Shown here: piece after piece, positions 1-64,000 of the stretch | Position numbering within the stretch: the first letter of the stretch is position 1 | How the letters are laid out: each line of letters starts with the position of its first letter | Assembly: GCA_014161675.1 (NCBI GenBank) | Contig: GCA_014161675.1_4760.1 | DNA from: a phage | DNA length: 64,000 nt | Direction: 5' to 3' (one strand) | The notes under the pieces: generated by a model | Databases searched by the model: none | What the model was told of the DNA's origin: nothing | Seen by the model: only the letters and a program-made list of their open reading frames with translations | Position numbers and translations under genes: made by a program

Positions 1-82
1 AATCTGCGTCGGTAATATTGATTTCTTCCATGCGCCCAAATCGAGAATAAACCATGTGTGCGATTGCATTGTGTACTAACAT
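1..82 (-). CDS. hypothetical protein, 5' part only (gene runs off window start)
   Basis: ATG at 80-82 on minus strand preceded by GAGGAA RBS; frame open to window edge. Confidence 0.3.
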   Translation of the reverse strand, partial: MLVHNAIAHMVYSRFGRMEEINITDAD

Positions 83-103
83 AATATATTCCTCACTCAA
101 GAA

Positions 104-262
104 TTACTTAATGATACTTACTTTACCAGATCCATGACAATGAGCGCAACACCCATCACCACGCAATCCTGTTCCGTTACAGTGTTTACACTTCTTCAAC
201 GGTAAAGCCATTATAGCAAATAAAGCAATAATGAATACCGAAACTAAATTCTCAATAATCAT
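104..262 (-). CDS. small membrane-anchored zinc-finger protein, 52 aa, two CxxCxGxG motifs
   Basis: own translation MIIENLVSVFIIALFAIMALPLKKCKHCNGTGLRGDGCCAHCHGSGKVSIIK; below ORF-track size cutoff; overlaps stop of next gene. Confidence 0.35.
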   Translation of the reverse strand: MIIENLVSVFIIALFAIMALPLKKCKHCNGTGLRGDGCCAHCHGSGKVSIIK

Positions 263-521
263 AAATCGCCCTCAGTTCTTTATAGCCTCCAATGTGCTCG
301 TTGTCAATGAATATCTGGGGGTATACAAACCGGAGGCTCTTTGAGTTCAGCCTCCCCGCCAGTTCTTCAATCATATCACGGTCGGGAATAATGTCAACCC
401 CGACCTGCTTGAATACTGGTTTAAGTGTATACGGAATACCCAGATCATCCAGTAGATTCATTGCACTAATACAACCATAACAATGATAAGCCTCTTTCGG
501 TATACCGTATATCTCGATCAT
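252..521 (-). CDS. nrdH: NrdH-like glutaredoxin
   Basis: 89 aa, CxxC redox motif (HCYGC), position immediately downstream of nrdG as in T4. Confidence 0.6.
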   Translation of the reverse strand: MIEIYGIPKEAYHCYGCISAMNLLDDLGIPYTLKPVFKQVGVDIIPDRDMIEELAGRLNSKSLRFVYPQIFIDNEHIGGYKELRAIYDY

Positions 522-1018
522 TTCTCAGCCTTTAATCTTTCTAGTTCTTCTTCCAGTTCCTTGATCCGTTGGTCACGTTCAAAGTCACGCTGTAGCTTAG
601 TGGCAAATACTCGCTTAAACTGATTGTAATCATCGATTTTAAACACTTCTTCTTCGCCATAGCGACGCACAGAAACTTCGTAGTTATTGAAGAATTGTTG
701 CATCATTGCTTCGGATGATAGCTCTGCTGATACCACTTTAAAATATTGATCTTCTGTAGGCGAAAACCAATTACAAGCATAAAGATAAACCTTTTCATTG
801 TCTGGACACTGGTAAGCCTTACCATCGATTTCAATCACAGAAACATATTCAGGTATACTAGATGAATCAATAGCTAAGACTTTAAACGCACGGTCCCCGA
901 TAAACTCGGAGATCACACGATTCGCATCACTGGTTGCAAATGCTTTACGCGCTTGTTCGTTTTTCCACTGATAGGTCATACCAACAACAAACATATTACC
1001 AACCTCGCTCTTTACCAA
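518..1018 (-). CDS. hypothetical protein, member of 8-gene paralogous family (globular domain + C-terminal coiled coil)
   Basis: shares GKxY...FKVL..D..G.V..IE.DG...W....E.KYF motif with neighbours; C-terminal KELEEELERLKAEK. Confidence 0.55.
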   Translation of the reverse strand: MVKSEVGNMFVVGMTYQWKNEQARKAFATSDANRVISEFIGDRAFKVLAIDSSSIPEYVSVIEIDGKAYQCPDNEKVYLYACNWFSPTEDQYFKVVSAELSSEAMMQQFFNNYEVSVRRYGEEEVFKIDDYNQFKRVFATKLQRDFERDQRIKELEEELERLKAEK

Positions 1019-1820
1019 TCAAAAATTCAACTTCACGACGTTTAATGTCTTCTTGAAGGTCTTTAATCTTCTGGCGATCTTGCATGATTTCATCCATCTT
1101 GTCAAGTGCTGTAATGAAGTCATCGAAACGTTCAAAGGTTTTACCTTCATTTGCTTCGCCAAATTTAACCATTGTCAGGCCATAACGACTACTAAACAGA
1201 CGTTTCAACTGTCCAACGATCTTAGAATCAGTGGTTATAACTTCCAATTCTTCTACTTCACGAAAGAATTTTCTATCAGAATCAATAAACCAGCTAGTTC
1301 CTTTATGGTCTCTATCTTCGGTTGCACTCATTAGAGTATGGTCTTTACCATCAATTTCAATTACATTAACTTGCCCACATAGACTAACATTTTTAACAGT
1401 AAAAGGTCTATAATTTATTGCTCGTGCAATAACATAATTAAGGTTAGATGCGTTTTCAGCATAATGGCAGAAGTCTGTCATAGCATTCACATCTTTCCAA
1501 GTATAAGTTTTACCAACTTCCCATTTCTGGGGAACTTCTTCAACTTCACGAAAGAATTTTCTATCAAATGGACTAAAGAAATATGTTGCAGTCCAAATGT
1601 CTTTTCCTGTAGCAGTTTTCGCCGTATGATAAACACCGTCTAGCTCTATTGCATCAATCCAACCGTTACCATCGATCTCGATGATGGTAAATGGCTTGTC
1701 ACCAATAGCTGCACTAATATCGCTGTTAAGTGGAGAAAGAACACCTTCTCCGTTAGTAATAAACTCAGTTTTAGCGTTTTCATCTTTCCAGGTGTAGGTT
1801 TTACCAATTTCCCATTTCAT
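996..1820 (-). CDS. hypothetical protein, paralogous family, two tandem domain copies
   Basis: MKWEIGKTYTWKDENA and WEVGKTYTWKDVNA repeats; FFSPFDRKFFREVEE and WFIDSDRKFFREVEE repeats. Confidence 0.6.
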   Translation of the reverse strand: MKWEIGKTYTWKDENAKTEFITNGEGVLSPLNSDISAAIGDKPFTIIEIDGNGWIDAIELDGVYHTAKTATGKDIWTATYFFSPFDRKFFREVEEVPQKWEVGKTYTWKDVNAMTDFCHYAENASNLNYVIARAINYRPFTVKNVSLCGQVNVIEIDGKDHTLMSATEDRDHKGTSWFIDSDRKFFREVEELEVITTDSKIVGQLKRLFSSRYGLTMVKFGEANEGKTFERFDDFITALDKMDEIMQDRQKIKDLQEDIKRREVEFLIGKERGW

Positions 1821-1832
1821 AATATATTCCCC

Positions 1833-2333
1833 TTAACCGATTTTATCAAGTTCGTTTAATGCTTTCTCTGCTTCCTGTATAGCTTGCACTCTTTCCGGCA
1901 TTTTGTCAAGAAAATCTTTCAACTCTTCAAAACTGGAGATATGACGCAAGGCATTAGCACCGATAGCCGCATGTGATTTGCATTCAAAGCGAATTTTATA
2001 ATTATCCATCGCCAATTTGAGAAGGTCTATTAGATCATATTCATGACCAGGCAATAAAACTTCTTTGAAGCACGCTCGGTCGCCATCGGAAAACCATATA
2101 TTATCACCAACATCGATAGAACTAATATAATCCCCTTCGTGATTATAGATTGAACGTACATTACCCCAACGGTCTACCGTAGCGACAGTAAATGGTTTAT
2201 CTAGATATGTAAACACACCATCAATATTAGGTTTTTGTTCGTAACGCCAACAATCACGCAAAATGCGCTTTTCGTCCTCACCAACCAACTTATATGTCTT
2301 CCCTTCTTCCCATTTCATAATATCATCTCTCAT
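1833..2333 (-). CDS. hypothetical protein, paralogous family
   Basis: MKWEEGKTYKL...IWFSDGDRACFKEV; start may be internal Met at 2318. Confidence 0.55.
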   Translation of the reverse strand: MRDDIMKWEEGKTYKLVGEDEKRILRDCWRYEQKPNIDGVFTYLDKPFTVATVDRWGNVRSIYNHEGDYISSIDVGDNIWFSDGDRACFKEVLLPGHEYDLIDLLKLAMDNYKIRFECKSHAAIGANALRHISSFEELKDFLDKMPERVQAIQEAEKALNELDKIG

Positions 2334-2859
2334 TTTTGATACGTGATTCTAATTGGACCATACGGTCGCGCGTTTGCTTGTATTCGCGGATAGCACCGAT
2401 CCGGCTAGGCATACCATCAAGCACGCTCTTAATCCCTTCTAGGGTAGTGATTTTAGCAATACTATTATGTAATCCCATCTTATCGATTAACTGAATGTCG
2501 TAGGCTTCCATAAGCAGACCCAGACGTTCTAAAGTTAGGTCTTCTTCTTTTTCTTCCGATTCTGGAATCTTAGGTTCAATAGTAACTTCGGTAAAGAAAC
2601 GACGCTCACCCGACCAAAACCACACACCGGAACAACCAATAGGGGATTCTTTTAACGTCATAGAGTCGAAATCACTACCAATAATAGTAATTTCTCTAAC
2701 ATCACCATCATCGTCAAGGTCTTCTACCCTAAACGGGCGACCAGCCAACAAGTCAACAATACATCTGTTAATAGACGACGAAAATTTAGTCAGTTCGGCT
2801 TTCGACGCTTCGCATTCAATCTTGTAAGTTTTACCAACTTCCCATTCCATAATAATCAC
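2323..2859 (-). CDS. hypothetical protein, paralogous family
   Basis: MEWEVGKTYKI...VWFWSGERRFFTEV; C-terminal helical tail. Confidence 0.55.
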   Translation of the reverse strand: MIIMEWEVGKTYKIECEASKAELTKFSSSINRCIVDLLAGRPFRVEDLDDDGDVREITIIGSDFDSMTLKESPIGCSGVWFWSGERRFFTEVTIEPKIPESEEKEEDLTLERLGLLMEAYDIQLIDKMGLHNSIAKITTLEGIKSVLDGMPSRIGAIREYKQTRDRMVQLESRIKNER

Positions 2860-2860
2860 C

Positions 2861-3370
2861 TCAAATAATTTTCACTGGAATACTATTAACAATCTTGTAT
2901 TGTACTTGATTGTCAGACCCCCGCCACGGCTTCTTCGTTGGCATATCTTTAATATAACGCCCATCGATGAACATGTCAACTGATTCTACAATTTTTCTTT
3001 GCTCATCATTCAATTGGTCAAGGGTATAACCAGACCATAGCCAAATATCTTTATTTGGCATCCATGATTTTACTTCATCGATGATCCGCTGTACACCCTT
3101 TAAATTGCGTTTATACAGCGGATCGCCACCTAAGAATGTTAGCCCCTGAATAAAATCAGGTCTAAGCAGATCCAGAATCAATCCCATTGTATCATCGGTG
3201 AATGGTTCCCCGTTCTTAGGATTGAGTAGGCTAGCATTAAAGCAACCATCACATGCGTGTGAACATCCGGTAACGTAAAGGGAGACTCTCACCCCCTCAC
3301 CGTTCACCATATCACAATCTTTAATATCGGCATAGCGTAGTTTGCCGTATGTATCAGAACTCATATTCAA
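2861..3370 (-). CDS. nrdG: anaerobic ribonucleotide reductase activating enzyme (radical SAM)
   Basis: Cx3Cx2C cluster (CSHACDGC), GGDPLY motif, adjacent to nrdD; matches T4 NrdG from memory. Confidence 0.9.
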   Translation of the reverse strand: MNMSSDTYGKLRYADIKDCDMVNGEGVRVSLYVTGCSHACDGCFNASLLNPKNGEPFTDDTMGLILDLLRPDFIQGLTFLGGDPLYKRNLKGVQRIIDEVKSWMPNKDIWLWSGYTLDQLNDEQRKIVESVDMFIDGRYIKDMPTKKPWRGSDNQVQYKIVNSIPVKII

Positions 3371-3548
3371 TTACCCCAAACTCGTTTACAATCTGCGCTT
3401 TATAGTAACCACCGCGAGATGCTAATAGATAAGCTGGGCTTAGGTATTCGTATTCACGGATTTCTACTTGTGCGTTTTCAGTTTCCCAAATCAGTAAAGT
3501 CCACATATTTGATTCTCCTGTAAAGTTGTATCTCGTCTTGATGAATAT

Positions 3549-3577
3549 AGTATAGGGGATCTCGCGATCCCCGTCAA
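3549..3577 (-). promoter_or_regulatory. early promoter with hairpin in spacer (PeSL-like)
   Basis: minus sense TTGACg - GGGGATCgcgaGATCCCC - TATACT. Confidence 0.5.
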
Positions 3578-3581
3578 GCAT

Positions 3582-4130
3582 TTATTTTAAATTTTTTCGA
3601 ATGTATTCAGACCATTCCTTCCCTGTCATTTCGGACCCGTTCTGGAAACTGAAATATTCATACGGCATCGAGTCAAGATAAAACAGGATCATACATCGCG
3701 CCATATAATACCAATCACGATTAAAGTAAACTACGTTATCACCAGTACCATCAACCCCTTTATCATAACCATCGCGGGTACTGGCGACCCATTGAATAGT
3801 ATCAGTTTTCTCACGGATCGTAACAGGTTCCCAATATCCAGCACATCCAGCATGACCACACGAACAAGTAAGGAAATATTGTCCTTTTGCTTTGTTGTCA
3901 TCCCATTCACGATGGATTGGTTCGATCTCGTGAAACAGTGCTAAGCAATCATGATTATGCAACACTGGCTTACCATCAATCAATGCATGGAATGTATACA
4001 AACGACCCGTAGACAAATAGTTATCTTCTCGCTCTACAAGTTCAATAGCAATCTTTTTAGCTCGTTCTTTGTGTCGTTGTGCTTTACGCTTACGGTTTAA
4101 TGATTTCATATTCACCTCACACATTATCAA
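3582..4130 (-). CDS. hypothetical protein
   Basis: 182 aa ORF between nrdG and nrdD, cysteine cluster CSCGHAGCAGY; own promoter-hairpin element upstream. Confidence 0.45.
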   Translation of the reverse strand: MIMCEVNMKSLNRKRKAQRHKERAKKIAIELVEREDNYLSTGRLYTFHALIDGKPVLHNHDCLALFHEIEPIHREWDDNKAKGQYFLTCSCGHAGCAGYWEPVTIREKTDTIQWVASTRDGYDKGVDGTGDNVVYFNRDWYYMARCMILFYLDSMPYEYFSFQNGSEMTGKEWSEYIRKNLK

Positions 4131-4669
4131 AGGTCGCGATATAGTACATTATGAAAATGAGAACTTGCATTACCAATATTGTAGATAATAAATTCTTCAT
4201 CCGGCGCTTGCGCTACAAATTGAGTATGAGCAACCGCCACAACCTTAAAAATACGATCCGTGATCTTGTGTTTAATTTCTGCCCCTACTTCCATAGGAAC
4301 ATATTCATTTGTTTCTGTTTCAGTCGCAAAACAGCCATCTTCTTCATAAGCACGAACAAATCGATCGCAATCAGTACGCTTAACAAATTCAAGAGTATAC
4401 AATTCTCGTGAATTGTCGGTATAGACCAATACAGAATTATTATGATAGCGAATCACATACAGGTTATTATCATCGTCAATTACGCAAAAGCTACGGATTC
4501 CTTCGCCTTTACTCCAGCAGATATTAACCACAGTTCCTCTAATAAAAAAACTTTCCTTTAAATTAAAACTAGCCAATGTGCTAGCGTGCATTTTAACAAC
4601 AACACCATCGCCAATTTCCAGTTTACGAAGTTTAACTTCTTTGCTCAGTACACAAAACATCATCATCAT
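4127..4669 (-). CDS. hypothetical protein
   Basis: 180 aa ORF; sigma70-like promoter (TTGACA-16-TATAAT, minus sense) at 4699-4726. Confidence 0.45.
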   Translation of the reverse strand: MMMMFCVLSKEVKLRKLEIGDGVVVKMHASTLASFNLKESFFIRGTVVNICWSKGEGIRSFCVIDDDNNLYVIRYHNNSVLVYTDNSRELYTLEFVKRTDCDRFVRAYEEDGCFATETETNEYVPMEVGAEIKHKITDRIFKVVAVAHTQFVAQAPDEEFIIYNIGNASSHFHNVLYRDL

Positions 4670-4738
4670 GTTGTCCTCTCGTTGTTTTCGATGTGAGCAT
4701 TATACATTAGCTAATCATGTTGTCAACACCCCAAAACG

Positions 4739-4763
4739 AAAAAGCCGACCCTTTCGGATCGGC
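4739..4763 (-). terminator. rho-independent terminator after nrdD
   Basis: minus sense GCCGATCCGAAAGGGTCGGC + UUUUU. Confidence 0.6.
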
Positions 4764-4769
4764 TGAAAT

Positions 4770-6632
4770 TTACATGTGCTTAACGCGGTTTACCATCTCG
4801 GAGTGTTTCCCGTGGTTAAATGGACGCAGATCAACAGATCCAAGATATCCACTAACGCGACGGATAACATTCATCTTTTCCAGATTGTCATTGCCGCAAT
4901 CAGGACAAACAAAACCAGACTCGGTTGCTCTCATTTCCTTAGTAGATCCGCATACATGACATACATCAGAAGGAGTATTAACACCGAAGTAGTGCAATTT
5001 ATCCATTGCATAGTCTACTACAGTTTCAAGACCTTTCAGGTTGTTTTTCATGTCTGGGAACTCAACATAAGAGATCATGCCACCGGACGCCAGCCAGTGA
5101 TAATCTTTCTCAAAGTCGATTTTCTCAAATGGAGTGACTTTCCGGTCTACGTCAAGGTGGAATGAGTTGGTGTACCAGTCTTTATCGGTAGCACCCTTAA
5201 CAATACCAAATTTCTCTCTGTCCAGTCGATTAAATCGATAGCAAAGGCTCTCGGCTGGCGTACCGTAAAGACTAAACCCAAGTCCGGTTTCGTCCTTCCA
5301 TTTTTCAGTATAATGACGCAAGATCTTAAGAATATGTTTACCGTATCGCTGCGCATCTTCCGAATCAAACGGATGAACACCAAACAGGACGCTCAATACC
5401 TCATGTAAACCAATATATCCAAGAGAGATACTAGCGCGACCATCTTTCAACACTTCCAAAATTTCATCGTTTTGATGAATACGGAAAAATGCACCTTCGG
5501 TATACAGTACAGGAGCAACATTGGCTTTAGCCCCTTTTAAAGCGTCTACGCGACTCATAAGCGCATCAAAACAAATAGGCAGACGATTCGCTAGCTCTTG
5601 TTCGAATAGCTCAATTCTGCGCATTACAGACGCTTTACCGGCACGACGCGCGGCAATAAGGGCAATACGCGGAAGATTCAGAGTCACAACACCTAAGTTA
5701 TTACGTCCGTCTAATACTTCTTCGCCTTTCTCATTATGCCACACACCCAGGAAGCTACGACAACCCATCGGGCTAACCGGAACACTAGATCCAGTGATGC
5801 TACGGTTATTCTTCGCAGAGATATAATCAGGGTAAAGACGCTTACTAGAACATTCCAATGCAAGTTGCTTAATGTCGTAGTTCGGATCTTCCGGTTTAAG
5901 GTTTAATCCTTCTTCTAAGAACATCACCAGCTTAGGAAACACCGGAGTGATACCATCTTTACCTAAACCTTTAGTTCGAACGTTCAGGATCGCTTTCTGA
6001 ATCAGTTTTTCTTCCCAGCTAGTACCCATACCAAAGGTTAAAGTCACAAAAGGCGTTTGACCGTTGGTGGAGAACAAAGTGTTGATTTCATATTCCAACG
6101 CTTGATACCCGTCTAAAGTTTCTTTTTCTGTCTTCTCTTGTGCATAGAGAGTATCAGCTTTGATTCCGTAGGTTTCGGCATCAGCAAGGTGTTTATGATA
6201 TGTTTTCTCAACATACGGTGCTAACACCTGATCGATGTTTGCGATTGTGGTCCCGCCATATTGATGACTTGCCACCTGTGCGATAATTTGAGCGGTTACA
6301 GCACAAGCAACGCCGATTGATTTCGGACTTTCGATTTGTGCGCTACCCAATTTAAAACCATTCTCTAACATGTCTTTGAGATTAACAAGACAGCAGTTAG
6401 TAAACGGCATAGCGGGTGCATAATCCATATCATGATAATGAATATCACCGTCTACATGCGCTTTATAGATGTGCTCAGGTAACACGGTTTTAGCAATCTG
6501 TTTAGACACAGCACCAGCAATCAGATCTCGACGTGTCGGGAATGTTCGCGCGTCTTTGTTCGCGTTCTCTTTGCTTACTTCGTTTTCTTTACCCGTTGCG
6601 ATTTCTGTAATGTCTTTGATTAGTTTTTCCAT
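4770..6632 (-). CDS. nrdD: anaerobic ribonucleoside-triphosphate reductase, class III, intron-less
   Basis: 620 aa; FTNCCLV, SPMGCRSF and C-terminal glycyl-radical RRVSGYLG motifs; strong similarity to T4 NrdD. Confidence 0.95.
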   Translation of the reverse strand: MEKLIKDITEIATGKENEVSKENANKDARTFPTRRDLIAGAVSKQIAKTVLPEHIYKAHVDGDIHYHDMDYAPAMPFTNCCLVNLKDMLENGFKLGSAQIESPKSIGVACAVTAQIIAQVASHQYGGTTIANIDQVLAPYVEKTYHKHLADAETYGIKADTLYAQEKTEKETLDGYQALEYEINTLFSTNGQTPFVTLTFGMGTSWEEKLIQKAILNVRTKGLGKDGITPVFPKLVMFLEEGLNLKPEDPNYDIKQLALECSSKRLYPDYISAKNNRSITGSSVPVSPMGCRSFLGVWHNEKGEEVLDGRNNLGVVTLNLPRIALIAARRAGKASVMRRIELFEQELANRLPICFDALMSRVDALKGAKANVAPVLYTEGAFFRIHQNDEILEVLKDGRASISLGYIGLHEVLSVLFGVHPFDSEDAQRYGKHILKILRHYTEKWKDETGLGFSLYGTPAESLCYRFNRLDREKFGIVKGATDKDWYTNSFHLDVDRKVTPFEKIDFEKDYHWLASGGMISYVEFPDMKNNLKGLETVVDYAMDKLHYFGVNTPSDVCHVCGSTKEMRATESGFVCPDCGNDNLEKMNVIRRVSGYLGSVDLRPFNHGKHSEMVNRVKHM

Positions 6633-6676
6633 TGTATCACCTATGAAAAAGCGGGATTTCTCCCGCTCGTTGATAG

Positions 6677-7171
6677 TTATTTTACCAGTTCTGCTAATTC
6701 TTTTTCTTTAGCTTCTAGTTCAGCTTTAAGCTGTTTAATCTCTTGTCGCTTCTTATTAGCGGCTTCCTGCTTACTATTTCGGATAACCTGATCTAGATAC
6801 AACTCCCAATCCTGAATATTTTTGATAATGTAACCGTCAACATTAATTGGTCGGAGATTCAGTACAGCTTCCAGTTTAGTTGCAAAAACTTTAATTGCTG
6901 GGGTGAAGTATTCATATTCGTTATCTTCAAACCAATAACCTAGACTTGCATTATCAATACGAAGACGAAGTTCAAGATCAAGGTCTTTATCTTCGGTGTA
7001 TAGGTCTTTTACACACCCCATAGAATTAACAACAACTTTAAAACGAATTTTATCTACACCACCAAACACATCAGTAAGGATACCAGCAATTGAGCTATTA
7101 GCGCAAGATTGGTCGCTGAATGCGTCAAGGTTTTCTTTAGTTACAGTATACCAAACATCTTGTACCCACAT
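6677..7171 (-). CDS. hypothetical protein, paralogous family
   Basis: YWFEDNEYEYFTPAIKVF motif plus C-terminal coiled coil KQLKAELEAKEKELAELVK. Confidence 0.55.
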   Translation of the reverse strand: MWVQDVWYTVTKENLDAFSDQSCANSSIAGILTDVFGGVDKIRFKVVVNSMGCVKDLYTEDKDLDLELRLRIDNASLGYWFEDNEYEYFTPAIKVFATKLEAVLNLRPINVDGYIIKNIQDWELYLDQVIRNSKQEAANKKRQEIKQLKAELEAKEKELAELVK

Positions 7172-7195
7172 AATATAATCCTCTCGTTGTTAAGT

Positions 7196-7229
7196 GGGAG
7201 TATTATAGCATACTCCCTTCGCATGTCAA
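7196..7229 (-). promoter_or_regulatory. early promoter TTGACA-16-TATAAT overlapping GGGAGTAT hairpin
   Basis: minus sense TTGACAtgcgaaGGGAGTATgcTATAATACTCCC then GAGGATTATATTATG. Confidence 0.55.
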
Positions 7230-8404
7230 GCACTAACTTTTTTCTTTACTGCTTTCACCTTCTGGCGAATTGCTCGAATCTCTTCGATCTCTTTTTCAGT
7301 CTCTTTAACAATTTCTTTGCGATTCTGAATATCTGTATCGAGATTATCATCAAGTTTAGGCAGCATGTCAATCAAGAACTTTTTAAAGTCTTTCAGGTTT
7401 CGAATAACAGCACCTTCGCCCATTACCGCAACACCCACACCATCCGGCAGATCACCAAACAGCTTAACCAGTTCAGACAGATGATCATGATCTTCTAGTG
7501 CTTCTTCCGGTTCAGATGGCAGTTCAACAAAGTTATAACGTTCATCATTGCTGATCAAGTGATACCAGCAAAGCCCGAAAGATTTCGGTGTATATTCTAC
7601 ACCATCAATTTCAACCGCGTCAACACTTCCATAATCATCCACTTTAGTTACCTTAAATCCTTGTCCCAGCTTTTGAACAATTTCAACAACATGACTTGAT
7701 ACAGTTTCAGCGGTAAACCAATATGGCAAATTATGCTGATTTGGTTTGTAGCGTTCACCTACTTTAAATCTCTGACCATCCGCTTGCATAGAATGAAATT
7801 GTTGTTTCGTGATTTCCGCGAAGTATTCAAATTCGCTACCGTCAAACAAGCAATTCCATTGATCACAAAAACGGTCCGCCTTAACAGTTTCACCTTTCGC
7901 GGTGATCATGGTAGCCGATCCATGAAATTCTTCTTCAACCAAAAAGCCATATTCGACAAAATCAACAAGTTTCATGGCTTCTTTGTGCTCTGGGTCATGC
8001 TCTCCCCAGAATCGCTTAAATTCTTGCAAACCTTCTGGGGTAAACGAATAACATTTACCTTTTTCAAAGTAAGTCGGCATTGCATCCTCTTTCTTGTTCA
8101 TCGCTTCGTATGCCTCTTTTGAGATACGTTTAAAGTATTTGCGCTCATTGTGCATAATCATAGTAGACCAATAATAAACGATATCCTCAGCGGAATAAAC
8201 TACATCTCCAGCTTCAATAGTAATAACATGACCGTGGTCATCTTTTTCTAATACTTTAAAGCCCTTTTCTACGATTTCAGCAACCCGAATATGACCACGG
8301 CGCGAAGCATCGGTCAGAATAATTGAATAGCGAGAAAAGTCTAGAAACTCATCTTTACCGCCTTCACGGAATGCATAGTAATGACCTTCAAAGAATTTAG
8401 CCAT
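7226..8404 (-). CDS. hypothetical protein, paralogous family, multi-domain
   Basis: 392 aa; repeated NERKYFKRISK / SEFEYFAEITK / NDERYNFVELP motifs; C-terminal coiled coil. Confidence 0.55.
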   Translation of the reverse strand: MAKFFEGHYYAFREGGKDEFLDFSRYSIILTDASRRGHIRVAEIVEKGFKVLEKDDHGHVITIEAGDVVYSAEDIVYYWSTMIMHNERKYFKRISKEAYEAMNKKEDAMPTYFEKGKCYSFTPEGLQEFKRFWGEHDPEHKEAMKLVDFVEYGFLVEEEFHGSATMITAKGETVKADRFCDQWNCLFDGSEFEYFAEITKQQFHSMQADGQRFKVGERYKPNQHNLPYWFTAETVSSHVVEIVQKLGQGFKVTKVDDYGSVDAVEIDGVEYTPKSFGLCWYHLISNDERYNFVELPSEPEEALEDHDHLSELVKLFGDLPDGVGVAVMGEGAVIRNLKDFKKFLIDMLPKLDDNLDTDIQNRKEIVKETEKEIEEIRAIRQKVKAVKKKVSA

Positions 8405-8428
8405 AATATAATCCTCTCGTTGTTTAGA

Positions 8429-8464
8429 TGGGAGTATCTTACTACTCCCGTTTCATCATGTCAA
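8429..8464 (-). promoter_or_regulatory. early promoter with GGGAGTA hairpin
   Basis: TTGACA (minus) at 8459-8464 and hairpin GGGAGTAtcttacTACTCCC. Confidence 0.45.
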
Positions 8465-8467
8465 GCG

Positions 8468-9046
8468 TTAAAGTGACTTTTTAATCTCTTTCAGTTCTTC
8501 CACTTTCTCGGCGCTGAATTTAGCGTAGGTATCATGTCGAATAATTTCACTTTCAAGAAAGGTTTCCAGTCGAGATCTATTTTCAATAAGGAACTCTTTC
8601 AGGTCTTCCGCGTTCTTGACAAAGATTTTATTGTCGGTAATGTCATCTTCAATCGCAAAGGAGATAGAGCGAACTTTACCAAACAAGTTAATCAGATCTT
8701 CCAGAGATTCTTCTTTCTTAACTGGTTTCATTTCTTCAAACTGCTTTTTAGTGATGCGTTTAAAGTATTTGCGCTCGTTTGCAGCAATCAGAACAGATGC
8801 ACCTTCATACCCATGAGTTTCTACCAGATACACACGCCCCATCGCATCAACAGTGAGAACTTTAAAGCCGTTACAAAGCACGTCATACAAGAACTTATTA
8901 TGTTGCGGACATCGTTTGATAAATTCTGCGGCTGTTTCTGCACTACGGAAAGTATAGTAACGACCTCGTTCAAAAACAGCATCATTTGAAGACTTAGCCG
9001 GATACAATTTATACGTTTTCTGTACCATAATATAATCCTCTATCAT
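8468..9046 (-). CDS. hypothetical protein, paralogous family
   Basis: NGFKVLTVDAMGRVYLVE...ANERKYFKRITKKQFEEM closely parallels 7226..8404. Confidence 0.55.
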   Translation of the reverse strand: MIEDYIMVQKTYKLYPAKSSNDAVFERGRYYTFRSAETAAEFIKRCPQHNKFLYDVLCNGFKVLTVDAMGRVYLVETHGYEGASVLIAANERKYFKRITKKQFEEMKPVKKEESLEDLINLFGKVRSISFAIEDDITDNKIFVKNAEDLKEFLIENRSRLETFLESEIIRHDTYAKFSAEKVEELKEIKKSL

Positions 9047-9375
9047 TTCACTAATTGAACAGCACGGAACAGAATGCGCTCACACGGAAGCAGCATAAAT
9101 TCCCAACGCGGGTCAAAGTCTTTAGCGGTGTATGTTTTCCCATCAACCGCTATTTCACTTACATAACCAACAGGTGACACTTTAAGAACAGTAAACCCAT
9201 TCTTGATGATTTCGTAGGTATCTTTCACCCCTTCGTATTCATCATCTAAGAAGTCTTTATGTGCTTGCTCAGATTTAAAAACATAGGCCACACCGGATTT
9301 AAACATCTTACGCATTGTTGATTCTCCTTCTTGATTAGATGGGAGTATTTTACTACTCCCATTTCTTATTGTCAA
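9043..9375 (-). CDS. hypothetical protein, paralogous family (short)
   Basis: NGFTVLKVSPVGYVSEIAVDGKTY motif. Confidence 0.45.
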   Translation of the reverse strand: MTIRNGSSKILPSNQEGESTMRKMFKSGVAYVFKSEQAHKDFLDDEYEGVKDTYEIIKNGFTVLKVSPVGYVSEIAVDGKTYTAKDFDPRWEFMLLPCERILFRAVQLVK

Positions 9376-9378
9376 CTA

Positions 9379-9867
9379 CTATCTTAATCTTTGTATGAAT
9401 TGTTTCTTATACTTCTTCGTGATTTCTTCTCTTGTATCAGCGTCGCAGTAATCGAAACCTTCTGCGTCCATAATAGCAACCATCTCCGCGCGTGTCAAGC
9501 GTGAAAATCGTTTTACTTTATCAACAGCATATTGAGGATGTAAATGATTGTTGGTGTAGTCTCCTTTGATGTAATTAACATAGTTTGTAGCCCAAACAAC
9601 GAAATCAGCACCTAAAGCACCAACACCAAACCGTTTAAAGTCTCCGGTCAACGATCCTTCTAGTCGGTTGCAACACGAATGAAGCAATCCCCTTACGCGG
9701 CCTTGCCCTTTACCATCTAGATCGTGGTCGTGGTCAAGATGGTTTTTGCTCATATCCTCAAAAAGTGGCAATTGACAAAGGGGGCAAATGCCCCCCTGTT
9801 TTTCGAATAGTTCTTGTTTGTACTCTTTAGCACTCTTAGCAGTCAGTAACATAAATTCACCCTCCAA
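9379..9867 (-). CDS. 49: endonuclease VII (Holliday junction resolvase)
   Basis: CPLCQ...HLDHDHDL...RGLLHSCCN zinc/HNH-like motif as in T4 gp49. Confidence 0.85.
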   Translation of the reverse strand: MEGEFMLLTAKSAKEYKQELFEKQGGICPLCQLPLFEDMSKNHLDHDHDLDGKGQGRVRGLLHSCCNRLEGSLTGDFKRFGVGALGADFVVWATNYVNYIKGDYTNNHLHPQYAVDKVKRFSRLTRAEMVAIMDAEGFDYCDADTREEITKKYKKQFIQRLR

Positions 9868-9876
9868 AGAAGGTAT

Positions 9877-10170
9877 TTAACCATTAATCTTGTTTTTGAC
9901 TACAAAGGATCTGAACTCATCAAAACCACCTATATAATCACCATTATAGAAAATCTGCGGCATGGTGGCAATAACTTCTACCCCTGCGCGATCCTGAATG
10001 TCGGCAATGATAGAATCAATCTTTACCGGACGACCGTTTTCGTCTACACCATCATTAACCGGAATGTAGATGTAAGGGATCTTACGCGATTCACAAAGGC
10101 GCTTTGCATTCTGGCAATACTTACAGTTGTAACCTTCAAAACCAAAAATTTCTACCATGTTATACCTCAA
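9877..10170 (-). CDS. nrdC: thioredoxin/glutaredoxin NrdC
   Basis: 97 aa, CKYC active site, PQIFYNGDYIGGFDE glutaredoxin fold motif. Confidence 0.8.
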   Translation of the reverse strand: MRYNMVEIFGFEGYNCKYCQNAKRLCESRKIPYIYIPVNDGVDENGRPVKIDSIIADIQDRAGVEVIATMPQIFYNGDYIGGFDEFRSFVVKNKING

Positions 10171-10979
10171 TCTACGTTAGTTACATAAACTTCTTGCGTA
10201 TCAGAAGACTTACCACCTGAACGATCTAGGCAATAGGTCTTATTCAACAGGACGCAGTTTAAATCATTCCGCTTGATAAAGTCAAGAAGATGATCATTTA
10301 CCTTTCCCTTATGATGCGTGACATTACTGATACCAAACTGAAAACCACGCGCCATAATAGATTCTACCCACTGATAGAATTTAATCTCTTCCTCGTCACT
10401 CCAGAACTTATTATATTCCGCAGAAGTGATAAGATACGGCGGGTCCAAATAAACGAAATCACCTGGCAAGATCTCGATCTCGTCATATCGTCCAGAAGTA
10501 AAAATGATTCGACCGTCTTTGTTTTCTTCCTTAAAATTCAGGACACGCTCTACCGCGTTTTCGTTAAAAGTCCGGCGACCAAAATTAGCATTAAATTCGC
10601 CCTTCCGGTTATGGCGGTTAATGTTGCTAAAACTATGCTGAATCAACACAAACAGCGATAGCGGATCTGGATTCTCGTTATACGTCTTACGGAATGTCAT
10701 GTAAGCGTCTTTATCTTCGCGAGACAAACCATTTTCGGCAATAATCCGCTTGATCGTAGAAACCGGATCAGGACACTCGTCAATCGCTTTGTACGCGTCA
10801 ATTAAGCGGTGATCATAGTCATTAGCCAGAACATCCCCTTCGACGTACAGAGACACGCTCAAGCCGCCACAAAAGGCATCAACAAAGCGGTTATAGTGCT
10901 TAGGGAAATACTTACTAACACCAGGCAATAACTTTTCCTTATTGCCAGTATAGGGAATTAAACCTAATGCTTTCTTCAT
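10167..10979 (-). CDS. dam: DNA adenine methyltransferase (alpha class, DPPY)
   Basis: FCGGLSV motif I and DFVYLDPPYL motif IV; similar to T4 Dam from memory. Confidence 0.9.
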   Translation of the reverse strand: MKKALGLIPYTGNKEKLLPGVSKYFPKHYNRFVDAFCGGLSVSLYVEGDVLANDYDHRLIDAYKAIDECPDPVSTIKRIIAENGLSREDKDAYMTFRKTYNENPDPLSLFVLIQHSFSNINRHNRKGEFNANFGRRTFNENAVERVLNFKEENKDGRIIFTSGRYDEIEILPGDFVYLDPPYLITSAEYNKFWSDEEEIKFYQWVESIMARGFQFGISNVTHHKGKVNDHLLDFIKRNDLNCVLLNKTYCLDRSGGKSSDTQEVYVTNVD

Positions 10980-11410
10980 TATCCCTTCCTCAAATAAGTT
11001 CGCTCAATCTCTACCAGTTCAAAAAATTCTTGCCAATCACACGGAAAATTGCAGTTTCCGAAATGATCCTCTTTGTAAAGTTCTTTACCGGATGGCAGCT
11101 TAATATCTGTTACGCTGTAGTATCCGCAACAATCGCAATCACCCTCTGTATATTCTGTTTTGGTAGGAATATCCATCATTGCCAGATACAAAGGTACATC
11201 GTCTTGCTCAAAGTTCATGTAACCTTCATGGTCGAATGAAACAAAGTTATCATCGCCACCGAAAGGGATATAATGGTCATAATCGGTTACAGGTTGACCG
11301 TGCAATTCCCATTCTACAATTTTAACATTACCGCTAAACTTGATACCCATAATTTCAACAAGAAAATGAGTATCGTCAATGTAAATCTTACTAGGAGTTG
11401 GATAACACAT
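10979..11410 (-). CDS. hypothetical protein
   Basis: 143 aa ORF, Cys cluster DCDCCGY. Confidence 0.45.
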   Translation of the reverse strand: MCYPTPSKIYIDDTHFLVEIMGIKFSGNVKIVEWELHGQPVTDYDHYIPFGGDDNFVSFDHEGYMNFEQDDVPLYLAMMDIPTKTEYTEGDCDCCGYYSVTDIKLPSGKELYKEDHFGNCNFPCDWQEFFELVEIERTYLRKG

Positions 11411-11420
11411 TATATAATCC

Positions 11421-11717
11421 TCATATCTCAGAGAATAGAATCTCTGTTAGCTTCACTGACTGCTCTCTGAATGTTAGCGTATACTCGAAAGGAAAGTCAA
11501 CACCTAATTTCAGAAGAGAATAGCCTACCGCCTCTTTATGCTTATCGGTTAGGGCGATCCTAACCAATTCCCGTTGAATCTCTTTAGGAGGTGAATGGAT
11601 AGTAACACGGGTATCATGCAATGTCCAGTCACCATTTCGAATTAAGATTAACGGTTTATCATCATTGAAGATCACCGACCCTTTTCCGGTCGGTGAATGT
11701 TTTATATTAATCATCAA
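11421..11717 (-). CDS. hypothetical protein
   Basis: 98 aa ORF in minus-strand gene array. Confidence 0.4.
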   Translation of the reverse strand: MMINIKHSPTGKGSVIFNDDKPLILIRNGDWTLHDTRVTIHSPPKEIQRELVRIALTDKHKEAVGYSLLKLGVDFPFEYTLTFREQSVKLTEILFSEI

Positions 11718-11928
11718 ATTCTAAGAAATATTCTGGAACGATATAACCGTTAAAGTCATTGCACTTATAAAAATGTGGTGCATTTAATGCTGGATGAGCA
11801 TTAGTAAAGAGTTTACCCTCTAGAAACAGAATGTAATTAATCGGTCTAATACCGACAGAATCAGGGTCTAAACCTTTTTCTTTCAGTTCAGCCAGCGTTA
11901 AAACTCGTCCAGATCTTAACTTAGCCAT
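11707..11928 (-). CDS. hypothetical protein
   Basis: 73 aa ORF. Confidence 0.4.
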   Translation of the reverse strand: MAKLRSGRVLTLAELKEKGLDPDSVGIRPINYILFLEGKLFTNAHPALNAPHFYKCNDFNGYIVPEYFLEFDD

Positions 11929-12214
11929 GATTTACCCCCAATTCATCAAGATTATGTCGCAGCATTTCAGAGTATTTTTCTACTTCCTTAATCTTAGTGT
12001 GGATCTCCACGATCTCATCCACACTATCAGAAATTTTAATGGCATTCGCGAGCGTGCTTTTACCCGCTTTCACAGTCTCTTTCATTTCAACCAACATGTC
12101 CGCGTGTTTCAATAGTAATTCTTCACGTCGAACATAAGCGGCGGTCAAAGCCTCATCAGCGATTTCTAAAGCATTTTCAGCGACACCAACAACCATTTTA
12201 CGAGTAGACAGCAT
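11921..12214 (-). CDS. hypothetical protein (helical)
   Basis: 97 aa ORF. Confidence 0.4.
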   Translation of the reverse strand: MLSTRKMVVGVAENALEIADEALTAAYVRREELLLKHADMLVEMKETVKAGKSTLANAIKISDSVDEIVEIHTKIKEVEKYSEMLRHNLDELGVNHG

Positions 12215-12228
12215 AAATTCACCTCACA

Positions 12229-12537
12229 TTATTTCACGTTAACGCCGTCATCAATCCAGCCGACGCTATTTGGTTTAACAGTTTTACCATAGGATGCATA
12301 CTTAATCAAGCATGGTTTAACATCATTATCAAATCTTCCTAAACGTACCCCAAGATCAGGAATATCCATGTATGCGGCTTTATATCCCCATGTACAATAT
12401 TCAGCATCAATCTCGACCGGGCGGCCTTTAAAAGCATATACTACACCGTGACGGTCAACGATAACATAGCAATAGCCAGCCGGAAGATACACAGTTTCGC
12501 CGTAAACTTTAACTGGAGTAGCAGAAGAGATAAACAT
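12229..12537 (-). CDS. hypothetical protein
   Basis: 102 aa ORF; class-II leader GAGGATTATATTATG upstream. Confidence 0.45.
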   Translation of the reverse strand: MFISSATPVKVYGETVYLPAGYCYVIVDRHGVVYAFKGRPVEIDAEYCTWGYKAAYMDIPDLGVRLGRFDNDVKPCLIKYASYGKTVKPNSVGWIDDGVNVK

Positions 12538-12606
12538 AATATAATCCTCACATCGTTCATTTGATGCGGCTATTATAGGATAACCGCATTTTCATGTCAA
12601 CAGTTT

Positions 12607-12981
12607 TTAAAAATCTTCTTCCGGTTTATATCGACCGTCGTCTTCTTGTTTTGGAGTAAATCCTTTATGCGTGCGCGGCTTCGCTTCCGGTTTACCAGCA
12701 ATCATCAAACCAAAACATTTCAGCCCTTTATAACACATAACAATATTAACCACGGTCCATGTTATAGGCCAGACGATTGCAGCAATACAAAATGCTCCTG
12801 TATCGACCTCTTTGGTGTCCTTGTCGAATCTGGCGTACAAGCAGAATACAAGATACGAGATCATTGCACCTGTAGGCCAGATATAAAGTACATTAACAAT
12901 ATCTTGTGACGTCACGTTATCCTCCTTACATGTCTTGCAGTGCATAAAAGCATTTTTCTTCATAGTCATAGAAAATGTCAA
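12607..12981 (-). CDS. hypothetical membrane protein
   Basis: 124 aa, two hydrophobic segments. Confidence 0.4.
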   Translation of the reverse strand: MTFSMTMKKNAFMHCKTCKEDNVTSQDIVNVLYIWPTGAMISYLVFCLYARFDKDTKEVDTGAFCIAAIVWPITWTVVNIVMCYKGLKCFGLMIAGKPEAKPRTHKGFTPKQEDDGRYKPEEDF

Positions 12982-13204
12982 AGTATGCCTTTTCTACATA
13001 CTCACCATTGATCCAAGCGGCAGTAACAATCAGAGTGGTCCAGTTAGATCCGCTCTCAACGGTAAAGGTTTTAATACCCAGCTTCGCTGCCAAGTCGAAC
13101 GCAAACCGGACGCAACCACGACAGGAAGTGATGTTGGAAGTTTTGATTTTAAAGCCACCGCGAGTTTTAGAAATTTCTACTTTAGCGAAAGACAGGTTGC
13201 TCAT
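12926..13204 (-). CDS. hypothetical protein
   Basis: 92 aa; conserved leader AGGAGAATCAAAATG and promoter-hairpin element upstream. Confidence 0.5.
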   Translation of the reverse strand: MSNLSFAKVEISKTRGGFKIKTSNITSCRGCVRFAFDLAAKLGIKTFTVESGSNWTTLIVTAAWINGEYVEKAYFDIFYDYEEKCFYALQDM

Positions 13205-13245
13205 TTTGATTCTCCTTAAGAAAGTGTGTTTCGTTTTGATGTGTG

Positions 13246-13274
13246 TAGTATAGGGGATCAGTGATCCCCTGTCA
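13246..13274 (-). promoter_or_regulatory. early promoter with hairpin in spacer (PeSL-like)
   Basis: minus sense TTGACA - GGGGATCActgATCCCC - TATACT; same architecture as 3549..3577. Confidence 0.5.
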
Positions 13275-13291
13275 ATAACTTTTTTATGATT

Positions 13292-13546
13292 TTAGTGAAT
13301 CAACTCTACACCAAAATGAGGCACAGAGAACGCCTTACGAAACACATATTCATCATGTTTAGGAATCGCCCCTAACCTCTCTATTTCGCTAGCCAACACG
13401 ATAAATTGTTTATCTGGTGCATATGCCTTGTATGCTTCAACAACACACGGAAAACGCGTTTTAGAGAGTTCTGGATAGTTTTCTGAATCCAGAAGGACAA
13501 TGAATACTCTGTTACATTGATTGTAGAATCCTGTTTTTGATTTCAT
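13292..13546 (-). CDS. hypothetical protein
   Basis: start moved to internal Met (MKSKTG) with AGGAG RBS; the longer ORF would overlap the upstream gene by about 100 nt. Confidence 0.4.
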   Translation of the reverse strand: MKSKTGFYNQCNRVFIVLLDSENYPELSKTRFPCVVEAYKAYAPDKQFIVLASEIERLGAIPKHDEYVFRKAFSVPHFGVELIH

Positions 13547-13853
13547 CAAGTTTTCTCCTATGAGCAATTCGTGCAATCTTCCTTTCATGATTTCGTTGGT
13601 TCTTGTCTTCACAGTTTACCCACTCAACAAGATCTTTACCCAACTCGAAAGCCCATTCTCGGTCTTGCTTTACGTTTTGTAGGTATGGACTTTCTGACAC
13701 TCTACGAAGTGATGTTGTCATAACAAGAATGATCTCAGGAATGGTCGGATGTTCCTTGCCATAAACAATAGGACGCGAGTCACTATCAATACCTTGTAAG
13801 AAGGTGTATCCTGAATCACTTAGAATCATATACTTTTTCATTTCACACATCAC
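13512..13853 (-). CDS. hypothetical protein
   Basis: 113 aa ORF. Confidence 0.4.
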   Translation of the reverse strand: MMCEMKKYMILSDSGYTFLQGIDSDSRPIVYGKEHPTIPEIILVMTTSLRRVSESPYLQNVKQDREWAFELGKDLVEWVNCEDKNQRNHERKIARIAHRRKLDEIKNRILQSM

Positions 13854-14107
13854 AGTTTCCTCAACCAGTTATTAAAGCGAGCAAACCATGACGCTTTTCG
13901 TGCTTCTTTTACTTTATGTGCACGCAAACCACTGAAACACCATTCATAATCATCACTGAAACATGATTCAACAGGAACACCCGCATTTCGTAGTTCTCTG
14001 GTCTTTATCATGAATCCTTGACATAAGGGTCGACCTTCAACAATGATAGGAAGTTTAACTTTTTCCATGAAAGTATACCCAGCACGGTCAATAATTTCAA
14101 TCTTCAT
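13850..14107 (-). CDS. hypothetical protein, tandem paralog A
   Basis: MKIEIIDRAGYTFMEKVKLPIIVEGR... near-identical N-terminus to 14126..14323. Confidence 0.5.
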   Translation of the reverse strand: MKIEIIDRAGYTFMEKVKLPIIVEGRPLCQGFMIKTRELRNAGVPVESCFSDDYEWCFSGLRAHKVKEARKASWFARFNNWLRKL

Positions 14108-14125
14108 AATATAATCCTCAATTAG

Positions 14126-14323
14126 TTATACCGCCCAGGCTTCATTTGCACGAAAACACCATTCATACTCAGGAAAATAACCTTTAATTGGCACGCCAGC
14201 TTTTTGTAGTTCCTGCGTTTCTACAAGATAATCAAGCCCATAACGACGACCTTCCACGATGATAGGAAGTTTAACGCCATTCATGAAAGAAAATCCACCG
14301 TCATCAATAATTTCAATTTTCAT
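14126..14323 (-). CDS. hypothetical protein, tandem paralog B
   Basis: MKIEIIDDGGFSFMNGVKLPIIVEGR... Confidence 0.5.
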   Translation of the reverse strand: MKIEIIDDGGFSFMNGVKLPIIVEGRRYGLDYLVETQELQKAGVPIKGYFPEYEWCFRANEAWAV

Positions 14324-14567
14324 TTACATTATCTCCATAGATCTTTCCAGCAATATCAATTTCACCAGCGCGAACATCTAGGATAAGATGCGGTAGGTGT
14401 ATGCAGTTTTCCCACCCTACGCGCTTCATTTCTGAAACAGTGACGTAAGCCCACCCGTTCGCTGTAATAAAGTCTACTTCAACCTTGAGAGGAAAGCAAG
14501 ACTTTTCTATGTTTTCAAATCCGACAATATGTTTTGTTGTTGAATATGGAATATATCCGGTGATCAT
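14313..14567 (-). CDS. hypothetical protein
   Basis: 84 aa ORF. Confidence 0.4.
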   Translation of the reverse strand: MITGYIPYSTTKHIVGFENIEKSCFPLKVEVDFITANGWAYVTVSEMKRVGWENCIHLPHLILDVRAGEIDIAGKIYGDNVNEN

Positions 14568-14998
14568 TTTGTGATCTCCTTATACTCAACACACCATAAG
14601 CGGGTAGCCCATGATAAACGCTCATAACGCTGGCAGAAATCGGACCATAGATATTGTGTACCGTCTTGCATGGTTGAAATATGCGTTTTCTCTCCAACTT
14701 TCACGAAAGAAGTATTCGATTTTGTGATCTCGACCGGAGTATATCCGAAAGCGGGTTCCAAGCCAACATCTGAACTAAATGCCAATTTAACAGAATTTGT
14801 TTTTCTGACCGCTGTCCGGTTTCCTTCTGGGTATAGCACAGCAGGTTTAGCGCCTAAGCGGATAAACTCAGTATTTTTAATAAACAGAATATCATGATAA
14901 CCGTCATATTCCGACACTTCCATAGTAACAGGAAAATCGACATGTGCTAAACCTGGTAGATCTCGCATATCATGAAATGTAGCCATCAACTTTTTCAT
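14564..14998 (-). CDS. hypothetical protein, C-terminal domain paralogous to 15009..15254
   Basis: ITKSNTSFVKVGEKTHISTM...LSWATRLWCVEYKEITK. Confidence 0.45.
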   Translation of the reverse strand: MKKLMATFHDMRDLPGLAHVDFPVTMEVSEYDGYHDILFIKNTEFIRLGAKPAVLYPEGNRTAVRKTNSVKLAFSSDVGLEPAFGYTPVEITKSNTSFVKVGEKTHISTMQDGTQYLWSDFCQRYERLSWATRLWCVEYKEITK

Positions 14999-15008
14999 CT
15001 TGTATTCC

Positions 15009-15254
15009 TCACTCTTCTGTAATTACTTCATATTCAATTTTCCATACATCAATCGCCCAGCTTAAAAGCTCATACGATTTACAGAAAGATGACCAAATAT
15101 ACTGTTTTCCGTGCATCGTTGTTATGTGTGTATTCTCACCAACTTCAACGAAAGACATATTTGACTTTGTGATAACTATAGGAATGCGGCCGAATGGTGG
15201 CGGTATTACTGATTCGTTGGTCTTCATTCTATATTCCTCACTCTTCTGTTTCAT
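15009..15254 (-). CDS. hypothetical protein, paralog of C-terminal half of 14564..14998
   Basis: ITKSNMSFVEVGENTHITTM...LSWAIDVWKIEYEVITEE. Confidence 0.45.
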   Translation of the reverse strand: MKQKSEEYRMKTNESVIPPPFGRIPIVITKSNMSFVEVGENTHITTMHGKQYIWSSFCKSYELLSWAIDVWKIEYEVITEE

Positions 15255-15435
15255 TTCTTTTATATGGTACTATAACAGGATTAATACAGCAAGCACCAAT
15301 TACGTTATGAGCACCACAATTTAAGCATTTATAGTCATGGAACTTATTAAGGAATCGACCAAACTCATAACCGACTAGCGCCGCATGTACTTGAGTCTCG
15401 ATCTCATCCATATCAGCCAATGTTTTAACCTTCAT
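15238..15435 (-). CDS. hypothetical Cys-rich small protein
   Basis: start placed at Met with GAGGATTATACTATG leader; CLNCGAHNVIGACC. Confidence 0.4.
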   Translation of the reverse strand: MKVKTLADMDEIETQVHAALVGYEFGRFLNKFHDYKCLNCGAHNVIGACCINPVIVPYKRNETEE

Positions 15436-15445
15436 AGTATAATCC

Positions 15446-15736
15446 TCAAACGGTAGTTTTGCGAAGATGGTCATTACATGCTTTTAATGCATCAGTCGCG
15501 GTGTCATAGCGAGTATTATCATAGCACCAGTAACCATCTGTCAACTGATAAATCAACCCATCCCTTTTAGCTTCGATAAAAGATAACTCTTTGAAAGTTT
15601 CTACTTTCTTTGCTGATACTCCACGGTCACGGCGCTTATAGAGTTTAGCTAAAATGCGTTCAGCTTGTTCCTCTTTATCACCAGACAGATCCCAAATAAT
15701 GTTGCGGATATGTTTGATTAATTGTTCAGTGGTCAT
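15446..15736 (-). CDS. hypothetical protein
   Basis: 96 aa; terminator + promoter + conserved leader upstream. Confidence 0.45.
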   Translation of the reverse strand: MTTEQLIKHIRNIIWDLSGDKEEQAERILAKLYKRRDRGVSAKKVETFKELSFIEAKRDGLIYQLTDGYWCYDNTRYDTATDALKACNDHLRKTTV

Positions 15737-15837
15737 CTTTGATTCTCCTTAGTTGGTATGTGTGCATTATAGCACTATGATTTTCATTGTCAACAACTAA
15801 AAACAAAAAAGGCTACCCCGAAGGATAGCCCATAAAA

Positions 15838-16614
15838 TTACACGCGAGCACCGTAGATCGTGCCTACTTTATCCCAGCGTGGAGCATTACCAGTAACGGC
15901 TTTACCAGCAGCACCACCGTTATATTCTGTACCGTTCCCCTGAGTATTACATCTCCCTCCAGCAGCACCAACGTTACCGCCCGCACCGCCTGTATATGCA
16001 CTAAGAGACCCCTCACCAACAGATCCTTTACCTGGAGCGGAAATGGAGCCAGCGGTTGCACCAGAACTCATATTAGAGGAAGACCCACCAGCACCGAATG
16101 GGCGACCACCGCCGCCACCAAATACTAGTCGACCCCTGTTACCGCCACCACCGCCACCGCCGCCACCAGCGATAGCACCGTTATTTGTAATTCGTAGACG
16201 TGTACCGATAGCGTTATTGATTGCGTTTCCACCAGCAGCGCCAGCAGCGTTACTACCACCATTACCCCCACGTCCGTAGACAGTCACACCTGAGTTAATG
16301 ATCAATGTTACATATTCGTTTGTTAACGAGCTAGGGAAGTCAAGACAAGGAACGCCAGTAGATTGGGAAACAATATTACCCGTGATAGTAATTACTACCG
16401 GAGTAGATCCTTGTGCTTTCATCCAGTTAATAAGAGTGTCTTTATTGTAAGAGTTACTAGCACCAATGCTATAATGAATCTCTTTAGAACGTCCGACCAT
16501 TGCTGACATATACGCCGGACGACCTAAGCGAACAGCTTGCATTGCGGCGCTCATCCACCGTTGACCAGTCTCGGACACAGCAGATGATCCTACCCATCCA
16601 GAAGATATTGCCAT
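15838..16614 (-). CDS. polyglycine-rich protein, gp38-like (T2-type tail-fibre adhesin) candidate
   Basis: 258 aa; globular N-terminal about 120 aa followed by multiple glycine-rich motifs (GGGGGGGGG, GGGGGRPFGAGG) separating variable segments. Confidence 0.45.
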   Translation of the reverse strand: MAISSGWVGSSAVSETGQRWMSAAMQAVRLGRPAYMSAMVGRSKEIHYSIGASNSYNKDTLINWMKAQGSTPVVITITGNIVSQSTGVPCLDFPSSLTNEYVTLIINSGVTVYGRGGNGGSNAAGAAGGNAINNAIGTRLRITNNGAIAGGGGGGGGGNRGRLVFGGGGGRPFGAGGSSSNMSSGATAGSISAPGKGSVGEGSLSAYTGGAGGNVGAAGGRCNTQGNGTEYNGGAAGKAVTGNAPRWDKVGTIYGARV

Positions 16615-16668
16615 AAAATTTCCTCACAAGAAAAGCCCCAATTAAGGGGCATTGATTGATAATATTAC

Positions 16669-16890
16669 TTAGATGATCTCTGCTTCACCATTCAGGAAGA
16701 AAGACCATGTTTTGTTAGGATAGCGAAGCGCCCATGATTCAGCGGTTTTAACACCAGCTTCGAACAATTGACGGCTGGTTACTTTCGCCATACCATCTTC
16801 AATGTCAACGTTTTCAATAATCATCGGGTACTTAGCGCCACGCATGAAACCGAAGCCAGCGGAAGATTTGATAATTTTAACAGTTGCCAT
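16669..16890 (-). CDS. hypothetical protein
   Basis: start at Met (MATVKIIK) behind conserved AGGAGAATCAAAATG leader. Confidence 0.5.
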   Translation of the reverse strand: MATVKIIKSSAGFGFMRGAKYPMIIENVDIEDGMAKVTSRQLFEAGVKTAESWALRYPNKTWSFFLNGEAEII

Positions 16891-16977
16891 TTTGATTCTC
16901 CTAGAAAGTGTATCTCGTTTCGATGTGTGTATTATGCAATAACACCGGAACGCTGTCAACACTTTCTAAGAAAAATT

Positions 16978-17262
16978 TTAAATTAATCGAATATATCCCA
17001 GAATTTCAGCACCTTTAGCCAGTCCTAAAACCTCCCATTCAAGGTCGCCGTAGTCATAATTTGCAACCATCAACTGACCATTTTTCATGCAGCAATCATG
17101 GGAGAAAATTTGCCCCGCATAAACTACGATAGTAATAAACTTTCCTGATTCTGGCGGTGTGGAAGACAAAGCGACCATATGACCATTCAGCTTAGTCACC
17201 AGTGATGGAACAATAAAATTCGGGCTTACCTGAATACCGTTAAATTCGTTTGTGTCTTTCAT
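16978..17262 (-). CDS. hypothetical protein
   Basis: 94 aa ORF. Confidence 0.4.
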   Translation of the reverse strand: MKDTNEFNGIQVSPNFIVPSLVTKLNGHMVALSSTPPESGKFITIVVYAGQIFSHDCCMKNGQLMVANYDYGDLEWEVLGLAKGAEILGYIRLI

Positions 17263-17609
17263 GCCAGACCTCGCAAAACACTAATAGCATAATCATGCTG
17301 GTTATTCATAATATCGATTGCATTGTGATAACGAGCTAAACCATCAAGGATAAATTCTTGTTTATCCTGTTTCAGTTTGGTATCACGCGCAGCCATAAGA
17401 GCATCAAGAACAGGTCCAAAGTGATTATCTAATTCATCTTCGGTTGCAATGTTTCCTATTGCCTCGTCGATCCGTGATTCTAATGCTTGCTTTTCGTTGA
17501 TCACTTGCTGGGTATATTCCAACACATCAAGAATATCGCGGGTAACGTCGCCATGATAAGGTATTCCCGCATGAAGATGATCAATTAGTCGTTGAATGTC
17601 AATGTTCAT
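17259..17609 (-). CDS. hypothetical protein
   Basis: 116 aa ORF. Confidence 0.4.
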   Translation of the reverse strand: MNIDIQRLIDHLHAGIPYHGDVTRDILDVLEYTQQVINEKQALESRIDEAIGNIATEDELDNHFGPVLDALMAARDTKLKQDKQEFILDGLARYHNAIDIMNNQHDYAISVLRGLA

Positions 17610-17944
17610 TTGTAACCCTCCTCTGAAAGCACATCCCAGATCGTTGAGTCAAGGTGCATTAAATTCCACATAATAGAGTCATAACTACCGAAGCCAGAAG
17701 TAAAAATTACATCACACTGGCGATAGGTCTTATGAAAATCGGTGGCTGTCTCTGCATCAATAGGCATATCGTCACCGGAAAGCACCAGACATTTAAGAAT
17801 CATAACTCTGTTAGCCGTTGGCGCTTGCTTAGTCTTTTCAGCATATTTTTCGATGATCCGTTTTGCCTTTTCTTCTTTGATACGTCCAGACCAAATCCGG
17901 TTTCGGTATTGATTCATAATAATTTCAATCACATCATTTTGCAT
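17606..17944 (-). CDS. hypothetical protein
   Basis: 112 aa ORF. Confidence 0.4.
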   Translation of the reverse strand: MQNDVIEIIMNQYRNRIWSGRIKEEKAKRIIEKYAEKTKQAPTANRVMILKCLVLSGDDMPIDAETATDFHKTYRQCDVIFTSGFGSYDSIMWNLMHLDSTIWDVLSEEGYK

Positions 17945-18143
17945 TCTTCACGGTCTCCATAATTGTTTTGTAAGCCAGTTTAAGATGATCACCGAAAAAC
18001 TTTGCGGTGTTACCCTTCGGATCGCGGAGCATGGTTTCTACGATCTCATCGGCAGTAACAATTTCTCCTTTCTTTGCTGCATGTTCTACCATATACTTCA
18101 AAGTTTCTTCGGAAGCAAGTGCTGCGGCTACTGGATTAATCAT
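17934..18143 (-). CDS. hypothetical protein
   Basis: 69 aa; terminator + TTGACA promoter + conserved leader upstream. Confidence 0.45.
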   Translation of the reverse strand: MINPVAAALASEETLKYMVEHAAKKGEIVTADEIVETMLRDPKGNTAKFFGDHLKLAYKTIMETVKNAK

Positions 18144-18214
18144 TTTTGATTCTCCTTTTTTGTCGATGTGTGCATTATGCTATACCCTATTCCGGTTGTC
18201 AACACCTAAAAACG

Positions 18215-18237
18215 AAAAAGCCACCCTTTCGGATGGC
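18215..18237 (-). terminator. rho-independent terminator
   Basis: minus sense GCCATCCGAAAGGGTGGC + UUUUU, immediately followed by next promoter -35. Confidence 0.6.
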
Positions 18238-18471
18238 TTTTGATTATATTTTATTCACGTCCATTTGTATAGTAGTGTTTGAATCGACCTTTGCTAAACT
18301 AGTTAAACATAGTAACCAATTCACCATCCCTTTCCAATGATAACCCTTCCTCGTCTTAGACGGGTCTTCCGATTCGGCAGTAATTGAACACGCGAAAGTA
18401 TGAGGAAGCCAAATAGTTGTGTTAATGCTAGTATTCTTTTACTTCTGGTATGCATCCCACGGTGACTAACA

Positions 18472-18870
18472 TTAAGACAGTCGAGTGAGTTTATAAATTG
18501 TTTTAAAACATAGAGCTTTGATATCGTCTAAAACGCTCTGTAACGAGCTATCAACATCATTATAAATCTCACTAGCCATTTGCGTTAACTCTTGCAAATA
18601 GGCAATTTCGCTAATCTCCTTGCGGACGACCAACGTTGGCTGATAACGACCAGTGATCCCAATATTGGTTTCAGTGAAATCATCAACCAATTCTTGCATT
18701 TCAAGATAGAACTCTTCTAGAGCCTTATGTTTTGCATAAGATCCAGTACCAGTTACCCCAAAATGCGCAGAATGCATATAAGTAACACTCATCAGACATT
18801 CACCGATAAAGCGGTCAACTTTATTAGCTTTCCCCTCTTCGGACGTCTTTCGAAAATCACTGAATTTCAT
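18472..18870 (-). CDS. hypothetical protein
   Basis: start at Met (MKFSDF) with GGAGAATCGAGAACATG leader. Confidence 0.4.
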   Translation of the reverse strand: MKFSDFRKTSEEGKANKVDRFIGECLMSVTYMHSAHFGVTGTGSYAKHKALEEFYLEMQELVDDFTETNIGITGRYQPTLVVRKEISEIAYLQELTQMASEIYNDVDSSLQSVLDDIKALCFKTIYKLTRLS

Positions 18871-19159
18871 GTTCTCGATTCTCCATATTATGCAACATAA
18901 CAAACTGTTGTGCGGCATATTCCCCCATAATAAAACACTGCTTAGAATCCATACATTTACTACGAGCATACATCTTCATAATATGGGCATGAAATTTCTG
19001 GCTGGTTTCAATGGAAGGAGATATTTTGTTTACATATACTATCATTGCACCGTCGAAATAATCAGTAAAATCACCAGTTGGATCATATTGATCAGCACTG
19101 ACACTTCCGACCGCAGTCAAGCATATTGCCGCTGTTAGAGTTTTACGAATAAATGACAT
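18857..19159 (-). CDS. rI: periplasmic lysis-inhibition regulator rI-like
   Basis: 100 aa, N-terminal signal peptide, two Cys, located directly downstream of tk as in T4. Confidence 0.5.
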   Translation of the reverse strand: MSFIRKTLTAAICLTAVGSVSADQYDPTGDFTDYFDGAMIVYVNKISPSIETSQKFHAHIMKMYARSKCMDSKQCFIMGEYAAQQFVMLHNMENREHEIQ

Positions 19160-19227
19160 AAGTCATTCCCCCAGATTAAAAATATTCAGTTATATTTATA
19201 ATCTGGGGCTTTATTTATGATTAACTC

Positions 19228-19824
19228 TTATTTGGTAGTACCGTCAATAAAATGTTTACGGCACACAGAGACATATTTATCCTCTGCACCAACTTCTATT
19301 TGAGCACCATCGCGAATAACATTACCCTCTTTATCTACACGAAGGACCATTGTTGCTTTCTTGCCACAATGACAAATACCCTTCATTTCGACCAGTTTAT
19401 CAGCAAATGCCATTAATGCCGCAGATCCTTCAAATAGATTGCCCTGAAAGTCGGTGCGAAGGCCATAGCACAGTACAGGGATATTTGCATCATCGACAAG
19501 CGCACACAAGCCTAAAACATGCTCTTTAGTCATAAATTGGGCTTCATCTACAAATACAGCATCAGGACGCCATCGATCCGGTCTACGCTTACCTAACGAT
19601 TCACGATAAACCAAATCGAAAAGATCATCCGATTCAGTGAAGGTGATCGCTGGAGCACTTAGGCCAATTCGGGAAACAACTTCACTTTCTGAATCTCGAT
19701 TATCAATCGCTGGCTTAAGAATTAATACTCGCATATCACGTTCGGTATAGTTATAAGCACTTTGTAACAGAGAAGTTGATTTGCCAGCGTTCATAGATGC
19801 ATAGTAGAAATATAGTTGCGCCAT
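19228..19824 (-). CDS. tk: thymidine kinase
   Basis: P-loop MNAGKST, C-terminal zinc motif CHCGKKAT...VCRKH; typical TK1-type. Confidence 0.9.
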   Translation of the reverse strand: MAQLYFYYASMNAGKSTSLLQSAYNYTERDMRVLILKPAIDNRDSESEVVSRIGLSAPAITFTESDDLFDLVYRESLGKRRPDRWRPDAVFVDEAQFMTKEHVLGLCALVDDANIPVLCYGLRTDFQGNLFEGSAALMAFADKLVEMKGICHCGKKATMVLRVDKEGNVIRDGAQIEVGAEDKYVSVCRKHFIDGTTK

Positions 19825-20117
19825 TAATTAATCTCCAAAAATCCAGCAAGACCTAAACCGATATAAGTCCAGATACAAAGGAAAAAGAAGCAAACACCCA
19901 TAGCAAAGATAAATCCGCGTAGTGTCTTTGGATAACCTACCCAATATTCCCGACCATCTTCTAACCGGATCAGCTTATTTCCTTGAGAGTCCATATCAAT
20001 TACAACATGTTTATTTCTGGATTGTAACAGATATTGCTTGACAATCTCAATACCCGCCATAATAACAATAACGAAATTGAAAGTCCACATAACAAGGTTA
20101 ATGGTAGTCTCAAGCAT
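19824..20117 (-). CDS. hypothetical membrane protein
   Basis: 97 aa, two hydrophobic helices. Confidence 0.4.
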   Translation of the reverse strand: MLETTINLVMWTFNFVIVIMAGIEIVKQYLLQSRNKHVVIDMDSQGNKLIRLEDGREYWVGYPKTLRGFIFAMGVCFFFLCIWTYIGLGLAGFLEIN

Positions 20118-20352
20118 TTTCTATCACCTCCACCCAATCAGGCGTTTCCTGAAATACTCCTTCGCCTTCGTGGTGGATGCATCCTTTATTGCTACAATAC
20201 ATCCACCAATCCCACATTCCCCACGGTAAACGCTGCATATCGTCGTTACAGCAAGTGAAGACAATAGGCCAACCACATCTAACACATCGGCAGTTTTCCT
20301 TCATGTGAGCGGTATTAGGCTTCTTCATAGATGACTCCAATATAATCGACAT
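20110..20352 (-). CDS. hypothetical Cys-rich protein
   Basis: CRCVRCG...TCCNDD...CSNKGCIHHEG. Confidence 0.4.
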   Translation of the reverse strand: MSIILESSMKKPNTAHMKENCRCVRCGWPIVFTCCNDDMQRLPWGMWDWWMYCSNKGCIHHEGEGVFQETPDWVEVIENA

Positions 20353-20519
20353 TTACATTTAGGGCAATGCGGTTCTTTAATATAATACCCGTCTGTCTTT
20401 GGAACACTAACAGGAGCGGTTTTTATATTGTATTCCGTGAAACAACGAAAACAAGTTACGTTTTCCACAGACTGACGTTTCACCCAATAACCGGAATAGA
20501 GGTCATTTTTATTTGTCAT
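20325..20519 (-). CDS. hypothetical zinc-ribbon protein
   Basis: CFRCF...CPKCKC; start moved to internal Met. Confidence 0.4.
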   Translation of the reverse strand: MTNKNDLYSGYWVKRQSVENVTCFRCFTEYNIKTAPVSVPKTDGYYIKEPHCPKCKCRLYWSHL

Positions 20520-20964
20520 ATTCCACCACCACAATGTTAATGTCTGGAGTAGCAATATTAATGATTTCTTCTACACATTCCCACTCAAGGCCACCGATAC
20601 CGCAACCGATTTTAGGGATATAGAAAGGCTGTATAGCACCTTCAAAAACATCATTGAGAGTCTCAAATCCTTTCAGGATAGCACCATATTCAGCATTTGG
20701 ACCCGGTCGGAATTGGGTATAGAGATTCACCCCGCACCAGTTATAACCATTAACTTGATGCGTCCAGACACTAAACCCACCCAACTTTTCTACCTTACCG
20801 CGAGAAGTTTGCTTGTCAATTTCTAACGCTTGCGGGAACTCTTTCGCGATATCCGCAGCAATACCAGCGCCCATAGTATGAAAACAATTACAACCATGAA
20901 TTAAATGACCGTTTCCTTGTTTAAACAGGGCGATGAGATCGCCCTTTACAGTATCAATAATCAT
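20509..20964 (-). CDS. macrodomain protein, TARG1/OARD1/DarG-like ADP-ribosyl hydrolase
   Basis: VKGDL...HGCNCFHTMGAGIA and IPKIGCGIGGLEWE motifs paralleling human TARG1 (GDLF...CRMGAGIA ... PRIGCGLDRLQWE). Confidence 0.7.
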   Translation of the reverse strand: MIIDTVKGDLIALFKQGNGHLIHGCNCFHTMGAGIAADIAKEFPQALEIDKQTSRGKVEKLGGFSVWTHQVNGYNWCGVNLYTQFRPGPNAEYGAILKGFETLNDVFEGAIQPFYIPKIGCGIGGLEWECVEEIINIATPDINIVVVEYDK

Positions 20965-20979
20965 ATTATAAACCTCTAA

Positions 20980-21339
20980 TTAGTCACGGGAAGACAACCC
21001 AGCCATAAAACGGCTTAACAGTGTGTCGCGATAAGCAAAGCATAATTGCTTATCAGGGGCAGTATCACACAGGTTACGTTTTGTTTTAGCAAAGCTGGCA
21101 ATACTCAGATCCCACGCTCGATTTTTTCGTTTTTCGTCTCGACCTTGTTTGTATGCCTCGTCAAGTTCAAGTGCGATAAAATCGCTACACATGTTATCAT
21201 CATCACAGAAGGTTTTAATGATCTTTTTGTTGATCTCAAATCCTTTGTATTCGAACTTTGGATAAGGGCGCTCATTACTAGCAAGCGCACCAGCCGAGAA
21301 CATCATAGCAATCATAGCAACTATTGTCAACTTTTTCAT
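20980..21339 (-). CDS. hypothetical secreted protein
   Basis: N-terminal signal peptide MKKLTIVAMIAMMFSAGALA. Confidence 0.45.
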   Translation of the reverse strand: MKKLTIVAMIAMMFSAGALASNERPYPKFEYKGFEINKKIIKTFCDDDNMCSDFIALELDEAYKQGRDEKRKNRAWDLSIASFAKTKRNLCDTAPDKQLCFAYRDTLLSRFMAGLSSRD

Positions 21340-21346
21340 ATATTCC

Positions 21347-21937
21347 TCAATAGCGTTTAGTTTTAAGAATGCCTTTACTCTTTAGATGGTTAGCCTTTTT
21401 TAGTACGTCATCAGCATAGCCTAACCCAGCTTTATAGTTCCATCCAGCATTGTAAGAAGCTAGCGCGAGTCGGATATTACCGTTTCTAACATCCAGCCAG
21501 TATGCTAACTCATCCATCGCGTAGAATGCAGAAACCTCGCGATTCATGATAAAGTTGATAGTCTGGCGATCACTCATTTTAACACCGCGCTTTGCATTTT
21601 TCGCTTTCACCGTTTTAAGGTAATTTTGAAATAATCCATAAGCATGATGATTTTTCTTTGGTGCTAAGTTTGCACCCGCGCTTGATTCTTGCCATGCGAT
21701 ACCCGCCAGGATGTGACCTAAACCCTTTCCGTTATAGCGAATATTCGGATGGTCCTTTTTCAACTTACCGCTTTTCTCGAATTGCTCGCCGTATTGATAG
21801 GCGAAATGTAAATTATCTAGTTGGTGTGCTGTAAAGTTGTCTATCGGCGCTTTTTTGATCGGTGCGCTAGTCGATGCGTGTGTAGCACCAACGGCTAGTG
21901 ACAGACTCAATACTATCGCTTTTAGAACTTTTAACAT
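21347..21937 (-). CDS. secreted lytic transglycosylase (SLT domain)
   Basis: signal peptide; catalytic AWQESS motif, GLFQ and YNAG motifs. Confidence 0.65.
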   Translation of the reverse strand: MLKVLKAIVLSLSLAVGATHASTSAPIKKAPIDNFTAHQLDNLHFAYQYGEQFEKSGKLKKDHPNIRYNGKGLGHILAGIAWQESSAGANLAPKKNHHAYGLFQNYLKTVKAKNAKRGVKMSDRQTINFIMNREVSAFYAMDELAYWLDVRNGNIRLALASYNAGWNYKAGLGYADDVLKKANHLKSKGILKTKRY

Positions 21938-22023
21938 TAATTTCTCCTGTTTGGCTTAACTTTCTGATTCCATAATATAGCCCTATCACCAGAAAGTCAA
22001 GCATTATTTTTAACCAATTTCCA

Positions 22024-22446
22024 TTATTGGTCTACCTTCAAAACAACCGCCGACATTTTACCCGCCAGTCGTTTTGGATTCTCTATAATCATTCGGCAGC
22101 ATAGACCGTGATATGGCTTACCCTCTTCGATTAGATCTACTGTCATCCCGATCCACATGTTACCGTCAGTAATTTCTAATCGATTCGGTCGGTCTTCCAT
22201 TTTCAGGAAGTCGAAGATCTCCGGCAAACGAGTTTCTATCTTATTGAATAGTTCCATTGTCTTATGTTCATCGATATGACGATCGGTTAGACGGTCGATC
22301 ATATGCGGACTAAAGCGAATGAAAATATACTCACCGTAACCATTATTCAAGCACTTTTCTTTGATTTGTGCGTTAGTCTTACGCATTTCAGTTTCGAAGA
22401 ATCTGCGCAGCTTGCTACGGCGAACGTGTACATTAATTGTTTCCAT
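22024..22446 (-). CDS. regB: site-specific endoribonuclease RegB
   Basis: RRSKLRRFFETE...GRLEITDGNMW...CRMIIENPKRLAGK matches T4 RegB from memory; start at METINV. Confidence 0.8.
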   Translation of the reverse strand: METINVHVRRSKLRRFFETEMRKTNAQIKEKCLNNGYGEYIFIRFSPHMIDRLTDRHIDEHKTMELFNKIETRLPEIFDFLKMEDRPNRLEITDGNMWIGMTVDLIEEGKPYHGLCCRMIIENPKRLAGKMSAVVLKVDQ

Positions 22447-22447
22447 T

Positions 22448-22786
22448 TTATTCTCCTTTCTTAAACAAATTGCGAAGCCAGTATACAAACGGGATTTCTT
22501 TAAACTTGAATTTCTCTATAGTTAATTCTTTAGTAGCAAGATGAATACCATAAGCATCATGTGTCACGATATGCCATTTTCTATAGTCCAAATGTGAACA
22601 ACCGTCTGGATCTAGGTTAATAAGAGTTTCTCGCTCACTAGGATTATTTTTCCACAATTTTGTAATAGGATCGCACATAATTCGACCTAGCGTACCATGA
22701 ATAATCTCACAACGGTAAAGTTTTCCAGCAGTGAGATAGGCGCACCCGTCATAGTCGGTATAAACAAACACTTCTTTAACACTCAT
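22448..22786 (-). CDS. hypothetical protein, two copies of a small CSHL-motif domain
   Basis: DYDGCAYL and DPDGCSHLDYRKW repeats; start at MSVKE behind AGGAG. Confidence 0.45.
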   Translation of the reverse strand: MSVKEVFVYTDYDGCAYLTAGKLYRCEIIHGTLGRIMCDPITKLWKNNPSERETLINLDPDGCSHLDYRKWHIVTHDAYGIHLATKELTIEKFKFKEIPFVYWLRNLFKKGE

Positions 22787-22843
22787 TTTAATACTCCTTT
22801 GTTTCGATGGGGGTATATTACTACCCCCGATCATGTGTGTCAA

Positions 22844-23104
22844 CTACTTTTTCAAGATTTTTTTAATTGCGTTCCAAAGACCTTTATTCTCAGGTTGTTT
22901 TGGTTCTTCAATCAGTGTCCAGGTTCGACCGTCTAAGTGTGCACAATTTTTAAGACAAATAAAAATCTGGTGTCCCTTATCATCACGGATATAACCACTA
23001 TTCGCAAATCTTTCATGTGGTGTATATTCATACAGTGTATTTGGTGTAATATACTTGCGGTTACTATAAGGTGTCATCACATACATCATGGTACTAACTC
23101 CCAA
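22844..23104 (-). CDS. hypothetical protein, CSHL-motif domain paralog
   Basis: GYIRDDKGHQIFICLKNCAHLDGRTWTL. Confidence 0.45.
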   Translation of the reverse strand: MGVSTMMYVMTPYSNRKYITPNTLYEYTPHERFANSGYIRDDKGHQIFICLKNCAHLDGRTWTLIEEPKQPENKGLWNAIKKILKK

Positions 23105-23280
23105 CGATCACCGCGAAGATGAGAACATCCACCATCAAGAAGTATCGTAATACGATAACCTATATCATCTTTGATGTAACCGATTGTCGGTGGATTTTCG
23201 TCGTCTCGTGTCGGGGTAAAATCATACATCTTTCCAGGCGTAATATCTTGTCCTTTATTGCTATTGGTATAAACTTGCAT
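23086..23280 (-). CDS. hypothetical protein, CSHL-motif domain paralog
   Basis: GYIKDDIGYRITILLDGGCSHLRGDRWEL. Confidence 0.45.
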   Translation of the reverse strand: MQVYTNSNKGQDITPGKMYDFTPTRDDENPPTIGYIKDDIGYRITILLDGGCSHLRGDRWELVP

Positions 23281-23301
23281 TTTCTTAATCTCCTATATTA
23301 A

Positions 23302-24000
23302 CTAACCACGGGTATAGTGTTCCAGAACAACTGTCAGATGAATATATTCTAATAGATCTTTCCAAAAGTCAACATCTGGTTCTTCCGGCATACCGTTTTT
23401 CTTTGCCTCTTCACGCGCGAGTTTAACACGCTCGTAGAGATCTTTCAATTCTTCCCGCACATTATCAAAGGTTCTTTCTCCTAACTTACACGCTAAAATA
23501 GAAGAACGTCGCGCGAGCGGGAATTGTAGATCACCAGTTTGATAGATTTCAAGTAGCTGATAACCAACACGCAGAGCATGAGAAAGATCTTTCCAGTTAC
23601 TGAAATACTTTTCAGATTTGGCTACCTGCTTTTTGAGATAGCCAGACAAACCCCACATACCAACATGATAGAATTTATCGCGATGTGTTCGGATGTATTC
23701 CCATTCTCTGGAGGATTCAATCAACATGTTACTAGGAGCGTGCACCATGTCAATAGCGCCGATATCGCCTTTACATGCCAGATTGATAAACCGTTTTAGA
23801 CTGAACATATTAACGTCAATGTCGTCTTTGGTGTTCTTGATCCCTTGACCGCTAGTGCTTTGATCATAGTGTTCTTTCATCGATCCTAAGATAATTTCTT
23901 TCGCAGTCGGAACAAAGATACCACGATAATCTTTATCTGAATTTTCAGTATCAAGGCCGTATAAGTGAGATCCGAAGACCATTTTAACCATTGTATGCAT
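23302..24000 (-). CDS. Pol-beta-superfamily nucleotidyltransferase (unknown specificity)
   Basis: FGSHLYGLDTENSDKDYRGIF = hG[GS]x9-13D[DE]h NTase signature, followed by second acidic motif DIDVNMF. Confidence 0.55.
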   Translation of the reverse strand: MHTMVKMVFGSHLYGLDTENSDKDYRGIFVPTAKEIILGSMKEHYDQSTSGQGIKNTKDDIDVNMFSLKRFINLACKGDIGAIDMVHAPSNMLIESSREWEYIRTHRDKFYHVGMWGLSGYLKKQVAKSEKYFSNWKDLSHALRVGYQLLEIYQTGDLQFPLARRSSILACKLGERTFDNVREELKDLYERVKLAREEAKKNGMPEEPDVDFWKDLLEYIHLTVVLEHYTRG

Positions 24001-24018
24001 AATTAAACCCTCATGTTA

Positions 24019-24612
24019 TTAAACATATTCAGCAACAACATTATGTTTAAAATTACCGCTCATTTTTGGATTTGGATTTTTCAATCGACTATGTATTAAA
24101 TTTTTGTTGTATCCGGTTGCTTTAGACGCTTCGCCAATACTTTGATAAACAACACCATTAACACGAATCGGACGAGACTTCTTAAACAGTTTATTCAATC
24201 CGGCATCATATGCATGGTTTTGGTTTTCTTGTCTCGTTGCGATCTCAAGATTCCAAACACAATTACAAGATTTTACCCCACTTTTATGATTAATTTCAAG
24301 CCCTTCACAATCACCTATAAAGTGTTCAGCAACTAGTCTATGAATATAGCGATATTTCTTAGTTTCCCCGTCATGCAAGCATATATTATAATAACCATCA
24401 CCAGCGCGTTTAGGTCGGAGTAGTTTACCTTTAACACGTTTTATAGTAGGGAACTCACCAAATTGATTTCGCTGGATAAACGGAATCTCGCGGTCTAATG
24501 AACGGATTCGACCATAGTTAGACACTTGATAAAAACTTTCATAGCCTTTAATTGGCTTCCATATCTCAGGAATTTCTACACCATCAATAACAACAAGTTT
24601 AAATTCTTCCAT
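24019..24612 (-). mobile_element. free-standing HNH homing endonuclease with NUMOD4-like N-terminus
   Basis: YESFYQVSNYGRIRSL (NUMOD4-like), HRLVAEHF...INHKSG...NLE...ENQNH (HNH). Confidence 0.75.
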
Positions 24613-24660
24613 ATTTCACCTCATAAAAATAAAGCCAACCCTTTCGGATTGGCTTGTCGA

Positions 24661-25077
24661 TTACATAGATTCCGTAAAGGTACGGGTGATAATATCAAGT
24701 TGTTGTTCGCGTGTCAAGGCGTTGAAGCGGGTAGCATAACCACTGATTCTAATAGTCAATTGCGGGTACTTCTCAGGATGTTCAACCGCGTCCAGCAACA
24801 TTTCTCGTAACAATACGTTAACATTCAAATGCTGACCACCTTCGACAACCGGAGCACCATTATCTACAATAACAGGACGGAAGCTAGTTGTGTGCAGTGC
24901 CAGCGAATCGACGTCTTCTGCGGCGATCACATGGTCTTCTGCGAAAGTTTTACTAACAATTACTTTAGCGCCGATCAGGGCTTTCGGTTCGGATACCAGA
25001 ATCATAGGCGCGAAATGTCCACCGATAATAGTACCTTTATGCTCACCTTTCATGATTTGAATTGCTTTAAATTCCAT
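24661..25077 (-). CDS. autonomous glycyl radical cofactor (GrcA/YfiD-like; T4 Y06I-like)
   Basis: [12 protein letters not shown]...[20 protein letters not shown]...TFTESM, near-identical to the GrcA glycyl radical domain. Confidence 0.8.
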
Positions 25078-25212
25078 AATTCACCTCTTATAGATCAGGA
25101 CGTTCGTCATTAATTTTACCAACCAAAACACCATAGAGTTTATCAGGTTGGACTTTACGATTCTTTTTAATTGTAGCACGAAATCGACGAGCTACGCTAT
25201 CTTTATTTTTCA

Positions 25213-25698
25213 TTAGTTGATACCTAAGCCAATGAAAATAGGTTGGTCTTCTACATTACCCATCCCAACACTAAGTCGATTTACTTCTAAAAACTGCAAT
25301 ACGCTGTCAGTAAATCCGCGCATGGTAGTATCTAGGATAAAAATTGTTTTGTCAAGACTACGACCTCGCCATGTGATCGGATTCAGGAAAGTTCGGATCG
25401 ACGTACAATCTACATTTGAAATATTTACATTTTCACCGCGACCGCGATCTCGGATCGTTTTGGCATGTTCCCGCGTCGTTGAAACGATAAAGACACTATA
25501 GCCTTTTCTAGTATAATGGTCATATAACTTGATTGTAGCGTCTGTATGCCCTGTCTGACGTCCTAAATTGATTGAGACAATGGAATCTAGGTCATCAGCA
25601 AAATTGCGTCGCTTACGACGTTCTATGATGCCATTTACGGCAGAAACACACGCAGCATAAATCAAATCTTTACTTTCTAATTTTACATCAATATTCAT
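25213..25698 (-). CDS. hypothetical protein
   Basis: 161 aa ORF. Confidence 0.4.
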   Translation of the reverse strand: MNIDVKLESKDLIYAACVSAVNGIIERRKRRNFADDLDSIVSINLGRQTGHTDATIKLYDHYTRKGYSVFIVSTTREHAKTIRDRGRGENVNISNVDCTSIRTFLNPITWRGRSLDKTIFILDTTMRGFTDSVLQFLEVNRLSVGMGNVEDQPIFIGLGIN

Positions 25699-25760
25699 GG
25701 TAAAGTCTCCAGTGAACGGGGAGAGATCCTTAGATTGTCTCCCCGTTGATGGTTAATATT

Positions 25761-26150
25761 TTATTTTGGATCTGGGTATTTGCTGTGTGGCAATTGTAGA
25801 TGAGGACCATCTTTAAAACTAGTCCAATCCCCGCCCCATTCAACAGGAACACCCAATTCTCGACCAGCTTGTTTAAACGCATCAGCGATCATGCGGTAAT
25901 ATTTCATGTTCCATGTATCTTTATCTTTCGGATACGCTACAACATCAACCGCGAAACCGTGAAGATGACGAGATTTCATAGTCTTAGATTTACCTTCCGC
26001 AACATATTTCTTTTGCGTTTCTAGACTACGCACACCTTCCGTAATACCAAAATCGACCGGAGTCAGTTCTAATGCACGATGAACGACTTTTACCAGATCA
26101 GGATGCACACCAACAAGCCGATCTTTGCTTCTTTTAGATAATTTAAACAT
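25761..26150 (-). CDS. endolysin, peptidase M15 (L-alanyl-D-glutamate endopeptidase type)
   Basis: SRHLHGFAVDV and WGGDW...DGPHLQL zinc-ligand motifs as in VanY / T5-type endolysin. Confidence 0.75.
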   Translation of the reverse strand: MFKLSKRSKDRLVGVHPDLVKVVHRALELTPVDFGITEGVRSLETQKKYVAEGKSKTMKSRHLHGFAVDVVAYPKDKDTWNMKYYRMIADAFKQAGRELGVPVEWGGDWTSFKDGPHLQLPHSKYPDPK

Positions 26151-26178
26151 TATTCACCCCCTTTGTGAGTGATAATAT

Positions 26179-26370
26179 TTAGATTCCGGCGATCCTGCAT
26201 ATAGTTCTTGTATTAGCACCAATCAGGATCGCATTAACGACAACCATTCCCCAATCAACCCACTGATTATTATAAATGCTAAACCCGTTTGCAAGACCAA
26301 ATACAAGCATTCCGGTACACATACTCAGAGCAATAATCAACATCACGGTAAAACCAAATGCAAATCTCAT
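26179..26370 (-). CDS. small hydrophobic membrane protein
   Basis: 63 aa, two predicted TM helices. Confidence 0.4.
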   Translation of the reverse strand: MRFAFGFTVMLIIALSMCTGMLVFGLANGFSIYNNQWVDWGMVVVNAILIGANTRTICRIAGI

Positions 26371-26371
26371 A

Positions 26372-26638
26372 TTATTTTCCTTTTCTCTGTTTACGTTTAT
26401 AAAAGTAATACATTACCTCATCGCGTCCGGTTATCCAACATGCTAGGGCGGTAAACAGGTTTACAATTCCCAACACACCTACGGATGCGGCGCTGTCAAC
26501 AGACATAGGAACAGTAAAGGCCATAGCTAACATAGCAACGCCACAAATGACATTAAGCACCATTATAATAAGACCGAAGAAAACCATTGTCAATCCTCCC
26601 AAATAAGAAAACCAACAATCACGCCAGTGATAAGACAT
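26372..26638 (-). CDS. small hydrophobic membrane protein
   Basis: 88 aa, TM helices; start uncertain. Confidence 0.4.
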   Translation of the reverse strand: MSYHWRDCWFSYLGGLTMVFFGLIIMVLNVICGVAMLAMAFTVPMSVDSAASVGVLGIVNLFTALACWITGRDEVMYYFYKRKQRKGK

Positions 26639-26781
26639 GATGCGCCGCTAATAAGACAACCCGCGCCAAGTGATTCCCACCAGATCAGAGAAGCGACAAT
26701 AACACAGAATCCCCATACTACCGCAATCACAACATAGGCAAGGGTCGCCCAAAACATATATTTGTTCATAATAAATCCCAT
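26590..26781 (-). CDS. small hydrophobic membrane protein
   Basis: 63 aa; start uncertain. Confidence 0.35.
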   Translation of the reverse strand: MGFIMNKYMFWATLAYVVIAVVWGFCVIVASLIWWESLGAGCLISGASCLITGVIVGFLIWED

Positions 26782-26954
26782 TCACCAAACAAATAAGAAA
26801 AAAGCCATATCAACAGAAACGAGGCAATTGATCCGGCAAGCAAAATGATATTAGAGAATCCGCCGTCTATCCAGGCGACAAAACAGAATACGCCAGTATA
26901 GAAGCATAAACCCAGTACAAAGCATACTATAAGCAACCATAGACAAAACGTCAT
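26766..26954 (-). CDS. small hydrophobic membrane protein
   Basis: 62 aa, two TM helices. Confidence 0.4.
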   Translation of the reverse strand: MTFCLWLLIVCFVLGLCFYTGVFCFVAWIDGGFSNIILLAGSIASFLLIWLFSYLFGEWDLL

Positions 26955-27176
26955 AGAAAGCCCTCCAGTGAGCTAATTTAGTGCGGGTAGTACATTACCC
27001 TACCCGTATTGTTAATCATCGCAGAGCTTCTTCTAGCGCGATCCCAAACCATCCACAAACAACGCCCATACAGACAGCTACAAGAAGATTCATTCTCTCT
27101 TTAGGGATCATTGCAATCATAACAACAACCATACAGAAAGCCATTACCATTGAAGTTAACATTTGTTCAACCATTA

Positions 27177-27515
27177 TCACACCTTTAAAGTCATAGACGC
27201 ATAAACATTAATGCCAGGCCAGTTAGGATCGCAATTATACTCAACATCCCACAAATAAAGCGGTTTAGATGTATCAGCCAAGTTTTTAAAATCTTCTACC
27301 CACATTTCAAGGCTATATGATGGATAAACTAGGCTATCATATCCGCCGTAACGTTGGCCTACTGGTCGGTCAGTAAAAACTACCTCAAGATCCGGTAATT
27401 CTTTTTCAAGGATAACCGCCAGCGCATAAATCAGACGGTCTTCCTTGTTACGCTGCCGAAGGACCGTTGTCAGTTGGTTTTTCTGGTTCACTAGCAAGCA
27501 CCTCCACATTTTCAC
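27177..27515 (-). CDS. hypothetical protein
   Basis: 112 aa ORF. Confidence 0.35.
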   Translation of the reverse strand: MKMWRCLLVNQKNQLTTVLRQRNKEDRLIYALAVILEKELPDLEVVFTDRPVGQRYGGYDSLVYPSYSLEMWVEDFKNLADTSKPLYLWDVEYNCDPNWPGINVYASMTLKV

Positions 27516-27768
27516 AGAATGAAATTTTCACAGACACAATTTTACCATAAGTGAAGAATGAATATACATTATCGAGATATTCAACGTCACCTACAATCAC
27601 ATCAAACTGCGGATCAGCAACCGCCGCAACATATTCTACCAGTTCATCAAGAGAATGCAACTTAATTTCATCAATTCGGCTGTATTTGGTTGCATCTTTA
27701 ATTTTAAAACCACGTTCTTTCAGTTTGTCAATCAGAATTTCACGCGGAGTTTCAAACAGTTTGCTCAT
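27448..27768 (-). CDS. hypothetical protein
   Basis: 106 aa ORF with GAGGATTATATTATG leader. Confidence 0.45.
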   Translation of the reverse strand: MSKLFETPREILIDKLKERGFKIKDATKYSRIDEIKLHSLDELVEYVAAVADPQFDVIVGDVEYLDNVYSFFTYGKIVSVKISFCENVEVLASEPEKPTDNGPSAA

Positions 27769-27789
27769 AATATAATCCTCACATTAAAT

Positions 27790-27990
27790 CTAAAATTTGT
27801 TAACGACGAATTGCATAATTAGACTAATCACAAACATTGCAAACCAAGTATAAATGCAACAGATAAAAGCTACATACAATTCAATCTGGTCAGAGAATAC
27901 ACCGGGTAAAAGCATTAGCAAAATAACAACAGTAAAGACGCTAGCGATACCCGCAACAAAACCAATATCATTTTTACTAATCGTCATCAA
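27790..27990 (-). CDS. small membrane protein
   Basis: 66 aa hydrophobic. Confidence 0.35.
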   Translation of the reverse strand: MMTISKNDIGFVAGIASVFTVVILLMLLPGVFSDQIELYVAFICCIYTWFAMFVISLIMQFVVNKF

Positions 27991-28186
27991 GTCACCGTTT
28001 TGTAAAGAAACACAATAAAATCCAAGACAAGAAAGACAGTGTAAATGATCATCGTCAAGACAGTAAACACTGTCAAATTTTCATCGTTAGTTAATTCATA
28101 GTCGCCCGTCCATACAATCACAAGATATAGCATTGAAAGAATGGAAGCACCTACGAAGTTAAAAAAACATATTCTTGAGCGTCATA

Positions 28187-28369
28187 TTAACAATCCTCGC
28201 GGCTTAAGTCAACAGCAATTGCATACAGCATAATGAATATGCTAGCAGATCCGAGAATCAATGCACCGTCACATTTTGAAACTCGCTCATCAAAATGCAA
28301 CATTATCCATCCGAGGATGTTAAAGGCGCACACCGCGCCTATGTTATCTAACCAATTAATCTTTTTCAT
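28187..28369 (-). CDS. small membrane protein
   Basis: 60 aa hydrophobic. Confidence 0.35.
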   Translation of the reverse strand: MKKINWLDNIGAVCAFNILGWIMLHFDERVSKCDGALILGSASIFIMLYAIAVDLSREDC

Positions 28370-28377
28370 AATATACC

Positions 28378-28704
28378 TTAGAAAGAAACCGTTTTCAAGA
28401 AATCCAGATTTTCAGTACCGAAAACAGAAAAGTAGTGTTTTCCTTTTTCGGTTTTAGAGAAAGCGATTGTCTTCTCTACATGGTGACGGAAGCCAGACAG
28501 ACGATCACCCAGGTCAAGGCGGCAAGCGTAAGTAGTGCCGTTTTCGAAAGTAACCTCGATTTGAGTTTTGTCATATTCGCTTTCATAGGCTTTTGCTGCC
28601 GCGTCCTGTGCTTTACGCTCGAAGTCTTCGAAGTGGAATACTTCGTTTGCGTTAGCGAATACAGAAGATTCAGAGAAGATAACTTTAACAGATACTGGTT
28701 TCAT
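28378..28704 (-). CDS. hypothetical protein
   Basis: 108 aa; promoter + conserved leader upstream. Confidence 0.5.
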   Translation of the reverse strand: MKPVSVKVIFSESSVFANANEVFHFEDFERKAQDAAAKAYESEYDKTQIEVTFENGTTYACRLDLGDRLSGFRHHVEKTIAFSKTEKGKHYFSVFGTENLDFLKTVSF

Positions 28705-28783
28705 TTTGATACTCCTTAGTAGTTCGTGTTTCGTTTCGATGGGTGTATTATGCTATACACCCTATCGCGTGTCAACAACTTTT

Positions 28784-28972
28784 TTAGTCTTTTTTCAAAA
28801 TTTTTAAGGCAGTTTCTACAGCACCTTTCCAACCCTCCCACATAATGGACATAGTAATGAAGTTAAAGCACCCGCAGGAATCAACCTTTTTAGAGATAAA
28901 CCATTCAACAAATCCTTCGCTCATACCATGCTCTTTAGCGGATTCGCGTAATTGTTCAATTTGGTCTTCCAT
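28784..28972 (-). CDS. hypothetical protein
   Basis: 62 aa ORF. Confidence 0.4.
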   Translation of the reverse strand: MEDQIEQLRESAKEHGMSEGFVEWFISKKVDSCGCFNFITMSIMWEGWKGAVETALKILKKD

Positions 28973-28981
28973 AGTATCACC

Positions 28982-29182
28982 TCAACACTTAACATTATTC
29001 AAACGATTTTGAAAGTACATATAGCAAGCATAATTTTGTTTTGGCTGTACCGTGTCAGATAGACACGCTTTTACAGCCTCGCGGTCCGATGGATCTACAC
29101 CCTCAGCGTTAAGCAATGCTAAGATCTGATAATAGCGTACTCTCAGTTGCGTTAATGGTTTCTCTCCCATAAACCCCTCCAA
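28982..29182 (-). CDS. hypothetical protein
   Basis: 66 aa ORF. Confidence 0.4.
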   Translation of the reverse strand: MEGFMGEKPLTQLRVRYYQILALLNAEGVDPSDREAVKACLSDTVQPKQNYACYMYFQNRLNNVKC

Positions 29183-29410
29183 TTAAAGTTGATCAGCGAT
29201 GTATGCGGTGCAAGCGCGGAGTTTTGCCATAGCACCGCCTTTCATGTCACTAGCACCGACAATGTTCATGATCTCTAAGCGATCCGCTGGATTTAAGCGG
29301 GTAGCCCAGATCTGATTAGCCAGTTCCAGTTTACCCATTTGAGGTTCAATTTCTAACATTTCACGCTCAAAGTCGATGATTTCTTTTGCTGCTTCTTTAA
29401 AGTTGATCAT
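29183..29410 (-). CDS. hypothetical protein
   Basis: 75 aa; promoter-hairpin element + leader upstream. Confidence 0.45.
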   Translation of the reverse strand: MINFKEAAKEIIDFEREMLEIEPQMGKLELANQIWATRLNPADRLEIMNIVGASDMKGGAMAKLRACTAYIADQL

Positions 29411-29477
29411 TTTGATTCTCCCGTTTCGTTGATGATTGTATTGTAGGGGAGTTATACTCCCCTGTCAACACTTTTTA

Positions 29478-29663
29478 TCAGAAATATGCGATATAGTTTG
29501 CCAGTCCTACAGAGTCATCATTCGGCATTGCTTTTACTGCTAGTTCAAACCCTGCTTCAACTTTCTGTTTAGCGGATTCTTCGTTATAACCCCAGATGAC
29601 CAGAATAGCTACTACGTTTTCTTTGCTTACTGCTTTCAGTGCTTTAGTGATGCGACGTGCCAT
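29478..29663 (-). CDS. hypothetical protein
   Basis: 61 aa; terminator + promoter + conserved leader upstream. Confidence 0.45.
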   Translation of the reverse strand: MARRITKALKAVSKENVVAILVIWGYNEESAKQKVEAGFELAVKAMPNDDSVGLANYIAYF

Positions 29664-29764
29664 AATTTGATTCTCCGTTTAAGAAAGTGTGTTTCGTTTC
29701 GATGGGTGTATTATGCTATAGGCGTGATCTGGTGTCAACAACTTTTTTAAAAATTTTAGGCAAT

Positions 29765-29788
29765 AAAAAAGCCACTCCGAAGAGTGGC
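29765..29788 (-). terminator. rho-independent terminator
   Basis: minus sense GCCACTCTTCGGAGTGGC + UUUUUU. Confidence 0.6.
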
Positions 29789-29938
29789 TTATAGGGAAGG
29801 TAGCGAATCTTCCTTGTCTCCAACCTGCTAGCGGCCTAGCAAGTGAATGCTTTAGCGTACCGGATCACCCCATACGCTGTAATAAATGCGGCTAGGTGAC
29901 GTCCAAATCATTCTAACCGCGCTGTCTTTAGTTCACTA

Positions 29939-30157
29939 TTATTTATATCGCTTTCTCTCGCGACGTTTTTGATCTTCTTCCTTGATAGAGTTAAACGCAT
30001 CAAAAAGACACATGACACTGATAATGAACATAACCGTATTTTCTACGATATCCCACGGCTTCGCATCAGTACAGATCCCCCAAACGGTAAGAAATGCAAA
30101 TAGTGCAGAAGAGATCACAAGCATGATACTTGCTAAGATATAAAAAGTCATTTTCAT
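29939..30157 (-). CDS. small membrane protein
   Basis: 72 aa, two TM helices, basic C-terminus. Confidence 0.4.
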   Translation of the reverse strand: MKMTFYILASIMLVISSALFAFLTVWGICTDAKPWDIVENTVMFIISVMCLFDAFNSIKEEDQKRRERKRYK

Positions 30158-30348
30158 GGTTTTACCTCAATTCTTCGATATTCATCACACATCCACGCAG
30201 TAAGCAAGAATCCCAGCACATAAGCAACAAAATACGTTAATGCTTCTTCTGGTTTCGTGCTATGTATCATCAGTAAACCAGCGAGAAAGGTCTTAACAAT
30301 TACATTTAAAATAATTAGCCACGCAAATAATTTCATCGTTTGCCCCAT
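30154..30348 (-). CDS. small membrane protein
   Basis: 64 aa. Confidence 0.4.
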   Translation of the reverse strand: MGQTMKLFAWLIILNVIVKTFLAGLLMIHSTKPEEALTYFVAYVLGFLLTAWMCDEYRRIEVKP

Positions 30349-30572
30349 TTCGGTCGAGTCTTTTCAAACTTATACATTCCGTAACAATCTCGAATCATCC
30401 ACGTAACAAGAGCACCAGTCAACACAGACAATACACAGAAGAAGTAAAACGGTCCGGTTGCATTATCAACATGAGCAAGCCATGTAAAGAAAACACATGC
30501 AAGGAACGTGAAGAACATCATAAAGCACAAGAAAGCAAAATATTTTATACTACTCATAGCGCCACCATACAA
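30333..30572 (-). CDS. small membrane protein
   Basis: 79 aa. Confidence 0.4.
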   Translation of the reverse strand: MYGGAMSSIKYFAFLCFMMFFTFLACVFFTWLAHVDNATGPFYFFCVLSVLTGALVTWMIRDCYGMYKFEKTRPKWGKR

Positions 30573-30660
30573 CAGATCACAAGAAACCCCAACGCAATAA
30601 GAATTGCATCAAATTTAGTGAACTCCTGTCCACCTATCAACATCATTCGTTCTATTTCGT

Positions 30661-30903
30661 TCATAGCGTACAAAGCCATTTAAAAGCACCACATAAAGCG
30701 AGCAGAATACTAGGTATAAACGAGACCATAACAAGTTTGCAAAAATCATCTAAGGTAACGCCGGAATAGCTACCTACTGTAACAACACCTATCATCAGAC
30801 ACAGAAAGAAAACAAATGCAACCAGAAACAAAGTATTGCTAAACAGTTTAGTGATCATTAGACACCCCACGACGATCAATTTCAAAAACTTTTTTACCAT
30901 CAA
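30661..30903 (-). CDS. small membrane protein
   Basis: 80 aa. Confidence 0.4.
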   Translation of the reverse strand: MMVKKFLKLIVVGCLMITKLFSNTLFLVAFVFFLCLMIGVVTVGSYSGVTLDDFCKLVMVSFIPSILLALCGAFKWLCTL

Positions 30904-31051
30904 CGAAGCATGTCACAACTGCCTCGTTGACTTCCGCAAATTGTTGTGTTACCCACTTAAGGTCAGAGCGAAACAATGTTCTATTAATAACAAATGTTTT
31001 ACCGCTCTTATCCTTACCCATAAATTTTGCTTTAACCATATCCAATTCCAT
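30848..31051 (-). CDS. hypothetical protein
   Basis: 67 aa ORF. Confidence 0.35.
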   Translation of the reverse strand: MELDMVKAKFMGKDKSGKTFVINRTLFRSDLKWVTQQFAEVNEAVVTCFVDGKKVFEIDRRGVSNDH

Positions 31052-31060
31052 ATTATCACC

Positions 31061-31219
31061 TTATTTGCTAATCGCTAAACCCAATCCGAAGAGAGCACCC
31101 GATGCTACAGTATACCCGAAAGTTTCAAATGCAGTAAAGATATCTAAGCCACCAGCTAACAGAGTTGCAGTAAACAGAGTACCAGCTACGAACATAAAAG
31201 TTTTACCGATGAATTTCAT
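31061..31219 (-). CDS. small hydrophobic protein (52 aa)
   Basis: own translation MKFIGKTFMFVAGTLFTATLLAGGLDIFTAFETFGYTVASGALFGLGLAISK behind conserved leader; below ORF-track cutoff. Confidence 0.4.
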   Translation of the reverse strand: MKFIGKTFMFVAGTLFTATLLAGGLDIFTAFETFGYTVASGALFGLGLAISK

Positions 31220-31285
31220 TTTGATTCTCCTTTCGTTTGTTTGTGGGGGTATCTTACTACCCCCGTTTCATGTTGTCAACTATTT

Positions 31286-31663
31286 TTAAGAATATTTTAC
31301 TTCGTCTACAATGTCTTTCATGACATTGATTTCCATTCCGGTCAGAACACGTTGGAACATGTGCTGCACATACGCTTTCAGGTATTCATTTGATGGCTTA
31401 CTATCGAAAGTCTTTTTAGTGTAGTAGTCATCACCGAAAGCTACTGTAATTACATTTTCGTCGTCGTTCCAAGCGATATAAGCAAATTTGCCGTTATCCC
31501 AGAAGCGAGCACTAATTGCTACTTTTGTTGAATCGAATCCTACTTCGCTGTGAGATTCAAGAACTACTTGCGTGCCAGTTTCTTTATGAATGTAGTATCG
31601 GGATACTAAGTCAAAGTTACGGGTGTAGTGACATTCGAATTTATCTTTAAACATCATCATCAT
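31286..31663 (-). CDS. hypothetical protein
   Basis: start at MMMMFKD behind conserved leader; promoter and terminator upstream. Confidence 0.5.
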   Translation of the reverse strand: MMMMFKDKFECHYTRNFDLVSRYYIHKETGTQVVLESHSEVGFDSTKVAISARFWDNGKFAYIAWNDDENVITVAFGDDYYTKKTFDSKPSNEYLKAYVQHMFQRVLTGMEINVMKDIVDEVKYS

Positions 31664-31740
31664 TTTGATTCTCCTAAGTGTGTTTCGTTTCGATATGTGC
31701 ATTATGCTATAGTCGTTTATGGTTGTCAACACCTAAAAAC

Positions 31741-31765
31741 AAAAAACCCCGAAAAAATTTCGGGG
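31741..31765 (-). terminator. rho-independent terminator after 57B
   Basis: minus sense CCCCGAAATTTTTTCGGGG + UUUUUU. Confidence 0.6.
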
Positions 31766-31772
31766 TATAGAA

Positions 31773-32243
31773 TTACAGTTTGGTCGTCCACTCCAGGTCT
31801 AGATCTTCGACATACTCATGAGATCGGACAATCTCTAAATCGAACTCTAGGTCAGTGCCAAATTTACGCGCACCAACATCATAAGAAAGCGTGATATGCG
31901 GTACATATTCAGGATAATCCCACGTCGCGCCTAAAGCAGTGCCTATATCGTGTCTGAATTGCATGTAGTCGCTTTCAAATGCCAACACAAGCGCATTAGT
32001 ACCGGATTGAGTTTCAAACACTTTAAGATGGCATAGAGAGCCTAAAAACTTTTCACCCTCTTCTGGTATAAACGGAACATAGACACGAGAATATAAGATA
32101 GTGCTATGCAGTTTATCACGAGGAACGGCATTAGGCAGATCGTAGAACTCCTGCAATTTTTCAATGCGGTCTAGTGTATCCTCAGTGAATTTAACCGCCG
32201 CATATGTACCTTTAACGGATTCTCTAAACGGGGTCATAATCAA
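31773..32243 (-). CDS. 57B: 2H phosphoesterase, T4 gp57B / Acb1 (anti-CBASS nuclease) homolog
   Basis: two H-x-T motifs (HSTILYS, HITLSYD) about 70 aa apart; sits directly upstream of 57A and gene 1 as T4 57B does. Confidence 0.65.
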   Translation of the reverse strand: MIMTPFRESVKGTYAAVKFTEDTLDRIEKLQEFYDLPNAVPRDKLHSTILYSRVYVPFIPEEGEKFLGSLCHLKVFETQSGTNALVLAFESDYMQFRHDIGTALGATWDYPEYVPHITLSYDVGARKFGTDLEFDLEIVRSHEYVEDLDLEWTTKL

Positions 32244-32497
32244 GCCTCCGTGATCAGTTCTACTTCCTCTTCTGCGGCTTCGTCTTTAGGGAGAAGTGCT
32301 TTCACTTCTTCGACAATAGCATCAAGGGAAACAGTGCCGTTTTCGTCTGGCTGAATACCCAGAATGCGTACCAGTTCCATCAATACACGCTCACGATCTT
32401 TCAGTTGACCTTCTAAGAATGCGGCCTTTTCTTGAGTGTCAAACAGACGTACTTTCAGGACATTAATCATTTGTTCATGCTGATTGGACATATTCAC
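32240..32497 (-). CDS. 57A: tail fibre assembly chaperone gp57A-like (coiled coil)
   Basis: 85 aa helical protein between 57B and gene 1. Confidence 0.5.
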   Translation of the reverse strand: MNMSNQHEQMINVLKVRLFDTQEKAAFLEGQLKDRERVLMELVRILGIQPDENGTVSLDAIVEEVKALLPKDEAAEEEVELITEA

Positions 32498-32523
32498 ATC
32501 TCCTACTTGTTGATAACTTTTTA

Positions 32524-33180
32524 TTAAATGTTCGCGAGAATCGCGCTTTCAAATTCTTCTAATGTACCATTATTTATGATAATGGTTTCACCGTCAATAG
32601 GCAAAATTCCTTTTTCGGTGGAGTGAGTCGATACAATACCAGTATCACGCTGAATATGCAACACCTTAGCACCCATAGCACGCATGAGAGCAATTTCAAT
32701 AGGCTGACGCACATCAACCACTACAAAATACCCTTCTTCATTTTTGCGCTTCATAAACTCATCCACAAAGAGATTACACCAATAAAGCGGATTGATCAAG
32801 TTAACCATTATATCAGTACCGAGAGTGGTTAACATGAGACGAATAGACCAGACGTTATTATGTTTTTCGCCGATCTCATTAACGACCTTGTAAATCTCAG
32901 CCAGACGATCACAAGTAAAGGAACTACCGCCATACTTCGAATCTAGCATAAGCAGACACTGAATAAACCACTTATGCGCGGTATAGGTATCAATACCTAG
33001 ATCGGCTTCTCTGTCACGCCCTAACCCGTCAAAGTCAAGATAAGTCAGACCTAAGTCTGGTTGACATTCGCATAAGATTTCTTTGATCGGTGCTGCCAGT
33101 TGATAACTATGCCCATCAATTATTAACGCGGCAGTGTCTTTTCCTACTCGCTTTTTACCACAAAGTGCAATCAATTTCAT
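32524..33180 (-). CDS. 1: deoxynucleoside monophosphate kinase
   Basis: MKLIALCGKKRVGKDT P-loop start closely matching T4 gp1. Confidence 0.9.
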   Translation of the reverse strand: MKLIALCGKKRVGKDTAALIIDGHSYQLAAPIKEILCECQPDLGLTYLDFDGLGRDREADLGIDTYTAHKWFIQCLLMLDSKYGGSSFTCDRLAEIYKVVNEIGEKHNNVWSIRLMLTTLGTDIMVNLINPLYWCNLFVDEFMKRKNEEGYFVVVDVRQPIEIALMRAMGAKVLHIQRDTGIVSTHSTEKGILPIDGETIIINNGTLEEFESAILANI

Positions 33181-33195
33181 TATATAAGCCTCTTA

Positions 33196-33786
33196 TTACT
33201 TTCTAAAAGCAGGGTGCATAGCTTTAATACCTTCCACCCGCTGACGATCCGCCGCCTGAATTGCTGGGCGAGGAACGATCAGTTGACCATCACGTTCAAT
33301 GCTCATTGTTTTAAAGGGAAGAATTGCAGTACACACCAGAGATTCATGCATATCATCGGTGTATGTTAACTCAAGTTCCCCCAATTGTGAACACCAACAA
33401 CCATAAAAGTTAAAAGTGCACACAATGTTACGTCGTTCGTTGTCCATCATGTGAACTTGAACGGCTTCCGGCATTGAATCCTTCCACGCAGTGGAGTTAC
33501 CGTTATTGTAGTCTACTATAGAAAGCATCCATGTGTAAAGGTTTAGATAGCTTTCCAAATGCTCATCGACAATAAACCGGACTACCAACGGGTCAAACTC
33601 CACATGACTAGACGGATAATCAGCGACCGCCAAACCATATTGACCAGCAACTTGCTTAGTAGGTGGAATGGTTATAGCAGGAAGTGTAACACCTTGAGCA
33701 TTTAAAGTAAAGCCTTTTGTTAGTTGTCCATCTGGAATATTGATCTGCCAGTTGCTAGGGTTAGCATAGTTAAAGAGATTAGACAT
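33196..33786 (-). CDS. 3: tail completion / sheath stabiliser gp3-like
   Basis: position between gene 1 and gene 2 as in T4; 196 aa. Confidence 0.55.
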   Translation of the reverse strand: MSNLFNYANPSNWQINIPDGQLTKGFTLNAQGVTLPAITIPPTKQVAGQYGLAVADYPSSHVEFDPLVVRFIVDEHLESYLNLYTWMLSIVDYNNGNSTAWKDSMPEAVQVHMMDNERRNIVCTFNFYGCWCSQLGELELTYTDDMHESLVCTAILPFKTMSIERDGQLIVPRPAIQAADRQRVEGIKAMHPAFRK

Positions 33787-33975
33787 TACTGATTCCTCAA
33801 ATGAAAATATTTATTAACAATTGTCGCTTTGCGACGTGCCGTAGGCACTGACTACTTTTTAACCGAAACAAATTTTTATTATTCTAAAGATCTTTCTTCG
33901 TTTTGGTTATGTTTTAACCAATAACTATATTTTTATACAGTAATAAATAAAACGGGTACTATACGAGGACTTCTT

Positions 33976-34230
33976 ATGACAGAAGACATTTTGTTAAAAC
34001 TCTATGATCGTCTGGATAACGAATTGGCAACATTGCGGGGTGAAGTTCTCTATTTGTCTAAATGCAATACAGATCTGCTTAAGCAGATTGCAGAAAGGGA
34101 TGATCAAATAAAATCCCTTTCAGGTGCATTACGTGATCGCGACAAGGCATTAGAGATTTTACAGCGTGTTACCAATAAGGAAGAATTAAAAGACTTCTTA
34201 CATGGTTATGCTCATGCTATCGATCTATAA
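33976..34230 (+). CDS. hypothetical coiled-coil protein
   Basis: 84 aa ORF on opposite strand between genes 3 and 2; GAGGAC RBS 7 nt upstream of ATG. Confidence 0.4.
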   Translation: MTEDILLKLYDRLDNELATLRGEVLYLSKCNTDLLKQIAERDDQIKSLSGALRDRDKALEILQRVTNKEELKDFLHGYAHAIDL

Positions 34231-34259
34231 TAAAAAGCCCGTCAATGACGGGCTTAATG

Positions 34260-35081
34260 TTATGCATCCTTCCAAACTTTCCTTGCGTCGTATTTCTTGC
34301 CTTTTGACATAAACTGATATGTAGGCATATAGATAATATTGCTCCAGTCTTTCGGGCTAATCTCAACAAGTTTTGTTTTAATGTGTCCCGGTAGATATGC
34401 TTTGATCATGTGATCACTTCCACGCATACCTTTTACATCGCTCCATTTGATTTTTAAGCGTGTTTTATTGCTCAATGTAGGAGTAGATGCATATTGCTTT
34501 AAAAGTGCTTCCAGAAACTGCTGACGGGCTTTAGGCGTTACATAGTGTAAGTTAAGACCCAACATTACAGTATTACCCGCCTTTGTCTTAGAATCACCCA
34601 GACAAATGATCAGCGGGAAAACATCCCAATATGGCAAAGTGTCTTTATACTTCGCATCATACATAAATGTATAGATTCGCCCTACTTGCGGTTTTACAAT
34701 CTGGTGTCCCTTTATTCCCGCTTTTATTGTTTTAGTAAACCACTCCTGTGATTTTTCTTTAGGACGACTCTTTGATACAGCACGCATAGACGCACGAAAA
34801 TCATTAATCATCATCATTGCGCGTTGCTGCTTATTGAGACCCTTTGCACTTTTCCCTTTTAGTTTTTCAACTTCTATTGCTGTTTTAATTTCGCTGGCAT
34901 AACGAGACATACTTTTAGTGAAAGTCGCATAGGCTATTCCCTTAGAATCTGCAAATGCTTTAGCTGTCATTCCTTTGGCTTTTGCTTTCGCAAATTCTAC
35001 ACCCAATTCGACCCACTGTTTAGACTTTCGTTTTTGGGGAGACGGCTTTTCGTCTTCGGTGATTATTTCAAATACGCTCAT
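34260..35081 (-). CDS. 2: DNA end protector gp2-like
   Basis: 273 aa, basic N-terminus, position as in T4. Confidence 0.6.
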   Translation of the reverse strand: MSVFEIITEDEKPSPQKRKSKQWVELGVEFAKAKAKGMTAKAFADSKGIAYATFTKSMSRYASEIKTAIEVEKLKGKSAKGLNKQQRAMMMINDFRASMRAVSKSRPKEKSQEWFTKTIKAGIKGHQIVKPQVGRIYTFMYDAKYKDTLPYWDVFPLIICLGDSKTKAGNTVMLGLNLHYVTPKARQQFLEALLKQYASTPTLSNKTRLKIKWSDVKGMRGSDHMIKAYLPGHIKTKLVEISPKDWSNIIYMPTYQFMSKGKKYDARKVWKDA

Positions 35082-35092
35082 AATATTATCCT

Positions 35093-35566
35093 CTATTTGT
35101 TAAGCCCTTTAAAGCCAAACACTTTCTTTAATGCATGTTCGGTTATGATCTTAAACTCCATGTTATGCTTTTGGCATAATTTCACGGCAGCTAACCATTT
35201 TTCAGTATTTTTTGTGTACGTCCATACTTCATGCATATATCGTTGCTTTGTCTTCGCGGTCATTCTTTTTGGCTTTTCCGGTGGCCTTGTCTCTTTAGCT
35301 GGTTTAACTTCCCATAAATGCTCCTTGCCATCATCAAACTTAACGTAAAAATCCATAAAGTATCTGTGTCTTTTCCCGTCTGTTGATGACTCATAAGGAA
35401 TTACTACGGTCTCAGATCCCCATTTTGCAACTCTAGGATTGCGGTCTAGCCACTGCATGATCCATCTTTCCCAGCTTGAACGGTATGTGATCTTACGTAT
35501 ATCCCCTTTATACTTTTCCTTATTCTCAGGAACATACTTGCCCTTATAAGTGTTAGATCCTCCCAT
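35093..35566 (-). CDS. 4: head completion protein gp4-like
   Basis: 157 aa, position as in T4. Confidence 0.6.
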   Translation of the reverse strand: MGGSNTYKGKYVPENKEKYKGDIRKITYRSSWERWIMQWLDRNPRVAKWGSETVVIPYESSTDGKRHRYFMDFYVKFDDGKEHLWEVKPAKETRPPEKPKRMTAKTKQRYMHEVWTYTKNTEKWLAAVKLCQKHNMEFKIITEHALKKVFGFKGLNK

Positions 35567-35581
35567 TTTAGCACCCTTTAT

Positions 35582-35589
35582 TATAAATA
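35582..35589 (+). promoter_or_regulatory. T4-type late promoter TATAAATA for gene 53
   Basis: exact TATAAATA about 30 nt upstream of gene 53 ATG; enclosed by 10-bp inverted repeat TTAGCACCCT/AGGGTGCTAA. Confidence 0.6.
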
Positions 35590-35621
35590 CATAATACTAT
35601 TTATCAATTGAGGGTGCTAAA

Positions 35622-36176
35622 ATGCTCTTTTCTTTCTTCCCTGCCATTGAATACAACGGCAAGATGATTACTGACATTGTGCGCAATTACCGCGCATATT
35701 TCAACGCAATAATTTCCGATTATAACATACAAACATATTACATTCAAGGTAGTCCACGACCGGAACAAGTTGCATATGAAGTATACGGAAACCAACAACT
35801 TTATTGGATCTTGCTGATGCTTAATGACGTATACGATCCGTTCCATGACTGGATCACCGATCAAGAGACAGCATATGAATCAGCCGAACAACGATATGCA
35901 AACGTAGGAGGAAATCAAGTATTATACCACGTTGATATTGACGGAAACAAGTATTGGAATCTTACCGAATATCCGAAAGGATCAAGCAATTGGTATGATA
36001 AAGGGGATATTCATCATCGTCATTTGCAGTTTCAAGGTGCACTATCGGCAGTAGACACACTGGAAGATGCGATCCTCCGCAATGAGGAACGACGCAAGAT
36101 CAAGATCATAGATCCTACACAAATTAAACAATTTATTAACGCATTCATTCGAGAAATGGAAAAGGCTGATGTGTAA
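35622..36176 (+). CDS. 53: baseplate wedge protein gp53
   Basis: TYYIQGSPRPE...YGNQQLYWILLM matches T4 gp53 from memory. Confidence 0.85.
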   Translation: MLFSFFPAIEYNGKMITDIVRNYRAYFNAIISDYNIQTYYIQGSPRPEQVAYEVYGNQQLYWILLMLNDVYDPFHDWITDQETAYESAEQRYANVGGNQVLYHVDIDGNKYWNLTEYPKGSSNWYDKGDIHHRHLQFQGALSAVDTLEDAILRNEERRKIKIIDPTQIKQFINAFIREMEKADV

Positions 36177-36187
36177 GGTGATTAATT

Positions 36188-37987
36188 ATGCTAATGTTTA
36201 ATAACTCCGTTAAATGGTTTACCGGAATTGTAGAAAACAGGGAAGACCCATTAATGCTGGGGCGTGTTCAGGTTAGGATTCATGGTATACATCCCTCGCT
36301 ATCCGCGCACGGTGACATTCAAGGTCTTCCAACCGAAGATCTATTATGGATTACGCCAGTACAAGATATTACAAGCGCGGCGATCTCCGGTATCGGTCAA
36401 AGCCCTACTGGTATTGTTGAAGGTTCAATGGTATTTGGTTTGGCTTTAGATGAACGTTATTTAAACTGCGTTATTCTTGGTACTATTGCCGGACAATATA
36501 CAGAGAAACCACTCACTACAGAGGGTTTTTGTGACCCTTCTGGTGCATATCCTCGTTATATTGGTAATGATGTTAATATTCTTGCTCGTGGCGGTATTAA
36601 CCCAGAAACCGGACAAACAACAAAACCTGATAGTGTCTATATTCGAGATGAAAACACTGGAGTTGCAGTAAATCCAGACGACGAGCCATTAGACCAAATT
36701 CCGGTTGATGATAATCCTGATTTTACAATAGAAAAAATGCTGCGGGGCGATGAGGGATATCGCGAGAAATGGTATCTTGATTCAGAAGGATATCCGACAA
36801 TAGGCATCGGGCATTTGATCATTTATAAGAAAACCAGTGATCTTGGTATTATCAATAATGAACTTTCTAAGCTGGTAGGGCGTGAAGTTACAAACGGAAG
36901 ACTTACCGCCGAAGAAGTTAGTAAAGTATTTGCTGACGATATAGAAAAGACTCGTCGTGATATGCGCAAACATCCACGAATTGCACCTGTCTATAATAAA
37001 TGTAATGCCTCACGTCGTATGGCATTAGAAAATATGGCGTTTCAAATGGGTGTTGGTGGATTGGGTAAATTTAAGAATAGTCTTGCTGCGATGTTAGCGG
37101 AAGAATGGAAACAAGCCTATGATGGATTACGTCAATCGGTATGGGCTAACCAAACTCCAGGACGCTCCAGCCGTGTTTCTAAAATTATTTTAACTGGTAA
37201 CTTAGAATCATATGGCGTAATTGCTCCAAAGAAAGAGGAATCAATTTCTGATGATCCGCGAGCACGTTTAAGAAATGCCCGTATTGCGGCCTATAAGACG
37301 CAGAGAGCAGAAGAAGACCCAGAAGCACCGTTTACCCCACAAGACACACGAATCATGTTTAAAGAGCCTAAGAGTTCGTATTCTGCAAGGTATCCTTATA
37401 ACCATGTGTACGAGTCAGAGAGCGGTCATATTATCGAGATTGATGATACTCCTTCTCATGAGCGATATCATCGTAAACATCCTTCTGGTACATTTGAAGA
37501 AACCAGACCGGACGGAACGAGGGTAGAAAAGATTGAAGGCGATGATTATCTGATCGTTAAACAAGGCCGGAAAGTAAACGTTAAGGGTAATTTGCAAGTT
37601 GTTGTTGAAGGTGACGCGCAAGTTTATTATATGGGTAATGTGATGCAAACCGTTGATGGTAACGTCACGGAATTTATTCGTGGTAATGTTAATCAGACCG
37701 TTGAGGGTACAGCTAATATGCATGTTGTAGGTGATGTTACCGCTCAGCTTGACGCTAATTTAACGGCTAACGTCAAGGGTAATGCTGAATTAATGATCGA
37801 GGGTAACACTACCGAAACAATTAAAGGTAACTATGATTTAACCGTTGAGGGTAATTTTAATATGACCGTCAATGGCACGAAATCAGATCAGGTTAATGGT
37901 GACTGGTCCCGTAATTGTGGTGCAAGCGTTAAAGATATTGCATCTGGTACAGTTAAAATTGATGGTAGCCGTATTGATCTTGGGTGA
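36188..37987 (+). CDS. 5: baseplate central spike with lysozyme domain gp5
   Basis: OB-fold N-terminus, lysozyme motif EGYPTIGIGHLI, C-terminal VxGxxxxx beta-helix repeats. Confidence 0.9.
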   Translation: MLMFNNSVKWFTGIVENREDPLMLGRVQVRIHGIHPSLSAHGDIQGLPTEDLLWITPVQDITSAAISGIGQSPTGIVEGSMVFGLALDERYLNCVILGTIAGQYTEKPLTTEGFCDPSGAYPRYIGNDVNILARGGINPETGQTTKPDSVYIRDENTGVAVNPDDEPLDQIPVDDNPDFTIEKMLRGDEGYREKWYLDSEGYPTIGIGHLIIYKKTSDLGIINNELSKLVGREVTNGRLTAEEVSKVFADDIEKTRRDMRKHPRIAPVYNKCNASRRMALENMAFQMGVGGLGKFKNSLAAMLAEEWKQAYDGLRQSVWANQTPGRSSRVSKIILTGNLESYGVIAPKKEESISDDPRARLRNARIAAYKTQRAEEDPEAPFTPQDTRIMFKEPKSSYSARYPYNHVYESESGHIIEIDDTPSHERYHRKHPSGTFEETRPDGTRVEKIEGDDYLIVKQGRKVNVKGNLQVVVEGDAQVYYMGNVMQTVDGNVTEFIRGNVNQTVEGTANMHVVGDVTAQLDANLTANVKGNAELMIEGNTTETIKGNYDLTVEGNFNMTVNGTKSDQVNGDWSRNCGASVKDIASGTVKIDGSRIDLG

Positions 37988-37995
37988 GGTAACTA

Positions 37996-38562
37996 ATGGT
38001 TGAAATTCTTCCGATGAGTTCAAAATTGGAGGATATCAGCGAGCGAGAAATCTTTGAGGTGGTGTTCTCTTATAAAGCAACGCCACCGGATGCAAATACC
38101 ACATACACGATTAAAGAGTTTAAGATCAGCGAGTATCGCCCTAATAAGGGCGTTACCGTTGAAGAAACTAAAATATCTGGTGAGTATCGGGATAGTTTTT
38201 CGCTTGGCGCGGATTCTCTTAAATATATAACGAAAGATCGAATTAAAAAATCTGCCGGAAGTTTTGATGATTTACCAGATCCAACTACCGCAGATCTATA
38301 TTATTTTAACGCTCCTACACGTCTACAGGAGGTTTATACTTATAAAGTAACCCTAACCTATATCCAATCTGTTTCAGAGTCTTCTGGTGGTTCTGGTGAA
38401 GGAAATATTGGTGGTTCCAATAGCCGAGAGGGTGCTGGTGAAACTAATCCGCCTCCGGTAGTAACCGAGCACACAATAGAGAAAGTTTATACTCAAACCG
38501 TTTTTGGAAATTGGGATGTGTGGAGTAAACAGTTAAGAGATTATGTACATAGGGGTGTTTAA
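37996..38562 (+). CDS. gp5.1-like hypothetical protein
   Basis: 188 aa ORF between gp5 and PAAR gene. Confidence 0.45.
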
Positions 38563-38855
38563 TGGCTGGATTATCCTACGATAAAGCTAAAACTACAGGG
38601 CACGGAAACTACCCACCTACGGTAATTAATGCAACTCAATCTAAGGTATTTGTTGAGGGTATCCCTGTATTAGTCGAAGGAGACCCAATTACACCACATA
38701 CAAAAACAACAAAGCCTTATGATACACACGGGGGAACTACGGTCGCCAGTACCCCGAAAGTATTTGTTACCGGAAAGAAAGCAATTCAAATGGCAGATCG
38801 TATTAGCTGTGGCGATACCGTCGCTATGGCATCACCGAAGGTATTCATAAAATGA
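38562..38855 (+). CDS. 5.4: PAAR-repeat spike tip protein (gp5.4-like)
   Basis: 97 aa, PAAR-like repeats. Confidence 0.65.
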
Positions 38856-40756
38856 CAAAGCAAAAGATTACACAAATTCCTGATATTTTTAATGCTGCTA
38901 CATTCGATGAAATTAAAAGCGCATTAACAGACTGGATGAGAAACCAGGAAGAATTTAAAGATTTTGATTTTAATGGTGCTGGTATTAACGTATTGATGGA
39001 CTTGCTCGCATATAACACTCTGTATATTCAGCAATTCGCTAACGCCGCGCTATATGAATCTTTTATCAGAACGGCAATTAAGCGTAGTTCAGTTGTTCAA
39101 GCCGCGCAAGATTTAGGATATTTGCCAGCAAGTAAAACTAGTGCATCGACTACAATTATGTTGCACGTAACACATCCTCGAAATCCGGCAAGTATTCGAA
39201 TCCCACGAGGAACTAAATTTATTGCAAGTGTGGATCGCCAGACTTCTTACCCGTTTGTGACTACAGAAGACGTTGTGAGCGTTTTAGGTTCAAATGGTTT
39301 ATATACGCCTATGCTTAAAGTCGCACAAGGTCGTATTGTTCGTACAGAAATGTTATTTGATCCGAAGAAACAAATTCTGATCCGCGATCCTGATATTGAC
39401 CGCGCTCAGGTTAAGTTGTGGGTAGATGGTGCTGAATGGAAAGACTGGACGCGAGAAAGTATTGTTAATGCAACTGGCGCTAGTAATATTTTCTATATGC
39501 GTGAAACCGTAGACGGACATACTGAAATTTTCTTTGGTGAGGGTGAATCAACTTTATCTGCCGCTGGCGGTGCACTGGAAGCAAATTATATTGGTGGACT
39601 TAAGCCGTCAACTGGTGCTAATATTGTTATCGAATATATCAGCACTAAAGGCGCGGAAGCAAACGGTTCAGTTAATTTCACATACGCGGATACATTGGCA
39701 TCAATTTCTATTGTTAAAATTATTGAGAATCCGACAAATGATCGTGATTATGTCGGTGCAGATGGTGGTGGTGATCCTGAATCAATCGAACGTATCCGTG
39801 AACTTGCTCCGGTAATGCGTGAATCTCAGCGTCGTTGTGTGACTGCTTCCGACTATGAGGCTTTTGTGTCTAGCCGTTTTGGTAGTATTGTTCAGGCGGT
39901 ACAATGTTTCACCGACCGAGAAAAACCGGGTTATGCTTTTGTTGCTGTTAAGCCTAAATCTGGCTTGCGCTTGACAACCGTTCAAAAAGAAGATATGCGG
40001 GATTATCTGGCAAAATATAACCTTGCCCCTATCACGCCGAGCATCATTGACCCTAACTATCTGTATATTAAACAGAATATTAAAGTTTCCTATTCAATCA
40101 ACGACTTGTCAGAATCAGAGCAGTGGTTGCGCGGTGCGGTTATTGATCAGATTGATGCATATTATACCGACGAAGTGGAAATTTTTAACCAGACATTTAG
40201 TAAGTCTAAAATGCTTGCTCGTATTGACAAAGCTGATGTATCTGTGATAGGTTCTAGTGCAGAAATCGAGATGGTGCGAGAGATCGACAACTTCTATAAA
40301 GCACCGATGGCGGGAATCAAGTTTTTAAACCAGTATAAGAGCGGAATCAAGTCTAGTTCATTCAACTTCGAAAAGGACGACAAGCAATATCCGATCCATT
40401 ATGTAAGTACAGAAATGAACAAAGAATCCGGTTTAGCTAAATTGCTGGTTGGACCTTTCCCTGTTGATTCTACAATCGCTTTACCGCACTATTCCGGCAC
40501 TGATTTTGATAAAGAGGTTATTGACGGGGCGGACCTATACTTTGAGGTTGGAGAGGTTCAGCATTATGACGACCTTATTTCATGGGATCTGGGTAAACTG
40601 AATATCAATAGCGATCGCTTTACTGGTTCATATATTGAGTTGACAGCTAAACCGATTGCTGATAACATCTTTACTAAAGACGGTTCTTTGATCGTGTTTG
40701 AAAACGATCTCCGTCCTCAGTACACAACTATTAGTCTGGAGGCAATTGCTCAATGA
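38852..40756 (+). CDS. 6: baseplate wedge protein gp6
   Basis: 634 aa, position and size as T4 gp6. Confidence 0.8.
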
Positions 40757-43700
40757 TTAAAGCGCCTAGTGTAACTAGCTTGACAATAGAAAAATTGTCT
40801 GCTAATCAGGCGTATATCACATGGGATGACGTAGGCGAAAACTTCTTTTATTTTGTGGAGTTAGCCGAAACCAGAACACGAGACGGGGAGATCATCCCCG
40901 TCGATGAGTTAAGCTGGGTAAACCTGGGATATACTGCCGACCAAAACTGGTTTGAGGATAAAAACCTTTTTCCAGAATATTATTACAAGTTTCGTGTAGC
41001 AGTAGCCGCAGAAGGATTTGAACAAAGTAAATGGGTTGAAACAGAAGAGTTTCAGACATTTAAAACAAACGCATATAATTTTTCTATGATGCGAGAGTTC
41101 AACCTTGCAAACGAGTTTATAAAGGAAAAATTTACATACGATAATCGAGAGTATGTCAAGTTTAATACTGACCTGATTCAAGCATCATTAATGAAGGAAG
41201 ATTTTGTCTTTAGTCCTGAATATGCAAACATGACAAATATCTCAAACTACATTGTAGTGGATGAGAACTTTCATGAAATACAGGATCACATAGAAAAAGT
41301 TTGTACTGATATAAACCGCACTATGTTAGCGGAAATGAACGGTGTTTTGTACCTTTTCGAACGGTTCCAGCCGATCGTGAAAGTGTCAAATGATAAAGGC
41401 CAATCATGGAAAGCATACAAGGCTTTTAATGACCGTGTAGGCAATCCGGTTTCCCGTACATGCGTTTATCAGTCTAAAACCACTACTTACGTTTTAGGAT
41501 ATGACCGAATCTTTTACGGACGACAAGCGAGCGATACTCGATGGAGCGCGGACGATGTTCGATTTAGTGATGATACGATCACTTTTGCAAAGGTCGGTGA
41601 CGAAAACGATTTAGGCTTTGACGTTGAGGTCTTTGGTGTATTTTCCAGATTAACAGGTGATACCACAAAATACGCCGAAGCTATGGCGTGTAGTGATGAC
41701 TATTTGTGGGTTGGTGCTAAAGATGTTATTCGCAGGATTCGTCTTAAGAATACTCCTGTTGATACCGTACAGGGTTCGCCTACGTTTGGAGAAAAAATAT
41801 TCGATCCTGATGTTATCCGAGTAACAGGAAATGATAAAGCTGTCATTCAGAAAATGGATGTGATCGACGGTAAATTGCTTGTATTTGTTACGGGTGAAGT
41901 TAAACAGCGTTATCAAGATCCAACTAAACCAGAAAACGTTGTTCCGTCAGATGATGCGGGTGTATACTTAATAGGGAGTGATGGTCTGTCTTTTCAGAGA
42001 GTATTTGGCAACACTCCGCAGGAAAGGGAATATATTCAGCATGGGTTCAGTAATATGTCAACCAATGGTGATGAGGTGTTCATAAGCCATTATAATCATC
42101 ACTTCGAAAGCATTTTACCTGATCCAGAAACTGCCGAGAAATATGAATTGGGCGAAGCTGTAAAATATTCTCAGGAGCCAACTTATCTAACTGATAAGAA
42201 AATACATCAAACTACTTTCAGAGCAAGTTATGATGATTTGCGTATTTGGGAGTTAGGACCGCAAGCGTATTATAACGAGGCTGATTATACATGGATGCGT
42301 CGAAACGGTGTCCGTGTGTGGATCACAAATGATAATCGCCCGTTGGTTGTTTATCCAGAGGTTATCTATACTCAAGAAGTTGATACGTCTGGCATTCTTG
42401 ACCAAAATAGGGTCAACCGAGAAGTTTATGATAAAGGGACCGTGACCTGTTATCTTAACAATGTTAAATTTGAAGGATTCAAACAATATGCATCCGGTGT
42501 AATGTTCCATAAAAACACAGGAGAGATCATAGGATTCTATCAATTTAATTATCGTGTTCGTGATCAGGTTGGTGTATATTGGAAACCTACAAATGTAGCA
42601 TTTGTTGCTGAATTGCAAAATCAGGTTCGAGAGGTTCCCTGGGTTCCGGTTCACTACGATCGAGAGCAAGATCCAGATTTGCGGCCTTTACTGAATAAGA
42701 TGACCCCTGATAGCTTTTTACTTGAGAACGAAAATTTCAGAAAATTCTCTGAATATTATCTGCAATTCTTAAGCGATGGTTCAGGAACATATTATAATAA
42801 ACTAAAAAATCTGATTAAAAACAAATATCCACGCGAGAAAGATGCATATGAGTATCTTTGGTCAGAGATGAACAAACGAAACATCTATGCAGATAAAAAC
42901 AAGCGAGATGCGGTAGTAAGATTCTTTGAATCCCGCAAATCAGATTTTTATTCCACTAAGGGCGTGGAGGCTTCTTATAAGTTCTTGTTTAAGTTACTTT
43001 ATAATGAAGATGTGGAAATTGAGGTTGAATCACAAGCCGGACTAGAGTATGATATTGTTGTTAGTTCAACGAACATTGACGAGGATATCGTAGGTCGCAC
43101 GATTTATACTCCAACCGGACGGGCTAACGTGACGTATCTTGAAAGGGAATATGAAGGTGGTCGCCTACGCTGGCGAGTAACCATTCATAACCTGATCGGG
43201 CGGTTCGAAGAAGGTCAAGTGATCAAATCAGAGAAAACAGCGTTTGAAGGGATGATCCTTGTTGGTGTACGTGGTAAAGAGTTGTTGAGTAGTTCAATCG
43301 ACTATATCAACCGCTCACGAAGCCAATACACCATGAAGATTAAAAGTGCATTGCCAGTTTCGCGCTATGCAAATGATGTAATGCGATTCGTTCATCCTGT
43401 CGGCTTTGGGTTTATCGGTGTTACCCTGCTTACAATGTTCATTAACAGCGGGTTAAGCATGAAGCACACCGAGACTATAATTCAATCTCTGAAAAATTAT
43501 AAGTTTGACAGCGGATTGCCTAGCGTGTATCCTGATCGGGTGGCAGACCTTGACGTTGACGGAAACATTAAGAAAGACCCGCTTACCGGAAAAGCATTAT
43601 ATTTGACTTCACCTTTAATTGGTGAAGAATTTCCGGTTCCTCCTGAATATGATCAGGAGAACAGCGAATTGTTCCACGGACTTAAAGCAAGCGAACGAAG

Positions 43701-43839
43701 ATTTGCAATGAGTCCACTGTTTGACCAGTCGGCGGTAACATTCTCTATGTTCCGTGAACTTGTAGATAAACGGTTGAAGGATAATATAGGGAATCCACGC
43801 GATCCGAAGAATCCGACACAGAGGAAAATTAATGGCTAA
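40753..43839 (+). CDS. 7: baseplate wedge protein gp7
   Basis: 1028 aa, position and size as T4 gp7. Confidence 0.8.
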   Translation: MIKAPSVTSLTIEKLSANQAYITWDDVGENFFYFVELAETRTRDGEIIPVDELSWVNLGYTADQNWFEDKNLFPEYYYKFRVAVAAEGFEQSKWVETEEFQTFKTNAYNFSMMREFNLANEFIKEKFTYDNREYVKFNTDLIQASLMKEDFVFSPEYANMTNISNYIVVDENFHEIQDHIEKVCTDINRTMLAEMNGVLYLFERFQPIVKVSNDKGQSWKAYKAFNDRVGNPVSRTCVYQSKTTTYVLGYDRIFYGRQASDTRWSADDVRFSDDTITFAKVGDENDLGFDVEVFGVFSRLTGDTTKYAEAMACSDDYLWVGAKDVIRRIRLKNTPVDTVQGSPTFGEKIFDPDVIRVTGNDKAVIQKMDVIDGKLLVFVTGEVKQRYQDPTKPENVVPSDDAGVYLIGSDGLSFQRVFGNTPQEREYIQHGFSNMSTNGDEVFISHYNHHFESILPDPETAEKYELGEAVKYSQEPTYLTDKKIHQTTFRASYDDLRIWELGPQAYYNEADYTWMRRNGVRVWITNDNRPLVVYPEVIYTQEVDTSGILDQNRVNREVYDKGTVTCYLNNVKFEGFKQYASGVMFHKNTGEIIGFYQFNYRVRDQVGVYWKPTNVAFVAELQNQVREVPWVPVHYDREQDPDLRPLLNKMTPDSFLLENENFRKFSEYYLQFLSDGSGTYYNKLKNLIKNKYPREKDAYEYLWSEMNKRNIYADKNKRDAVVRFFESRKSDFYSTKGVEASYKFLFKLLYNEDVEIEVESQAGLEYDIVVSSTNIDEDIVGRTIYTPTGRANVTYLEREYEGGRLRWRVTIHNLIGRFEEGQVIKSEKTAFEGMILVGVRGKELLSSSIDYINRSRSQYTMKIKSALPVSRYANDVMRFVHPVGFGFIGVTLLTMFINSGLSMKHTETIIQSLKNYKFDSGLPSVYPDRVADLDVDGNIKKDPLTGKALYLTSPLIGEEFPVPPEYDQENSELFHGLKASERRFAMSPLFDQSAVTFSMFRELVDKRLKDNIGNPRDPKNPTQRKING

Positions 43840-44827
43840 TGAAAATAGTGTGATCTATCGCTCAATCATTACTAGTAAATTCAGAACGGAAAAACTTCTG
43901 AATTTCTATAATTCTGTAGGCGATGAGGCAAATCAAATTACAATTTATGGAACGTTTGGACGTTCGGAGCCGTGGTCAGAAAACGAAAAAGAGGTGGGCT
44001 TTGCCCCACCTTATCCGACCGATTCAACGGCTGGTGTTGTTGACATGTGGACCCATATGATGGGGGCGGTTAAGATTAACAAATCACTTCTTGATGCGGT
44101 TATCCCTCGTAAAGATTGGGGTGATACCGGACAGGATAACCCGCGCACATTCTTTATCAATGACATTGTTGTTGTCAACTCAGCACCATATAACAGAACT
44201 GATGTTGGTAGCGGCTGGATGGTGTATCGCGTAACCGATGTTCCTGATCGCGGTTACTGCTCGATTTCAAGCATTGACGCTAAAGTAGAGTGTTTGAAGT
44301 TGGGCGGAAAGTGGACCCCCACTCATGAATCAATTGCGCCACCTGTAGGAAAGGGCGATTCTATTGATATGGGTGATGGGTATCGTTGGGAATATCTGTA
44401 CACAATTCCACCTGATGCGGCGATCAACCGTTGCACCAATGAACATATTGTTGTACCGTTCCCCGATGAACTGCGACAAGATCCGGCGCGTTGGGGTTAT
44501 GACAATGTGATCACCTGGTATAATGACTATAATCTGCTTTATCGGCTGAAAGTAGTAACTTTGCGTTTTCAGGCTTATATGGACTCTGCGCAATTCCCAA
44601 CTACCGCGTTAGTGGGTAATACTGGTTTCCGTCAGTTAAGCATTATCCTTAACCCATTGGAAAAGAAAGCACGCCCTAGCGATCCAGACGTTAAAGCGGT
44701 CAAAGATAAGTACCGACCGCAAGACTTAGAGCCACACTCAGGCGAAATGATCTACATGGAAAACCGACAACCTATCGTTCGGTCATTAGATCAAACAGAA
44801 CTTGTTTCTGTATTGTTTGAGTTCTAA
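43832..44827 (+). CDS. 8: baseplate wedge protein gp8
   Basis: 331 aa, position and size as T4 gp8. Confidence 0.8.
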   Translation: MANENSVIYRSIITSKFRTEKLLNFYNSVGDEANQITIYGTFGRSEPWSENEKEVGFAPPYPTDSTAGVVDMWTHMMGAVKINKSLLDAVIPRKDWGDTGQDNPRTFFINDIVVVNSAPYNRTDVGSGWMVYRVTDVPDRGYCSISSIDAKVECLKLGGKWTPTHESIAPPVGKGDSIDMGDGYRWEYLYTIPPDAAINRCTNEHIVVPFPDELRQDPARWGYDNVITWYNDYNLLYRLKVVTLRFQAYMDSAQFPTTALVGNTGFRQLSIILNPLEKKARPSDPDVKAVKDKYRPQDLEPHSGEMIYMENRQPIVRSLDQTELVSVLFEF

Positions 44828-44840
44828 GTGTATGATTTAA

Positions 44841-44867
44841 AAGCCAATTCGAGAGAGTTGGCTTTTT
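44841..44867 (+). terminator. rho-independent terminator after gene 8
   Basis: hairpin AAGCCAATTCGAGAGAGTTGGCTT followed by T-run. Confidence 0.6.
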
Positions 44868-44879
44868 CTATTTTGGGTG

Positions 44880-44907
44880 TTGACAATCTTGTCTGATAAG
44901 GTATAAT
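44880..44907 (+). promoter_or_regulatory. sigma70-type (early) promoter, perfect TTGACA-16-TATAAT
   Basis: TTGACA at 44880-44885, TATAAT at 44902-44907, GGAGGA RBS then ATG at 44937. Confidence 0.65.
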
Positions 44908-44936
44908 GATCACATCTAAACAACGGAGGATAAATT

Positions 44937-45194
44937 ATGGCACGTCGTAAATTTACAGATAATTGTGAAGCAATTCAGGTATCCCCTTGCGGTTGGGATG
45001 TGATCGCGAACGGTGAAAAGATCGGAGAGATCATCGATCATACTCATTCATCACTAGCCGATTACACCGATGAACTATGGGAGGGTATCAACTTCATGAA
45101 TGACACTAAACGATTCAAGACTATCGACGAAGCTATCTATTTTGTGTATAATCCAACTTTCGGTATGTGGGGTAATAGAAAATGGCACGCGTAA
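44937..45194 (+). CDS. hypothetical protein (cassette gene 1)
   Basis: 85 aa, starts MAR like the next two genes; overlaps next start. Confidence 0.5.
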   Translation: MARRKFTDNCEAIQVSPCGWDVIANGEKIGEIIDHTHSSLADYTDELWEGINFMNDTKRFKTIDEAIYFVYNPTFGMWGNRKWHA

Positions 45195-45514
45195 ATATTA
45201 AATTGCATTACACAATGAATAAAGCTAAGTTCCCAATGCAAAAGCATTACTATGGTCTACGTGCACAAGATCCTAAACTCTATGGTACTCATTGGTTTTG
45301 TAAACATGATAACCAATGGCACACATACGAAGAAATGCACGAGATGATGAAACAGGGTATTGAATTTAGTTATTCTAATTATGACCATCGTATAACTTGC
45401 ATTCGAAAATTGAAACGATGGATTCGTAAGAATCCGCAATTTAAAAACTTTGTGTTCTTTATGTCTCATGTTTATTTGGGGCATAGCGTTACCGTCACAG
45501 CAAAGGTTAAATAA
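45182..45514 (+). CDS. hypothetical protein (cassette gene 2)
   Basis: 110 aa, His/Cys-rich, starts MAR. Confidence 0.5.
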   Translation: MARVNIKLHYTMNKAKFPMQKHYYGLRAQDPKLYGTHWFCKHDNQWHTYEEMHEMMKQGIEFSYSNYDHRITCIRKLKRWIRKNPQFKNFVFFMSHVYLGHSVTVTAKVK

Positions 45515-46353
45515 TGGCACGACTTTCTAAACAAGAACAAAAATTACACGATCGGGTGATGGAGTTGATTAATTCAGATCGCCCATTGACATATGAAGAA
45601 AAAGAATTTTGCTATAATAACTATCATGGCGATGGTCTAGGCGGTTCAGGTGCATTCTTTACCCCAGAAGGGCTTGCATGGGATTTTACCATCGATGCAC
45701 ATTGCACAGGAAAAGTATTAGATCTTTGTGCTGGGATCGGTCGCTTATCTTTTTGTATGTTACATCGTTGTAAGCCAGAAAAGATCGTATGCGTCGAACT
45801 CAATCCAGAATTTGCGCGGATTGGCAAGAGACTATTACCGGAGGCAGAATGGATCACCAGCGATGTATTCGAATTTGAGTCAAACGAAAAATTCGATGTG
45901 GTGATCAGCAATCCACCTTTCGGGAAAATCAATACAACCGACACAAAGGATGTATTTGAGTACACTGGCGGTGAGTTTGAATTTAAGGTTATGACATTAG
46001 GCCAGAAGTTTGCCGATGTAGGTTATTTTATTGTTCCTTCTGGTTCCGCTGGTTTTGCTTATTCCGGCAGACCTTATTATGACGGGACCATGAAGTCTAA
46101 TAAATATCTAAAATGGAGCAAACAAACTGGTTTGGTGACTTATGCCGGATGTGGGATCGATACATCAATCTATCGCGATGAATGGCATAGTACAAACGTT
46201 TTAACAGAAGTGGTTGAGGTTCGGTATTACGAGAAAGAAGCCGTAGAAGCGCCTAAAACACGTCCTAACGAACAAATAGAAGAAAGTAAGGAGATTACCT
46301 TACCGAAACAGGAAAGCGAGTCTGGGACGCTCTCAGATTTGTTTGACATTTAA
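45514..46353 (+). CDS. gamma-class amino-methyltransferase (N6-adenine/N4-cytosine DNA MTase or related small-MTase family)
   Basis: motif X AFFTPEG, motif I VLDLCAGIGRLS, motif IV VISNPPFG in gamma order. Confidence 0.7.
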   Translation: MARLSKQEQKLHDRVMELINSDRPLTYEEKEFCYNNYHGDGLGGSGAFFTPEGLAWDFTIDAHCTGKVLDLCAGIGRLSFCMLHRCKPEKIVCVELNPEFARIGKRLLPEAEWITSDVFEFESNEKFDVVISNPPFGKINTTDTKDVFEYTGGEFEFKVMTLGQKFADVGYFIVPSGSAGFAYSGRPYYDGTMKSNKYLKWSKQTGLVTYAGCGIDTSIYRDEWHSTNVLTEVVEVRYYEKEAVEAPKTRPNEQIEESKEITLPKQESESGTLSDLFDI

Positions 46354-46357
46354 TTAT

Positions 46358-46384
46358 AAGCCGTCCTTGTGGGCGGCTTTTTTG
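46358..46384 (+). terminator. rho-independent terminator after methyltransferase
   Basis: hairpin GCCGTCCTTGTGGGCGGC followed by TTTTTTGT. Confidence 0.55.
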
Positions 46385-46393
46385 TATGTATTT

Positions 46394-46401
46394 TATAAAT
46401 A
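46394..46401 (+). promoter_or_regulatory. T4-type late promoter TATAAATA for gene 9
   Basis: exact TATAAATA 28 nt upstream of gene 9 ATG. Confidence 0.6.
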
Positions 46402-46428
46402 ATACATCATAACATGAGGAATTAAACA

Positions 46429-47283
46429 ATGGCACAAGTTCCAAAGAAAAGAATAGACACAGGTACTGTCGGCAATCCATCGACTGGCGATATCTTATAT
46501 GATGGCGGTAATAAAATTAACGATAACTTTGATTCAATATATGACGCATTTGCTGATCAGAGGTTTAAAGACGTAGACCACGGCGTGGGAAGAATGGTTA
46601 TTCATGCAACCGGATACTATCAGAAGCATCCACGTCAAAGCTACGCGGGTTCCGCTGTTGAGATTGGGAGTCTACACGATATCGATACAACTCAAGGCGC
46701 ACTTATTGCTATTCTACCTAAAGCAAAGGTCGGCGAGGGTGTTGTATTCATAAATAGTAACGGTAGCCTTTCAACGACGACACCTCTCAATATTCGAACT
46801 CAAGCAGGTGATTCTATTAGCGGTTATTCCGGTGATGCTACAATAACACAACCATTTTCAAAAGTCACTGTTTGGTGTACTGCCGTTGAAGGTAGTCGCG
46901 TAACATGGCGATTGGGTATCGAAAGTATGTTTACCGATACAACAACGCCATTAGATAAAACAGTTAACGTAACTGGAGTAGCAACAAACGTTGCTATTGC
47001 CGCAAAAACAGAATACGTTTCCATCAAATTATTAACTACCGCTAGCAATACATCCGGTTCAAAAATGCGTTCAAGTGAAACGCTACTGATGATTGATTCT
47101 AAAGCCGGAAAAGTTTATGCGACGGAATATGCAGTTTTGCAGAAGACAGAAGATGAACTATACACGGTTCGTTATTTCATCGGTTCCGGCGATAAAGTAT
47201 ATGCAGAGTATAAGGCTACTGGCGAAAATATTCGTTTAGCAGTTAAAGCCGTAGACACTATTAAAATCGGGGTTGCTACATGA
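46429..47283 (+). CDS. 9: baseplate wedge / long-tail-fibre socket gp9
   Basis: 284 aa, position and size as T4 gp9. Confidence 0.8.
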   Translation: MAQVPKKRIDTGTVGNPSTGDILYDGGNKINDNFDSIYDAFADQRFKDVDHGVGRMVIHATGYYQKHPRQSYAGSAVEIGSLHDIDTTQGALIAILPKAKVGEGVVFINSNGSLSTTTPLNIRTQAGDSISGYSGDATITQPFSKVTVWCTAVEGSRVTWRLGIESMFTDTTTPLDKTVNVTGVATNVAIAAKTEYVSIKLLTTASNTSGSKMRSSETLLMIDSKAGKVYATEYAVLQKTEDELYTVRYFIGSGDKVYAEYKATGENIRLAVKAVDTIKIGVAT

Positions 47284-49082
47284 AACAATTAATTAATATC
47301 GGTAACGTTGTTGATGACGGTACAGGTGATTATCTAAGAAAAGGCGGTCAAAAGATTAATGACAACTTTTCTGAACTTTATACTAAGCTGGGGGATGGTG
47401 ATATCCCTCATGCATCCGGCGCGTGGAAAACTCACACACAACCAGTATTAAAACCAAATTTTGGTGATGCATGGGCGATTAATACAACGAACAACGCTGT
47501 TTCTGTTGAATTGCCTAAAGGAAGCGCGAGTGATTATAATAAAACAATTAAACTTCGTGATGTTTGGCGCTCATGGGCTGCACATAACGTAACGTTGAAG
47601 CCAGCACAAGGTGATACCATTAAGGGATCTCCAATCGACCGTGAGTTGTATAAAGATTTCATGGATGTTGAATTGGTTTATTGTGCGCCCGGACGTTGGG
47701 AATATGTCGAAAATAAACGAGTAGATACTATCACCACTTCCGATTTAAGCACAGTCGCTAAGGAAGTTTATATTGCAACCGAAGGACAAACAGACTTCCC
47801 TAATGTGTTTGGTTCCAATACTTACAATATTCGAAATGTTGAAGTGTATTATCGCGGTAACTTGCTTTATTATGGCAAGGATTTAACCGATGATTCTAAC
47901 TATGGTTCAATCGGTGAAAACGGTGATATTGTTCCTCTGGACGGTAAAAGCATTAAATTACGCTTCCCTTGTTCGGCGGGTGATACCATTCAAATCATCA
48001 CTTATATGGACGGTATCGCATCCTTCCGGTCAAGCTATATTACTCATACAATCCGCGTTTATGAAACAGGAATGACCACTTTTGAATCCATCCCTGGTGA
48101 AGTTTGGGTCGGTGAACTTGCTAATAAGAAAGAGTTTACTAATGCTGAATTAGGCGTAAGTAAGCGAGATCTTATTAATCCAAATTCATTTGAATTGCTG
48201 ATCAACGGCACACAAATGATTAAAGCGGGTGATGCGGATTTACCTTCCTTTATTTGTGAAGGTGCTGACGGTGAAACGGAAGAAACCTGCGTACTTGCTG
48301 GCGGTCAATGGGTGGAATCTGGTGAAGATTATTCATTAATGTTTGACGAAAACAGCGTGGTGACTGGTATTAAATTATCTAAAGCACTAGATAACAGAGA
48401 CACTATCACAATTCGCTGGTTTAATAATGATATCGGAACATTAATGGAATGGGACGGTGTAGGCGGTATTAAAGAAAAAGCAGATAAAATCTATCTTAAT
48501 AACGAAGATGAAGTTACTCTGACAAATCGAATTGAATATACCGATTTCCAGAATCCAAGCCAAGCAACTAAACGCCCAATGGAAGATTATACAGGTCGTG
48601 TGATGGATATATATTCCATCTTTGATATTTTCCATCCTATAGGCACAATTTATGAAAACGCGCATAACCCAGCTAACCCGGCGACATATATGGGAATTGG
48701 TACATGGGTACGTTATGCGGAAGGAGAATTTCTGGCTGGTTGGTCTTCTGACGCAAGCGATCAAAACTTCGCACTAAACAACAACGATCTTGATACACAT
48801 GGTCAACCTACACACACCGCAGGTGGTAACGGTGGTGATGTTGCATACCAGATCAAGAAAAATATGATTCCTGAATTACAGAGCAACGATCGAGTTCTTG
48901 TAAAAGATGATAACGGAAATATTATTATCGGTGGTTGTCAGGTAGACCCTGATGCAGTAGGTCCAGCGTTTACCAAATATCGAGAAGATAATGTTAAGGT
49001 TAATCAGGGAAATACCGATCCATCAATGATGGGTATTCTTCCTCCATACAGAACTGTCTATCGTTGGCTAAGGGTAGGTTAA
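47280..49082 (+). CDS. 10: baseplate wedge protein gp10
   Basis: 600 aa, position and size as T4 gp10. Confidence 0.8.
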   Translation: MKQLINIGNVVDDGTGDYLRKGGQKINDNFSELYTKLGDGDIPHASGAWKTHTQPVLKPNFGDAWAINTTNNAVSVELPKGSASDYNKTIKLRDVWRSWAAHNVTLKPAQGDTIKGSPIDRELYKDFMDVELVYCAPGRWEYVENKRVDTITTSDLSTVAKEVYIATEGQTDFPNVFGSNTYNIRNVEVYYRGNLLYYGKDLTDDSNYGSIGENGDIVPLDGKSIKLRFPCSAGDTIQIITYMDGIASFRSSYITHTIRVYETGMTTFESIPGEVWVGELANKKEFTNAELGVSKRDLINPNSFELLINGTQMIKAGDADLPSFICEGADGETEETCVLAGGQWVESGEDYSLMFDENSVVTGIKLSKALDNRDTITIRWFNNDIGTLMEWDGVGGIKEKADKIYLNNEDEVTLTNRIEYTDFQNPSQATKRPMEDYTGRVMDIYSIFDIFHPIGTIYENAHNPANPATYMGIGTWVRYAEGEFLAGWSSDASDQNFALNNNDLDTHGQPTHTAGGNGGDVAYQIKKNMIPELQSNDRVLVKDDNGNIIIGGCQVDPDAVGPAFTKYREDNVKVNQGNTDPSMMGILPPYRTVYRWLRVG

Positions 49083-49083
49083 T

Positions 49084-49728
49084 ATGATTTCTAAAACACG
49101 TTCAAAAGCTAGTGTATTTTCCAGCGATGCGGCGTTTATTTCATACGATCCAGGATCGAAAGATCCTGTTATCGGTGGTTCTCGTCCAATTGGTGGCGTT
49201 AATGTCGATCAATCAAGAAAAGGTTCCTATGTAAACAACGTTCAATCTGCAATTGATGACCTTTATTCATTGTCAATGATCCGAATTGGTGATGTGTTGG
49301 TTACAACCGACTCAACTCCACCACAAGCCGCAGGACAGATTGAAACTCTGTCATTTTCTGGTTCTGTTAACAATCAGCATAATCCAGACGCAAACAAAGT
49401 ATTAATTGATGTTTTGGGTTATCCATTTATTGTTGATGTTGGGTCTTCCGGCGTTTCTCTATGTGAGAAAGTAACGGAAAAATTTACCGAACTAATGAAT
49501 AAAAACATTATGTTCAAAGAAGTAAAAAGAAAAGGAAGTAGCAACGACCAATTAGAAATTCATTATATCGATTCTCTTGAACACCCACCAACCGATATTA
49601 ACAAGTACGGAATTACAATCACAGGAAATGTTGATTCTCCTGCTCGTGTTGGTTATGGTTCATGGTCTCGAATGGGTACAGAAGAGAAATTTGGAACTAC
49701 CCTATATTATTTCAAACGTATTGCATAA
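49084..49728 (+). CDS. 11: baseplate wedge protein gp11
   Basis: 214 aa. Confidence 0.8.
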   Translation: MISKTRSKASVFSSDAAFISYDPGSKDPVIGGSRPIGGVNVDQSRKGSYVNNVQSAIDDLYSLSMIRIGDVLVTTDSTPPQAAGQIETLSFSGSVNNQHNPDANKVLIDVLGYPFIVDVGSSGVSLCEKVTEKFTELMNKNIMFKEVKRKGSSNDQLEIHYIDSLEHPPTDINKYGITITGNVDSPARVGYGSWSRMGTEEKFGTTLYYFKRIA

Positions 49729-49739
49729 GGTGATGTATA

Positions 49740-51140
49740 ATGGCAAACAATACTATTAACCATGTAAAAGACGATGCTCAATACGTCAAGTTTAACCCTG
49801 TAAATGATTGGCCTCAAAGCATTACCAACGTACAAGCGGCTTTAGCCGCTATTAATGGCTTTGCCGTAAATGGATTACCGGACGCTACGGAAGATACAGC
49901 CGGGATCGCTGCAATCGCAACTCAGGAAGAAGTAAACGACGGCACTGTAGACAATAAGATCGTGACTCCAAAAACACTAGCTGTTAAAATGTCACGTCCA
50001 GATGCTACAAAAGAAGTAAAAGGCATTACCCGATTTGCCACGATGGAAGAATCGCTGCAAGAGAGCAACGAGAACATGGCAATCGGTCCAGACACACTAA
50101 ACCATTACTTCACCACTAAAAAGGCGTCAGAGAGCGTTCAGGGGACTATTAAGATATGTTCTCTTGAGGCGGCAAAGATTGGCAGTGATGACACAATGGC
50201 AGTAACACCGAAAAAGATGCACACTGCCATTGCACAGATTGTGCCGGGATTAATTCCAGATCAAAACACAGCAACCGAAAGCGCACAGGGTTTAGTTCAG
50301 TTAGCAACTAATGCGCAGGTTTTACAAGGCCAGATTCGAGAAGGTTTTGCAATTAGCCCTTATGCATTTGCAAATGCTCGCGCCAATGAGAATCAGGCGG
50401 GTACTGTTAAGATCGCCAGCCAGTCACAGATGAATGCTGGTTCAGATGATACTGTAGTTGTTTCTGCTAAGAAGTTTGCAAGCACTAAGGCAACAACGTC
50501 TCAATACGGCATTGTTAAACTACGAGACACCGTAGGAAGTGAGGCTAACGCTGCACTATCAGCAAATGCTAAGGTTCTTCCTAGCACTGGCGGTACGGTA
50601 AGCGGAAACGTCTATAAAGGTTCAAACTCAGACGGCAACCAGTTTGTTACTAAAAATGAATTAGCGAATCACGCAATGCCAATTGGTGGTATTATCCTTT
50701 CTGGATTCAATGCCGATCGAGGTGACTTTCTGATCTGTAATGGTCGTTCACTGAATAAAAATCAATATCCGCAATTATTTTCTGCGATTGGTTATACCTT
50801 TGGTGGTTCAGGTGACAATTTTAATCTTCCTGATATGCGCGGTTTAGTTGCTCGTGGTTGCGATCATGGAAGAAACCTTGATCCAGGTCGTCGATTTGGT
50901 TCTTATCAAGAAGACGCAATGCAGAGAATTACTGGTAAATTCCCTGTAGCTGACCGCTGGCGCGGTTGGTATGGTGGCGCATTTACTGCACAGCGCGGTC
51001 AATGGAGCACGAACTATAAAAACGGTGGTGGTGATGATTGGGGTTCTACTGTTAACTTTGATTCAGGAAGATCCGTAAGAACGGCTAACGAGACTCGCGT
51101 CAAGAGTCTGGCATTAAACTATATCATAAGGGTGCGCTAA
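49740..51140 (+). CDS. 12: short tail fibre gp12
   Basis: N-terminus MANNTINHV...YVKFNP...VQAALAAI and C-terminal NLPDMRGLVARG match T4 gp12 pattern. Confidence 0.85.
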   Translation: MANNTINHVKDDAQYVKFNPVNDWPQSITNVQAALAAINGFAVNGLPDATEDTAGIAAIATQEEVNDGTVDNKIVTPKTLAVKMSRPDATKEVKGITRFATMEESLQESNENMAIGPDTLNHYFTTKKASESVQGTIKICSLEAAKIGSDDTMAVTPKKMHTAIAQIVPGLIPDQNTATESAQGLVQLATNAQVLQGQIREGFAISPYAFANARANENQAGTVKIASQSQMNAGSDDTVVVSAKKFASTKATTSQYGIVKLRDTVGSEANAALSANAKVLPSTGGTVSGNVYKGSNSDGNQFVTKNELANHAMPIGGIILSGFNADRGDFLICNGRSLNKNQYPQLFSAIGYTFGGSGDNFNLPDMRGLVARGCDHGRNLDPGRRFGSYQEDAMQRITGKFPVADRWRGWYGGAFTAQRGQWSTNYKNGGGDDWGSTVNFDSGRSVRTANETRVKSLALNYIIRVR

Positions 51141-52909
51141 TGATTGAACAATTAAACATCCACGAGATCCCACATGTTGACGGTGTACCAAGCGAAGGAC
51201 AGCACCGTATTAACTGGATCAAGAATGGCGAATGTTTAAGCGCAGCAACGACACAGACTGGCAATGACGGGACGCTTAACCGCGCCCCGGTTGCAATTCA
51301 AGAAAACGTTGCACGCGTAAACGAAAACGCAAAATCAACCGTCGCTAAAGTTAACGAGGTTGTAACGGCGGTTAACGATATTAAAACAACTTTAGGGGTA
51401 ATTTCTGACGGAAGTATCATTGATGTGGTTAACCAGACTGTCGCAAAAGTTGAATCCGTCGAAGATAACTTAGGAGAAACAGCAAGAACTCTACAAACAA
51501 CGGTAGACGCTGTATCAGAACTTAACATCAAGATTGGTGATCGCCCCGCTGCCGATCCTAGCACAAGAACAATCTATGATGACATTTCTTTCATCAAACA
51601 AGAAATGGGTTCTTATCCTAACTTTAATATCAATGGTTCCCCTGATGCTGGCAGTTCCGGTTCTGGCATCAAATACCGAGTTATTCAGAATACCGCAGCA
51701 TTAAATGACCACGGTCGCCGAATCATTCAGCTTGAAAACGACTGGCAAGATTCTGACGTCGGCGAGTTAACAAAACAAGTTAACAAAATGCGCAGTGAGA
51801 TCGGCGACACGTCTCTTGCAACACAAGAAAATGTGTATGTTCGTCTCCGCACCAACGCAAGAAACATTGCTAACTTATCAAACGAAGTTCTAGAAGTCAA
51901 GAAAGCAATTTTGTTTGATTCAATCCCTGATATCGGGACTAAAGTCACTACGCTGGGAACTAATTATGAACGTCTAAACAATGATGTTAATGGTGTAGAT
52001 TCCGGTATTCGTCCTCGTCTTCTGGCTGTCGAGAATAAGATCGGAACGCCTCAATCGGCTGGAAGCATTGACTATCGATTAACCAACACAGAGCGAGAAT
52101 TTTTAGATCTTAAACAGGTTGTTGGTGTAAGCGGTGCTGACGGTTTGCGCGGTGAAGTTGTTCGACTTTCCAATGAGATTGGCACTGACAGCGATCGACA
52201 TACTCTAGCCGGACGTATTAAAGTTGTAGAAAACACTCAGGGTCGGTTAGAAGCAAGCGTACAGGACATGGAACAGATTGTAGGTGATCGCGAATCAGGT
52301 TTGACCGCTGGCGTTATTAAACTATCAAGTGATATCTATGGCGATGATGGTTCAGAAGATCCATTTACTCAGAAAGGCGTGATTAAAATCGTCAAAGAGC
52401 TACAAACATCTAACGGAAACAAAGTAGATGATGTACCTGATGACGGTTTCCATTATCTGCGTAAGCGCGGAGAATGGGTGCAAGTTGCATATGCTGCTGG
52501 AGCATTTAAAAATACCGCAGATATTACGGTTGAGCTGGACGAACAGGATGTTTATAAACCGATTCCGCTTAACGACATGGCGGAAGAAGTTAATGCGCGT
52601 CAAATGGTGAAAAGTGAATCTGTTATTACCGTTCAGGACAAAGGTTTATTCCGTTGTGTATTCCGTTGTGATGTACAAGCTCAACATAATGCAACATTCA
52701 TTGTTGCGATTTTCAAAAATGGACAGATGGTACATGAAGCGAAAAATGGTCATTACGGAACAGACGAATTGATCAGCTATTCTACCAGTGCTTTCCTAAA
52801 TATTGAAACGGGAGATCAGATTAACATCCGTATTAAGGGTGTATCTGCCGAAGCAGTAGCACAGCCAGTACAAATTAAAGAGTTCCTCTTTGGGATTTCT
52901 CCGGTATAA
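51140..52909 (+). CDS. wac: fibritin (whisker) with extra C-terminal globular domain
   Basis: N-terminal DGVPSEGQHRINWIKNGE, foldon-like DGFHYLRKRGEWVQV, then about 140 additional residues. Confidence 0.8.
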   Translation: MIEQLNIHEIPHVDGVPSEGQHRINWIKNGECLSAATTQTGNDGTLNRAPVAIQENVARVNENAKSTVAKVNEVVTAVNDIKTTLGVISDGSIIDVVNQTVAKVESVEDNLGETARTLQTTVDAVSELNIKIGDRPAADPSTRTIYDDISFIKQEMGSYPNFNINGSPDAGSSGSGIKYRVIQNTAALNDHGRRIIQLENDWQDSDVGELTKQVNKMRSEIGDTSLATQENVYVRLRTNARNIANLSNEVLEVKKAILFDSIPDIGTKVTTLGTNYERLNNDVNGVDSGIRPRLLAVENKIGTPQSAGSIDYRLTNTEREFLDLKQVVGVSGADGLRGEVVRLSNEIGTDSDRHTLAGRIKVVENTQGRLEASVQDMEQIVGDRESGLTAGVIKLSSDIYGDDGSEDPFTQKGVIKIVKELQTSNGNKVDDVPDDGFHYLRKRGEWVQVAYAAGAFKNTADITVELDEQDVYKPIPLNDMAEEVNARQMVKSESVITVQDKGLFRCVFRCDVQAQHNATFIVAIFKNGQMVHEAKNGHYGTDELISYSTSAFLNIETGDQINIRIKGVSAEAVAQPVQIKEFLFGISPV

Positions 52910-52955
52910 GAAATTAAAGGGGCGTTAAGCCCCTTTTTCGTTTATAGGTGATATT

Positions 52956-53888
52956 ATGTCAGGATATGTAACCAATAACCCAAGAGAATTAAAAGACGCT
53001 ATTCTGCGTCGTTTAGGCGCACCAGTAATTAACGTAGAAGTAACAGAAGACCAGATTTACGATTGTATTCAGAGAGCATTAGAACTCTATGGGGAATATC
53101 ATTTCGATGGTGTGAATAAAGGATATAAAGTATTTCGTGTTAGTGCCGAGCAAGCGCAACACGGGGTATTTGATTTAAGCGATTCTGGAGTATTCGCAGT
53201 AACTAAAATAATTCGAACAAACGTAGGTAGCGCGGCTACGATGGATGGTACTGCCGTTTATCCGTGGTTTACTGACTTTCTGTTGGGTTTAGCTGGTGTA
53301 AATGGCGGTTTAGGATCTGGCTGTAGTAAATTTTATGGTCCAAATGCAATGGGTGGTGATCTAGGATATTTCGAACAGCTTATGAGCTATCGAGCCACTA
53401 TGCAAAATATGCTCAATCCGCTGCCAGATTATTGGTATAACAGCGCAAACGGACAACTTAAGATAACAGGAAACTTCCGAGAAGGTGATCTCATTGTTGT
53501 TGAATTATATGTTAAAAGCTATGTAGACGTTCCTGATATGATCGGCGCGGTTGCTGGTTATGCTCATGCTGGAGGATGTTCTACCGCTGGAGGGATTAGC
53601 GCCGTTTATGATAATCCAACTGCTGGTTTAAGCGGGATTGTTGCTGGCATGGGACCGATCAGTGAGAACAAGCAGGGCGCATATAATAACCGTTGGGTTA
53701 AAGACATGGCAACCGCTTTCACTAAGGAGGTGTGGGGGTCTATCATGGCTAAACATCAAGGTCTGCAATTACCCGGCGGTGTCACTGTTGATGGTATCCG
53801 AATCATTGAAGAAGCACGCGCCGACATTGAGAAATTGCGACAAGAACTAGAATTATTAGATCCTCCGTTCGGCATCCTCATGATTTGA
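52956..53888 (+). CDS. 13: neck protein gp13
   Basis: 310 aa, position and size as T4. Confidence 0.8.
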
Positions 53889-53924
53889 TTTATTGGGGGA
53901 GTATTCCCCCATTTGGAGTAACAT

Positions 53925-54665
53925 ATGTTTAACAACACTCTTTTTGCTCGCCTTGAATCGCAAAAGGATTATGAGAATACACGACAAACAGAGATTCTTA
54001 ATCCTTATGTGAACTTTCACAAATATACAAATACTCAGACGTTAGCCGACGTTATGGTCGCCGAAGCTATTCAGATGCGAGGTGTAGAATTATATTACAT
54101 CCCTCGTGAATTTGTCAAACCAGATATGATCTTTGGTGAGGATGTTCAAAGCAAATTTACTAAAGCATGGAAATTTGCGGCGTATATTAACTCATTTGAT
54201 GGGTATGAAGGAGCGGGTAATTTCTTCTCTAGTTTCGGGTATCAAGCTAATGATGAATTAACTTTTACGGTTAACCCCAACCTATTCAAACATCAAGTAG
54301 ATGATCAAGAGCCAAAATCAGGTGACTTAATTTATATTCCGATGAGTAATGATTTATTTGAAATTAATTACGTTGAGCCATATCAGCCGTTTTTTCAGGC
54401 TGGCAAAAATGCCATGCGTAAAATTATTGCAGAGAAATTCGTGTATAGCGGTGAGGAATTGCGACCAGAATTACAACGCAATGAGGGAATTAATGTTGAT
54501 GAGTTTGCGGATCTGGATCTTGCACCGATCACTAATCTGGACGGGTTAACAGATATCAACCTAGATCAGTACAAAGAAGATAAGCAATTCAGAAGCGAAG
54601 GACAAGATTTTATTGATCCGTTTGATCCTATTAATGGCAAGGGTTCACCTTTCGCCGATTTTTGA
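53925..54665 (+). CDS. 14: neck protein gp14
   Basis: 246 aa. Confidence 0.8.
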
Positions 54666-55525
54666 TAAATACTCATAAACAAGGGGGTCAAATGTTCGGT
54701 TGGCACTATAATTCGTCAATTAGACGGTATATTGTATTGCTGGGTAATTTATTCTCCGGTGTACAAATTAAAAGGGTGCGTAGCGACGGTGAGCGTTTTA
54801 TTAAAGTTCCTATCACCTACGCAAAGAAAGAAAAATTCATGATGAGTCTGGACAAATATAACAATATCTCAAGTGAGGAAGACGTAGCAAAGGTAGAAAC
54901 TATTTTACCGCGTATGTGTCTTTCTTTGATTGATATGACATACGCCCAGAACTTTAAAACAAATATTGCAAATAAGACAGTACCAAAATATACGGCTGAT
55001 GGAATCAGGAGCGTAACACAATATAATCCTGTACCATATAAGTTTACTTTCGAGTTAGGGATTTATACGCGTAACGAAGATGATATGTTTCAGATAATTG
55101 AACAGATTCTTCCTTACTTCCAGCCTCATTTTAACTGTAAGATTAAAGAACTACACGGTAATGATGTATGGATTGATCGAGATATTCAGGTCACAATTAG
55201 TTCTATTACTCCAGATGAACAGGTAGGAGAAGATAAGTTTTCTCGTCGTCGTCTTGAGTGGACCATTATGTTCGAATTTATCGGGTTTATATATCCTCCA
55301 GCTACCGACGTTAAGGGGGAAATTAGAACGATTTATCTTGATTTTCATGCCAATTCTCGTGAATTGAATCCTAGCGGTAATTTTGAATCCGTGGATCACG
55401 AGGTCGTTAAACGTGACGTCGAGCAAGATGATTGGGACGGAACTATCAAAGAATCATATTCTAGTGATATTCCAATACCAGTTGCACCGACCCCACCGGG
55501 TCCACGTATTGTAAGAGAATTTTAA
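54662..55525 (+). CDS. 15: tail sheath stabiliser / terminator gp15
   Basis: 287 aa. Confidence 0.8.
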
Positions 55526-55538
55526 GAGGTAATTTATT

Positions 55539-59138
<3,600 letters not shown>

Positions 59139-59172
59139 ATACGATAATGCATAAAAAGATGAGGAAATTCTA

Positions 59173-61176
59173 ATGACTCTATTATCACCGGGTTTCGAAA
59201 CGAAAGAAACTACTCTCTCCACTACCATTGTGCAATCTGCGACTGGTCGCGCGGCACTGGTGGGTAAATTCCAATGGGGTCCAGCTTTCCAAATTGTTCA
59301 AGTAACTAATGAAGTTGAATTAGTTAATAAATTTGGTCAGCCGGATAATAACACCGCAGACTATTTCATTAGCGGGGCTAACTTCCTCCAGTACGGTAAT
59401 GATCTGCGTGTTGTTCGCGTATTGAATAAAGAAAAAGCGAAAAACGCAACTGCCCTAGCTGGTAACATCGAGTTTGAAATCACAAACGAAGGTTCAAACT
59501 ATGAAGTAGGTGATACCATCAAGATTAAACATAACCGTCAAGATATTGAAACGGCTGGTAAAGTAACTAAAGTTGATGGTGATGGTAAAGTTAAGGGCGT
59601 ATTTATCCCAACTGGTAAAATTATCGCTCACGCTAAAGCAATCGGTGTATATCCAGAACTTGATGGCGGTTGGACGGCAGAGTTCACTTCTTCGTCAGGT
59701 AACGGTAGTGCGGCGCTGTCAGTGACTAAAATTGTTACTGATTCCGGTCTTCTGTTAACGGATCTGGAAACTTCCCGCGCCAATATCACAAATCAAACTT
59801 TCTTGACTAAACTCCAGAAGTATGATATGCCAGCGGTAAGTGCAATCTATGCTGGTGAGATCGGCAACTCTCTGGAAGTTGAAATTCTGGCACGTAGCGC
59901 GTTCAGTGGCGCGGTAGCACCTGAATTAACCATGTATCCGTTCGGCGGAACTCGTGCCGCAGCACGCAACCTGATTCCATATGCACCGCAGAATGATAAT
60001 CAATATGCATTTATTGTTCGTCGCGATGGTGTTGTGGTAGAATCCTATGTACTGTCTACTCTGAAAGGGGATAAAGACGTATACGGCAATTCTATCTACA
60101 TGGACGACTTCTTTGCTCGTGGTTCTAGCCAGTACATCTATGCAACCGCTCAAGGATGGGTAGATGGTTTCAGTGGTATTATCTCTCTTGCTGGTGGTGT
60201 TTCTGCTAACGAAGCAACGACTGCTGGTGTTGGTGCTGATCCGTTCATCGGTGCGATGATGCAAGGTTGGGATCTGTTTGCTGAACGAGAATCTATTCAC
60301 GTAAACCTGTTGATCGCTGGTGCATGTGCTGGCGAAGGCGATGCGTTCTCTACCGTACAGAAACATGCTGTTTCCATCGGTGATGAGCGTCAGGATTGCT
60401 TAGTAATGGTTTCTCCGCCGCGTAGCACTGTTGTTAATATTCCGGTGACTACCGCAATTGATAACCTGATTGCATGGCGCGAAGGTTCAGGAAACTATAA
60501 TGAAAACAACATGAACATTAATACCACTTACGCTGTTATTGATGGTAACTACAAATATCAGTATGACAAATACAACGACGTAAACCGTTGGGTTCCGTTG
60601 GCTGCTGATATTGCTGGTCTGTGCGCTCGTACTGATGCTGTATCCCAGCCGTGGATGAGTCCGGCAGGTTATAACCGTGGTCAGATCATGAACGTGGTTA
60701 AACTGGCAATTGAGCCTCGCAAAGCGCACCGCGATCGTCTGTATCAGGCCGCAATTAACCCGGTGATCGGTGCTGGTGGTGAAGGGTTTATCTTGATGGG
60801 TGATAAAACCGCTACGACTGTTCCTAGCCCGTTTGACCGCATTAACGTTCGTCGTCTGTTTAACATGCTGAAAAAGAATATCGGCGATTCAAGCAAATAC
60901 AAACTGTTTGAAAACAATGATAACTTTACTCGCGCTTCCTTCCGTATGGAGGTTTCGCAATATCTCAGCACGATTCGCTCTCTGGGTGGAATTTATGACT
61001 TCCGAGTACAATGCGACACCACGAATAACACGCCGGATGTAATTGATCGTAACGAATTTGTTGCTAGTATGTTCATCAAACCAGCAAAATCGATCAACTA
61101 TATCATGCTCAATTTCACTGCTGTTGCAACTGGTTCTGATTTTGACGAAATTATCGGTCCAGCTAACCAGGCATAA
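59173..61176 (+). CDS. 18: tail sheath protein gp18
   Basis: 667 aa, position and size as T4. Confidence 0.9.
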   Translation: MTLLSPGFETKETTLSTTIVQSATGRAALVGKFQWGPAFQIVQVTNEVELVNKFGQPDNNTADYFISGANFLQYGNDLRVVRVLNKEKAKNATALAGNIEFEITNEGSNYEVGDTIKIKHNRQDIETAGKVTKVDGDGKVKGVFIPTGKIIAHAKAIGVYPELDGGWTAEFTSSSGNGSAALSVTKIVTDSGLLLTDLETSRANITNQTFLTKLQKYDMPAVSAIYAGEIGNSLEVEILARSAFSGAVAPELTMYPFGGTRAAARNLIPYAPQNDNQYAFIVRRDGVVVESYVLSTLKGDKDVYGNSIYMDDFFARGSSQYIYATAQGWVDGFSGIISLAGGVSANEATTAGVGADPFIGAMMQGWDLFAERESIHVNLLIAGACAGEGDAFSTVQKHAVSIGDERQDCLVMVSPPRSTVVNIPVTTAIDNLIAWREGSGNYNENNMNINTTYAVIDGNYKYQYDKYNDVNRWVPLAADIAGLCARTDAVSQPWMSPAGYNRGQIMNVVKLAIEPRKAHRDRLYQAAINPVIGAGGEGFILMGDKTATTVPSPFDRINVRRLFNMLKKNIGDSSKYKLFENNDNFTRASFRMEVSQYLSTIRSLGGIYDFRVQCDTTNNTPDVIDRNEFVASMFIKPAKSINYIMLNFTAVATGSDFDEIIGPANQA

Positions 61177-61249
61177 TCAGTAAATTAGCATAGATTAAAA
61201 GTTAAATCAAGCGGGGAGAAAATCCCCGCTCTATTAAGGAATATCAATT

Positions 61250-61744
61250 ATGGCACTCGATTTGAATGATATTACACGCGGTTTCGAGTCTGGCGATTTT
61301 GCTCGTCCTAACCTGTTTGAAGTTGAGATCCCGTATCTGGGGCAAAACTTTAAGCTGATGTGTAAGGCTGCGACTGTCCCGGCTGCTACCGTAGAAAAAA
61401 TTGCTATAGGCTATCAAAACCGTAAAATTAACATCGCTGGCGACCGTGTATACGACGACTGGACCATCACTGTATTCAACGATGACGCACACAAGATCCG
61501 TGATGCTATCGTTGCATGGAGCGATCAGACACACGGCACTGGTTCGGCGATCACGGGTGCAACTCCTGCACAATATAAGAAACAAGCTATTGTTCGTCAA
61601 CTTAACCGTAACACCGAATCAACTAGCGAAAAAACATTGTACGGTATTTTCCCGACCAACGTTGGTGAAGTAACCCTCGATTGGGAACAAAACAACGAAG
61701 TTGAAACGTTTGAAGTTACTTTTGCTATCGATTGGGTAGAATAA
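61250..61744 (+). CDS. 19: tail tube protein gp19
   Basis: 164 aa. Confidence 0.9.
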   Translation: MALDLNDITRGFESGDFARPNLFEVEIPYLGQNFKLMCKAATVPAATVEKIAIGYQNRKINIAGDRVYDDWTITVFNDDAHKIRDAIVAWSDQTHGTGSAITGATPAQYKKQAIVRQLNRNTESTSEKTLYGIFPTNVGEVTLDWEQNNEVETFEVTFAIDWVE

Positions 61745-61802
61745 ATATATTATCATGCGGGGAGAAGTTCCCCGCCTAATTTCTCCCAATTCGAGGTGAA
61801 TA

Positions 61803-63368
61803 ATGTTTAGTAGATTAAAAATGCTTGCGCGTTGGGCTGATTTTGACAACGACAAATACGAAGAACAAATTAAAGATAAAGCAGAGTCTATCGCCGCACC
61901 TAAAAACAATGATGGTGCTACGGAAGTAGAAATTAACGATAATTCACCTGCTAGCTCGTGGAACTCTCTTACCCAGCAATTTTACAGCACCGACCAGAAA
62001 ATCAGCACAACTAAGCAATTAGTTAACACATATCGCGGTTTGATGAATAACCATGAAGTCGAAAACGCTGTACAAAATATCGTTAACGATGCGATTGTAT
62101 TTGAAGAAGGTCATGAAGTTGTTTCATTAAATCTTGAGGCGACTGGCTTTAGTGAATCTGTAAAAGAGCGCATTCATGAAGAATTTAAAGATCTTTTAAA
62201 CACTATCCAGTTTGATAAGCGTGGTCAGGATATGTTCCGTCGCTGGTATGTCGATTCTCGTATTTTCTTCCATAAAATCATCGGCAAAAATCCAAAAGAT
62301 GGTATCGTAGAATTACGCCAGCTTGACCCACGAAATCTTGAATATGTTCGCGAGATCATTACAGAAGACACACCGGAAGGTAAAATTTATAAAGCAACGA
62401 AAGAATATTTCATTTACACTGTAGGCAATAGCTCTTATTGCGCGGGTGGTCAAGTATTCTCTCCCAATAGTCGCGTTAAAATCCCGCGTAGTGCTATTAC
62501 ATACGCTCACAGCGGCTTGATGGATTGCGATGATAAATATATCATTGGTTATTTGCATCGGGCTGTTAAGCCAGCAAACCAGCTTAAATTGTTGGAAGAC
62601 GCAATGGTCGTTTATCGTATCACGCGTGCACCGGAACGCCGAGTGTTCTTTATTGATACCGGAAACATGAACAACCGCAAGGCTGCACAGCACATGAACT
62701 CAGTGGCACAGTCTTTTAAAAACCGCGTTGTTTATGATGCATCGACTGGTAAACTTAAAAACCAGCAAGCAAATCTATCAATGACAGAGGACTACTGGTT
62801 ACAGCGTCGAGATGGTAAAGCAATCACCGACGTTACTACTTTACCCGGTGCATCCGGTATGAGTGATATCGATGATATTCGCTACTTTAACCGTAAATTG
62901 TATGAAGCGTTGCGTGTACCATTGTCACGCAGTAATCTCTCCGATGCTAATATGGTGATCGGTGGTGACGGTTCAGAAATTACTCGCGATGAGTTGGAAT
63001 TTTCGAAATTCATTAGAACTCTGCAATCACAGTTTTCGGAAGTATTGCGCGATCCTCTGAAATATAATCTGATTCTCAAAAATGTAATTACGGAAGACGA
63101 TTGGGATCGTGAAATAAATAATATCAAGGTGGTTTTCCATCGGGACTCTTATTATACAGAAGTTAAAGACGCGGAAATTTTAGAACGTCGAATCGGTCTA
63201 ATCGAACGTATTACACCTTACATTGGTAAATATTTCTCTAACCAGACAGTGATGCGTGACATTCTGAAATATACCGATGACCAGATGGACACCGAGAAGA
63301 AACAGATCGAAGAAGAAGCGAACGATCCGCGCTTTAAACAAACTCCCGATGAAATAGAGGATTTTTAA
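61803..63368 (+). CDS. 20: portal protein gp20
   Basis: 521 aa. Confidence 0.9.
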   Translation: MFSRLKMLARWADFDNDKYEEQIKDKAESIAAPKNNDGATEVEINDNSPASSWNSLTQQFYSTDQKISTTKQLVNTYRGLMNNHEVENAVQNIVNDAIVFEEGHEVVSLNLEATGFSESVKERIHEEFKDLLNTIQFDKRGQDMFRRWYVDSRIFFHKIIGKNPKDGIVELRQLDPRNLEYVREIITEDTPEGKIYKATKEYFIYTVGNSSYCAGGQVFSPNSRVKIPRSAITYAHSGLMDCDDKYIIGYLHRAVKPANQLKLLEDAMVVYRITRAPERRVFFIDTGNMNNRKAAQHMNSVAQSFKNRVVYDASTGKLKNQQANLSMTEDYWLQRRDGKAITDVTTLPGASGMSDIDDIRYFNRKLYEALRVPLSRSNLSDANMVIGGDGSEITRDELEFSKFIRTLQSQFSEVLRDPLKYNLILKNVITEDDWDREINNIKVVFHRDSYYTEVKDAEILERRIGLIERITPYIGKYFSNQTVMRDILKYTDDQMDTEKKQIEEEANDPRFKQTPDEIEDF

Positions 63369-63608
63369 ATGAAACAATTTATCGAAGCAATTAAAACTCG
63401 CGATCTAACGCTGATCGAAAAAGAATTTGATAAGATCATGGAGGCTAAAAAAGCCCAGATCATCGAATCCCAGCGTGTCGAAATCGCATCCAGTATCATG
63501 ATCGAAGGTGAAGAAGAAAAAGACCGCGATGATGAAGATATGGAAGATGAGGACGACGAAGACGAAGAACACAAAGACGATAAAAAAGACAAAGAAGACG
63601 ACGAATAA
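63369..63608 (+). CDS. 67: prohead core protein gp67 (acidic)
   Basis: 79 aa with poly-acidic C-terminus. Confidence 0.7.
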   Translation: MKQFIEAIKTRDLTLIEKEFDKIMEAKKAQIIESQRVEIASSIMIEGEEEKDRDDEDMEDEDDEDEEHKDDKKDKEDDE

Positions 63609-63620
63609 TAGGAAGCCAAC

Positions 63621-64000
63621 ATGATTAAAGATTTTACTCCTAAAGCTGACTTAGAAACTTTTCTGCCGGAAGCACAGGAAAAATTGGACATGTTGGCTAT
63701 GTTTGAGTCAGAAGAACTATTGAAAATCGTTGAAGGTATCTCCGAGGATGAGCCGGAACTGGCGGTAGCAATGCTGTCTATCATCGACGGAATTACTGTA
63801 AATGAAGCAATGGTTAAACATGTAAACGCACGCGGGGAAGTTGCACGTAAGAAAGATCGCAAAACCCGTGAGCGCAATGCTTACATGACTACTGGCCTAA
63901 GCAAAGCTAAACGCCGTCAAATTGCCCGTCGTGCTGCAAAAACCAAACGTGCAAATCCATCTATCGAACGTCATGCGGAACGTAAGCGCAAAAAAGCAAT
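63621..64000 (+). CDS. 68: prohead core protein gp68-like, 3' end beyond window
   Basis: ATG at 63621, open to window end; acidic N-terminus and basic C-terminal segment. Confidence 0.55.
   Translation, partial: MIKDFTPKADLETFLPEAQEKLDMLAMFESEELLKIVEGISEDEPELAVAMLSIIDGITVNEAMVKHVNARGEVARKKDRKTRERNAYMTTGLSKAKRRQIARRAAKTKRANPSIERHAERKRKKA

What the first reader, a model, noticed from the sequence alone, without database searches (positions are those of the whole stretch)
518..9375. Eight-gene paralogous family in two tandem arrays flanking nrdG/nrdD
ORFs 518-1018, 996-1820, 1833-2333, 2323-2859 and 6677-7171, 7226-8404, 8468-9046, 9043-9375 share a roughly 80-residue domain (consensus like WExGKTY ... 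GFKVL.VD..G.V..IE.DG ... W...NE.KYF..I), present in one to three copies per protein, usually followed by a C-terminal coiled coil. About 11 domain copies occupy about 5 kb; several have their own promoter-hairpin element. Such expansion is unusual next to core nucleotide-metabolism genes and suggests diversifying selection, for example on host-interaction or anti-defence proteins.
Basis: seen in the sequence. Interest (0 to 1): 0.6.

Follow-up and report, generated by a model that had tools for sequence, protein, structure and literature searches.

The report
Expanded GoF-family genes in RB49-like phage
Eight neighbouring early genes of an RB49-like (Krischvirus) E. coli phage are real paralogues of phage T4's GoF/Frd.2 proteins, a family described in 2025 whose function is still unknown; the new points are its size here and the way related phages swap single domains.

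Summary
Eight minus-strand genes in two arrays (between nrdH and nrdG, and between nrdD and gene 49) carry 11 copies of a ~90-residue domain. Profiles built from one array find every member of the other. Seven of the eight proteins add a C-terminal helix, hairpin and long-helix module.

The family is not new. The window is a Krischvirus (98% identical to phage kvi), and the domain is the N-terminal small beta-barrel of T4 GoF and Frd.2 (Kim et al. 2025, 'LSm-like fold' family). GenBank and RefSeq already label gene F as frd.2 or goF. The promoter-hairpins are PeSL cassettes, described in 2010.

What appears undescribed in the papers I could search:
- The family has nine genes and 12 domains in this genus, against three genes in T4.
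- Some proteins carry two or three heads.
- The C-terminal module differs from that of T4 GoF.
- Closely related phages exchange single domains.

All eight genes are present, in the same order, in the 14 Krischvirus sequences compared. They are under purifying selection (pN/pS 0.13-0.44; core genes 0.04-0.11). Diversifying selection is not shown, and unrelated neighbouring genes behave the same way. Function is unknown. My best guess is a set of early, dimeric binders of host or phage transcription or RNA-decay components.

The parts
518..994 (-). Gene A (158 aa): one GoF-type N-terminal domain (res 1-92) plus a C-terminal helix/hairpin/coiled-coil module
   Evidence: HMM and BLAST. phrog_5347 1e-60, phrog_622 3e-7. 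Start taken from the annotation in relatives.
996..1820 (-). Gene B (274 aa): two tandem GoF-type domains (res 1-97 and 98-193; 48% identical) plus the C-terminal module
   Evidence: Two HMM domains, each about 1e-33. Identity matrix. One metagenomic relative (P0054) has a single domain.
1833..2318 (-). Gene C (161 aa): GoF-type domain plus C-terminal module
   Evidence: The N-terminal domain is swapped in RB49, Phi1, JSE and JK32.
2323..2850 (-). Gene D (175 aa): GoF-type domain, acidic linker, C-terminal module
6677..7171 (-). Gene E (164 aa): divergent GoF-type domain plus C-terminal module
   Evidence: Array-1 HMM 9e-4. phrog_3710 5e-4. AF2 model, pLDDT 84, same topology as D. Foldseek hits orthologues of A, B and D and the GoF of phage VR7.
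7226..8404 (-). Gene F (392 aa): three GoF-type domains (about res 1-100, 110-205, 208-300) plus C-terminal module; named frd.2 or goF in public records
   Evidence: Three HMM domains. phrog_8944 'goF' 5e-214. Named frd.2 in RB49, Phi1 and JSE.
8468..9046 (-). Gene G (186-192 aa; start at 9028 or 9046): one GoF-type domain (basic, pI 9.4) plus C-terminal module
   Evidence: RefSeq names it 'goF mRNA metabolism modulator'.
9043..9315 (-). Gene H (90 aa): a GoF-type domain alone, with no C-terminal module
   Evidence: HMM 9.5e-9 from the array-1 profile. phrog_16115, phrog_622 2e-7.
7196..7229 (-). PeSL cassette upstream of E: TTGACA-16-TATAAT (12 of 12) with a GGGAGTA/TACTCCC stem over the -10 box
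   Evidence: Class described in PMC2839356.
8430..8464 (-). PeSL cassette upstream of F
9341..9375 (-). PeSL cassette upstream of H (and, by inference, G)

Best explanation
**What they are.** These are eight early accessory genes of a Krischvirus that belong to the GoF/Frd.2 family of T4-type phages. Each protein has one to three N-terminal SH3-like small beta-barrel 'heads' of about 90 aa, with a two-helix insert. In seven of the eight, an acidic flexible linker joins the head to a conserved C-terminal module: a short helix, a beta-hairpin and a long charged amphipathic helix.

**How they arose (inferred from sequence relationships).**
- The arrays arose by old tandem gene duplication and by duplication of the head within genes B and F, inside a hyperplastic region.
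- The three genes or gene pairs of array 2 are bracketed by near-identical PeSL promoter/stem-loop cassettes.
- All eight genes are retained under purifying selection across the genus.
- Individual heads, and once a tail, are replaced by very divergent alleles through recombination at domain boundaries.

**How they work (inferred, not shown).**
- They are expressed immediately after infection.
- The tail helix dimerises.
- The variable heads bind macromolecular targets. The most likely targets are host or phage proteins of the transcription, termination or RNA-decay machinery. Direct RNA binding is possible for a minority of the heads.
- The net effect is to tune mRNA fate or host takeover in particular hosts.

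**Confidence.** The stated figure of 0.55 is for the whole statement. Identity and evolutionary history alone are about 0.9, and the binding mechanism alone about 0.3.
For: **Identity**
- The window-derived profile hits T4 GoF at 2e-12 and Frd.2 at 3e-5, with MotB.1 ranked third, among 889 T4 ORFs.
- T4 GoF and Frd.2 both fall in phrog_622, which seven of the eight window proteins also hit. GoF also hits phrog_5347, the family of A-D.
- Public records name F as frd.2 or goF.

**Fold**
- The AF2 models show a beta-barrel head, a disordered linker and a helix/hairpin/long-helix tail.

**Early expression**
- Consensus sigma-70 PeSL promoters lie upstream of E, F and H. PeSLs were shown to be strong promoters and terminators.

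**Retention and constraint**
- All eight genes are present in 14 of 14 genomes, in the same order.
- pN/pS is 0.13-0.44 gene-wide and 0.06-0.21 in the tails.

**Domain swaps**
- B NTD2: 47% aa identity, pS 0.68, flanked by 93% aa identity and pS about 0.1.
- C head: 46% aa identity; its tail 96%.
- G tail: 58% aa identity; its head 98%.

**Dimerisation**
- GoF and MotB.1 run as monomer plus dimer.
- The tails show heptad-like hydrophobic periodicity.
Against: - No experiment bears on these eight proteins.
- Wild-type T4 GoF and MotB.1 had no clear effect in the only functional assay, and deletions are neutral in the laboratory.
- AF3 gave no confident homo-oligomer for GoF.
- The tail of these proteins is not the T4 GoF tail, so the dimer inference is indirect.
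- The E model was built with paralogues in its alignment, which favours the shared fold.
- Sequence similarity of the tails between the two arrays is marginal (E 0.026).
Confidence: 0.55

Rival explanations
1. They are RNA chaperones or RNA-stability factors. The heads act as LSm/Hfq-like RNA binders, and the expansion supplies different RNA specificities.
For: - They are homologous to GoF, whose D25Y mutant stabilises gene 41 leader RNA after transcription.
- At the column aligned with GoF D25, B2 has Y and D1, F1 and F2 have F.
- At the column aligned with GoF G84 (mutant G84R), five of 11 heads have K or R.
- The head of G is basic, pI 9.4.
- A ninth paralogue, Dc2, lies just downstream of helicase gene 41.
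Against: - Wild-type GoF and MotB.1 did not stabilise RNA.
- Nine of 11 heads are acidic, with net charge -2 to -9.
- There is no N-terminal Sm helix in the models.
- No Pfam LSM or Hfq match was found.
- The D25 column sits next to an indel, so that alignment is uncertain.
Confidence: 0.2
2. They are anti-defence or host-range factors. The variable heads on a constant stalk neutralise strain-specific host defence or restriction proteins, and head swapping reflects an arms race.
For: - They are early genes in a hyperplastic region.
- Heads vary more than tails in six of seven proteins.
- Head replacement occurs between phages that are otherwise 95-98% identical.
- Some 25-codon windows within heads, and one spanning the linker between the second and third heads of F, reach pN/pS of about 1-1.5.
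- Frameshifted copies occur in two isolates, which points to conditional dispensability.
Against: - There is no gene-wide pN/pS above 1.
- The swapped alleles carry saturated synonymous divergence, so they are old lineages and not products of rapid in-situ evolution.
- The unrelated neighbours orf54 and orf55 vary in the same way.
- Copy number is fixed at eight in every genome examined.
- No similarity to a known anti-defence protein turned up. The PADLOC library was not searched, because it models defence proteins and not inhibitors.
Confidence: 0.2
3. They are functionless or selfish passengers, multiplied and kept only by PeSL-mediated recombination.
For: - PeSLs mediate shuffling and form mini-circles.
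- Frameshifted B and D occur in two isolates.
Against: - Purifying selection acts on every gene, most strongly on the tails, with pN/pS 0.06-0.21.
- All eight genes are kept in 14 of 14 genomes, although the paralogues are only 15-48% identical and therefore old.
- Array 1 has no PeSLs at all.
Confidence: 0.05

Closest known systems
T4 GoF (comC-alpha), NP_049624
   Same: The N-terminal domain is the same: profile E 2e-12 across the full domain, with shared PHROGs. GoF is also an early gene, has an acidic linker after the head and is non-essential.
   Different: The C-terminal domains differ. T4 GoF ends in a small '[23 protein letters not shown]'-type module, also seen in metagenomic relatives. 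The window proteins end in a helix, hairpin and long helix. T4 has one goF next to gene 39, and the Krischvirus kvi has no family member at that locus.
T4 Frd.2 (NP_049852; Pfam PF03197 FRD2)
   Same: It carries the same head: profile E 3e-5 and phrog_622. The original RB49, Phi1 and JSE annotations call gene F frd.2.
   Different: T4 Frd.2 has one head and 128 aa and lies by frd. F has three heads and 392 aa and lies by nrdD. No window protein matched any Pfam model convincingly, PF03197 included: it did not appear among matches up to E 1, though that scan does not list all weak matches.
T4 MotB.1
   Same: PMC12152347 places it in the same structural family. It ranks third for the window profile among T4 ORFs.
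   Different: The match is not significant by sequence (E 0.25), and MotB.1 falls in a different PHROG, 2333.
PeSL promoter/stem-loop cassettes of RB49 and phi1 (Arbiol et al. 2010; Comeau et al. 2014)
   Same: The elements upstream of E, F and H are intergenic. Each has a -35 TTGACA, a stem-loop overlapping the -10 box, then a Shine-Dalgarno sequence and ATG.
   Different: Nothing material differs. These three share one particular stem (GGGAGTA/TACTCCC) that is found nowhere else in the 64-kb window.
FeoA-type and other SH3-like small beta-barrels (KOW, Tudor, LSm)
   Different: There is no sequence relationship. The heads have a two-helix insert between strands 1 and 2, no metal ligands and no Sm motifs.

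Membership tests
Phage GoF/Frd.2/MotB.1 'LSm-like fold' family (Kim et al. 2025, PMC12152347) | An N-terminal domain of about 90 aa that is homologous to the GoF/Frd.2 N-terminal domain | tested here: met
   The window profile hits T4 GoF at 2e-12 and Frd.2 at 3e-5. BLASTP of GoF against G gives 2e-4, A 8e-4 and D 1e-3. phrog_622 is shared.
Phage GoF/Frd.2/MotB.1 'LSm-like fold' family (Kim et al. 2025, PMC12152347) | A predicted bent five-stranded antiparallel beta-sheet or barrel, joined by a flexible linker to a variable C-terminal domain | tested here: met
Phage GoF/Frd.2/MotB.1 'LSm-like fold' family (Kim et al. 2025, PMC12152347) | Early expression and dispensability in the laboratory | tested here: inconclusive
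   Consensus sigma-70 PeSL promoters lie upstream of E, F and H. Frameshifted B and D occur in two isolates. No expression or knockout data exist.
Phage GoF/Frd.2/MotB.1 'LSm-like fold' family (Kim et al. 2025, PMC12152347) | An effect on mRNA level or stability | not testable with these tools
   This is known only for the GoF(D25Y) mutant. Wild-type GoF is inactive in the assay.
LSm/Hfq proteins proper | An N-terminal alpha-helix followed by Sm1/Sm2 motifs, and a match to the LSM or Hfq profiles | tested here: not met
LSm/Hfq proteins proper | A hexameric or heptameric ring | not testable with these tools
   Only single-chain prediction was available. AF3 gave no confident oligomers for GoF.
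Pfam PF03197 (Bacteriophage FRD2 protein) | A score above the gathering threshold of 29 bits | tested here: not met
   No window protein matched PF03197 among results listed up to E 1; the scan's speed filters drop most matches above E about 0.1. A metagenomic relative, P0061, scores 28.1 bits.
PeSL regulatory cassettes (PMC2839356) | An intergenic sigma-70 consensus promoter combined with a stable stem-loop, upstream of a Shine-Dalgarno sequence and ATG of an accessory ORF in a hyperplastic region of an RB49-type phage | tested here: met
   Sequences read directly. The promoter scan gives 10-12 of 12 matches. The 7-bp stems occur three times with 0 expected.

The most novel reading that the evidence does not exclude
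The nine Krischvirus paralogues would form a repertoire of target-specific binders. Exchangeable SH3-like heads, up to three per chain, would sit on a constant dimerising stalk. Each would neutralise a different host factor or defence protein early in infection. Head-cassette swapping between co-infecting phages would then be the way host range or counter-defence specificity is reassorted.
Probability: 0.15. Interest if true: 0.7.

Novelty: new member of a known kind. Interest (0 to 1): 0.33.

Why it matters
GoF has been an unsolved T4 gene since the 1970s, and the 2025 study still found no activity for the wild-type protein.

A genus that keeps nine diverged paralogues offers natural material for assigning a function:
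- some proteins carry two or three heads;
- some heads carry an aromatic or basic residue at the columns aligned with the T4 gain-of-function sites;
- near-isogenic phages differ by a single head.

These could be used in pull-downs, allele swaps between sequenced isolates and RNA-stability assays.

The finding is also a clear example of recombination at domain boundaries inside genes of a T4-type hyperplastic region.

It is not a new kind of system.

Tried and rejected
1. **Database searches with alignments.** The search for homologous proteins with the 11-domain alignment and with a 50-sequence alignment returned only 8 hits and 1 hit. The word index does not suit so divergent a domain.
2. 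**Related loci.** I therefore could not survey arrays in IMG/VR.
3. **Long repeat proteins.** Proteins of 466-5094 aa among the profile hits, each with several partial matches, looked like a possible deeper link. All four that I checked are made of beta-sandwich repeats or unrelated toxin and baseplate-type domains (fn3, filamin/Ig, cadherin-like). I treat this whole class of hits as chance matches to a beta-hairpin.
4. **More members in the window.** ORFs 27451-27783 and 30851-31060 reach only E 0.005-0.3, so I do not count them.
5. **orf54 and orf55.** These two ORFs between nrdG and nrdD are not family members.
6. **kvi_53 and kvi_54.** These genes next to alt have the same lengths as A and B but do not match the profile.
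7. **Tail homology between arrays.** It is only marginal by HMM (F at E 0.026). It rests instead on a shared motif ([IV]..[DE][DE][FLW]K.[FVL]L), full-length BLAST alignments and the two models.
8. **Solved structures.** No relative with a solved structure was found by sequence.
9. **Virion-structural role.** Rejected because the genes sit in the early-gene orientation, have sigma-70 promoters and match no structural PHROG category.
Full report
**Where the window comes from.** The region 500-9400 is 98.4% identical to Escherichia phage kvi. It is 95-98% identical over its full length to more than 50 RB49-like phages of the genus Krischvirus, family Straboviridae. All the genes in question are on the minus strand, in the early-gene orientation. 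The order is nrdH (252-521), A, B, C, D, nrdG (2861-3364), three unrelated small ORFs, nrdD (4770-6632), E, F, G, H, gene 49 (9379-9852).

**Checking the observation.**
- All-against-all BLASTP links the eight proteins. The values are C-D 2e-14, A-B 2e-10, B-D 4e-10, F-G 2e-9, A-H 7e-7, B-H 9e-6 and B-F 2e-4.
- To avoid circularity I built one profile from the array-1 domains only and one from the array-2 domains only. I searched all 603 six-frame ORFs of the window with each.
- Each profile retrieved every member of the other array as its best non-self hits. Array 1 found F at 1.5e-12, H at 9.5e-9, G at 7e-6 and E at 9e-4. Array 2 found B at 2e-15, A at 3e-8, D at 8e-5 and C at 2e-4.
- F's middle domain, which was not in the seed, scored 4e-9.
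Each protein then begins directly with the domain, for example M-K/E-W-E-x-G-K-T-Y.
- E is the weakest member by sequence. It also hits phrog_3710 (5e-4). Its AF2 model (pLDDT 84) has the same architecture as D. A fold search of that model against viral models returns orthologues of A, B and D and a protein labelled GoF, at 9e-4. One caveat applies: paralogues were in the alignment used for the E model.

**What the domain is.**
- Pfam and NCBIfam gave nothing.
- All eight proteins hit a cluster of related PHROGs (5347, 622, 3710, 5804, 16115, 8944, 13003, 2980), some of them labelled 'goF mRNA metabolism modulator'.
- T4 GoF, read from NC_000866, matches the window-derived 11-domain profile at 2e-12 over the whole domain. 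T4 Frd.2 matches at 3e-5. MotB.1 ranks third at E 0.25, which is not significant. This search covered 889 T4 ORFs.
- In the reverse direction, GoF and Frd.2 both belong to phrog_622, which seven of the eight window proteins hit. GoF also hits phrog_5347, the family of A-D.
- RB49, Phi1 and JSE GenBank records already call gene F 'frd.2'. RefSeq calls F and G 'goF'.
- This is the family described by Kim et al. 2025 (PMC12152347). [quoted passage not shown] The barrel is joined by a flexible linker to variable C-terminal domains.
- In that study, deletions are neutral in the laboratory. GoF and MotB.1 run as monomer plus dimer. Only the mutant GoF(D25Y) stabilises a gene 41 leader RNA.

**Structure.**
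- The AF2 model of D (pLDDT 79; 85-94 in the barrel core) has these elements: strand 11-14, helices 17-26 and 29-38, strands 43-48 and 54-59, a bridge near residue 81, a short helix 83-88 and strand 89-92. A disordered acidic linker (96-106) follows. The tail has helix 109-119, a hairpin at 124-126/135-137 and a long helix 140-177.
- No relative has a solved structure by sequence.
- The terminal helices are 38-55% charged. Hydrophobic residues occupy 54-70% of the best a/d register against 21-31% elsewhere. This fits a short coiled coil but does not prove one.

**How wide the family is.**
- A profile search of 1.84 billion cluster representatives found only 91 clusters at E<=1e-3.
- Most of them are proteins of 120-190 aa with the domain at the N-terminus. 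Some have two or three heads.
- At least three tail types occur: the coiled-coil type seen here, a T4-GoF-like '...RLKAIEMLTNM...' type, and a '...VEIY...' type.
- A fold search of the D model against viral models gave 62 hits at E<=1e-3. All are uncharacterised proteins of T4-like and other large myoviruses, including phages of Aeromonas, Edwardsiella, Proteus, Pectobacterium, Serratia, Morganella and Cronobacter. The Krischvirus protein 'Dc2' is among them.
- Scanning the rest of the kvi genome found that ninth member: Dc2, between helicase 41 and primase 61, at E 1.2e-7.
- Krischvirus therefore has nine genes and 12 heads, against three genes in T4. Only about 104 kb of the T4 genome was scanned here; the count of three comes from the paper.
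- T4 has no such genes at the nrdH-nrdG-nrdD-49 loci. It has homing endonucleases there, or nothing.
- kvi has no family member at T4's goF locus next to gene 39.

**The promoter-hairpins.**
- Upstream of E, F and H the sequence reads TTGACA, spacer, GGGAGTA, loop, TACTCCC, with the -10 box inside the hairpin. A Shine-Dalgarno sequence and ATG follow.
- The promoter matches are 12, 10 and 11 of 12.
- This stem occurs exactly three times in 64 kb, with none expected by chance.
- These are PeSL cassettes, described for RB49 and phi1 by Arbiol et al. 2010. That paper shows them to be strong early promoters and terminators, concentrated in hyperplastic regions, and mediators of modular shuffling. 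It names nrdD as a PeSL-associated plastic gene.
- Array 1 has no PeSL. Its genes are separated by 1-12 bases and are presumably co-transcribed with nrdG.

**Testing 'diversifying selection'.** I compared 14 Krischvirus sequences (the window and 13 public genomes).
- Gene content and order are identical in all 14. B is split in PTE-Eco09 and D is split in G37-3; these are frameshifts or sequencing errors.
- NrdH, NrdG, NrdD and gp49 are 98-100% identical in protein sequence. Each family gene has discrete divergent alleles: A 69-70% in three phages, B 74%, C 65% in four, E 64-65% in two, G 72-89%. The unrelated orf54 (47-48%) and orf55 (60-72%) behave the same way.
- Mean pN/pS is 0.13-0.44 for the family, 0.36-0.46 for orf54 and orf55, and 0.04-0.11 for the core genes.
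- Heads are less constrained than tails in six of the seven two-module proteins: 0.19-0.52 against 0.06-0.21. G is the exception.
- Only a few 25-codon windows reach 0.9-1.5.
- The diversity comes with near-saturated synonymous divergence and changes abruptly at domain boundaries:
  - B against JK32: NTD1 93% aa identity (pS 0.12), NTD2 47% (pS 0.68), tail 93% (pS 0.08).
  - C against RB49: head 46% (pS 0.69), tail 96% (pS 0.15).
  - G against G37-3: head 98% (pS 0.02), tail 58% (pS 0.61).
- The pattern is recombinational replacement of single domains by old alleles from an unsampled pool. The products stay under purifying selection. It is not rapid positive selection in place.
- Paralogue identities of 15-48%, and a tree that separates the two arrays, show that the duplications are old. 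B1/B2 is the youngest pair.

**Clues to function.**
- Nine of the 11 heads are acidic (net charge -2 to -9). G's head is basic (pI 9.4) and H's is neutral. This argues against general RNA binding, and it fits the inactivity of wild-type GoF.
- At the column aligned with GoF D25, B2 has Y and D1, F1 and F2 have F. At the column aligned with G84 (the other suppressor mutation, G84R), five heads have K or R.
- The T4 gain-of-function changes may therefore recreate residues that are normal in some paralogues. The D25 column lies beside an indel, so I treat this as a lead and not a result.

**Verdict.**
- The family is a known one with no known function, and the hairpin promoters are known elements.
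- The location is typical for a T4-type hyperplastic region.
- The claim of diversifying selection is not supported as stated. Heads are indeed the variable, exchangeable part.
- I did not find the following described in the papers I could search: the nine-gene expansion, the two- and three-head proteins, the distinct conserved tail and the domain-cassette swapping.
- This is a set of new members of a known kind. It is of moderate interest, mainly as material for finally assigning a function to GoF-type proteins.

Noticed in passing
L004 32083-32718 (phage kvi MN850615, record 114083-114718, minus strand): There is a ninth family member outside the arrays. The 211-aa protein 'Dc2' lies between helicase gene 41 and primase gene 61 (profile E 1.2e-7; it also appears in the fold search of D). 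Gene 41 mRNA is the one affected by T4 GoF(D25Y).
   Followed up: partly
window 518-9315; alignment columns matching T4 GoF D25 and G84: B2 has Y, and D1, F1 and F2 have F, at the column aligned with GoF D25 (gain-of-function D25Y). Five heads have K or R at the column aligned with G84 (suppressor G84R). The D25 column is next to an indel, so the alignment is uncertain.
   Followed up: partly
window 3582-4109 and 4127-4669, minus strand: Two unrelated ORFs between nrdG and nrdD (phrog_8242 and phrog_14838, function unknown) also have very divergent alleles among otherwise near-identical Krischvirus genomes: 47-48% and 60-72% aa identity. The ORF at 3582-4109 contains a 'CSCGHAGCAGYW' cysteine-rich motif.
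   Followed up: partly
L015 (phage JSE) 4762-7384: In JSE, nrdD is split by a homing-endonuclease gene. In the window and the other 12 genomes it is intact.
   Followed up: no
L008 997-1820 (PTE-Eco09) and L012 2324-2849 (G37-3): Gene B is annotated as two pieces in PTE-Eco09, and gene D as two pieces in G37-3. These are frameshifts or sequencing errors, and suggest that each gene is individually dispensable.
   Followed up: no
BFVD hits: Several other phages contribute multiple hits: at least eight entries with the accession prefix A0A873W, four from Pectobacterium phage PM2, three from Serratia phage PS2, and the consecutive accessions E1A2G9 and E1A2H0 from Aeromonas phage phiAS5. Multi-copy GoF-type families are therefore probably common in T4-like phages.
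   Followed up: no
window 4699-4726 and 4743-4764, minus strand: A perfect sigma-70 consensus promoter (TTGACA-16-TATAAT) lies just downstream of a strong terminator-like hairpin (9 bp, 6 GC) that follows nrdD. This looks like another PeSL-type cassette, one that drives orf55 and probably everything down to array 1.
   Followed up: no
L003 17738-19044 (kvi_53 and kvi_54, next to alt): These two adjacent genes are 486 and 825 nt long, the same lengths as the C orthologue in several related genomes and as B. They do not match the GoF-type profile (no hit at E<=1).
   Followed up: yes
D orthologues (P0017, P0020) and the T4 goF 21-bp deletion in PMC9271167: The acidic linker between head and tail varies in length among D orthologues (an extra 'EEDKEQEP'-type insert). 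An in-frame deletion in the matching acidic stretch of T4 GoF rose to high frequency in a gut-on-a-chip evolution experiment.
   Followed up: no

Follow-up and report, generated by a model that had tools for sequence, protein, structure and literature searches.

The window, a 64,000-nucleotide stretch of phage DNA, carries 17 minus-strand cassettes between positions 3504 and 31766 and one plus-strand cassette at 44.9 kb (Table 1). Its genome is that of a Krischvirus, an RB49-like T4-type coliphage, with nucleotide identities of 97-98% to RB49, pEJ01 and FL38. In two separate scans, every near-consensus promoter (TTGACA-N16/17-TAnnnT) lying between genes was on the minus strand, and promoter matches at 11 or more of 12 positions were confined to that strand. 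Because the scans total 17 cassettes, the preliminary description was right that more than a dozen minus-strand genes are headed by such units; the range that it gave, 3549-31770, leaves out the plus-strand one. The cassettes are spaced 0.3-6 kb apart, and the near-identical stretch that they repeat measures ~60-100 bp. The small genes behind the plus-strand cassette lack known relatives and form an insertion within the block of baseplate genes, and the cassette at 22000 is located immediately downstream of regB.

Table 1. Cassettes and associated genes in the window, with their promoters, stem-loops and leaders.
Feature	Span (strand)	Promoter and stem-loop or terminator	Leader and Shine-Dalgarno region	ATG
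Cassette T31729	31661..31766 (-)	rho-independent terminator 31766-31746; TTGACA 31729-31724, N17, CATAAT	ATCGAAACGAAACACAC-TTA-GGAGAATCAAA	31663
Cassette O31279	31217..31284 (-)	TTGACAACATGAA..; stem GGGGGTA/TACCCCC; -10 TAAGAT in loop	ACAAACAAACGAAA-GGAGAATCAAA	31219
Cassette T29738	29661..29790 (-)	terminator 29790-29769; TTGACA; CATAAT	class I leader; GGAGAATCAAATT	29663
Cassette S29468	29408..29473 (-)	stem-loop GGGGAGTATAACTCCCC fills -35/-10 spacer; TACAAT	ATCAACGAAAC-GGGAGAATCAAA	29410
Cassette O28775	28702..28790 (-)	stem GGGTGTAT/ATACACCC around CATAAT	class I leader; GGAGTATCAAA	28704
Cassette O22843	22784..22855 (-)	stem GGGGGTA/TACCCCC around TAATAT	ATCGAAACAAA-GGAGTATTAAA	22786
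regB (GGAG-specific endoribonuclease)	22024..22446 (-)	Pfam PF10715, E 1.9e-48		
Cassette 22000	21935..22005 (-)	TTGACT-N17-TATTAT; no stem, no terminator	divergent leader; GGAGAAATTA	21937
Cassette T18202	18141..18241 (-)	terminator 18241-18216; TTGACA; CATAAT	ATCGACAAAAAA-GGAGAATCAAAA	18143
Cassette 16959	16888..16970 (-)	TTGACA-N17-CATAAT; no clear stem	class I variant ATCGAAACGAGATACAC; GGAGAATCAAA	16890
gp38 adhesin module	15761..16668 (-)	gene 15838-16614 and two flanking terminators		
Cassette T15793	15734..15831 (-)	terminator 15831-15810 after gp38; TTGACA-N16-TATAAT	ATACCAACTAA-GGAGAATCAAAG	15736
Cassette S13275	13202..13286 (-)	stem-loop GGGGATCACTGATCCCC fills spacer; TATACT	class I leader; GGAGAATCAAA	13204
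Cassette O12600	12535..12610 (-)	stem GCGGTTAT/ATAGCCGC (one G-T wobble) around TATAAT	ATCAAATGAACGATGT-GAGGATTATATT	12537
Cassette O9375	9313..9386 (-)	stem GGGAGTA/TACTCCC around TAAAAT	ATCTAATCAAGAA-GGAGAATCAACA	9315
Cassette O8464	8402..8472 (-)	stem GGGAGTA/TACTCCC around TAAGAT	ATCTAAACAACGA-GAGGATTATATT	8404
Cassette O7229	7169..7240 (-)	stem GGGAGTAT/ATACTCCC around TATAAT	ACTTAACAACGA-GAGGATTATATT	7171
Cassette T4726	4667..4766 (-)	terminator after nrdD (~4764-4741); TTGACAACATGA..-TATAAT	ATCGAAAACAACGA-GAGGACAAC	4669
Cassette S3578	3504..3590 (-)	CTTGAC; spacer stem-loop GGGGATCGCGAGATCCCC; TATACT	CATCAAGACGAGATACAAC..-GGAGAATCAAAT	3506
Eighteenth cassette	44840..44939 (+)	terminator; TTGACA-N16-TATAAT	ATCTAAACAACG-GAGGATAAATT	44937

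The stem-loops of the 17 minus-strand cassettes fall into two arrangements. An upstream terminator with a T-run is found in five cassettes (31729, 29738, 18202, 15793 and 4726), and a promoter-embedded stem without a T-run in ten, three of which fill the spacer and seven of which bracket the -10 element; two cassettes (16959 and 22000) have neither. None of the 17 combines an upstream terminator with an embedded hairpin, so that the order first proposed for each gene, a terminator hairpin, then TTGACA, then a GC-rich hairpin, describes two alternatives as one layout. The GC-rich stems themselves are present, as GGGGATC..GATCCCC, GGGAGTA..TACTCCC, GGGGGTA..TACCCCC, GGGTGTAT..ATACACCC and GCGGTTAT..ATAGCCGC. 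Pairing is perfect in all ten embedded stems (with one G-T wobble noted in O12600) even though their sequences differ, the fourth pair being G-C, A-T or T-A and the second G-C or C-G. Since a 3' U-tract on the sense strand is absent from all ten, these stems are not canonical intrinsic terminators. Comparison with six relatives revealed that the stems are conserved, in contrast to the loops and to spacer positions outside the stems; such variation as the stems have takes the form of sense-strand G-T wobbles, which points to pairing at the RNA level.

The definition of promoter-early stem-loop elements (PeSLs) comes from RB49 and phi1, with ~51 of them in RB49 and stem positions forming five subclasses (Arbiol et al. 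2010, PMC2839356). The likeness of the present cassettes to these elements, already suspected in the preliminary description, is borne out by the identity to the RB49 group and by GEC-3S, in which promoters and terminators are annotated at places orthologous to the cassettes. We are thus highly confident that the cassettes are PeSLs, compact regulatory units heading the early transcription units of the RB49-type hyperplastic (variable, accessory-gene) region. Because PeSLs have been published for RB49 and phi1, such promoter-plus-hairpin units are already known and are ordinary for RB49-type phages. Promoter activity was measured for cloned RB49 and phi1 PeSLs, and terminator activity was reported for one stem, with PeSL211/210 tested (Arbiol et al. 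2010, PMC2839356); by extension from these few cassettes assayed by others, the cassettes here would have the same activities.

The near-identical class I leader was confirmed at the places cited for it: CACACATCGAAACGAAACACAC gave five matches at up to 3 mismatches (13224-13245, 16908-16929, 28724-28745, 29687-29708 and 31678-31699) and none in 100 shuffles, and GGAGAATCAAAATG gave 10 matches against 0.85 expected. The class II motif GAGGATTATATTATG is also over-represented (15 matches against 0.33 expected), but only three copies (7169, 8402 and 12535) stand behind a promoter, whereas about eight belong to internal operon genes, including those cited at 15436 and 27769, which are without a promoter. 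Class II is a common ribosome-binding region and no part of the cassette. Taken as a whole, the earlier observation of a repeated cassette is upheld for the cassettes, the leader and the stems, and fails for the terminator-plus-hairpin layout and for class II as a leader. Compared with internal start regions, cassette leaders are richer in A+C (66% versus 43%, p = 5e-9) and fold less stably (-0.043 versus -0.114 kcal/mol per nucleotide, p = 1e-5). Two modules make up the leader: an initial transcribed sequence at its 5' end, ATCGAAACGAAAC(AC), and a promoter-linked Shine-Dalgarno (SD) module, GGAGAAUCAAA.

As ATCGAAACGAAA, the leader 5' half lies exactly 6 nt after the -10 element at 45 loci on viral contigs, drawn from many unrelated phages. 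These loci (48 sites), 39 of them outside Krischvirus, were retrieved with the pattern TTGACA-N17-19-ANNNT-N6-ATCGAAACGAAA and reduce to ~36 different promoter contexts. Their contigs range from 13 to 366 kb and from 25 to 63% GC, and Cronobacter T4-like phages as well as ~350-kb jumbo phages are among them. The enrichment rests on scrambled controls and not on collection size: four composition-matched scrambles in the same frame returned 1, 2, 3 and 0 loci. In 596 Gb of bacterial genomes the pattern occurred at only 15 loci. Of 121 places where the 15-mer occurs, taken without bias, 20 follow a -35/-10 pair whose end lies exactly 6 nt before it; at the remaining offsets between 0 and 14, no such pair was seen. 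Position -1 was a pyrimidine in 35 of the 36 contexts. Because in some phages the motif is directly followed by a tRNA gene or non-coding sequence, a role of the leader 5' half in transcription or at the RNA 5' end appears more likely. We tentatively propose, at chances a little below even, that ATCGAAACGAAAC(AC) might be a selected initial transcribed sequence acting on initiation, promoter escape or RNA 5'-end properties. With the same reserve, this sequence might be more than a side effect of recombination and might not be a signal for translation, a reading that would complement the identification as PeSLs rather than replace it. A small promoter module may instead have spread horizontally, although the flanks are unrelated, and within the window the motif is degenerate, the exact 15-mer occurring in only three cassettes.

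The SD module invites a different explanation. As GGAGAATCAAA-ATG, the Shine-Dalgarno part of the class I leader, it is strictly promoter-linked, being present at 12 of 17 promoter-proximal genes and at none of the 71 internal ones (Fisher p = 3e-11). In T4, the RegB/S1 site is an 11-nt single-stranded RNA, GG*AGRAYARAA, found mostly in early-gene start regions (Durand et al. 2006, PMC1702504; review PMC3014915), and GGAGAAUCAAA agrees with this consensus at 10 of 11 positions. Phage RegB together with host ribosomal protein S1 could possibly cut GGAG in this module between G and A, and the first cistrons of immediate-early transcripts would then be inactivated together a few minutes into infection; we consider this plausible but somewhat doubtful. 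The leaders are unstructured and regB lies inside the window; its own start region here, GGAGAATAAAA-ATG (with GGAGAAUAAAA), matches the consensus at 11 of 11 positions. In RB49 this region reads GGAUAAUAAAA, and the RB49 site is reported to be cleaved in vivo (review PMC3014915). However, the single mismatch of GGAGAAUCAAA is a C at position 8, which is among the three most conserved A positions of T4 targets, and C occupies positions 8 and 10 in the T4 gene 1 RNA, which resists RegB (Durand et al. 2006, PMC1702504). Weak cleavage, or evasion of RegB, would be just as good a reading of the invariant C. RB49 RegB, whose known site preference is GGA(G/U), has diverged from T4 RegB (review PMC3014915), and the link to promoters could reflect an SD that is carried along with its cassette. 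As an idea, post-transcriptional control through a RegB/S1 site is in keeping with the sequence.

It is rather unlikely that the near-identity of the leaders is functionless and is kept by recombination or gene conversion between cassettes together with recent cassette duplication. Mini-circle crossovers were placed between the -10 element and ATG, within the leader (Arbiol et al. 2010, PMC2839356), certain pairs of cassettes (family D1) agree at 89% of positions over 61 nt, upstream A-tract included, and at the G2248 swap described below the match to the window also restarts in the leader. This explanation does not readily account for a 12-15-mer that keeps its register across unrelated phages with no other sequence in common, or for a composition and lack of structure common even to leaders of different sequence. 

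Among the 13 indel or replacement events that separate the window from six relatives, four are homing-endonuclease insertions and a further four are unrelated; two have conserved start regions, not promoters, at their boundaries, and three touch a cassette, with about one cassette-adjacent event expected by chance. The sole clean cassette-bounded swap is in the relative G2248, where the gp38 module and terminator-type cassette T15793 are replaced by one stem-in-spacer cassette and identity picks up again inside the shared leader, at CATACCAACTAAGGAGAATCAAA. A shuffling role of the cassettes is weakly supported in this window.

We regard it as improbable that the embedded palindromes act as DNA, whether as sites for dimeric regulators or recombination proteins or as cruciforms cut by endonuclease VII. 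An endonuclease VII gene is present in the window (9379-9867), and a GGGG...CCCC-binding protein was raised as a possibility (Arbiol et al. 2010, PMC2839356), but compensatory stem differences between cassettes and freely varying loops indicate a structure rather than a sequence-specific site, the wobbles are confined to the sense strand and would be A-C mismatches on the opposite one, and terminator-type cassettes have no embedded palindrome. The start regions, class II above all, could also be operators for the translational repressor RegA, which RB49 encodes (RB49p027). T4 RegA sites are AU-rich and lie next to AUG, and the over-represented class II motif is likewise AU-rich beside AUG, but none of the RB49 orthologues of the five classic T4 targets (44, 45, 62, rpbA and regA) has it and the class I 5' half precedes tRNA and non-coding RNA in other phages, which makes this very improbable and leaves the suggestion of a common translational operator unsupported as stated.

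Read as PeSLs, the cassettes have four parts. A tract rich in A and T comes first, followed by a near-consensus promoter for host sigma-70 (TTGACA, 16-17 nt, TAnnnT). A single GC-rich stem-loop is placed either ahead of the promoter, as a canonical terminator, or within it, in the spacer or around the -10 element. The last part is an A/C-rich, essentially unstructured leader of 22-40 nt that usually starts with ATC and ends with SD and ATG. Judged from this geometry, host RNA polymerase would start seven bases beyond the -10 element, at the A; reporter assays have shown this for a few RB49 and phi1 PeSLs (Arbiol et al. 2010, PMC2839356). Because the stem-loop, one or none per cassette, lies outside the cassette's own transcript, it would act on transcripts coming in from upstream and end or cap the unit before it. 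Because ~60-100 bp of near-identical sequence repeats every 0.3-6 kb, efficient phage homologous recombination may delete, insert or swap genes between cassettes while correct expression is kept. That many unrelated phages carry the first 12-15 leader bases at this same position, a by-product of this analysis, may be novel. The strong early promoters of T7 begin alike, A1 with ATCGAGAGGGACAC and A3 with ATGAAACGACAG, both similar to ATCGAAACGAAAC.

The cassettes that precede the small genes of this region are the promoter-early stem-loops (PeSLs) defined by Arbiol et al. (2010) in RB49 and phi1, phages of the same group at 97-98% identity, and the preliminary description was right in reading them as PeSL-type elements. 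A 4-kb segment of the window (28000-32000) is 97-98% identical to approximately 59 RB49-group phages, including pEJ01, FL38, JK32, RB49, ECD7 and GEC-3S, and a 25-kb piece gave the same picture in the similarity search; judging by this similarity, the window phage is a member of the genus Krischvirus, family Straboviridae. As published, a PeSL consists of a strong sigma-70-like promoter with AT-rich sequence upstream of it, a G(n)/C(n) stem-loop that takes any of five positions, and a 3' Shine-Dalgarno (SD) sequence with ATG; RB49 carries approximately 51 copies, most of them in hyperplastic regions (PMC2839356). Promoter activity in E. coli was reported for the cloned PeSL193/192 and 206/205 of RB49/phi1 and terminator activity for one stem, 211/210; neighbouring PeSLs recombine into mini-circles, as detected by PCR and sequencing, with crossovers between the -10 element and the ATG (PMC2839356). 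Comeau et al. (2014) extended the concept to other T4-like phages and characterized the RB49 type by a near-perfect TTGACA-N17-TATAAT (PMC4122927), the type to which the window cassettes belong by sequence. The element is already known for this phage group, and the window adds one more PeSL-bearing genome and little more.

Seventeen intergenic cassettes were counted on the minus strand between 3504 and 31766, in keeping with the earlier estimate of more than a dozen, and an eighteenth lies on the plus strand (44840-44939), inside the baseplate block and ahead of small genes without known relatives. Two scans for near-consensus promoters agreed, and all sites matching at least 11 of 12 positions within 12-32 kb are on the minus strand. 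Throughout the 17+1 cassettes, the promoter matches TTGACA/N17/TATAAT at 10-12 of 12 positions with a spacer of 16-17 nt. An A/T-rich tract stands 5' of the -35 region in nearly all cassettes (for example, AAAAAAGTTG-TTGACA or TTTTTAGGTG-TTGACA), and an SD sequence and ATG follow 22-40 nt past the predicted start in all. The shared leader previously named class I was recovered at the five positions given for it (5 matches versus 0 in shuffles), and across the window GAGGATTATATTATG has 15 matches against 0.33 expected and GGAGAATCAAAATG has 10 against 0.85. Repeat finding returned families with units of 61, 44 and 67 nt that span promoter and leader; judged by the RB49 and GEC-3S gene context, these repeats (families D1-D4 and D9-D12) are dispersed in the hyperplastic region, mostly ahead of small genes of unknown function. 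One G(n)-loop-C(n) stem-loop is present in 15 of the 17 cassettes, upstream in five, in the spacer in three and around the -10 element in seven. The preliminary description had placed a terminator hairpin and a promoter hairpin in series, but cassette folding and the terminator scan found no cassette with both: the two are alternatives.

Stem-loop arrangement of the minus-strand cassettes (named by the position of the -35 region) and rearrangements relative to six related phages
Feature	Position	Strand	Basis	Remark
Upstream rho-independent terminator with T-run, no promoter stem	31729, 29738, 18202, 15793, 4726	-	folding, terminator scan	
Stem-loop filling the -35/-10 spacer	29468, 13275, 3578	-	folding	
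Stem with the -10 element in its loop	31279, 28775, 22843, 12600, 9375, 8464, 7229	-	folding	
Neither terminator nor embedded stem	16959, 22000	-	folding, terminator scan	
Homing-endonuclease insertions	nrdD in JSE; 10170 in GEC-3S; 24019-24612; 25777		junctions	4 events
Replacements within a paralogous gene family	1231-1482, 2033-2291 (1.2-2.3 kb)		junctions	2 events, cassette-unrelated
Internal deletion in a 2.1-kb gene	18240-18470	-	junctions	cassette-unrelated
Insertion	34263		junctions	cassette-unrelated
Events bounded by conserved start regions, not promoters	15021-15222; breakpoints 14108, 27785			2 events; breakpoints at class II motifs
Cassette-touching events	3601, 4644, 15761			3 events; 1 clean, 2 adjacent

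All 10 embedded stems pair perfectly despite their unlike sequences, pair 4 being G-C, A-T or T-A and pair 2 G-C or C-G; the pairs were tabulated by hand, and the 7-bp and 8-bp stems were out of register in the MAFFT alignment. Across six relatives the stems are retained, loops and non-stem spacer bases differ, and the stem substitutions seen are sense-strand G-T wobbles (in cassette 12600 of the window, 9375 of GEC-3S and 12600 of RB49/JSE). The kept pairing together with these wobbles favours pairing of the sense-strand RNA over a DNA operator recognized by sequence. The five upstream stems have the T-run and form of canonical terminators. The embedded stems are not canonical intrinsic terminators because they lack a U-tract, the next bases being ACAAAC, ATCGAA, ATCTAA or TATACT, and a terminator scan of the sense strand called 0 of the 10. 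Since they lie 5' of the predicted start, the embedded stems would be missing from the cassette's own RNA and could act solely on read-through RNA or DNA. In two of the three spacer-filling stems (13247-13275 and 3549-3578, minus strand; GGGGATC..GATCCCC), GATC sites pair with each other, and a Dam methylase gene is present at 10167-10979; GATC methylation could conceivably affect these promoters or their structure, two cases being a small basis.

The window from 1 to 36.5 kb was aligned with GEC-3S, RB49, ECD7, JSE, G2248 and JK32, and the junctions were read; the relatives were GenBank records, and a RegB search of the viral contig collection gave one locus. Thirteen distinct indel or replacement events separate the window from these six phages. 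The expectation that cassettes bound the shuffled genes was borne out cleanly once. In G2248, a single stem-in-spacer cassette, TTGACA-CGGGGAGAAATCCCCG-TATAAT, stands where the window has the gp38 gene with both its terminators and the cassette 15793 promoter, and identity picks up again within the leader, at CATACCAACTAAGGAGAATCAAA. Read from its junctions, this swap is a good example of the published PeSL mechanism. As a general rule the expectation fared less well, the cassette events (3/13) being not clearly above chance.

Several of the compared loci are of interest in themselves. The gene of the receptor-binding adhesin gp38 (15838-16614, minus strand) forms a terminator-bracketed module in the accessory region and is entirely absent in G2248 (20816-20852 of its record, L006). 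A difference of approximately 2 kb beside cassette 18202 was considered as a cassette-adjacent insertion and rejected: it is an internal gene deletion unrelated to the cassette. The non-coding stretch at this place is what remains of a 2.1-kb gene, complete copies of which occur in G2248 (L006 22434-24578) and JK32 (L007 18407-20545); its first ~150 and last ~50 nt are left and the middle is deleted, as in RB49. The minus-strand ORF at 24019-24612 (197 aa) is missing in RB49, GEC-3S, ECD7 and G2248, which have 17 nt there instead; JK32 carries the ORF under an HNH endonuclease annotation, and in JSE another homing endonuclease occupies the site. By this distribution, the nrdC.11/vs.6 interval is a homing-endonuclease hotspot. 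At 14994-15249 (minus strand), a 27-nt start region, ACAGAAGAGTGAGGAATAYARRATGAA, is present twice, with an extra small gene (15009-15254) between the copies; RB49 and GEC-3S have a single copy and no such gene; to judge from these copies, its gain or loss is a recombination between ribosome-binding regions, not promoters.

The accessory-gene region to which the minus-strand cassettes belong, as annotated in GEC-3S and RB49, contains nrdG/nrdD, endonuclease VII, dam, gp38, rI, tk, vs, regB and dmd, up to 57B and gene 1, consists chiefly of small hypothetical genes and is transcribed entirely from the minus strand; the GC skew changes sign at approximately 36 kb, where the plus-strand baseplate genes start. 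At 1200-2900 (minus strand), four or five small paralogous genes stand in tandem, and their starts share approximately 31 nt (plus-strand reading TAxGTTTTACCAAxTTCCCATTTCATAATAT; repeat families D5 and D17). Two neighbouring small genes (14031-14107 and 14247-14323, minus strand; repeat family D8) have a common 77-nt 5' end at 79% identity, which looks like a local duplication. Between the stop of the ORF at 29939-30157 and cassette 29738 lie approximately 170 non-coding nt (29765-29945, minus strand) with three hairpins and a terminator (MFE -63.6 kcal/mol, z = -3.9 versus shuffles) and no above-threshold Rfam family. On this predicted fold, the stretch is a candidate 3' UTR-derived small RNA at the end of the operon begun at cassette 31279. 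The Rfam search of the entire window gave 0 families at gathering thresholds, and at approximately 29.6-30.1 kb nothing beyond sub-threshold noise.

The function of the leader and RegB are not discussed by Arbiol et al., who treated the SD sequence merely as the 3' boundary of the element (PMC2839356). We mapped RB49 gene starts onto the window and tabulated approximately 88 minus-strand start regions. Of the 17 promoter-proximal genes, 12 have the motif GGAG[AT]AT[CT]AA, and of the 71 internal genes none does (Fisher p = 3e-11). The motif previously named class II, GAGGATTATATT-ATG, is found at three promoter-proximal and approximately eight internal genes, 15436 and 27769 among the latter; given these internal occurrences, it is a general start-region or ribosome-binding motif, and class II was rejected as a second cassette class. 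The predicted leaders (22-40 nt) begin with ATC in 13 of 17 cassettes, have an A+C content of 66% versus 43% in internal start regions, and are almost structure-free (-0.043 kcal/mol per nt). On the sequence evidence, the leader best divides into two modules: one is a start sequence widespread among phages, the other a promoter-linked SD sequence that resembles a RegB/S1 site. The suggestion that the shared leader is a common translational operator finds no support for RegA, which RB49 encodes: neither motif, class II included, occurs at any of the five RB49 orthologues of T4 RegA-repressed genes (44, 45, 62, rpbA and regA).

In T4, RegB together with host S1 cuts early mRNAs at an 11-nt single-stranded site, GG*AGRAYARAA, which is usually the SD sequence (Durand et al. 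2006, PMC1702504). A regB gene lies in the window at 22024-22446 (PF10715, E 1.9e-48), and the promoter-linked module GGAGAAUCAAA matches GGAGRAYARAA at 10 of 11 positions. The invariant GGA and the G at position 4 are present as GGAG in 12 promoter-linked start regions, and the 3' part, AAUCAAA, matches RAYARAA at six of seven positions, with C at position 8 in nearly all copies. These sites lie in the near-structureless leaders, each in the start region nearest downstream of an early-type promoter. T4 targets strongly prefer A at positions 6, 8 and 11 and rarely have U at position 4, and in a T4 RNA that resists cleavage positions 8 and 10 are both C (PMC1702504). With C at the conserved position 8, as in the resistant RNA, the module could be a moderate RegB target or one tuned to escape cutting. 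The start region of regB itself is GGAGAAUAAAA in the window (11/11 to the T4 consensus) and GGAUAAUAAAA in RB49 and JSE, and the RB49 site was reported to be cleaved in vivo (review PMC3014915). Overall, we regard GGAGAAUCAAA as a predicted RegB target that is possible but rather doubtful. If confirmed, a near-consensus RegB/S1 site exclusive to the cassettes would tie the concept of a "mobile promoter" to a timed breakdown of early transcripts, and it yields a simple, testable prediction for regB mutants.

The other module reaches well beyond this phage group. A scan of viral contigs with the bare 15-mer gave mainly chance matches and was used after context filtering only; in 20 of 121 occurrences a -35/-10 pair ended exactly 6 nt upstream, and at the other offsets from 0 to 14 there were none. 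The pattern TTGACA-N17-19-ANNNT-N6-ATCGAAACGAAA was found at 45 loci in viral contigs, 39 of them non-Krischvirus, which collapse to approximately 36 promoter contexts in contigs of 13-366 kb and 25-63% GC; among the carriers are T4-like phages of Cronobacter (S13/LPCS28) and Munch/7t3-type jumbo phages. Scrambles of matched composition, four in number and set in the same frame, gave 1, 2, 3 and 0 loci (two of them kept the ATC start), and 596 Gb of bacterial genomes contain just 15 occurrences of the promoter-ATCGAAACGAAA pattern. A full-text literature search for the 12-mer ATCGAAACGAAA found no description of it. Dozens of unrelated phages (T4-like, jumbo, T5-sized and contigs of ~40-90 kb) have a start of the ATCGAAACGAAAC(AC) type at promoters of the sigma-70 type, ahead of mRNAs, a putative tRNA and putative non-coding RNA alike.

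The recurrence might be attributed to horizontal spread of a tiny module; the simplest reading, inferred from the sequences, is that ATCGAAACGAAA would be an initial transcribed sequence favoured by strong promoters of phages. In its full form, this reading is that ATCGAAACGAAAC(AC), with which transcription of the class I leader opens (12-15 nt), is an undescribed, phage-enriched and position-locked initial transcribed sequence (A exactly 7 nt after the -10 element), that its exact sequence would matter for initiation, for promoter escape or for protecting the 5' end, an effect of which phages make use, and that in the RB49 type its fusion to a near-consensus RegB/S1 SD sequence would couple strong early expression to programmed shut-off. 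We put this forward tentatively, as a serious possibility that falls somewhat short of probable. If confirmed, the shared start sequence would be an unrecognised determinant of initiation or of RNA 5'-end behaviour, of direct use in promoter design and in the annotation of phage early genes.

Some of its occurrences are noteworthy on their own account. In two viral isolates of 147-149 kb (L142 and L150), a putative tRNA gene (GCAGTAGCTCAGACGGTAGAGCAGCA..) comes 3 nt behind the promoter and 12-mer. At nine loci (L130, L131, L134, L143, L144, L148, L149, L155 and L056; several contigs of 13-50 kb and 46-50% GC), promoter and ATCGAAACGAAA are followed by a conserved non-coding stretch, CATCGATGCGGCA...CCGCGCCAGA.., without SD or ATG, which may be an unannotated phage non-coding RNA. 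In Cronobacter T4-like and jumbo-phage contigs (L027, L099, L109 and L011/L161), PeSL-like embedded promoter stems precede the ATCGAAACGAAA start, for example GAGGTCATG..CATGACCTC around the -10 element, GGGTTGAC..GTCAGCCC over the -35 element, and CCAGTACT..AGTACTGG; by sequence resemblance, such stems extend beyond the phages studied so far.

Compared with known systems, the window cassettes show no essential difference from the RB49/phi1 PeSLs: promoter, upstream tract, stem subclasses and 3' SD with ATG are the same, and both stand ahead of small, relative-less genes of hyperplastic regions, with a few in the virion block. The PeSLs of PST/T4 and nt-1/KVP40 are likewise composite promoter-terminator units in hyperplastic regions, at genes that differ between phage pairs, but they have a weaker promoter consensus (TTTACW or TTGYVH) and other stems, A3-4G3..C3T3-4 and AGNA..TCNT (PMC4122927). 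Morons and integron-like gene cassettes, the comparison drawn by Arbiol et al., are also small genes with their own promoter and terminator that are gained and lost as units; in the window cassettes, however, the conserved regulatory sequence is the proposed recombination substrate, and neither integrase nor attachment site takes part. The T4 RegB/S1 sites resemble GGAGAAUCAAA in being 11-nt, single-stranded and overlapping the SD of early genes, in a phage that encodes regB with a perfect site at its own start; they differ in the strongly conserved A at position 8, which is C in nearly all copies here, and the RegB of the window, for which GGAGAAUCAAA would be a predicted site, has diverged. 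The T7 promoters A1, A2 and A3 are three tandem promoters at the genome end rather than dispersed cassettes, without embedded stem-loops and with 7 nt instead of 6 nt between the -10 element and the start. They too are strong sigma-70 promoters for immediate use by the host polymerase, the A1 transcript start ATCGAGAGGGACAC and the A3 start ATGAAACGACAG, after the discriminator GTACCAC, are similar to the cassette start, and A2 and A3 have TTGACAACATGAAGTAA in common with cassettes 31279 and 4726 (TTGACAACATGAA..).

Follow-up and report, generated by a model that had tools for sequence, protein, structure and literature searches.

Why would a protein built like a phage receptor-binding adhesin be encoded within a run of small early genes? 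The question is posed by an open reading frame (ORF) in a 64,000-nucleotide stretch of phage DNA (GCA_014161675.1; the whole stretch is called the window below). It is one of a series of small ORFs flanked by nrdC (9877-10170) and tk (19228-19824), where all genes are on the minus strand. Usually, gp38 genes adjoin gene 37. A sequence-only reading had likened the encoded protein to T2-type gp38 adhesins and had suggested either a spare or relocated host-range determinant or a different polyglycine protein. The analysis described here leaves little doubt that the ORF is gene 38 (g38) of an RB49-like Krischvirus, and that its product is the single receptor-recognizing adhesin capping each long tail fiber.

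The ORF is real and has exactly the coordinates first proposed, but it is on the minus strand (Table 1), with the ATG start codon at 16614-16612 and the TAA stop codon at 15840-15838. Both domains of the gp38 family are present at full length in its product. Residues 45-258 match positions 1-218 of the 218-position Pfam profile GP38 (PF05268) with an E value of 1.7e-72 and a score of 244 bits, and residues 1-40 match positions 1-40 of the 40-position profile Gp38_N (PF21721) with an E value of 3.9e-18 and 65.6 bits. Judged against the Pfam cut-off of 25 bits that applies to both domains, the 244-bit sequence match is far above chance. In addition, PHROG 2056 ('tail fiber protein; host specificity') is matched at 9.5e-99, the solved gp38 of phage S16 (6F45_D) aligns over residues 1-256 with an E value of 1.4e-50, and a GFP-gp38 fusion (9V85) matches at 3.7e-35. 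Together with the RB49 identity given below, these results bear out the T2-type assignment, and homology to gp38 in Pfam, PHROG and 6F45_D rules out a different polyglycine protein.

Compared with the annotated gene 38 product of RB49, 255 of the 258 residues are identical (99%), the three differences from the GenBank sequence being S4K, S5A and S183G, and the protein from Krischvirus RB49 record OZ035808.1 is 100% identical. Approximately 7 kb around g38 shares 94-97% identity with RB49-like phages of the genus Krischvirus. By these sequence matches, the window is DNA of an RB49-like Krischvirus and the ORF is its gene 38. Among Tevenvirinae-size genomes, gp38 alleles reach up to 91% identity to the protein examined here.

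The glycine-rich motifs that had drawn attention to the protein are present, including the run of nine glycines and the GGGGGRPFGAGG motif. Glycine accounts for 33% of residues 115-258, whereas no such enrichment is seen in the first ~113 residues, and it is because of the glycine content that the local G+C content rises to 51-57% from a background of 38-42%. Since a single-sequence AlphaFold model reached a pLDDT of only 35.9, the fold assignment is based on homology to the solved structure, and the end-to-end alignment with 6F45_D makes a polyglycine-II sandwich like that of S16 gp38 the candidate fold.

Table 1. Features of the g38 locus, in window coordinates and ordered by position
Feature	Position	Strand	Evidence or remark
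Sigma-70-type early promoter of ORF078c homolog	15766..15793	-	TTGACA-16-TATAAT, upstream TG, 12/12 matches
g38 module, 872 bp (leader, hairpin 1, Shine-Dalgarno, g38, hairpin 2)	15797..16668	-	Alignment of filled and empty sites
Hairpin 2, 9-bp stem GGGCTATCC-ttcg-GGGTAGCC plus T-run; predicted terminator after g38	15798..15831	-	Fold energy
Gene 38, long-tail-fiber tip adhesin (258 aa plus stop)	15838..16614	-	Pfam, PHROG, PDB, RB49 identity
g38 codons 114-258, glycine-rich domain, probable receptor specificity	15841..16275	-	Motif alignment, allele divergence
Codons E230 and Y231, RB49 host-range mutation positions	15922..15927	-	Both residues present here
GGGGGRPFGAGG motif, residues 166-177	16084..16119	-	GGGGGRP invariant in 11/11 aligned gp38
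Nine-glycine run, residues 150-158	16141..16167	-	Encoded by imperfect 9-nt tandem repeat
g38 codons 1-113, conserved N-terminal region	16276..16614	-	Gp38_N match, residues 1-40
Shine-Dalgarno GAGGA	16621..16625	-	6 nt 5' of ATG, read from sequence
Hairpin 1 (GCCCC-ttaatt-GGGGC) plus TTTTCTT; predicted terminator or attenuator in g38 leader	16628..16650	-	Centroid fold -11.2 kcal/mol
CTAAGTA, late-promoter-like heptamer	16666..16672	-	One mismatch to RB49 CTAAATA
Small early ORF upstream, RB49 ORF080c homolog, 73 aa	16669..16890	-	Transcript enters hairpin 1
Sigma-70-type early promoter of ORF080c homolog	16931..16959	-	TTGACA-17-CATAAT, 11/12 matches

The gene number itself can mislead, for gp38 of phage T4 is a tail fiber assembly chaperone that is not an adhesin and is not present in the virion. 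A protein of this kind might be expected from the product name given to g38 in the RB49 record AY343333, 'distal long tail fiber assembly catalyst', but the same record carries the note 'similar to T2 and RB69 gp38 adhesin', and a BLASTP comparison revealed no similarity to T4 gp38 (best E value of 7.5). Because of this dissimilarity, the name is best regarded as a misnomer. Moreover, RB49 gp37, which was used since gene 37 is outside the window, has a Peptidase_S74 domain at residues 871-930 (E = 1.4e-11). A gp37 with its own C-terminal S74 chaperone, and not a T4-type needle tip, belongs to the T2/S16 fiber type, which needs a gp38 cap. Given also that host-range mutations fall in gp38, as described below, a T4-type chaperone is a highly improbable identity for this protein.

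If the ORF is an adhesin gene, then it must be asked whether it is the only one in the genome. A spare adhesin, carried in addition to a canonical gp38 and giving the phage two receptor specificities, would be in keeping with the usual placement of gp38 beside gene 37, and two Krischvirus genomes (kvi and G5211) do have g38 there. However, inspection of the gene 37 region of RB49 revealed no gp38, and thus no second copy of the kind that the sequence-only reading had suggested looking for; in this genome type, the gene next after gene 37 is a 79-aa ORF (ORF251w/dc5), with the holin gene t behind it. Furthermore, the genomes with g38 beside gene 37 have an empty site near tk. Each of the best 60 of 797 phage records found by tblastn has gp38 in a single place, although 8 of the 797 hold more than one, and back-translated gp38 motifs gave exactly one match in each of 12 gp38-bearing loci. 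A spare copy is rejected because RB49 lacks a gp38 linked to gene 37 and because of the single place per best-60 record. It is refuted for RB49, Phi1, JSE, GEC-3S and the further genomes compared, and overall its probability is very small.

On this evidence, g38 is very probably the phage's only gp38 and has been relocated, such that one half of the earlier 'spare or relocated' proposal holds and the other does not. Placement directly 3' of gene 37 is typical of the family without defining it; here the gene is instead unlinked, on the opposite strand and between nrdC and tk, which is the position first described. A displacement of RB49 g38 from the tail fiber genes has already been published (Trojet 2011, PMC3157838; Desplats 2002, as cited by Trojet 2011).

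Most T-even-like coliphages depend chiefly on gp38 for their host range, and its correct annotation therefore matters for phage therapy and receptor prediction. In published work on RB49, mutants that had acquired a new host differed in gp38 by E230K alone or by E230K together with Y231S (Golomidova 2022, PMC9569957). The reported receptors of the RB49 fiber are OmpA and some O antigens (PMC9569957), and OmpA was also assigned to RB49 in genome-wide screens in 2026 (bioRxiv 10.64898/2026.04.02.716166). The structure of the S16 proteins in the literature indicates a complex of gp37 and gp38 in a ratio of 3:1.

These observations can be combined into a working model for the fiber tip. First, gp37 would trimerize, assisted by the S74 intramolecular chaperone at its C-terminus, and the chaperone would then cleave itself off. 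One gp38 monomer would dock on the exposed gp37 tip via N-terminal residues 1 to ~113, and by analogy with the S16 gp37-gp38 complex codons 1-113 are likely to encode this attachment region. The invariant glycine motifs within residues 114-258 would form a rigid polyglycine-II scaffold that displays variable loops distally, and these loops would bind the receptor at the distal end. Host range might then shift either through point mutations or through recombination, in which the variable segments that separate the conserved glycine motifs are exchanged.

The pattern of variation among gp38 sequences is compatible with such a division of labor. In a protein alignment of 11 sequences, G114-R115-G116-G117, G150-155, G166-170-R-P, G209-213 and G233-237 are invariant or nearly so, and G157 is invariant as well. 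Between these motifs lie variable segments with insertions and deletions, at about residues 159-165, 178-190, 199-208 and 221-232. When the nucleotide sequences of seven Krischvirus alleles at the tk locus are compared, identity is 90-100% across the flanks, the leader and both ends of g38 (its initial 330 nt and final 87 nt), whereas nucleotides 331-690 show only 57-67% identity between alleles, with indels, against 93-100% in the regions flanking them. Codons 1-113 are 94-98% identical in nucleotide sequence among the Krischvirus alleles at this locus. This is the classic mosaic of gp38 genes.

The first half of the protein is less well conserved in phages whose gp37 ends in another tip. Relative to the protein examined here, gp38 of kvi and T6 are 57% identical over residues 1-44 and 33-41% identical over residues 45-113, and the tip of kvi gp37 is unrelated to that of RB49. 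The kvi protein (positions 4213-4989 of locus L010) is itself chimeric, with an N-terminal region like that of T6 (41-57%) and a specificity domain like that of RB49 (82%). From its sequence, kvi gp38 looks like the result of a clean domain swap between two gene positions. This chimera suggests that the attachment region changes along with the tip of gp37, and that the specificity domain is swapped freely wherever the gene happens to be.

The immediate surroundings of g38 are organized differently from those of its small neighbors. In the direction of transcription, the order is a sigma-70 promoter, the ORF080c homolog, a 54-nt leader, g38, hairpin 2 with a T-run, a second sigma-70 promoter and the ORF078c homolog. 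As had been noticed from the sequence, a terminator hairpin precedes the gene, consisting of GCCCCttaattGGGGC followed by TTTTCTT. It is situated between the upstream ORF and g38 and is retained in seven alleles. Hairpin 2 (15831..15810) is stronger than hairpin 1, with a fold energy of -14.7 kcal/mol and a z-score of -3.3, and both terminators were predicted in RB49 with TransTerm confidence values of 90 for hairpin 1 and 100 for hairpin 2 (Nolan et al. 2006). Comparable GC-rich stem-loops also precede g38 in kvi and IME339, where it has its canonical place after g37, and on this account the hairpin appears to be a general feature of g38 leaders. The gene was also said to lack the early leader of its neighbors, and this is indeed the case: no sigma-70 promoter is present in the 54-nt leader, whereas the promoters of both neighbors are near-perfect. 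The promoter of the ORF080c homolog is the nearest one upstream on the g38 strand, and that of the ORF078c homolog marks the 3' boundary of the g38 module.

How a virion protein might be expressed from this position is less easily answered. In RB49, late genes 34, 36, 37 and t have a TAAATA core 30-38 nt 5' of the ATG, often as CTAAATA. Such CTAAATA sites occur in the RB49 sequence L002 at 13676-13682 (g37) and at 16932-16938 (t), and the latter shares nucleotides with the stop codon before it. Scanning for the T4 consensus alone would miss the RB49 g37 and t promoters, because these have CTAAATA and not TATAAATA. No T4 late promoter TATAAATA was detected near g38 and no exact TAAATA core upstream of it, but the leader has a one-mismatch version, CTAAGTA, that is invariant in seven Krischvirus alleles. 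This heptamer overlaps the stop codon of the ORF080c homolog, 51 nt 5' of the g38 ATG and upstream of hairpin 1, and a comparison of the RB49 g37 upstream element ttCTAAATAatattat with the g38 leader atCTAAGTAatattat reveals a single mismatch. Although CTAAGTA may be regarded as a putative late promoter element, no late promoter was predicted at this site in RB49 (Nolan 2006). The only late promoter predicted nearby on the g38 strand, Pl:48756 of RB49 (Nolan 2006), corresponds to window positions 19193-19200 on the minus strand and is approximately 2.6 kb upstream of g38, with two predicted terminators in between. This site, between tk and rI, is an exact T4-type late promoter, TATAAATA.

A search of the RB49 transcriptome literature yielded nothing relevant on g38 transcripts. 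On the early strand and without a promoter of its own, g38 most likely has a low level of transcription, for which two routes can be proposed. The first would begin at the early ORF080c promoter and proceed by read-through of hairpin 1, which has a weak stem of 5 bp, and a second would use the near-consensus late element CTAAGTA. A low output would suit a protein of which only six copies are needed per virion, and the hairpin plausibly keeps the output of gp38 below that of gp37.

The same features could be taken to mean that the protein is not a fiber component at all. An early gp38 derivative with a non-virion role, for example the blocking of OmpA for superinfection exclusion, would have reason to be encoded among early genes, 3' of a sigma-70 promoter and without a canonical late promoter. 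Yet this is the genome's only gp38, while its gp37 is of the type that requires an adhesin. Its N-terminal part has kept an intact attachment region, which varies in step with the tip of gp37, the host-range mutants of RB49 map to gp38, and the N-terminal sequence does not resemble a signal peptide. A dedicated non-virion function is accordingly given almost no weight. None of the observations speaks against the identity of the protein or its role as an adhesin, and it continues to be regarded here as the fiber-tip adhesin.

Comparison with genomes that have g38 elsewhere defines the boundaries of the module. In kvi and G37-3 the module is missing from this junction, and the ORF080c and ORF078c homologs are adjacent. 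The empty site in these phages is a canonical PeSL, composed of a stop codon, TTGACA, a CGGGG...CCCCG stem-loop, TATAAT and a Shine-Dalgarno sequence, with the stop codon followed directly by TTGTTGACA. The 872-bp insertion separates the stop codon from the -35 box, with no other sequence between them at the empty site. An intact PeSL at the empty tk site can be seen at positions 2829-2893 of locus L007. An apparent 1.2-kb insertion at the locus in PHB13 and FL37 was also considered, but it is probably the join of a nearby paralogous piece, as PHB13 is colinear with the window over 7 kb.

Krischvirus genomes have three interchangeable fiber-tip configurations, one of which is without any gp38. 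In the first, the RB49 type represented by the window, g38 is at the tk locus. In the second, found in kvi and G5211, the order is g37, g38, ORF251w and t, and the tk site is empty; g38 occupies positions 4213-4992 of locus L010 in kvi and 4265-5002 of locus L011 in G5211. In the third, found in G37-3, g37 is followed by three tandem paralogs of ~100 aa, and scans for two invariant gp38 motifs, which recovered 12 of 12 positive controls, located no gp38 anywhere in the G37-3 genome. A difference in the position of g38 within the genus was partly noted in 2025 for the FL isolates (PMC12032242).

The tandem paralogs of vB_EcoM_G37-3 (MK327941.1, 157810-158716; L008 11811-12717) have in common W..FDIPNGW and, at the C-terminus, an F/Y-K/R-F motif, and they had no match in Pfam or PHROG. 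The three-paralog module was present in 3 of 50,697 phage records (G37-3, G2248 and UPWr_E1) and is a candidate alternative fiber-tip module. Phage KFS-EC (NC_055757.1) keeps gp38 at the tk locus along with a g37 3' end like that of G37-3, and it has a 107-aa ORF (L018 3594-3917) before the ORF251w homolog and the holin gene. KFS-EC may be a fourth fiber-tip variant.

A bolder reading is that g38 travels as a promoterless, hairpin-bracketed module, entering and leaving Krischvirus genomes by PeSL recombination or via mini-circles, and that the adhesin is made from an early sigma-70 promoter by attenuated read-through of hairpin 1 and not as a late gene. This proposal is a tentative one and is, in its entirety, rather unlikely to be correct. 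If it were true, early read-through would uncouple both the timing and the inheritance of g38 from those of gene 37.

Other ORFs in the region also bear signs of duplication. The small early minus-strand ORFs at 13850-14107, 14126-14323 and 16669-16890, the last of which is immediately upstream of g38, share the N-terminal pattern MKIEIID..G..FM..VKLPIIVEG / MATVKIIKSSAGFGFMRGAKYPMIIEN and appear to be paralogs. Likewise, the adjacent minus-strand ORFs at 14564-14998 and 15009-15254 share the C-terminal pattern TKSN.SFV.VGE.THI.TM...QY.WS.FC..YE.LSWA, which suggests a tandem duplication in this hyperplastic region. At the 14564-15254 site the ORF of RB49 is shorter, and this is probably the reason for an indel in the megablast matches.

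The location, function and receptors of g38 are all already known, and its unusual position was described between 2002 and 2011. The additions made here are modest and incremental, namely the exact boundaries of the module, the comparison with the empty site, and the question of how the gene is transcribed.

Several known systems provide points of reference for this locus. Gene 38 of RB49, Phi1 and JSE is essentially the same gene, with 98-100% amino acid identity, the same ORF080c-ORF078c locus and the same flanking hairpins. The gp38 of S16 (6F45 chain D; Dunne et al. 2018) likewise combines an N-terminal attachment region with glycine motifs, and its partner, S16 gp37, has an S74 chaperone as does RB49 gp37. 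The two gp38 proteins are 49% identical overall and 46% identical in the specificity domain, and their receptors differ; S16 g38 is also unlike the gene described here in that it directly follows g37, before the holin gene. The gp38 proteins of T2 and T6 (Riede 1987; Tetart 1998; Trojet 2011, PMC3157838) have the same architecture of glycine motifs and hypervariable segments and are recombinational mosaics as well. The glycine motifs are shared in the alignments to T6 and S16 gp38, a comparison that the sequence-only reading had recommended. However, T6 g38 adjoins g37 on the late strand, and its product is 33-57% identical to the present gp38 in the N-terminal region. By contrast, T4 gp38 is unrelated in sequence and shares only the gene number and the historical product name. 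Finally, the g38 module resembles the PeSL cassettes of RB49 and Phi1 (Arbiol et al. 2010) in its location in a hyperplastic region, its GC-rich stem-loops, and its presence or absence at a PeSL junction. It differs from a PeSL with its ORFan in having the stem-loop without a sigma-70 promoter of its own, and whereas the PeSL cassettes of RB49 and Phi1 carry an ORFan, the g38 module carries an essential virion gene.

Follow-up and report, generated by a model that had tools for sequence, protein, structure and literature searches.

A Krischvirus orthologue of T4 tk.4 (adfM) in the tk-regB interval: a Gln-type macrodomain of the ALC1-like class with a probable role against DarT2

Introduction

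The interval between tk and regB in the phage DNA analysed here (a stretch of 64,000 nucleotides, hereafter the window) contains a gene for a 151-aa macrodomain protein, and the question that it raises is from which substrate this protein would remove ADP-ribose or its substituents and which host defence would be defeated by it. A sequence-only reading had assigned the protein to the TARG1/DarG macrodomain clade and had proposed that it counters DarT-type or other ADP-ribosylation-based defences, or that it acts on the products of the phage's own ADP-ribosyltransferases.

Two recent bodies of work bear on this question. A T4 phage without adfA and adfN stays resistant to DarTG2, from which a further factor was predicted (PMC11825919). 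In a transposon-insertion screen of T4 on a DarTG2 host tk.4 was the sole significant hit, and a clean tk.4 knockout rendered the phage susceptible to this system; the new name adfM (anti-DarT factor Macrodomain) was given to the gene in a November 2025 preprint whose authors propose that Tk.4 takes the ADP-ribose added by DarT2 off the DNA (bioRxiv 10.1101/2025.11.20.689424); this evidence for tk.4 is genetic and comes from that one preprint. The second concerns Adpp of Vibrio phage Gary, which was shown in vitro and in vivo to be an ADP-ribose-1''-phosphate phosphatase, is called Poa1p-like in a January 2026 preprint, and lets NARP1 (NAD+-reconstitution) overcome the RES-domain defence aRES, the phosphatase being useless without Adps and Namat (bioRxiv 10.64898/2026.01.28.702374).

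Results

The gene and its surroundings

The features of the region are collected in Table 1. The sequence-only reading was right in placing the gene between tk and regB, and the ORF that it described is real; its translation holds both motif strings, VKGDLIALFKQGNGHLIHGCNCFHTMGAGIA and IPKIGCGIGGLEWE, the signature regions of the 151-aa protein being VKGDL...HGCNCFHTMGAGIA and IPKIGCGIGGLEWE. Over the 6 kb that surround the gene, the identity to 58 Escherichia/Shigella Krischvirus phages (RB49-like Straboviridae) is 98-99%, and a 100% identical protein is annotated as 'phosphatase' in phage GoldenSnicker, the copy of phage W115 being annotated as 'macro domain protein'.

Table 1. Features of the tk-regB interval, key codons of the macrodomain gene, and NARP1 loci used for comparison (positions in the window, except for the last line, which refers to other phage records)
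Feature	Position	Strand	Evidence or remark
regB endoribonuclease, left boundary of the interval	22024..22446	-	Pfam REGB_T4 E=1.3e-48; 39% identity to T4 RegB
vs.1 homologue with lytic transglycosylase (SLT) domain	21347..21937	-	52% identity to T4 Vs.1; Pfam SLT
vs-like gene (valyl-tRNA synthetase modifier), upstream neighbour	20980..21339	-	phage W115 annotation; T4 vs position
Shine-Dalgarno GAGG	20973..20976	-	8 nt 5' of the macrodomain ATG (20964-20962), read from sequence
Macrodomain gene, tk.4/adfM orthologue, stand-alone	20509..20964	-	ATG start, 151 aa
Codons His23-Gly24-Cys25-Asn26 (loop 1)	20887..20898	-	alignments to DarG, PhiKZ AdfM, Poa1p, TARG1
Codon Gln84	20713..20715	-	position of DarG Lys80, TARG1 Lys84, SCO6735 Gln85
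Codon Gly124	20593..20595	-	position of TARG1 Asp125; second TARG1 dyad residue absent
64-aa phage zinc-binding protein, downstream neighbour	20325..20519	-	Pfam Phage_zn_bind_2 E=1e-23; W115 annotation
80-aa phage zinc-binding protein	20110..20352	-	Pfam Phage_zn_bind E=1e-33
tk, thymidine kinase, right boundary of the interval	19228..19824	-	52.5% identity to T4 Tk over 198 aa
NARP1-embedded macrodomain loci in phage records	905-4474; 3132-6138; 2129-5159

The gene is closely packed between its neighbours: it lies 15 nt from the vs-like gene on the same strand, its Shine-Dalgarno sequence follows directly after the TAA stop (20982-20980) of that gene, and its final 11 nt overlap the ATG of the gene for the 64-aa zinc-binding protein. 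Tight packing of this kind is typical of T4-type early-gene clusters. This 11-nt overlap couples the first of the small zinc-binding ORFs to the macrodomain gene in translation. The two small ORFs, both directly 3' of the macrodomain gene (20110-20519, minus strand), match PF23895 and PF23903, which Pfam names 'Phage zinc binding domain'. No Pfam match was obtained for the vs-like gene, and no darT was found among the neighbours of the macrodomain gene.

The scan for promoters and terminators returned 23 promoter-like sites where 15.5 were expected, so that it was not informative. One plausible promoter site lies upstream of vs.1 (22000-21972). The region's best sigma-70-like match (21302-21330, minus strand; TTGACA-17-TATGAT with an upstream TG, 11/12) is located inside the 5' end of the vs-like gene, and, judged from its sequence, a transcript could start there, within vs, and read into the macrodomain gene.

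On the other side of regB we observed three consecutive small paralogous ORFs of 112, 81 and 64 aa (22448-23280, minus strand), which lie between it and an nrdC.11-like gene. They have in common the motif C(S/A)HL(D/R)x(R/K)xW, the proteins of 81 and 64 aa share 40% identity (E=2e-12), and none of the three has a Pfam match. The NrdC.11-like protein itself (232 aa; 23302-24000, minus strand) matches Pfam RlaP (E=3e-14), an RNA-repair-pathway nucleotidyltransferase of the polymerase-beta family. The corresponding region of T4 has a tRNA cluster; in the whole 64-kb window, by contrast, neither a tRNA gene nor an Rfam family at the gathering threshold was found.

A macrodomain of the ALC1-like class

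The macrodomain HMM search that the sequence-only reading had recommended gave a match to Pfam Macro (PF01661) over the gathering score (E=2e-6), together with PHROG 335 ('phosphatase', E=2.5e-62) and the DarG models of PADLOC (E=1.5e-14) and NCBIfam (E=2.9e-13), which were the sole matches in those two databases. The DarG matches span only the macrodomain half of the models (positions 2-141, the NCBIfam model having a length of 338), and NF048014, the NCBIfam model for the DarG antitoxin, scored 49.8 bits against an equivalog cut-off of 250, so the full-length DarG architecture is not present. Sequence searches of the PDB matched M. tuberculosis DarG, BT1257, TARG1, SCO6735 and Poa1p. With these matches the macrodomain assignment stands well clear of chance.

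The AlphaFold model of the protein (pLDDT 97.2) has the three-layer alpha/beta/alpha macro fold, which together with the Pfam match makes it a member of the Macro family. The best Foldseek match was TARG1 (E=7e-11, TM 0.76-0.82), and the best structural matches comprise BT1257/SCO6735, DarG, Poa1p and TARG1. Scored against the macrodomain classes, the protein reached 18.6 with the BT1257/SCO6735 cluster, 18.3 with M. tuberculosis DarG, 18.2 with Poa1p, 17.3 with TARG1 and 17.2 with T. africanus DarTG, and 14.1 at best with all other classes. The scores of the ALC1-like class (TARG1/DarG/SCO6735/Poa1p), 17.2-18.6 compared with 14.1 elsewhere, establish membership in that class but do not tell its members apart; the nearest neighbours in structure and sequence are likewise found there and not in the MacroD, viral or PARG classes. 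We are therefore almost certainly dealing with an active or ADP-ribose-binding macrodomain of the ALC1-like class, and the clade proposed from the letters alone is borne out by the Pfam, PHROG, DarG-model, PDB and structural matches.

A Gln-type active site

Residue equivalences were read from alignments in which the offsets from chain to native numbering had been verified against the residue names used in the literature (+10 for the DarG entries, +20 for 5e3b). Asn26 aligns with the active-site Asn22 of DarG and with Asn23 of PhiKZ AdfM, and His23 with His23 of Poa1p and His32 of TARG1. Gln84, however, sits where DarG has its catalytic Lys80 (FPTK motif), TARG1 Lys84 and SCO6735 its essential Gln85, and Gly124 sits at TARG1 Asp125. 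The catalytic Lys and Asp that the sequence-only reading had expected, and whose absence it had taken to speak against its own hypothesis, are thus both absent, and neither the Lys84/Asp125 dyad of TARG1 nor Lys80 of DarG is present. The loss of these two residues does not refute a function, because T4 Tk.4 has an identical NLYTQF motif and the same Gln and Gly at the catalytic Lys and Asp positions, and SCO6735, which also lacks both residues, works through Gln85, cleaving thymidine-linked ADP-ribose on DNA and protecting against DarT (PMC9411070). With a Gln at the Lys80/Lys84 position and no Asp, the protein has the residues of the SCO6735 type, and the Tk.4 family is, on its aligned residues, best described as a Gln-type member of the ALC1-like class.

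The same residues are strongly conserved. Among 108 relatives, Gly24, Asn26, Asn80 and Tyr82 are invariant, Gln84 and Thr83 are each found in 107 and His23 in 104, and position 124 is always Gly or Ala and never Asp. We considered that a protein without the canonical Lys and Asp might be a non-catalytic binder of ADP-ribose, a reader or a sponge instead of a hydrolase, as the CHD1L (ALC1) macrodomain has a Gln (...VAQH...) in alignment with that of BT1257. The ALC1 macrodomain is a binding module and is not known to be a hydrolase. Against this stand the near-invariance of His23, Asn26 and Thr83-Gln84, as would be expected of an active site, and the existence of active enzymes with the same motifs (Adpp; 10.64898/2026.01.28.702374) or with the Gln position in common (SCO6735; PMC9411070). 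A purely binding role is unlikely, and we would give the reader or sponge only the slightest chance. The simple equation of missing residues with inactivity was likewise dropped in view of the SCO6735, Adpp and T4 precedents.

Other properties set the protein apart from the SCO6735 type, to which an electropositive DNA-binding surface belongs. The long, basic and mobile loop of that type is not present, the loop being 6 residues shorter than that of BT1257 and 5 shorter than that of SCO6735; among the 108 relatives the loop after Gln84 has 8 residues in 58 and 10-14 residues in the other 50. By net charge and pI, which are a crude stand-in for surface electrostatics, the protein is acidic (pI 5.0, net charge -7), whereas the DNA-acting domains of DarG, SCO6735 and TARG1 are basic (pI 8-9.9). 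Such acidity means that a small-molecule substrate would fit at least as well as single-stranded DNA. Mild acidity (pI 5.9) is found in T4 Tk.4 too, which nevertheless has the DarTG2 phenotype.

Orthology with T4 tk.4 and a predicted role against DarT2

The gene is the syntenic orthologue of T4 tk.4. T4 Tk.4 (155 aa), whose GenBank note says that it 'contains A1pp phosphatase motif', is the sole homologue in T4 (44% identity), Krischvirus also has a single macrodomain gene, and the order regB - vs.1 - vs - tk.4/macro - small ORFs - tk is common to both. The two proteins are lone macrodomains of ~150 aa in the same vs-tk position. They agree fully in the motifs HGCNCFHTMG and NLYTQF...PGPN, and the loop that follows Gln84 is equally short in both. 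They differ in their phage genus (Tequatrovirus for T4), in the higher acidity of the Krischvirus protein, and in loop 2, which reads GCGIGGLEW in the Krischvirus protein and GAGIGKGNW in T4 Tk.4.

This orthology supports the proposed role against DarT-type defence, since T4 Tk.4 is the reported anti-DarTG2 factor AdfM (10.1101/2025.11.20.689424), and the hypothesis of the sequence-only reading is thus essentially the published reading of the T4 orthologue. By analogy with T4 AdfM, we propose that the main role of the Krischvirus protein is probably to counter the DarT2 toxin of DarTG2, with a probability of roughly 60%. The ORF, the fold, the class, the residue equivalences and the orthology with tk.4 were computed in this work, and the T4 knockout phenotype and the role of SCO6735 Gln85 were taken from the literature; we infer from the two together that T4 Tk.4 and the Krischvirus protein share their substrate and that the latter acts directly on DNA. 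In this mechanism the DarT2 of the host would put ADP-ribose on thymidines in single-stranded phage DNA, and the macrodomain protein, as an 'orphan antitoxin', would strip it off so that replication could continue. Because it has no counterpart of the C-terminal DarT-binding domain of DarG, it would erase the modification and not sequester the toxin. The enzyme would bind ADP-ribose and remove whatever sits on the 1'' carbon of the ribose, probably by a chemistry of the SCO6735 type in which Gln84 would position the distal ribose for attack by water, with no Lys or Lys/Asp nucleophile.

The reversal of ADP-ribosylation on protein or RNA was also weighed, be it of phage Alt/ModB marks, in temporal control, or of marks that a host defence transferase puts on proteins or mRNA. 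Genes for two Alt-like ADP-ribosyltransferases (Pfam ADPrib_exo_Tox) and for ModB are present in a near-identical Krischvirus genome. The T4 Alt and Mod enzymes modify arginine, and TARG1-class macrodomains act on acidic-residue esters and nucleic-acid adducts and are not known to reverse arginine N-glycosides. Even though TARG1 and SCO6735 also de-modify protein substrates (PMC9411070), this argues against the Alt/Mod marks as substrate; in addition, no phenotype connecting tk.4 with Alt or Mod is reported in the papers that we consulted, and the T4 screen picked tk.4 specifically with DarTG2 (10.1101/2025.11.20.689424). We regard this explanation as improbable. In particular, the earlier suggestion of an action on products of the phage's own ADP-ribosyltransferases is less likely than an ADP-ribose-1''-phosphate phosphatase, an activity shown for the family member Adpp (10.64898/2026.01.28.702374).

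A second candidate anti-DarT gene was noticed outside the window, at 32566-33045 of phage W115, where a member of the gp30.3 family (Pfam PF08010 Phage_30_3, E=1e-38) stands beside the DNA ligase gene. Its T4 counterpart, 30.3, is AdfN, the anti-DarTG1 factor (10.1101/2025.11.20.689424; PMC11825919), and the genome therefore probably has two different anti-DarT enzymes, which suggests that anti-DarT genes are layered in Krischvirus as they are in T4.

Kinship with Adpp and the phosphatase alternative

The rival that deserves most attention arises from the relationship with Adpp. Both proteins belong to the same family, in that both fall in PHROG 335, tblastn with either of them returns essentially the same set of about 2,730 phage records, and the His23, Asn26 and Gln84 motifs are common to both. 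The identity is 33% to Adpp and 40% to the NARP1-linked member of Acinetobacter phage Aci02-2, which is near the 44% to T4 Tk.4. Moreover, loop 1 (H-x-C-N-C-x-x-[T/S]-x-G-x-G-I-A) equals that of Poa1p residue for residue in an alignment that covered the N-terminal half of Poa1p, and this includes Poa1p His23 and Ser30, the residues mutated in PDB entries 6lfs and 6lft. The label 'phosphatase' on PHROG 335 and on many GenBank records of the family points the same way. In view of the likenesses to Adpp, to the Aci02-2 protein and to Poa1p, sequence alone does not decide the substrate. The main activity might then be that of an ADP-ribose-1''-phosphate phosphatase like Adpp and yeast Poa1p, the substrate of which may come from the phosphorolysis of NAD+ by RES-domain proteins (aRES) or from RNA 2'-phosphotransferase reactions and would be converted into ADP-ribose.

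The genetic setting, however, is different. In NARP1 loci the homologue lies directly after Namat (Aci02-2) or between Adps and Namat (Vibrio phages Morian and Gary), whereas the Krischvirus gene is at the tk.4 locus and not in an NAD+ operon. Searched by tblastn, neither the window nor the remaining sequence of the near-identical phage W115 gave a homologue of Adps or Namat (all E>0.01), so that Krischvirus would have no Adps/Namat to turn the ADP-ribose product back into NAD+. This lack of NARP1 genes favours the anti-DarT2 role and argues against the phosphatase as the main one. Adpp also differs in having G-Q and a longer loop after the Gln: in an alignment with two NARP1-linked proteins, the loop of the Krischvirus protein falls 7 residues short of theirs. 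An equally short loop is found in T4 Tk.4, which has an anti-DarTG2 phenotype (10.1101/2025.11.20.689424). We consequently see a phosphatase as an unlikely main activity, although it would possibly exist in addition to the de-ADP-ribosylation of DNA, since both reactions remove the 1'' substituent.

With respect to the NARP1 loci themselves, their members come from Vibrio Thalassavirus and Acinetobacter Saclayvirus, in the order Adps - macro - Namat or Adps - Namat - macro. An RNA ligase gene is found near the macrodomain gene in the Aci02-2 and Morian loci.

Discussion

The Gln-type active site and the relationship with Adpp lead us to a tentative and rather doubtful generalization, namely that the Tk.4/Adpp family is a Gln-type 'universal 1''-eraser' which hydrolyses both thymidine-linked ADP-ribose on DNA and ADP-ribose-1''-phosphate. 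If this were true, which defence is defeated would depend on the context (tk locus or NARP1 operon) and on how long the loop after Gln84 is, the Krischvirus and T4 proteins might have both activities, and the name 'AdfM' would cover two mechanisms, that of the Gln-type Tk.4 and that of the Lys-type PhiKZ gp104.

In fact, the gp104 of PhiKZ, also called AdfM, has been shown biochemically to de-ADP-ribosylate DNA (PMC13309987), and it was considered as direct support for the anti-DarT2 role and then dropped. This protein belongs to the Lys enzymes of the DarG type (FPTK motif, Lys78) and is just 26% identical to the Krischvirus protein, and for these reasons the two 'AdfM' names refer to different subclasses and gp104 does not vouch for the Tk.4 subfamily. 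The DarG proteins of T. aquaticus and M. tuberculosis (24-29% identity) differ in the same manner, as they have FPTK with the catalytic Lys80 where the Krischvirus protein has Gln84, and, furthermore, they have a C-terminal DarT-binding domain and an adjacent darT, whereas the 151-aa Krischvirus protein has the vs-like and zinc-binding ORFs as neighbours.

The cellular proteins SCO6735 and BT1257 are stand-alone and Gln-type as well, with ~24% identity, but they have G-Q-H instead of T-Q-F and are basic (pI 8.9-9.9 vs 5.0); the loop that follows the Gln is longer by 6 residues in BT1257, and in SCO6735 the mobile loop is longer and basic, with Lys89 and Lys94 (PMC9411070). TARG1/OARD1 (29-32% identity) shares the MGAGIA and P(K/R)IGCG motifs with the Krischvirus protein, although both residues of its dyad, Lys84 and Asp125, are replaced (Gln84 and Gly124).

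Neither the gene family nor its likely role is new, given that GenBank already contains identical proteins and that the name AdfM has been assigned to the orthologue in T4. What is mildly new is that the Tk.4 subfamily has a Gln-type active site and is akin to Adpp. One family includes two experimentally supported roles, anti-DarTG2 and ADP-ribose-1''-phosphate phosphatase, and the textbook catalytic Lys is, in addition, missing from the subfamily. Neither role should be transferred by homology alone, which is of concern for annotation pipelines and for those who engineer therapeutic T4-like phages. Taken together, the Gln-type site and the Adpp kinship turn substrate specificity into an easily testable question, and one that bears on how a single fold serves two counter-defences.

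Finally, a tblastn search of 50,697 phage records found homologues of the protein in about 2,700. Outside Krischvirus the closest relatives come from Vequintavirus (Murica, phiWec191 and Bas59; 66-69% identity) and not from other T4-like phages, which have 44-50%. The Murica homologue is located at 3001-3459 of its locus piece, and the unrelated gene neighbourhood in Vequintavirus, combined with this closeness, suggests lateral exchange between both groups of phages.
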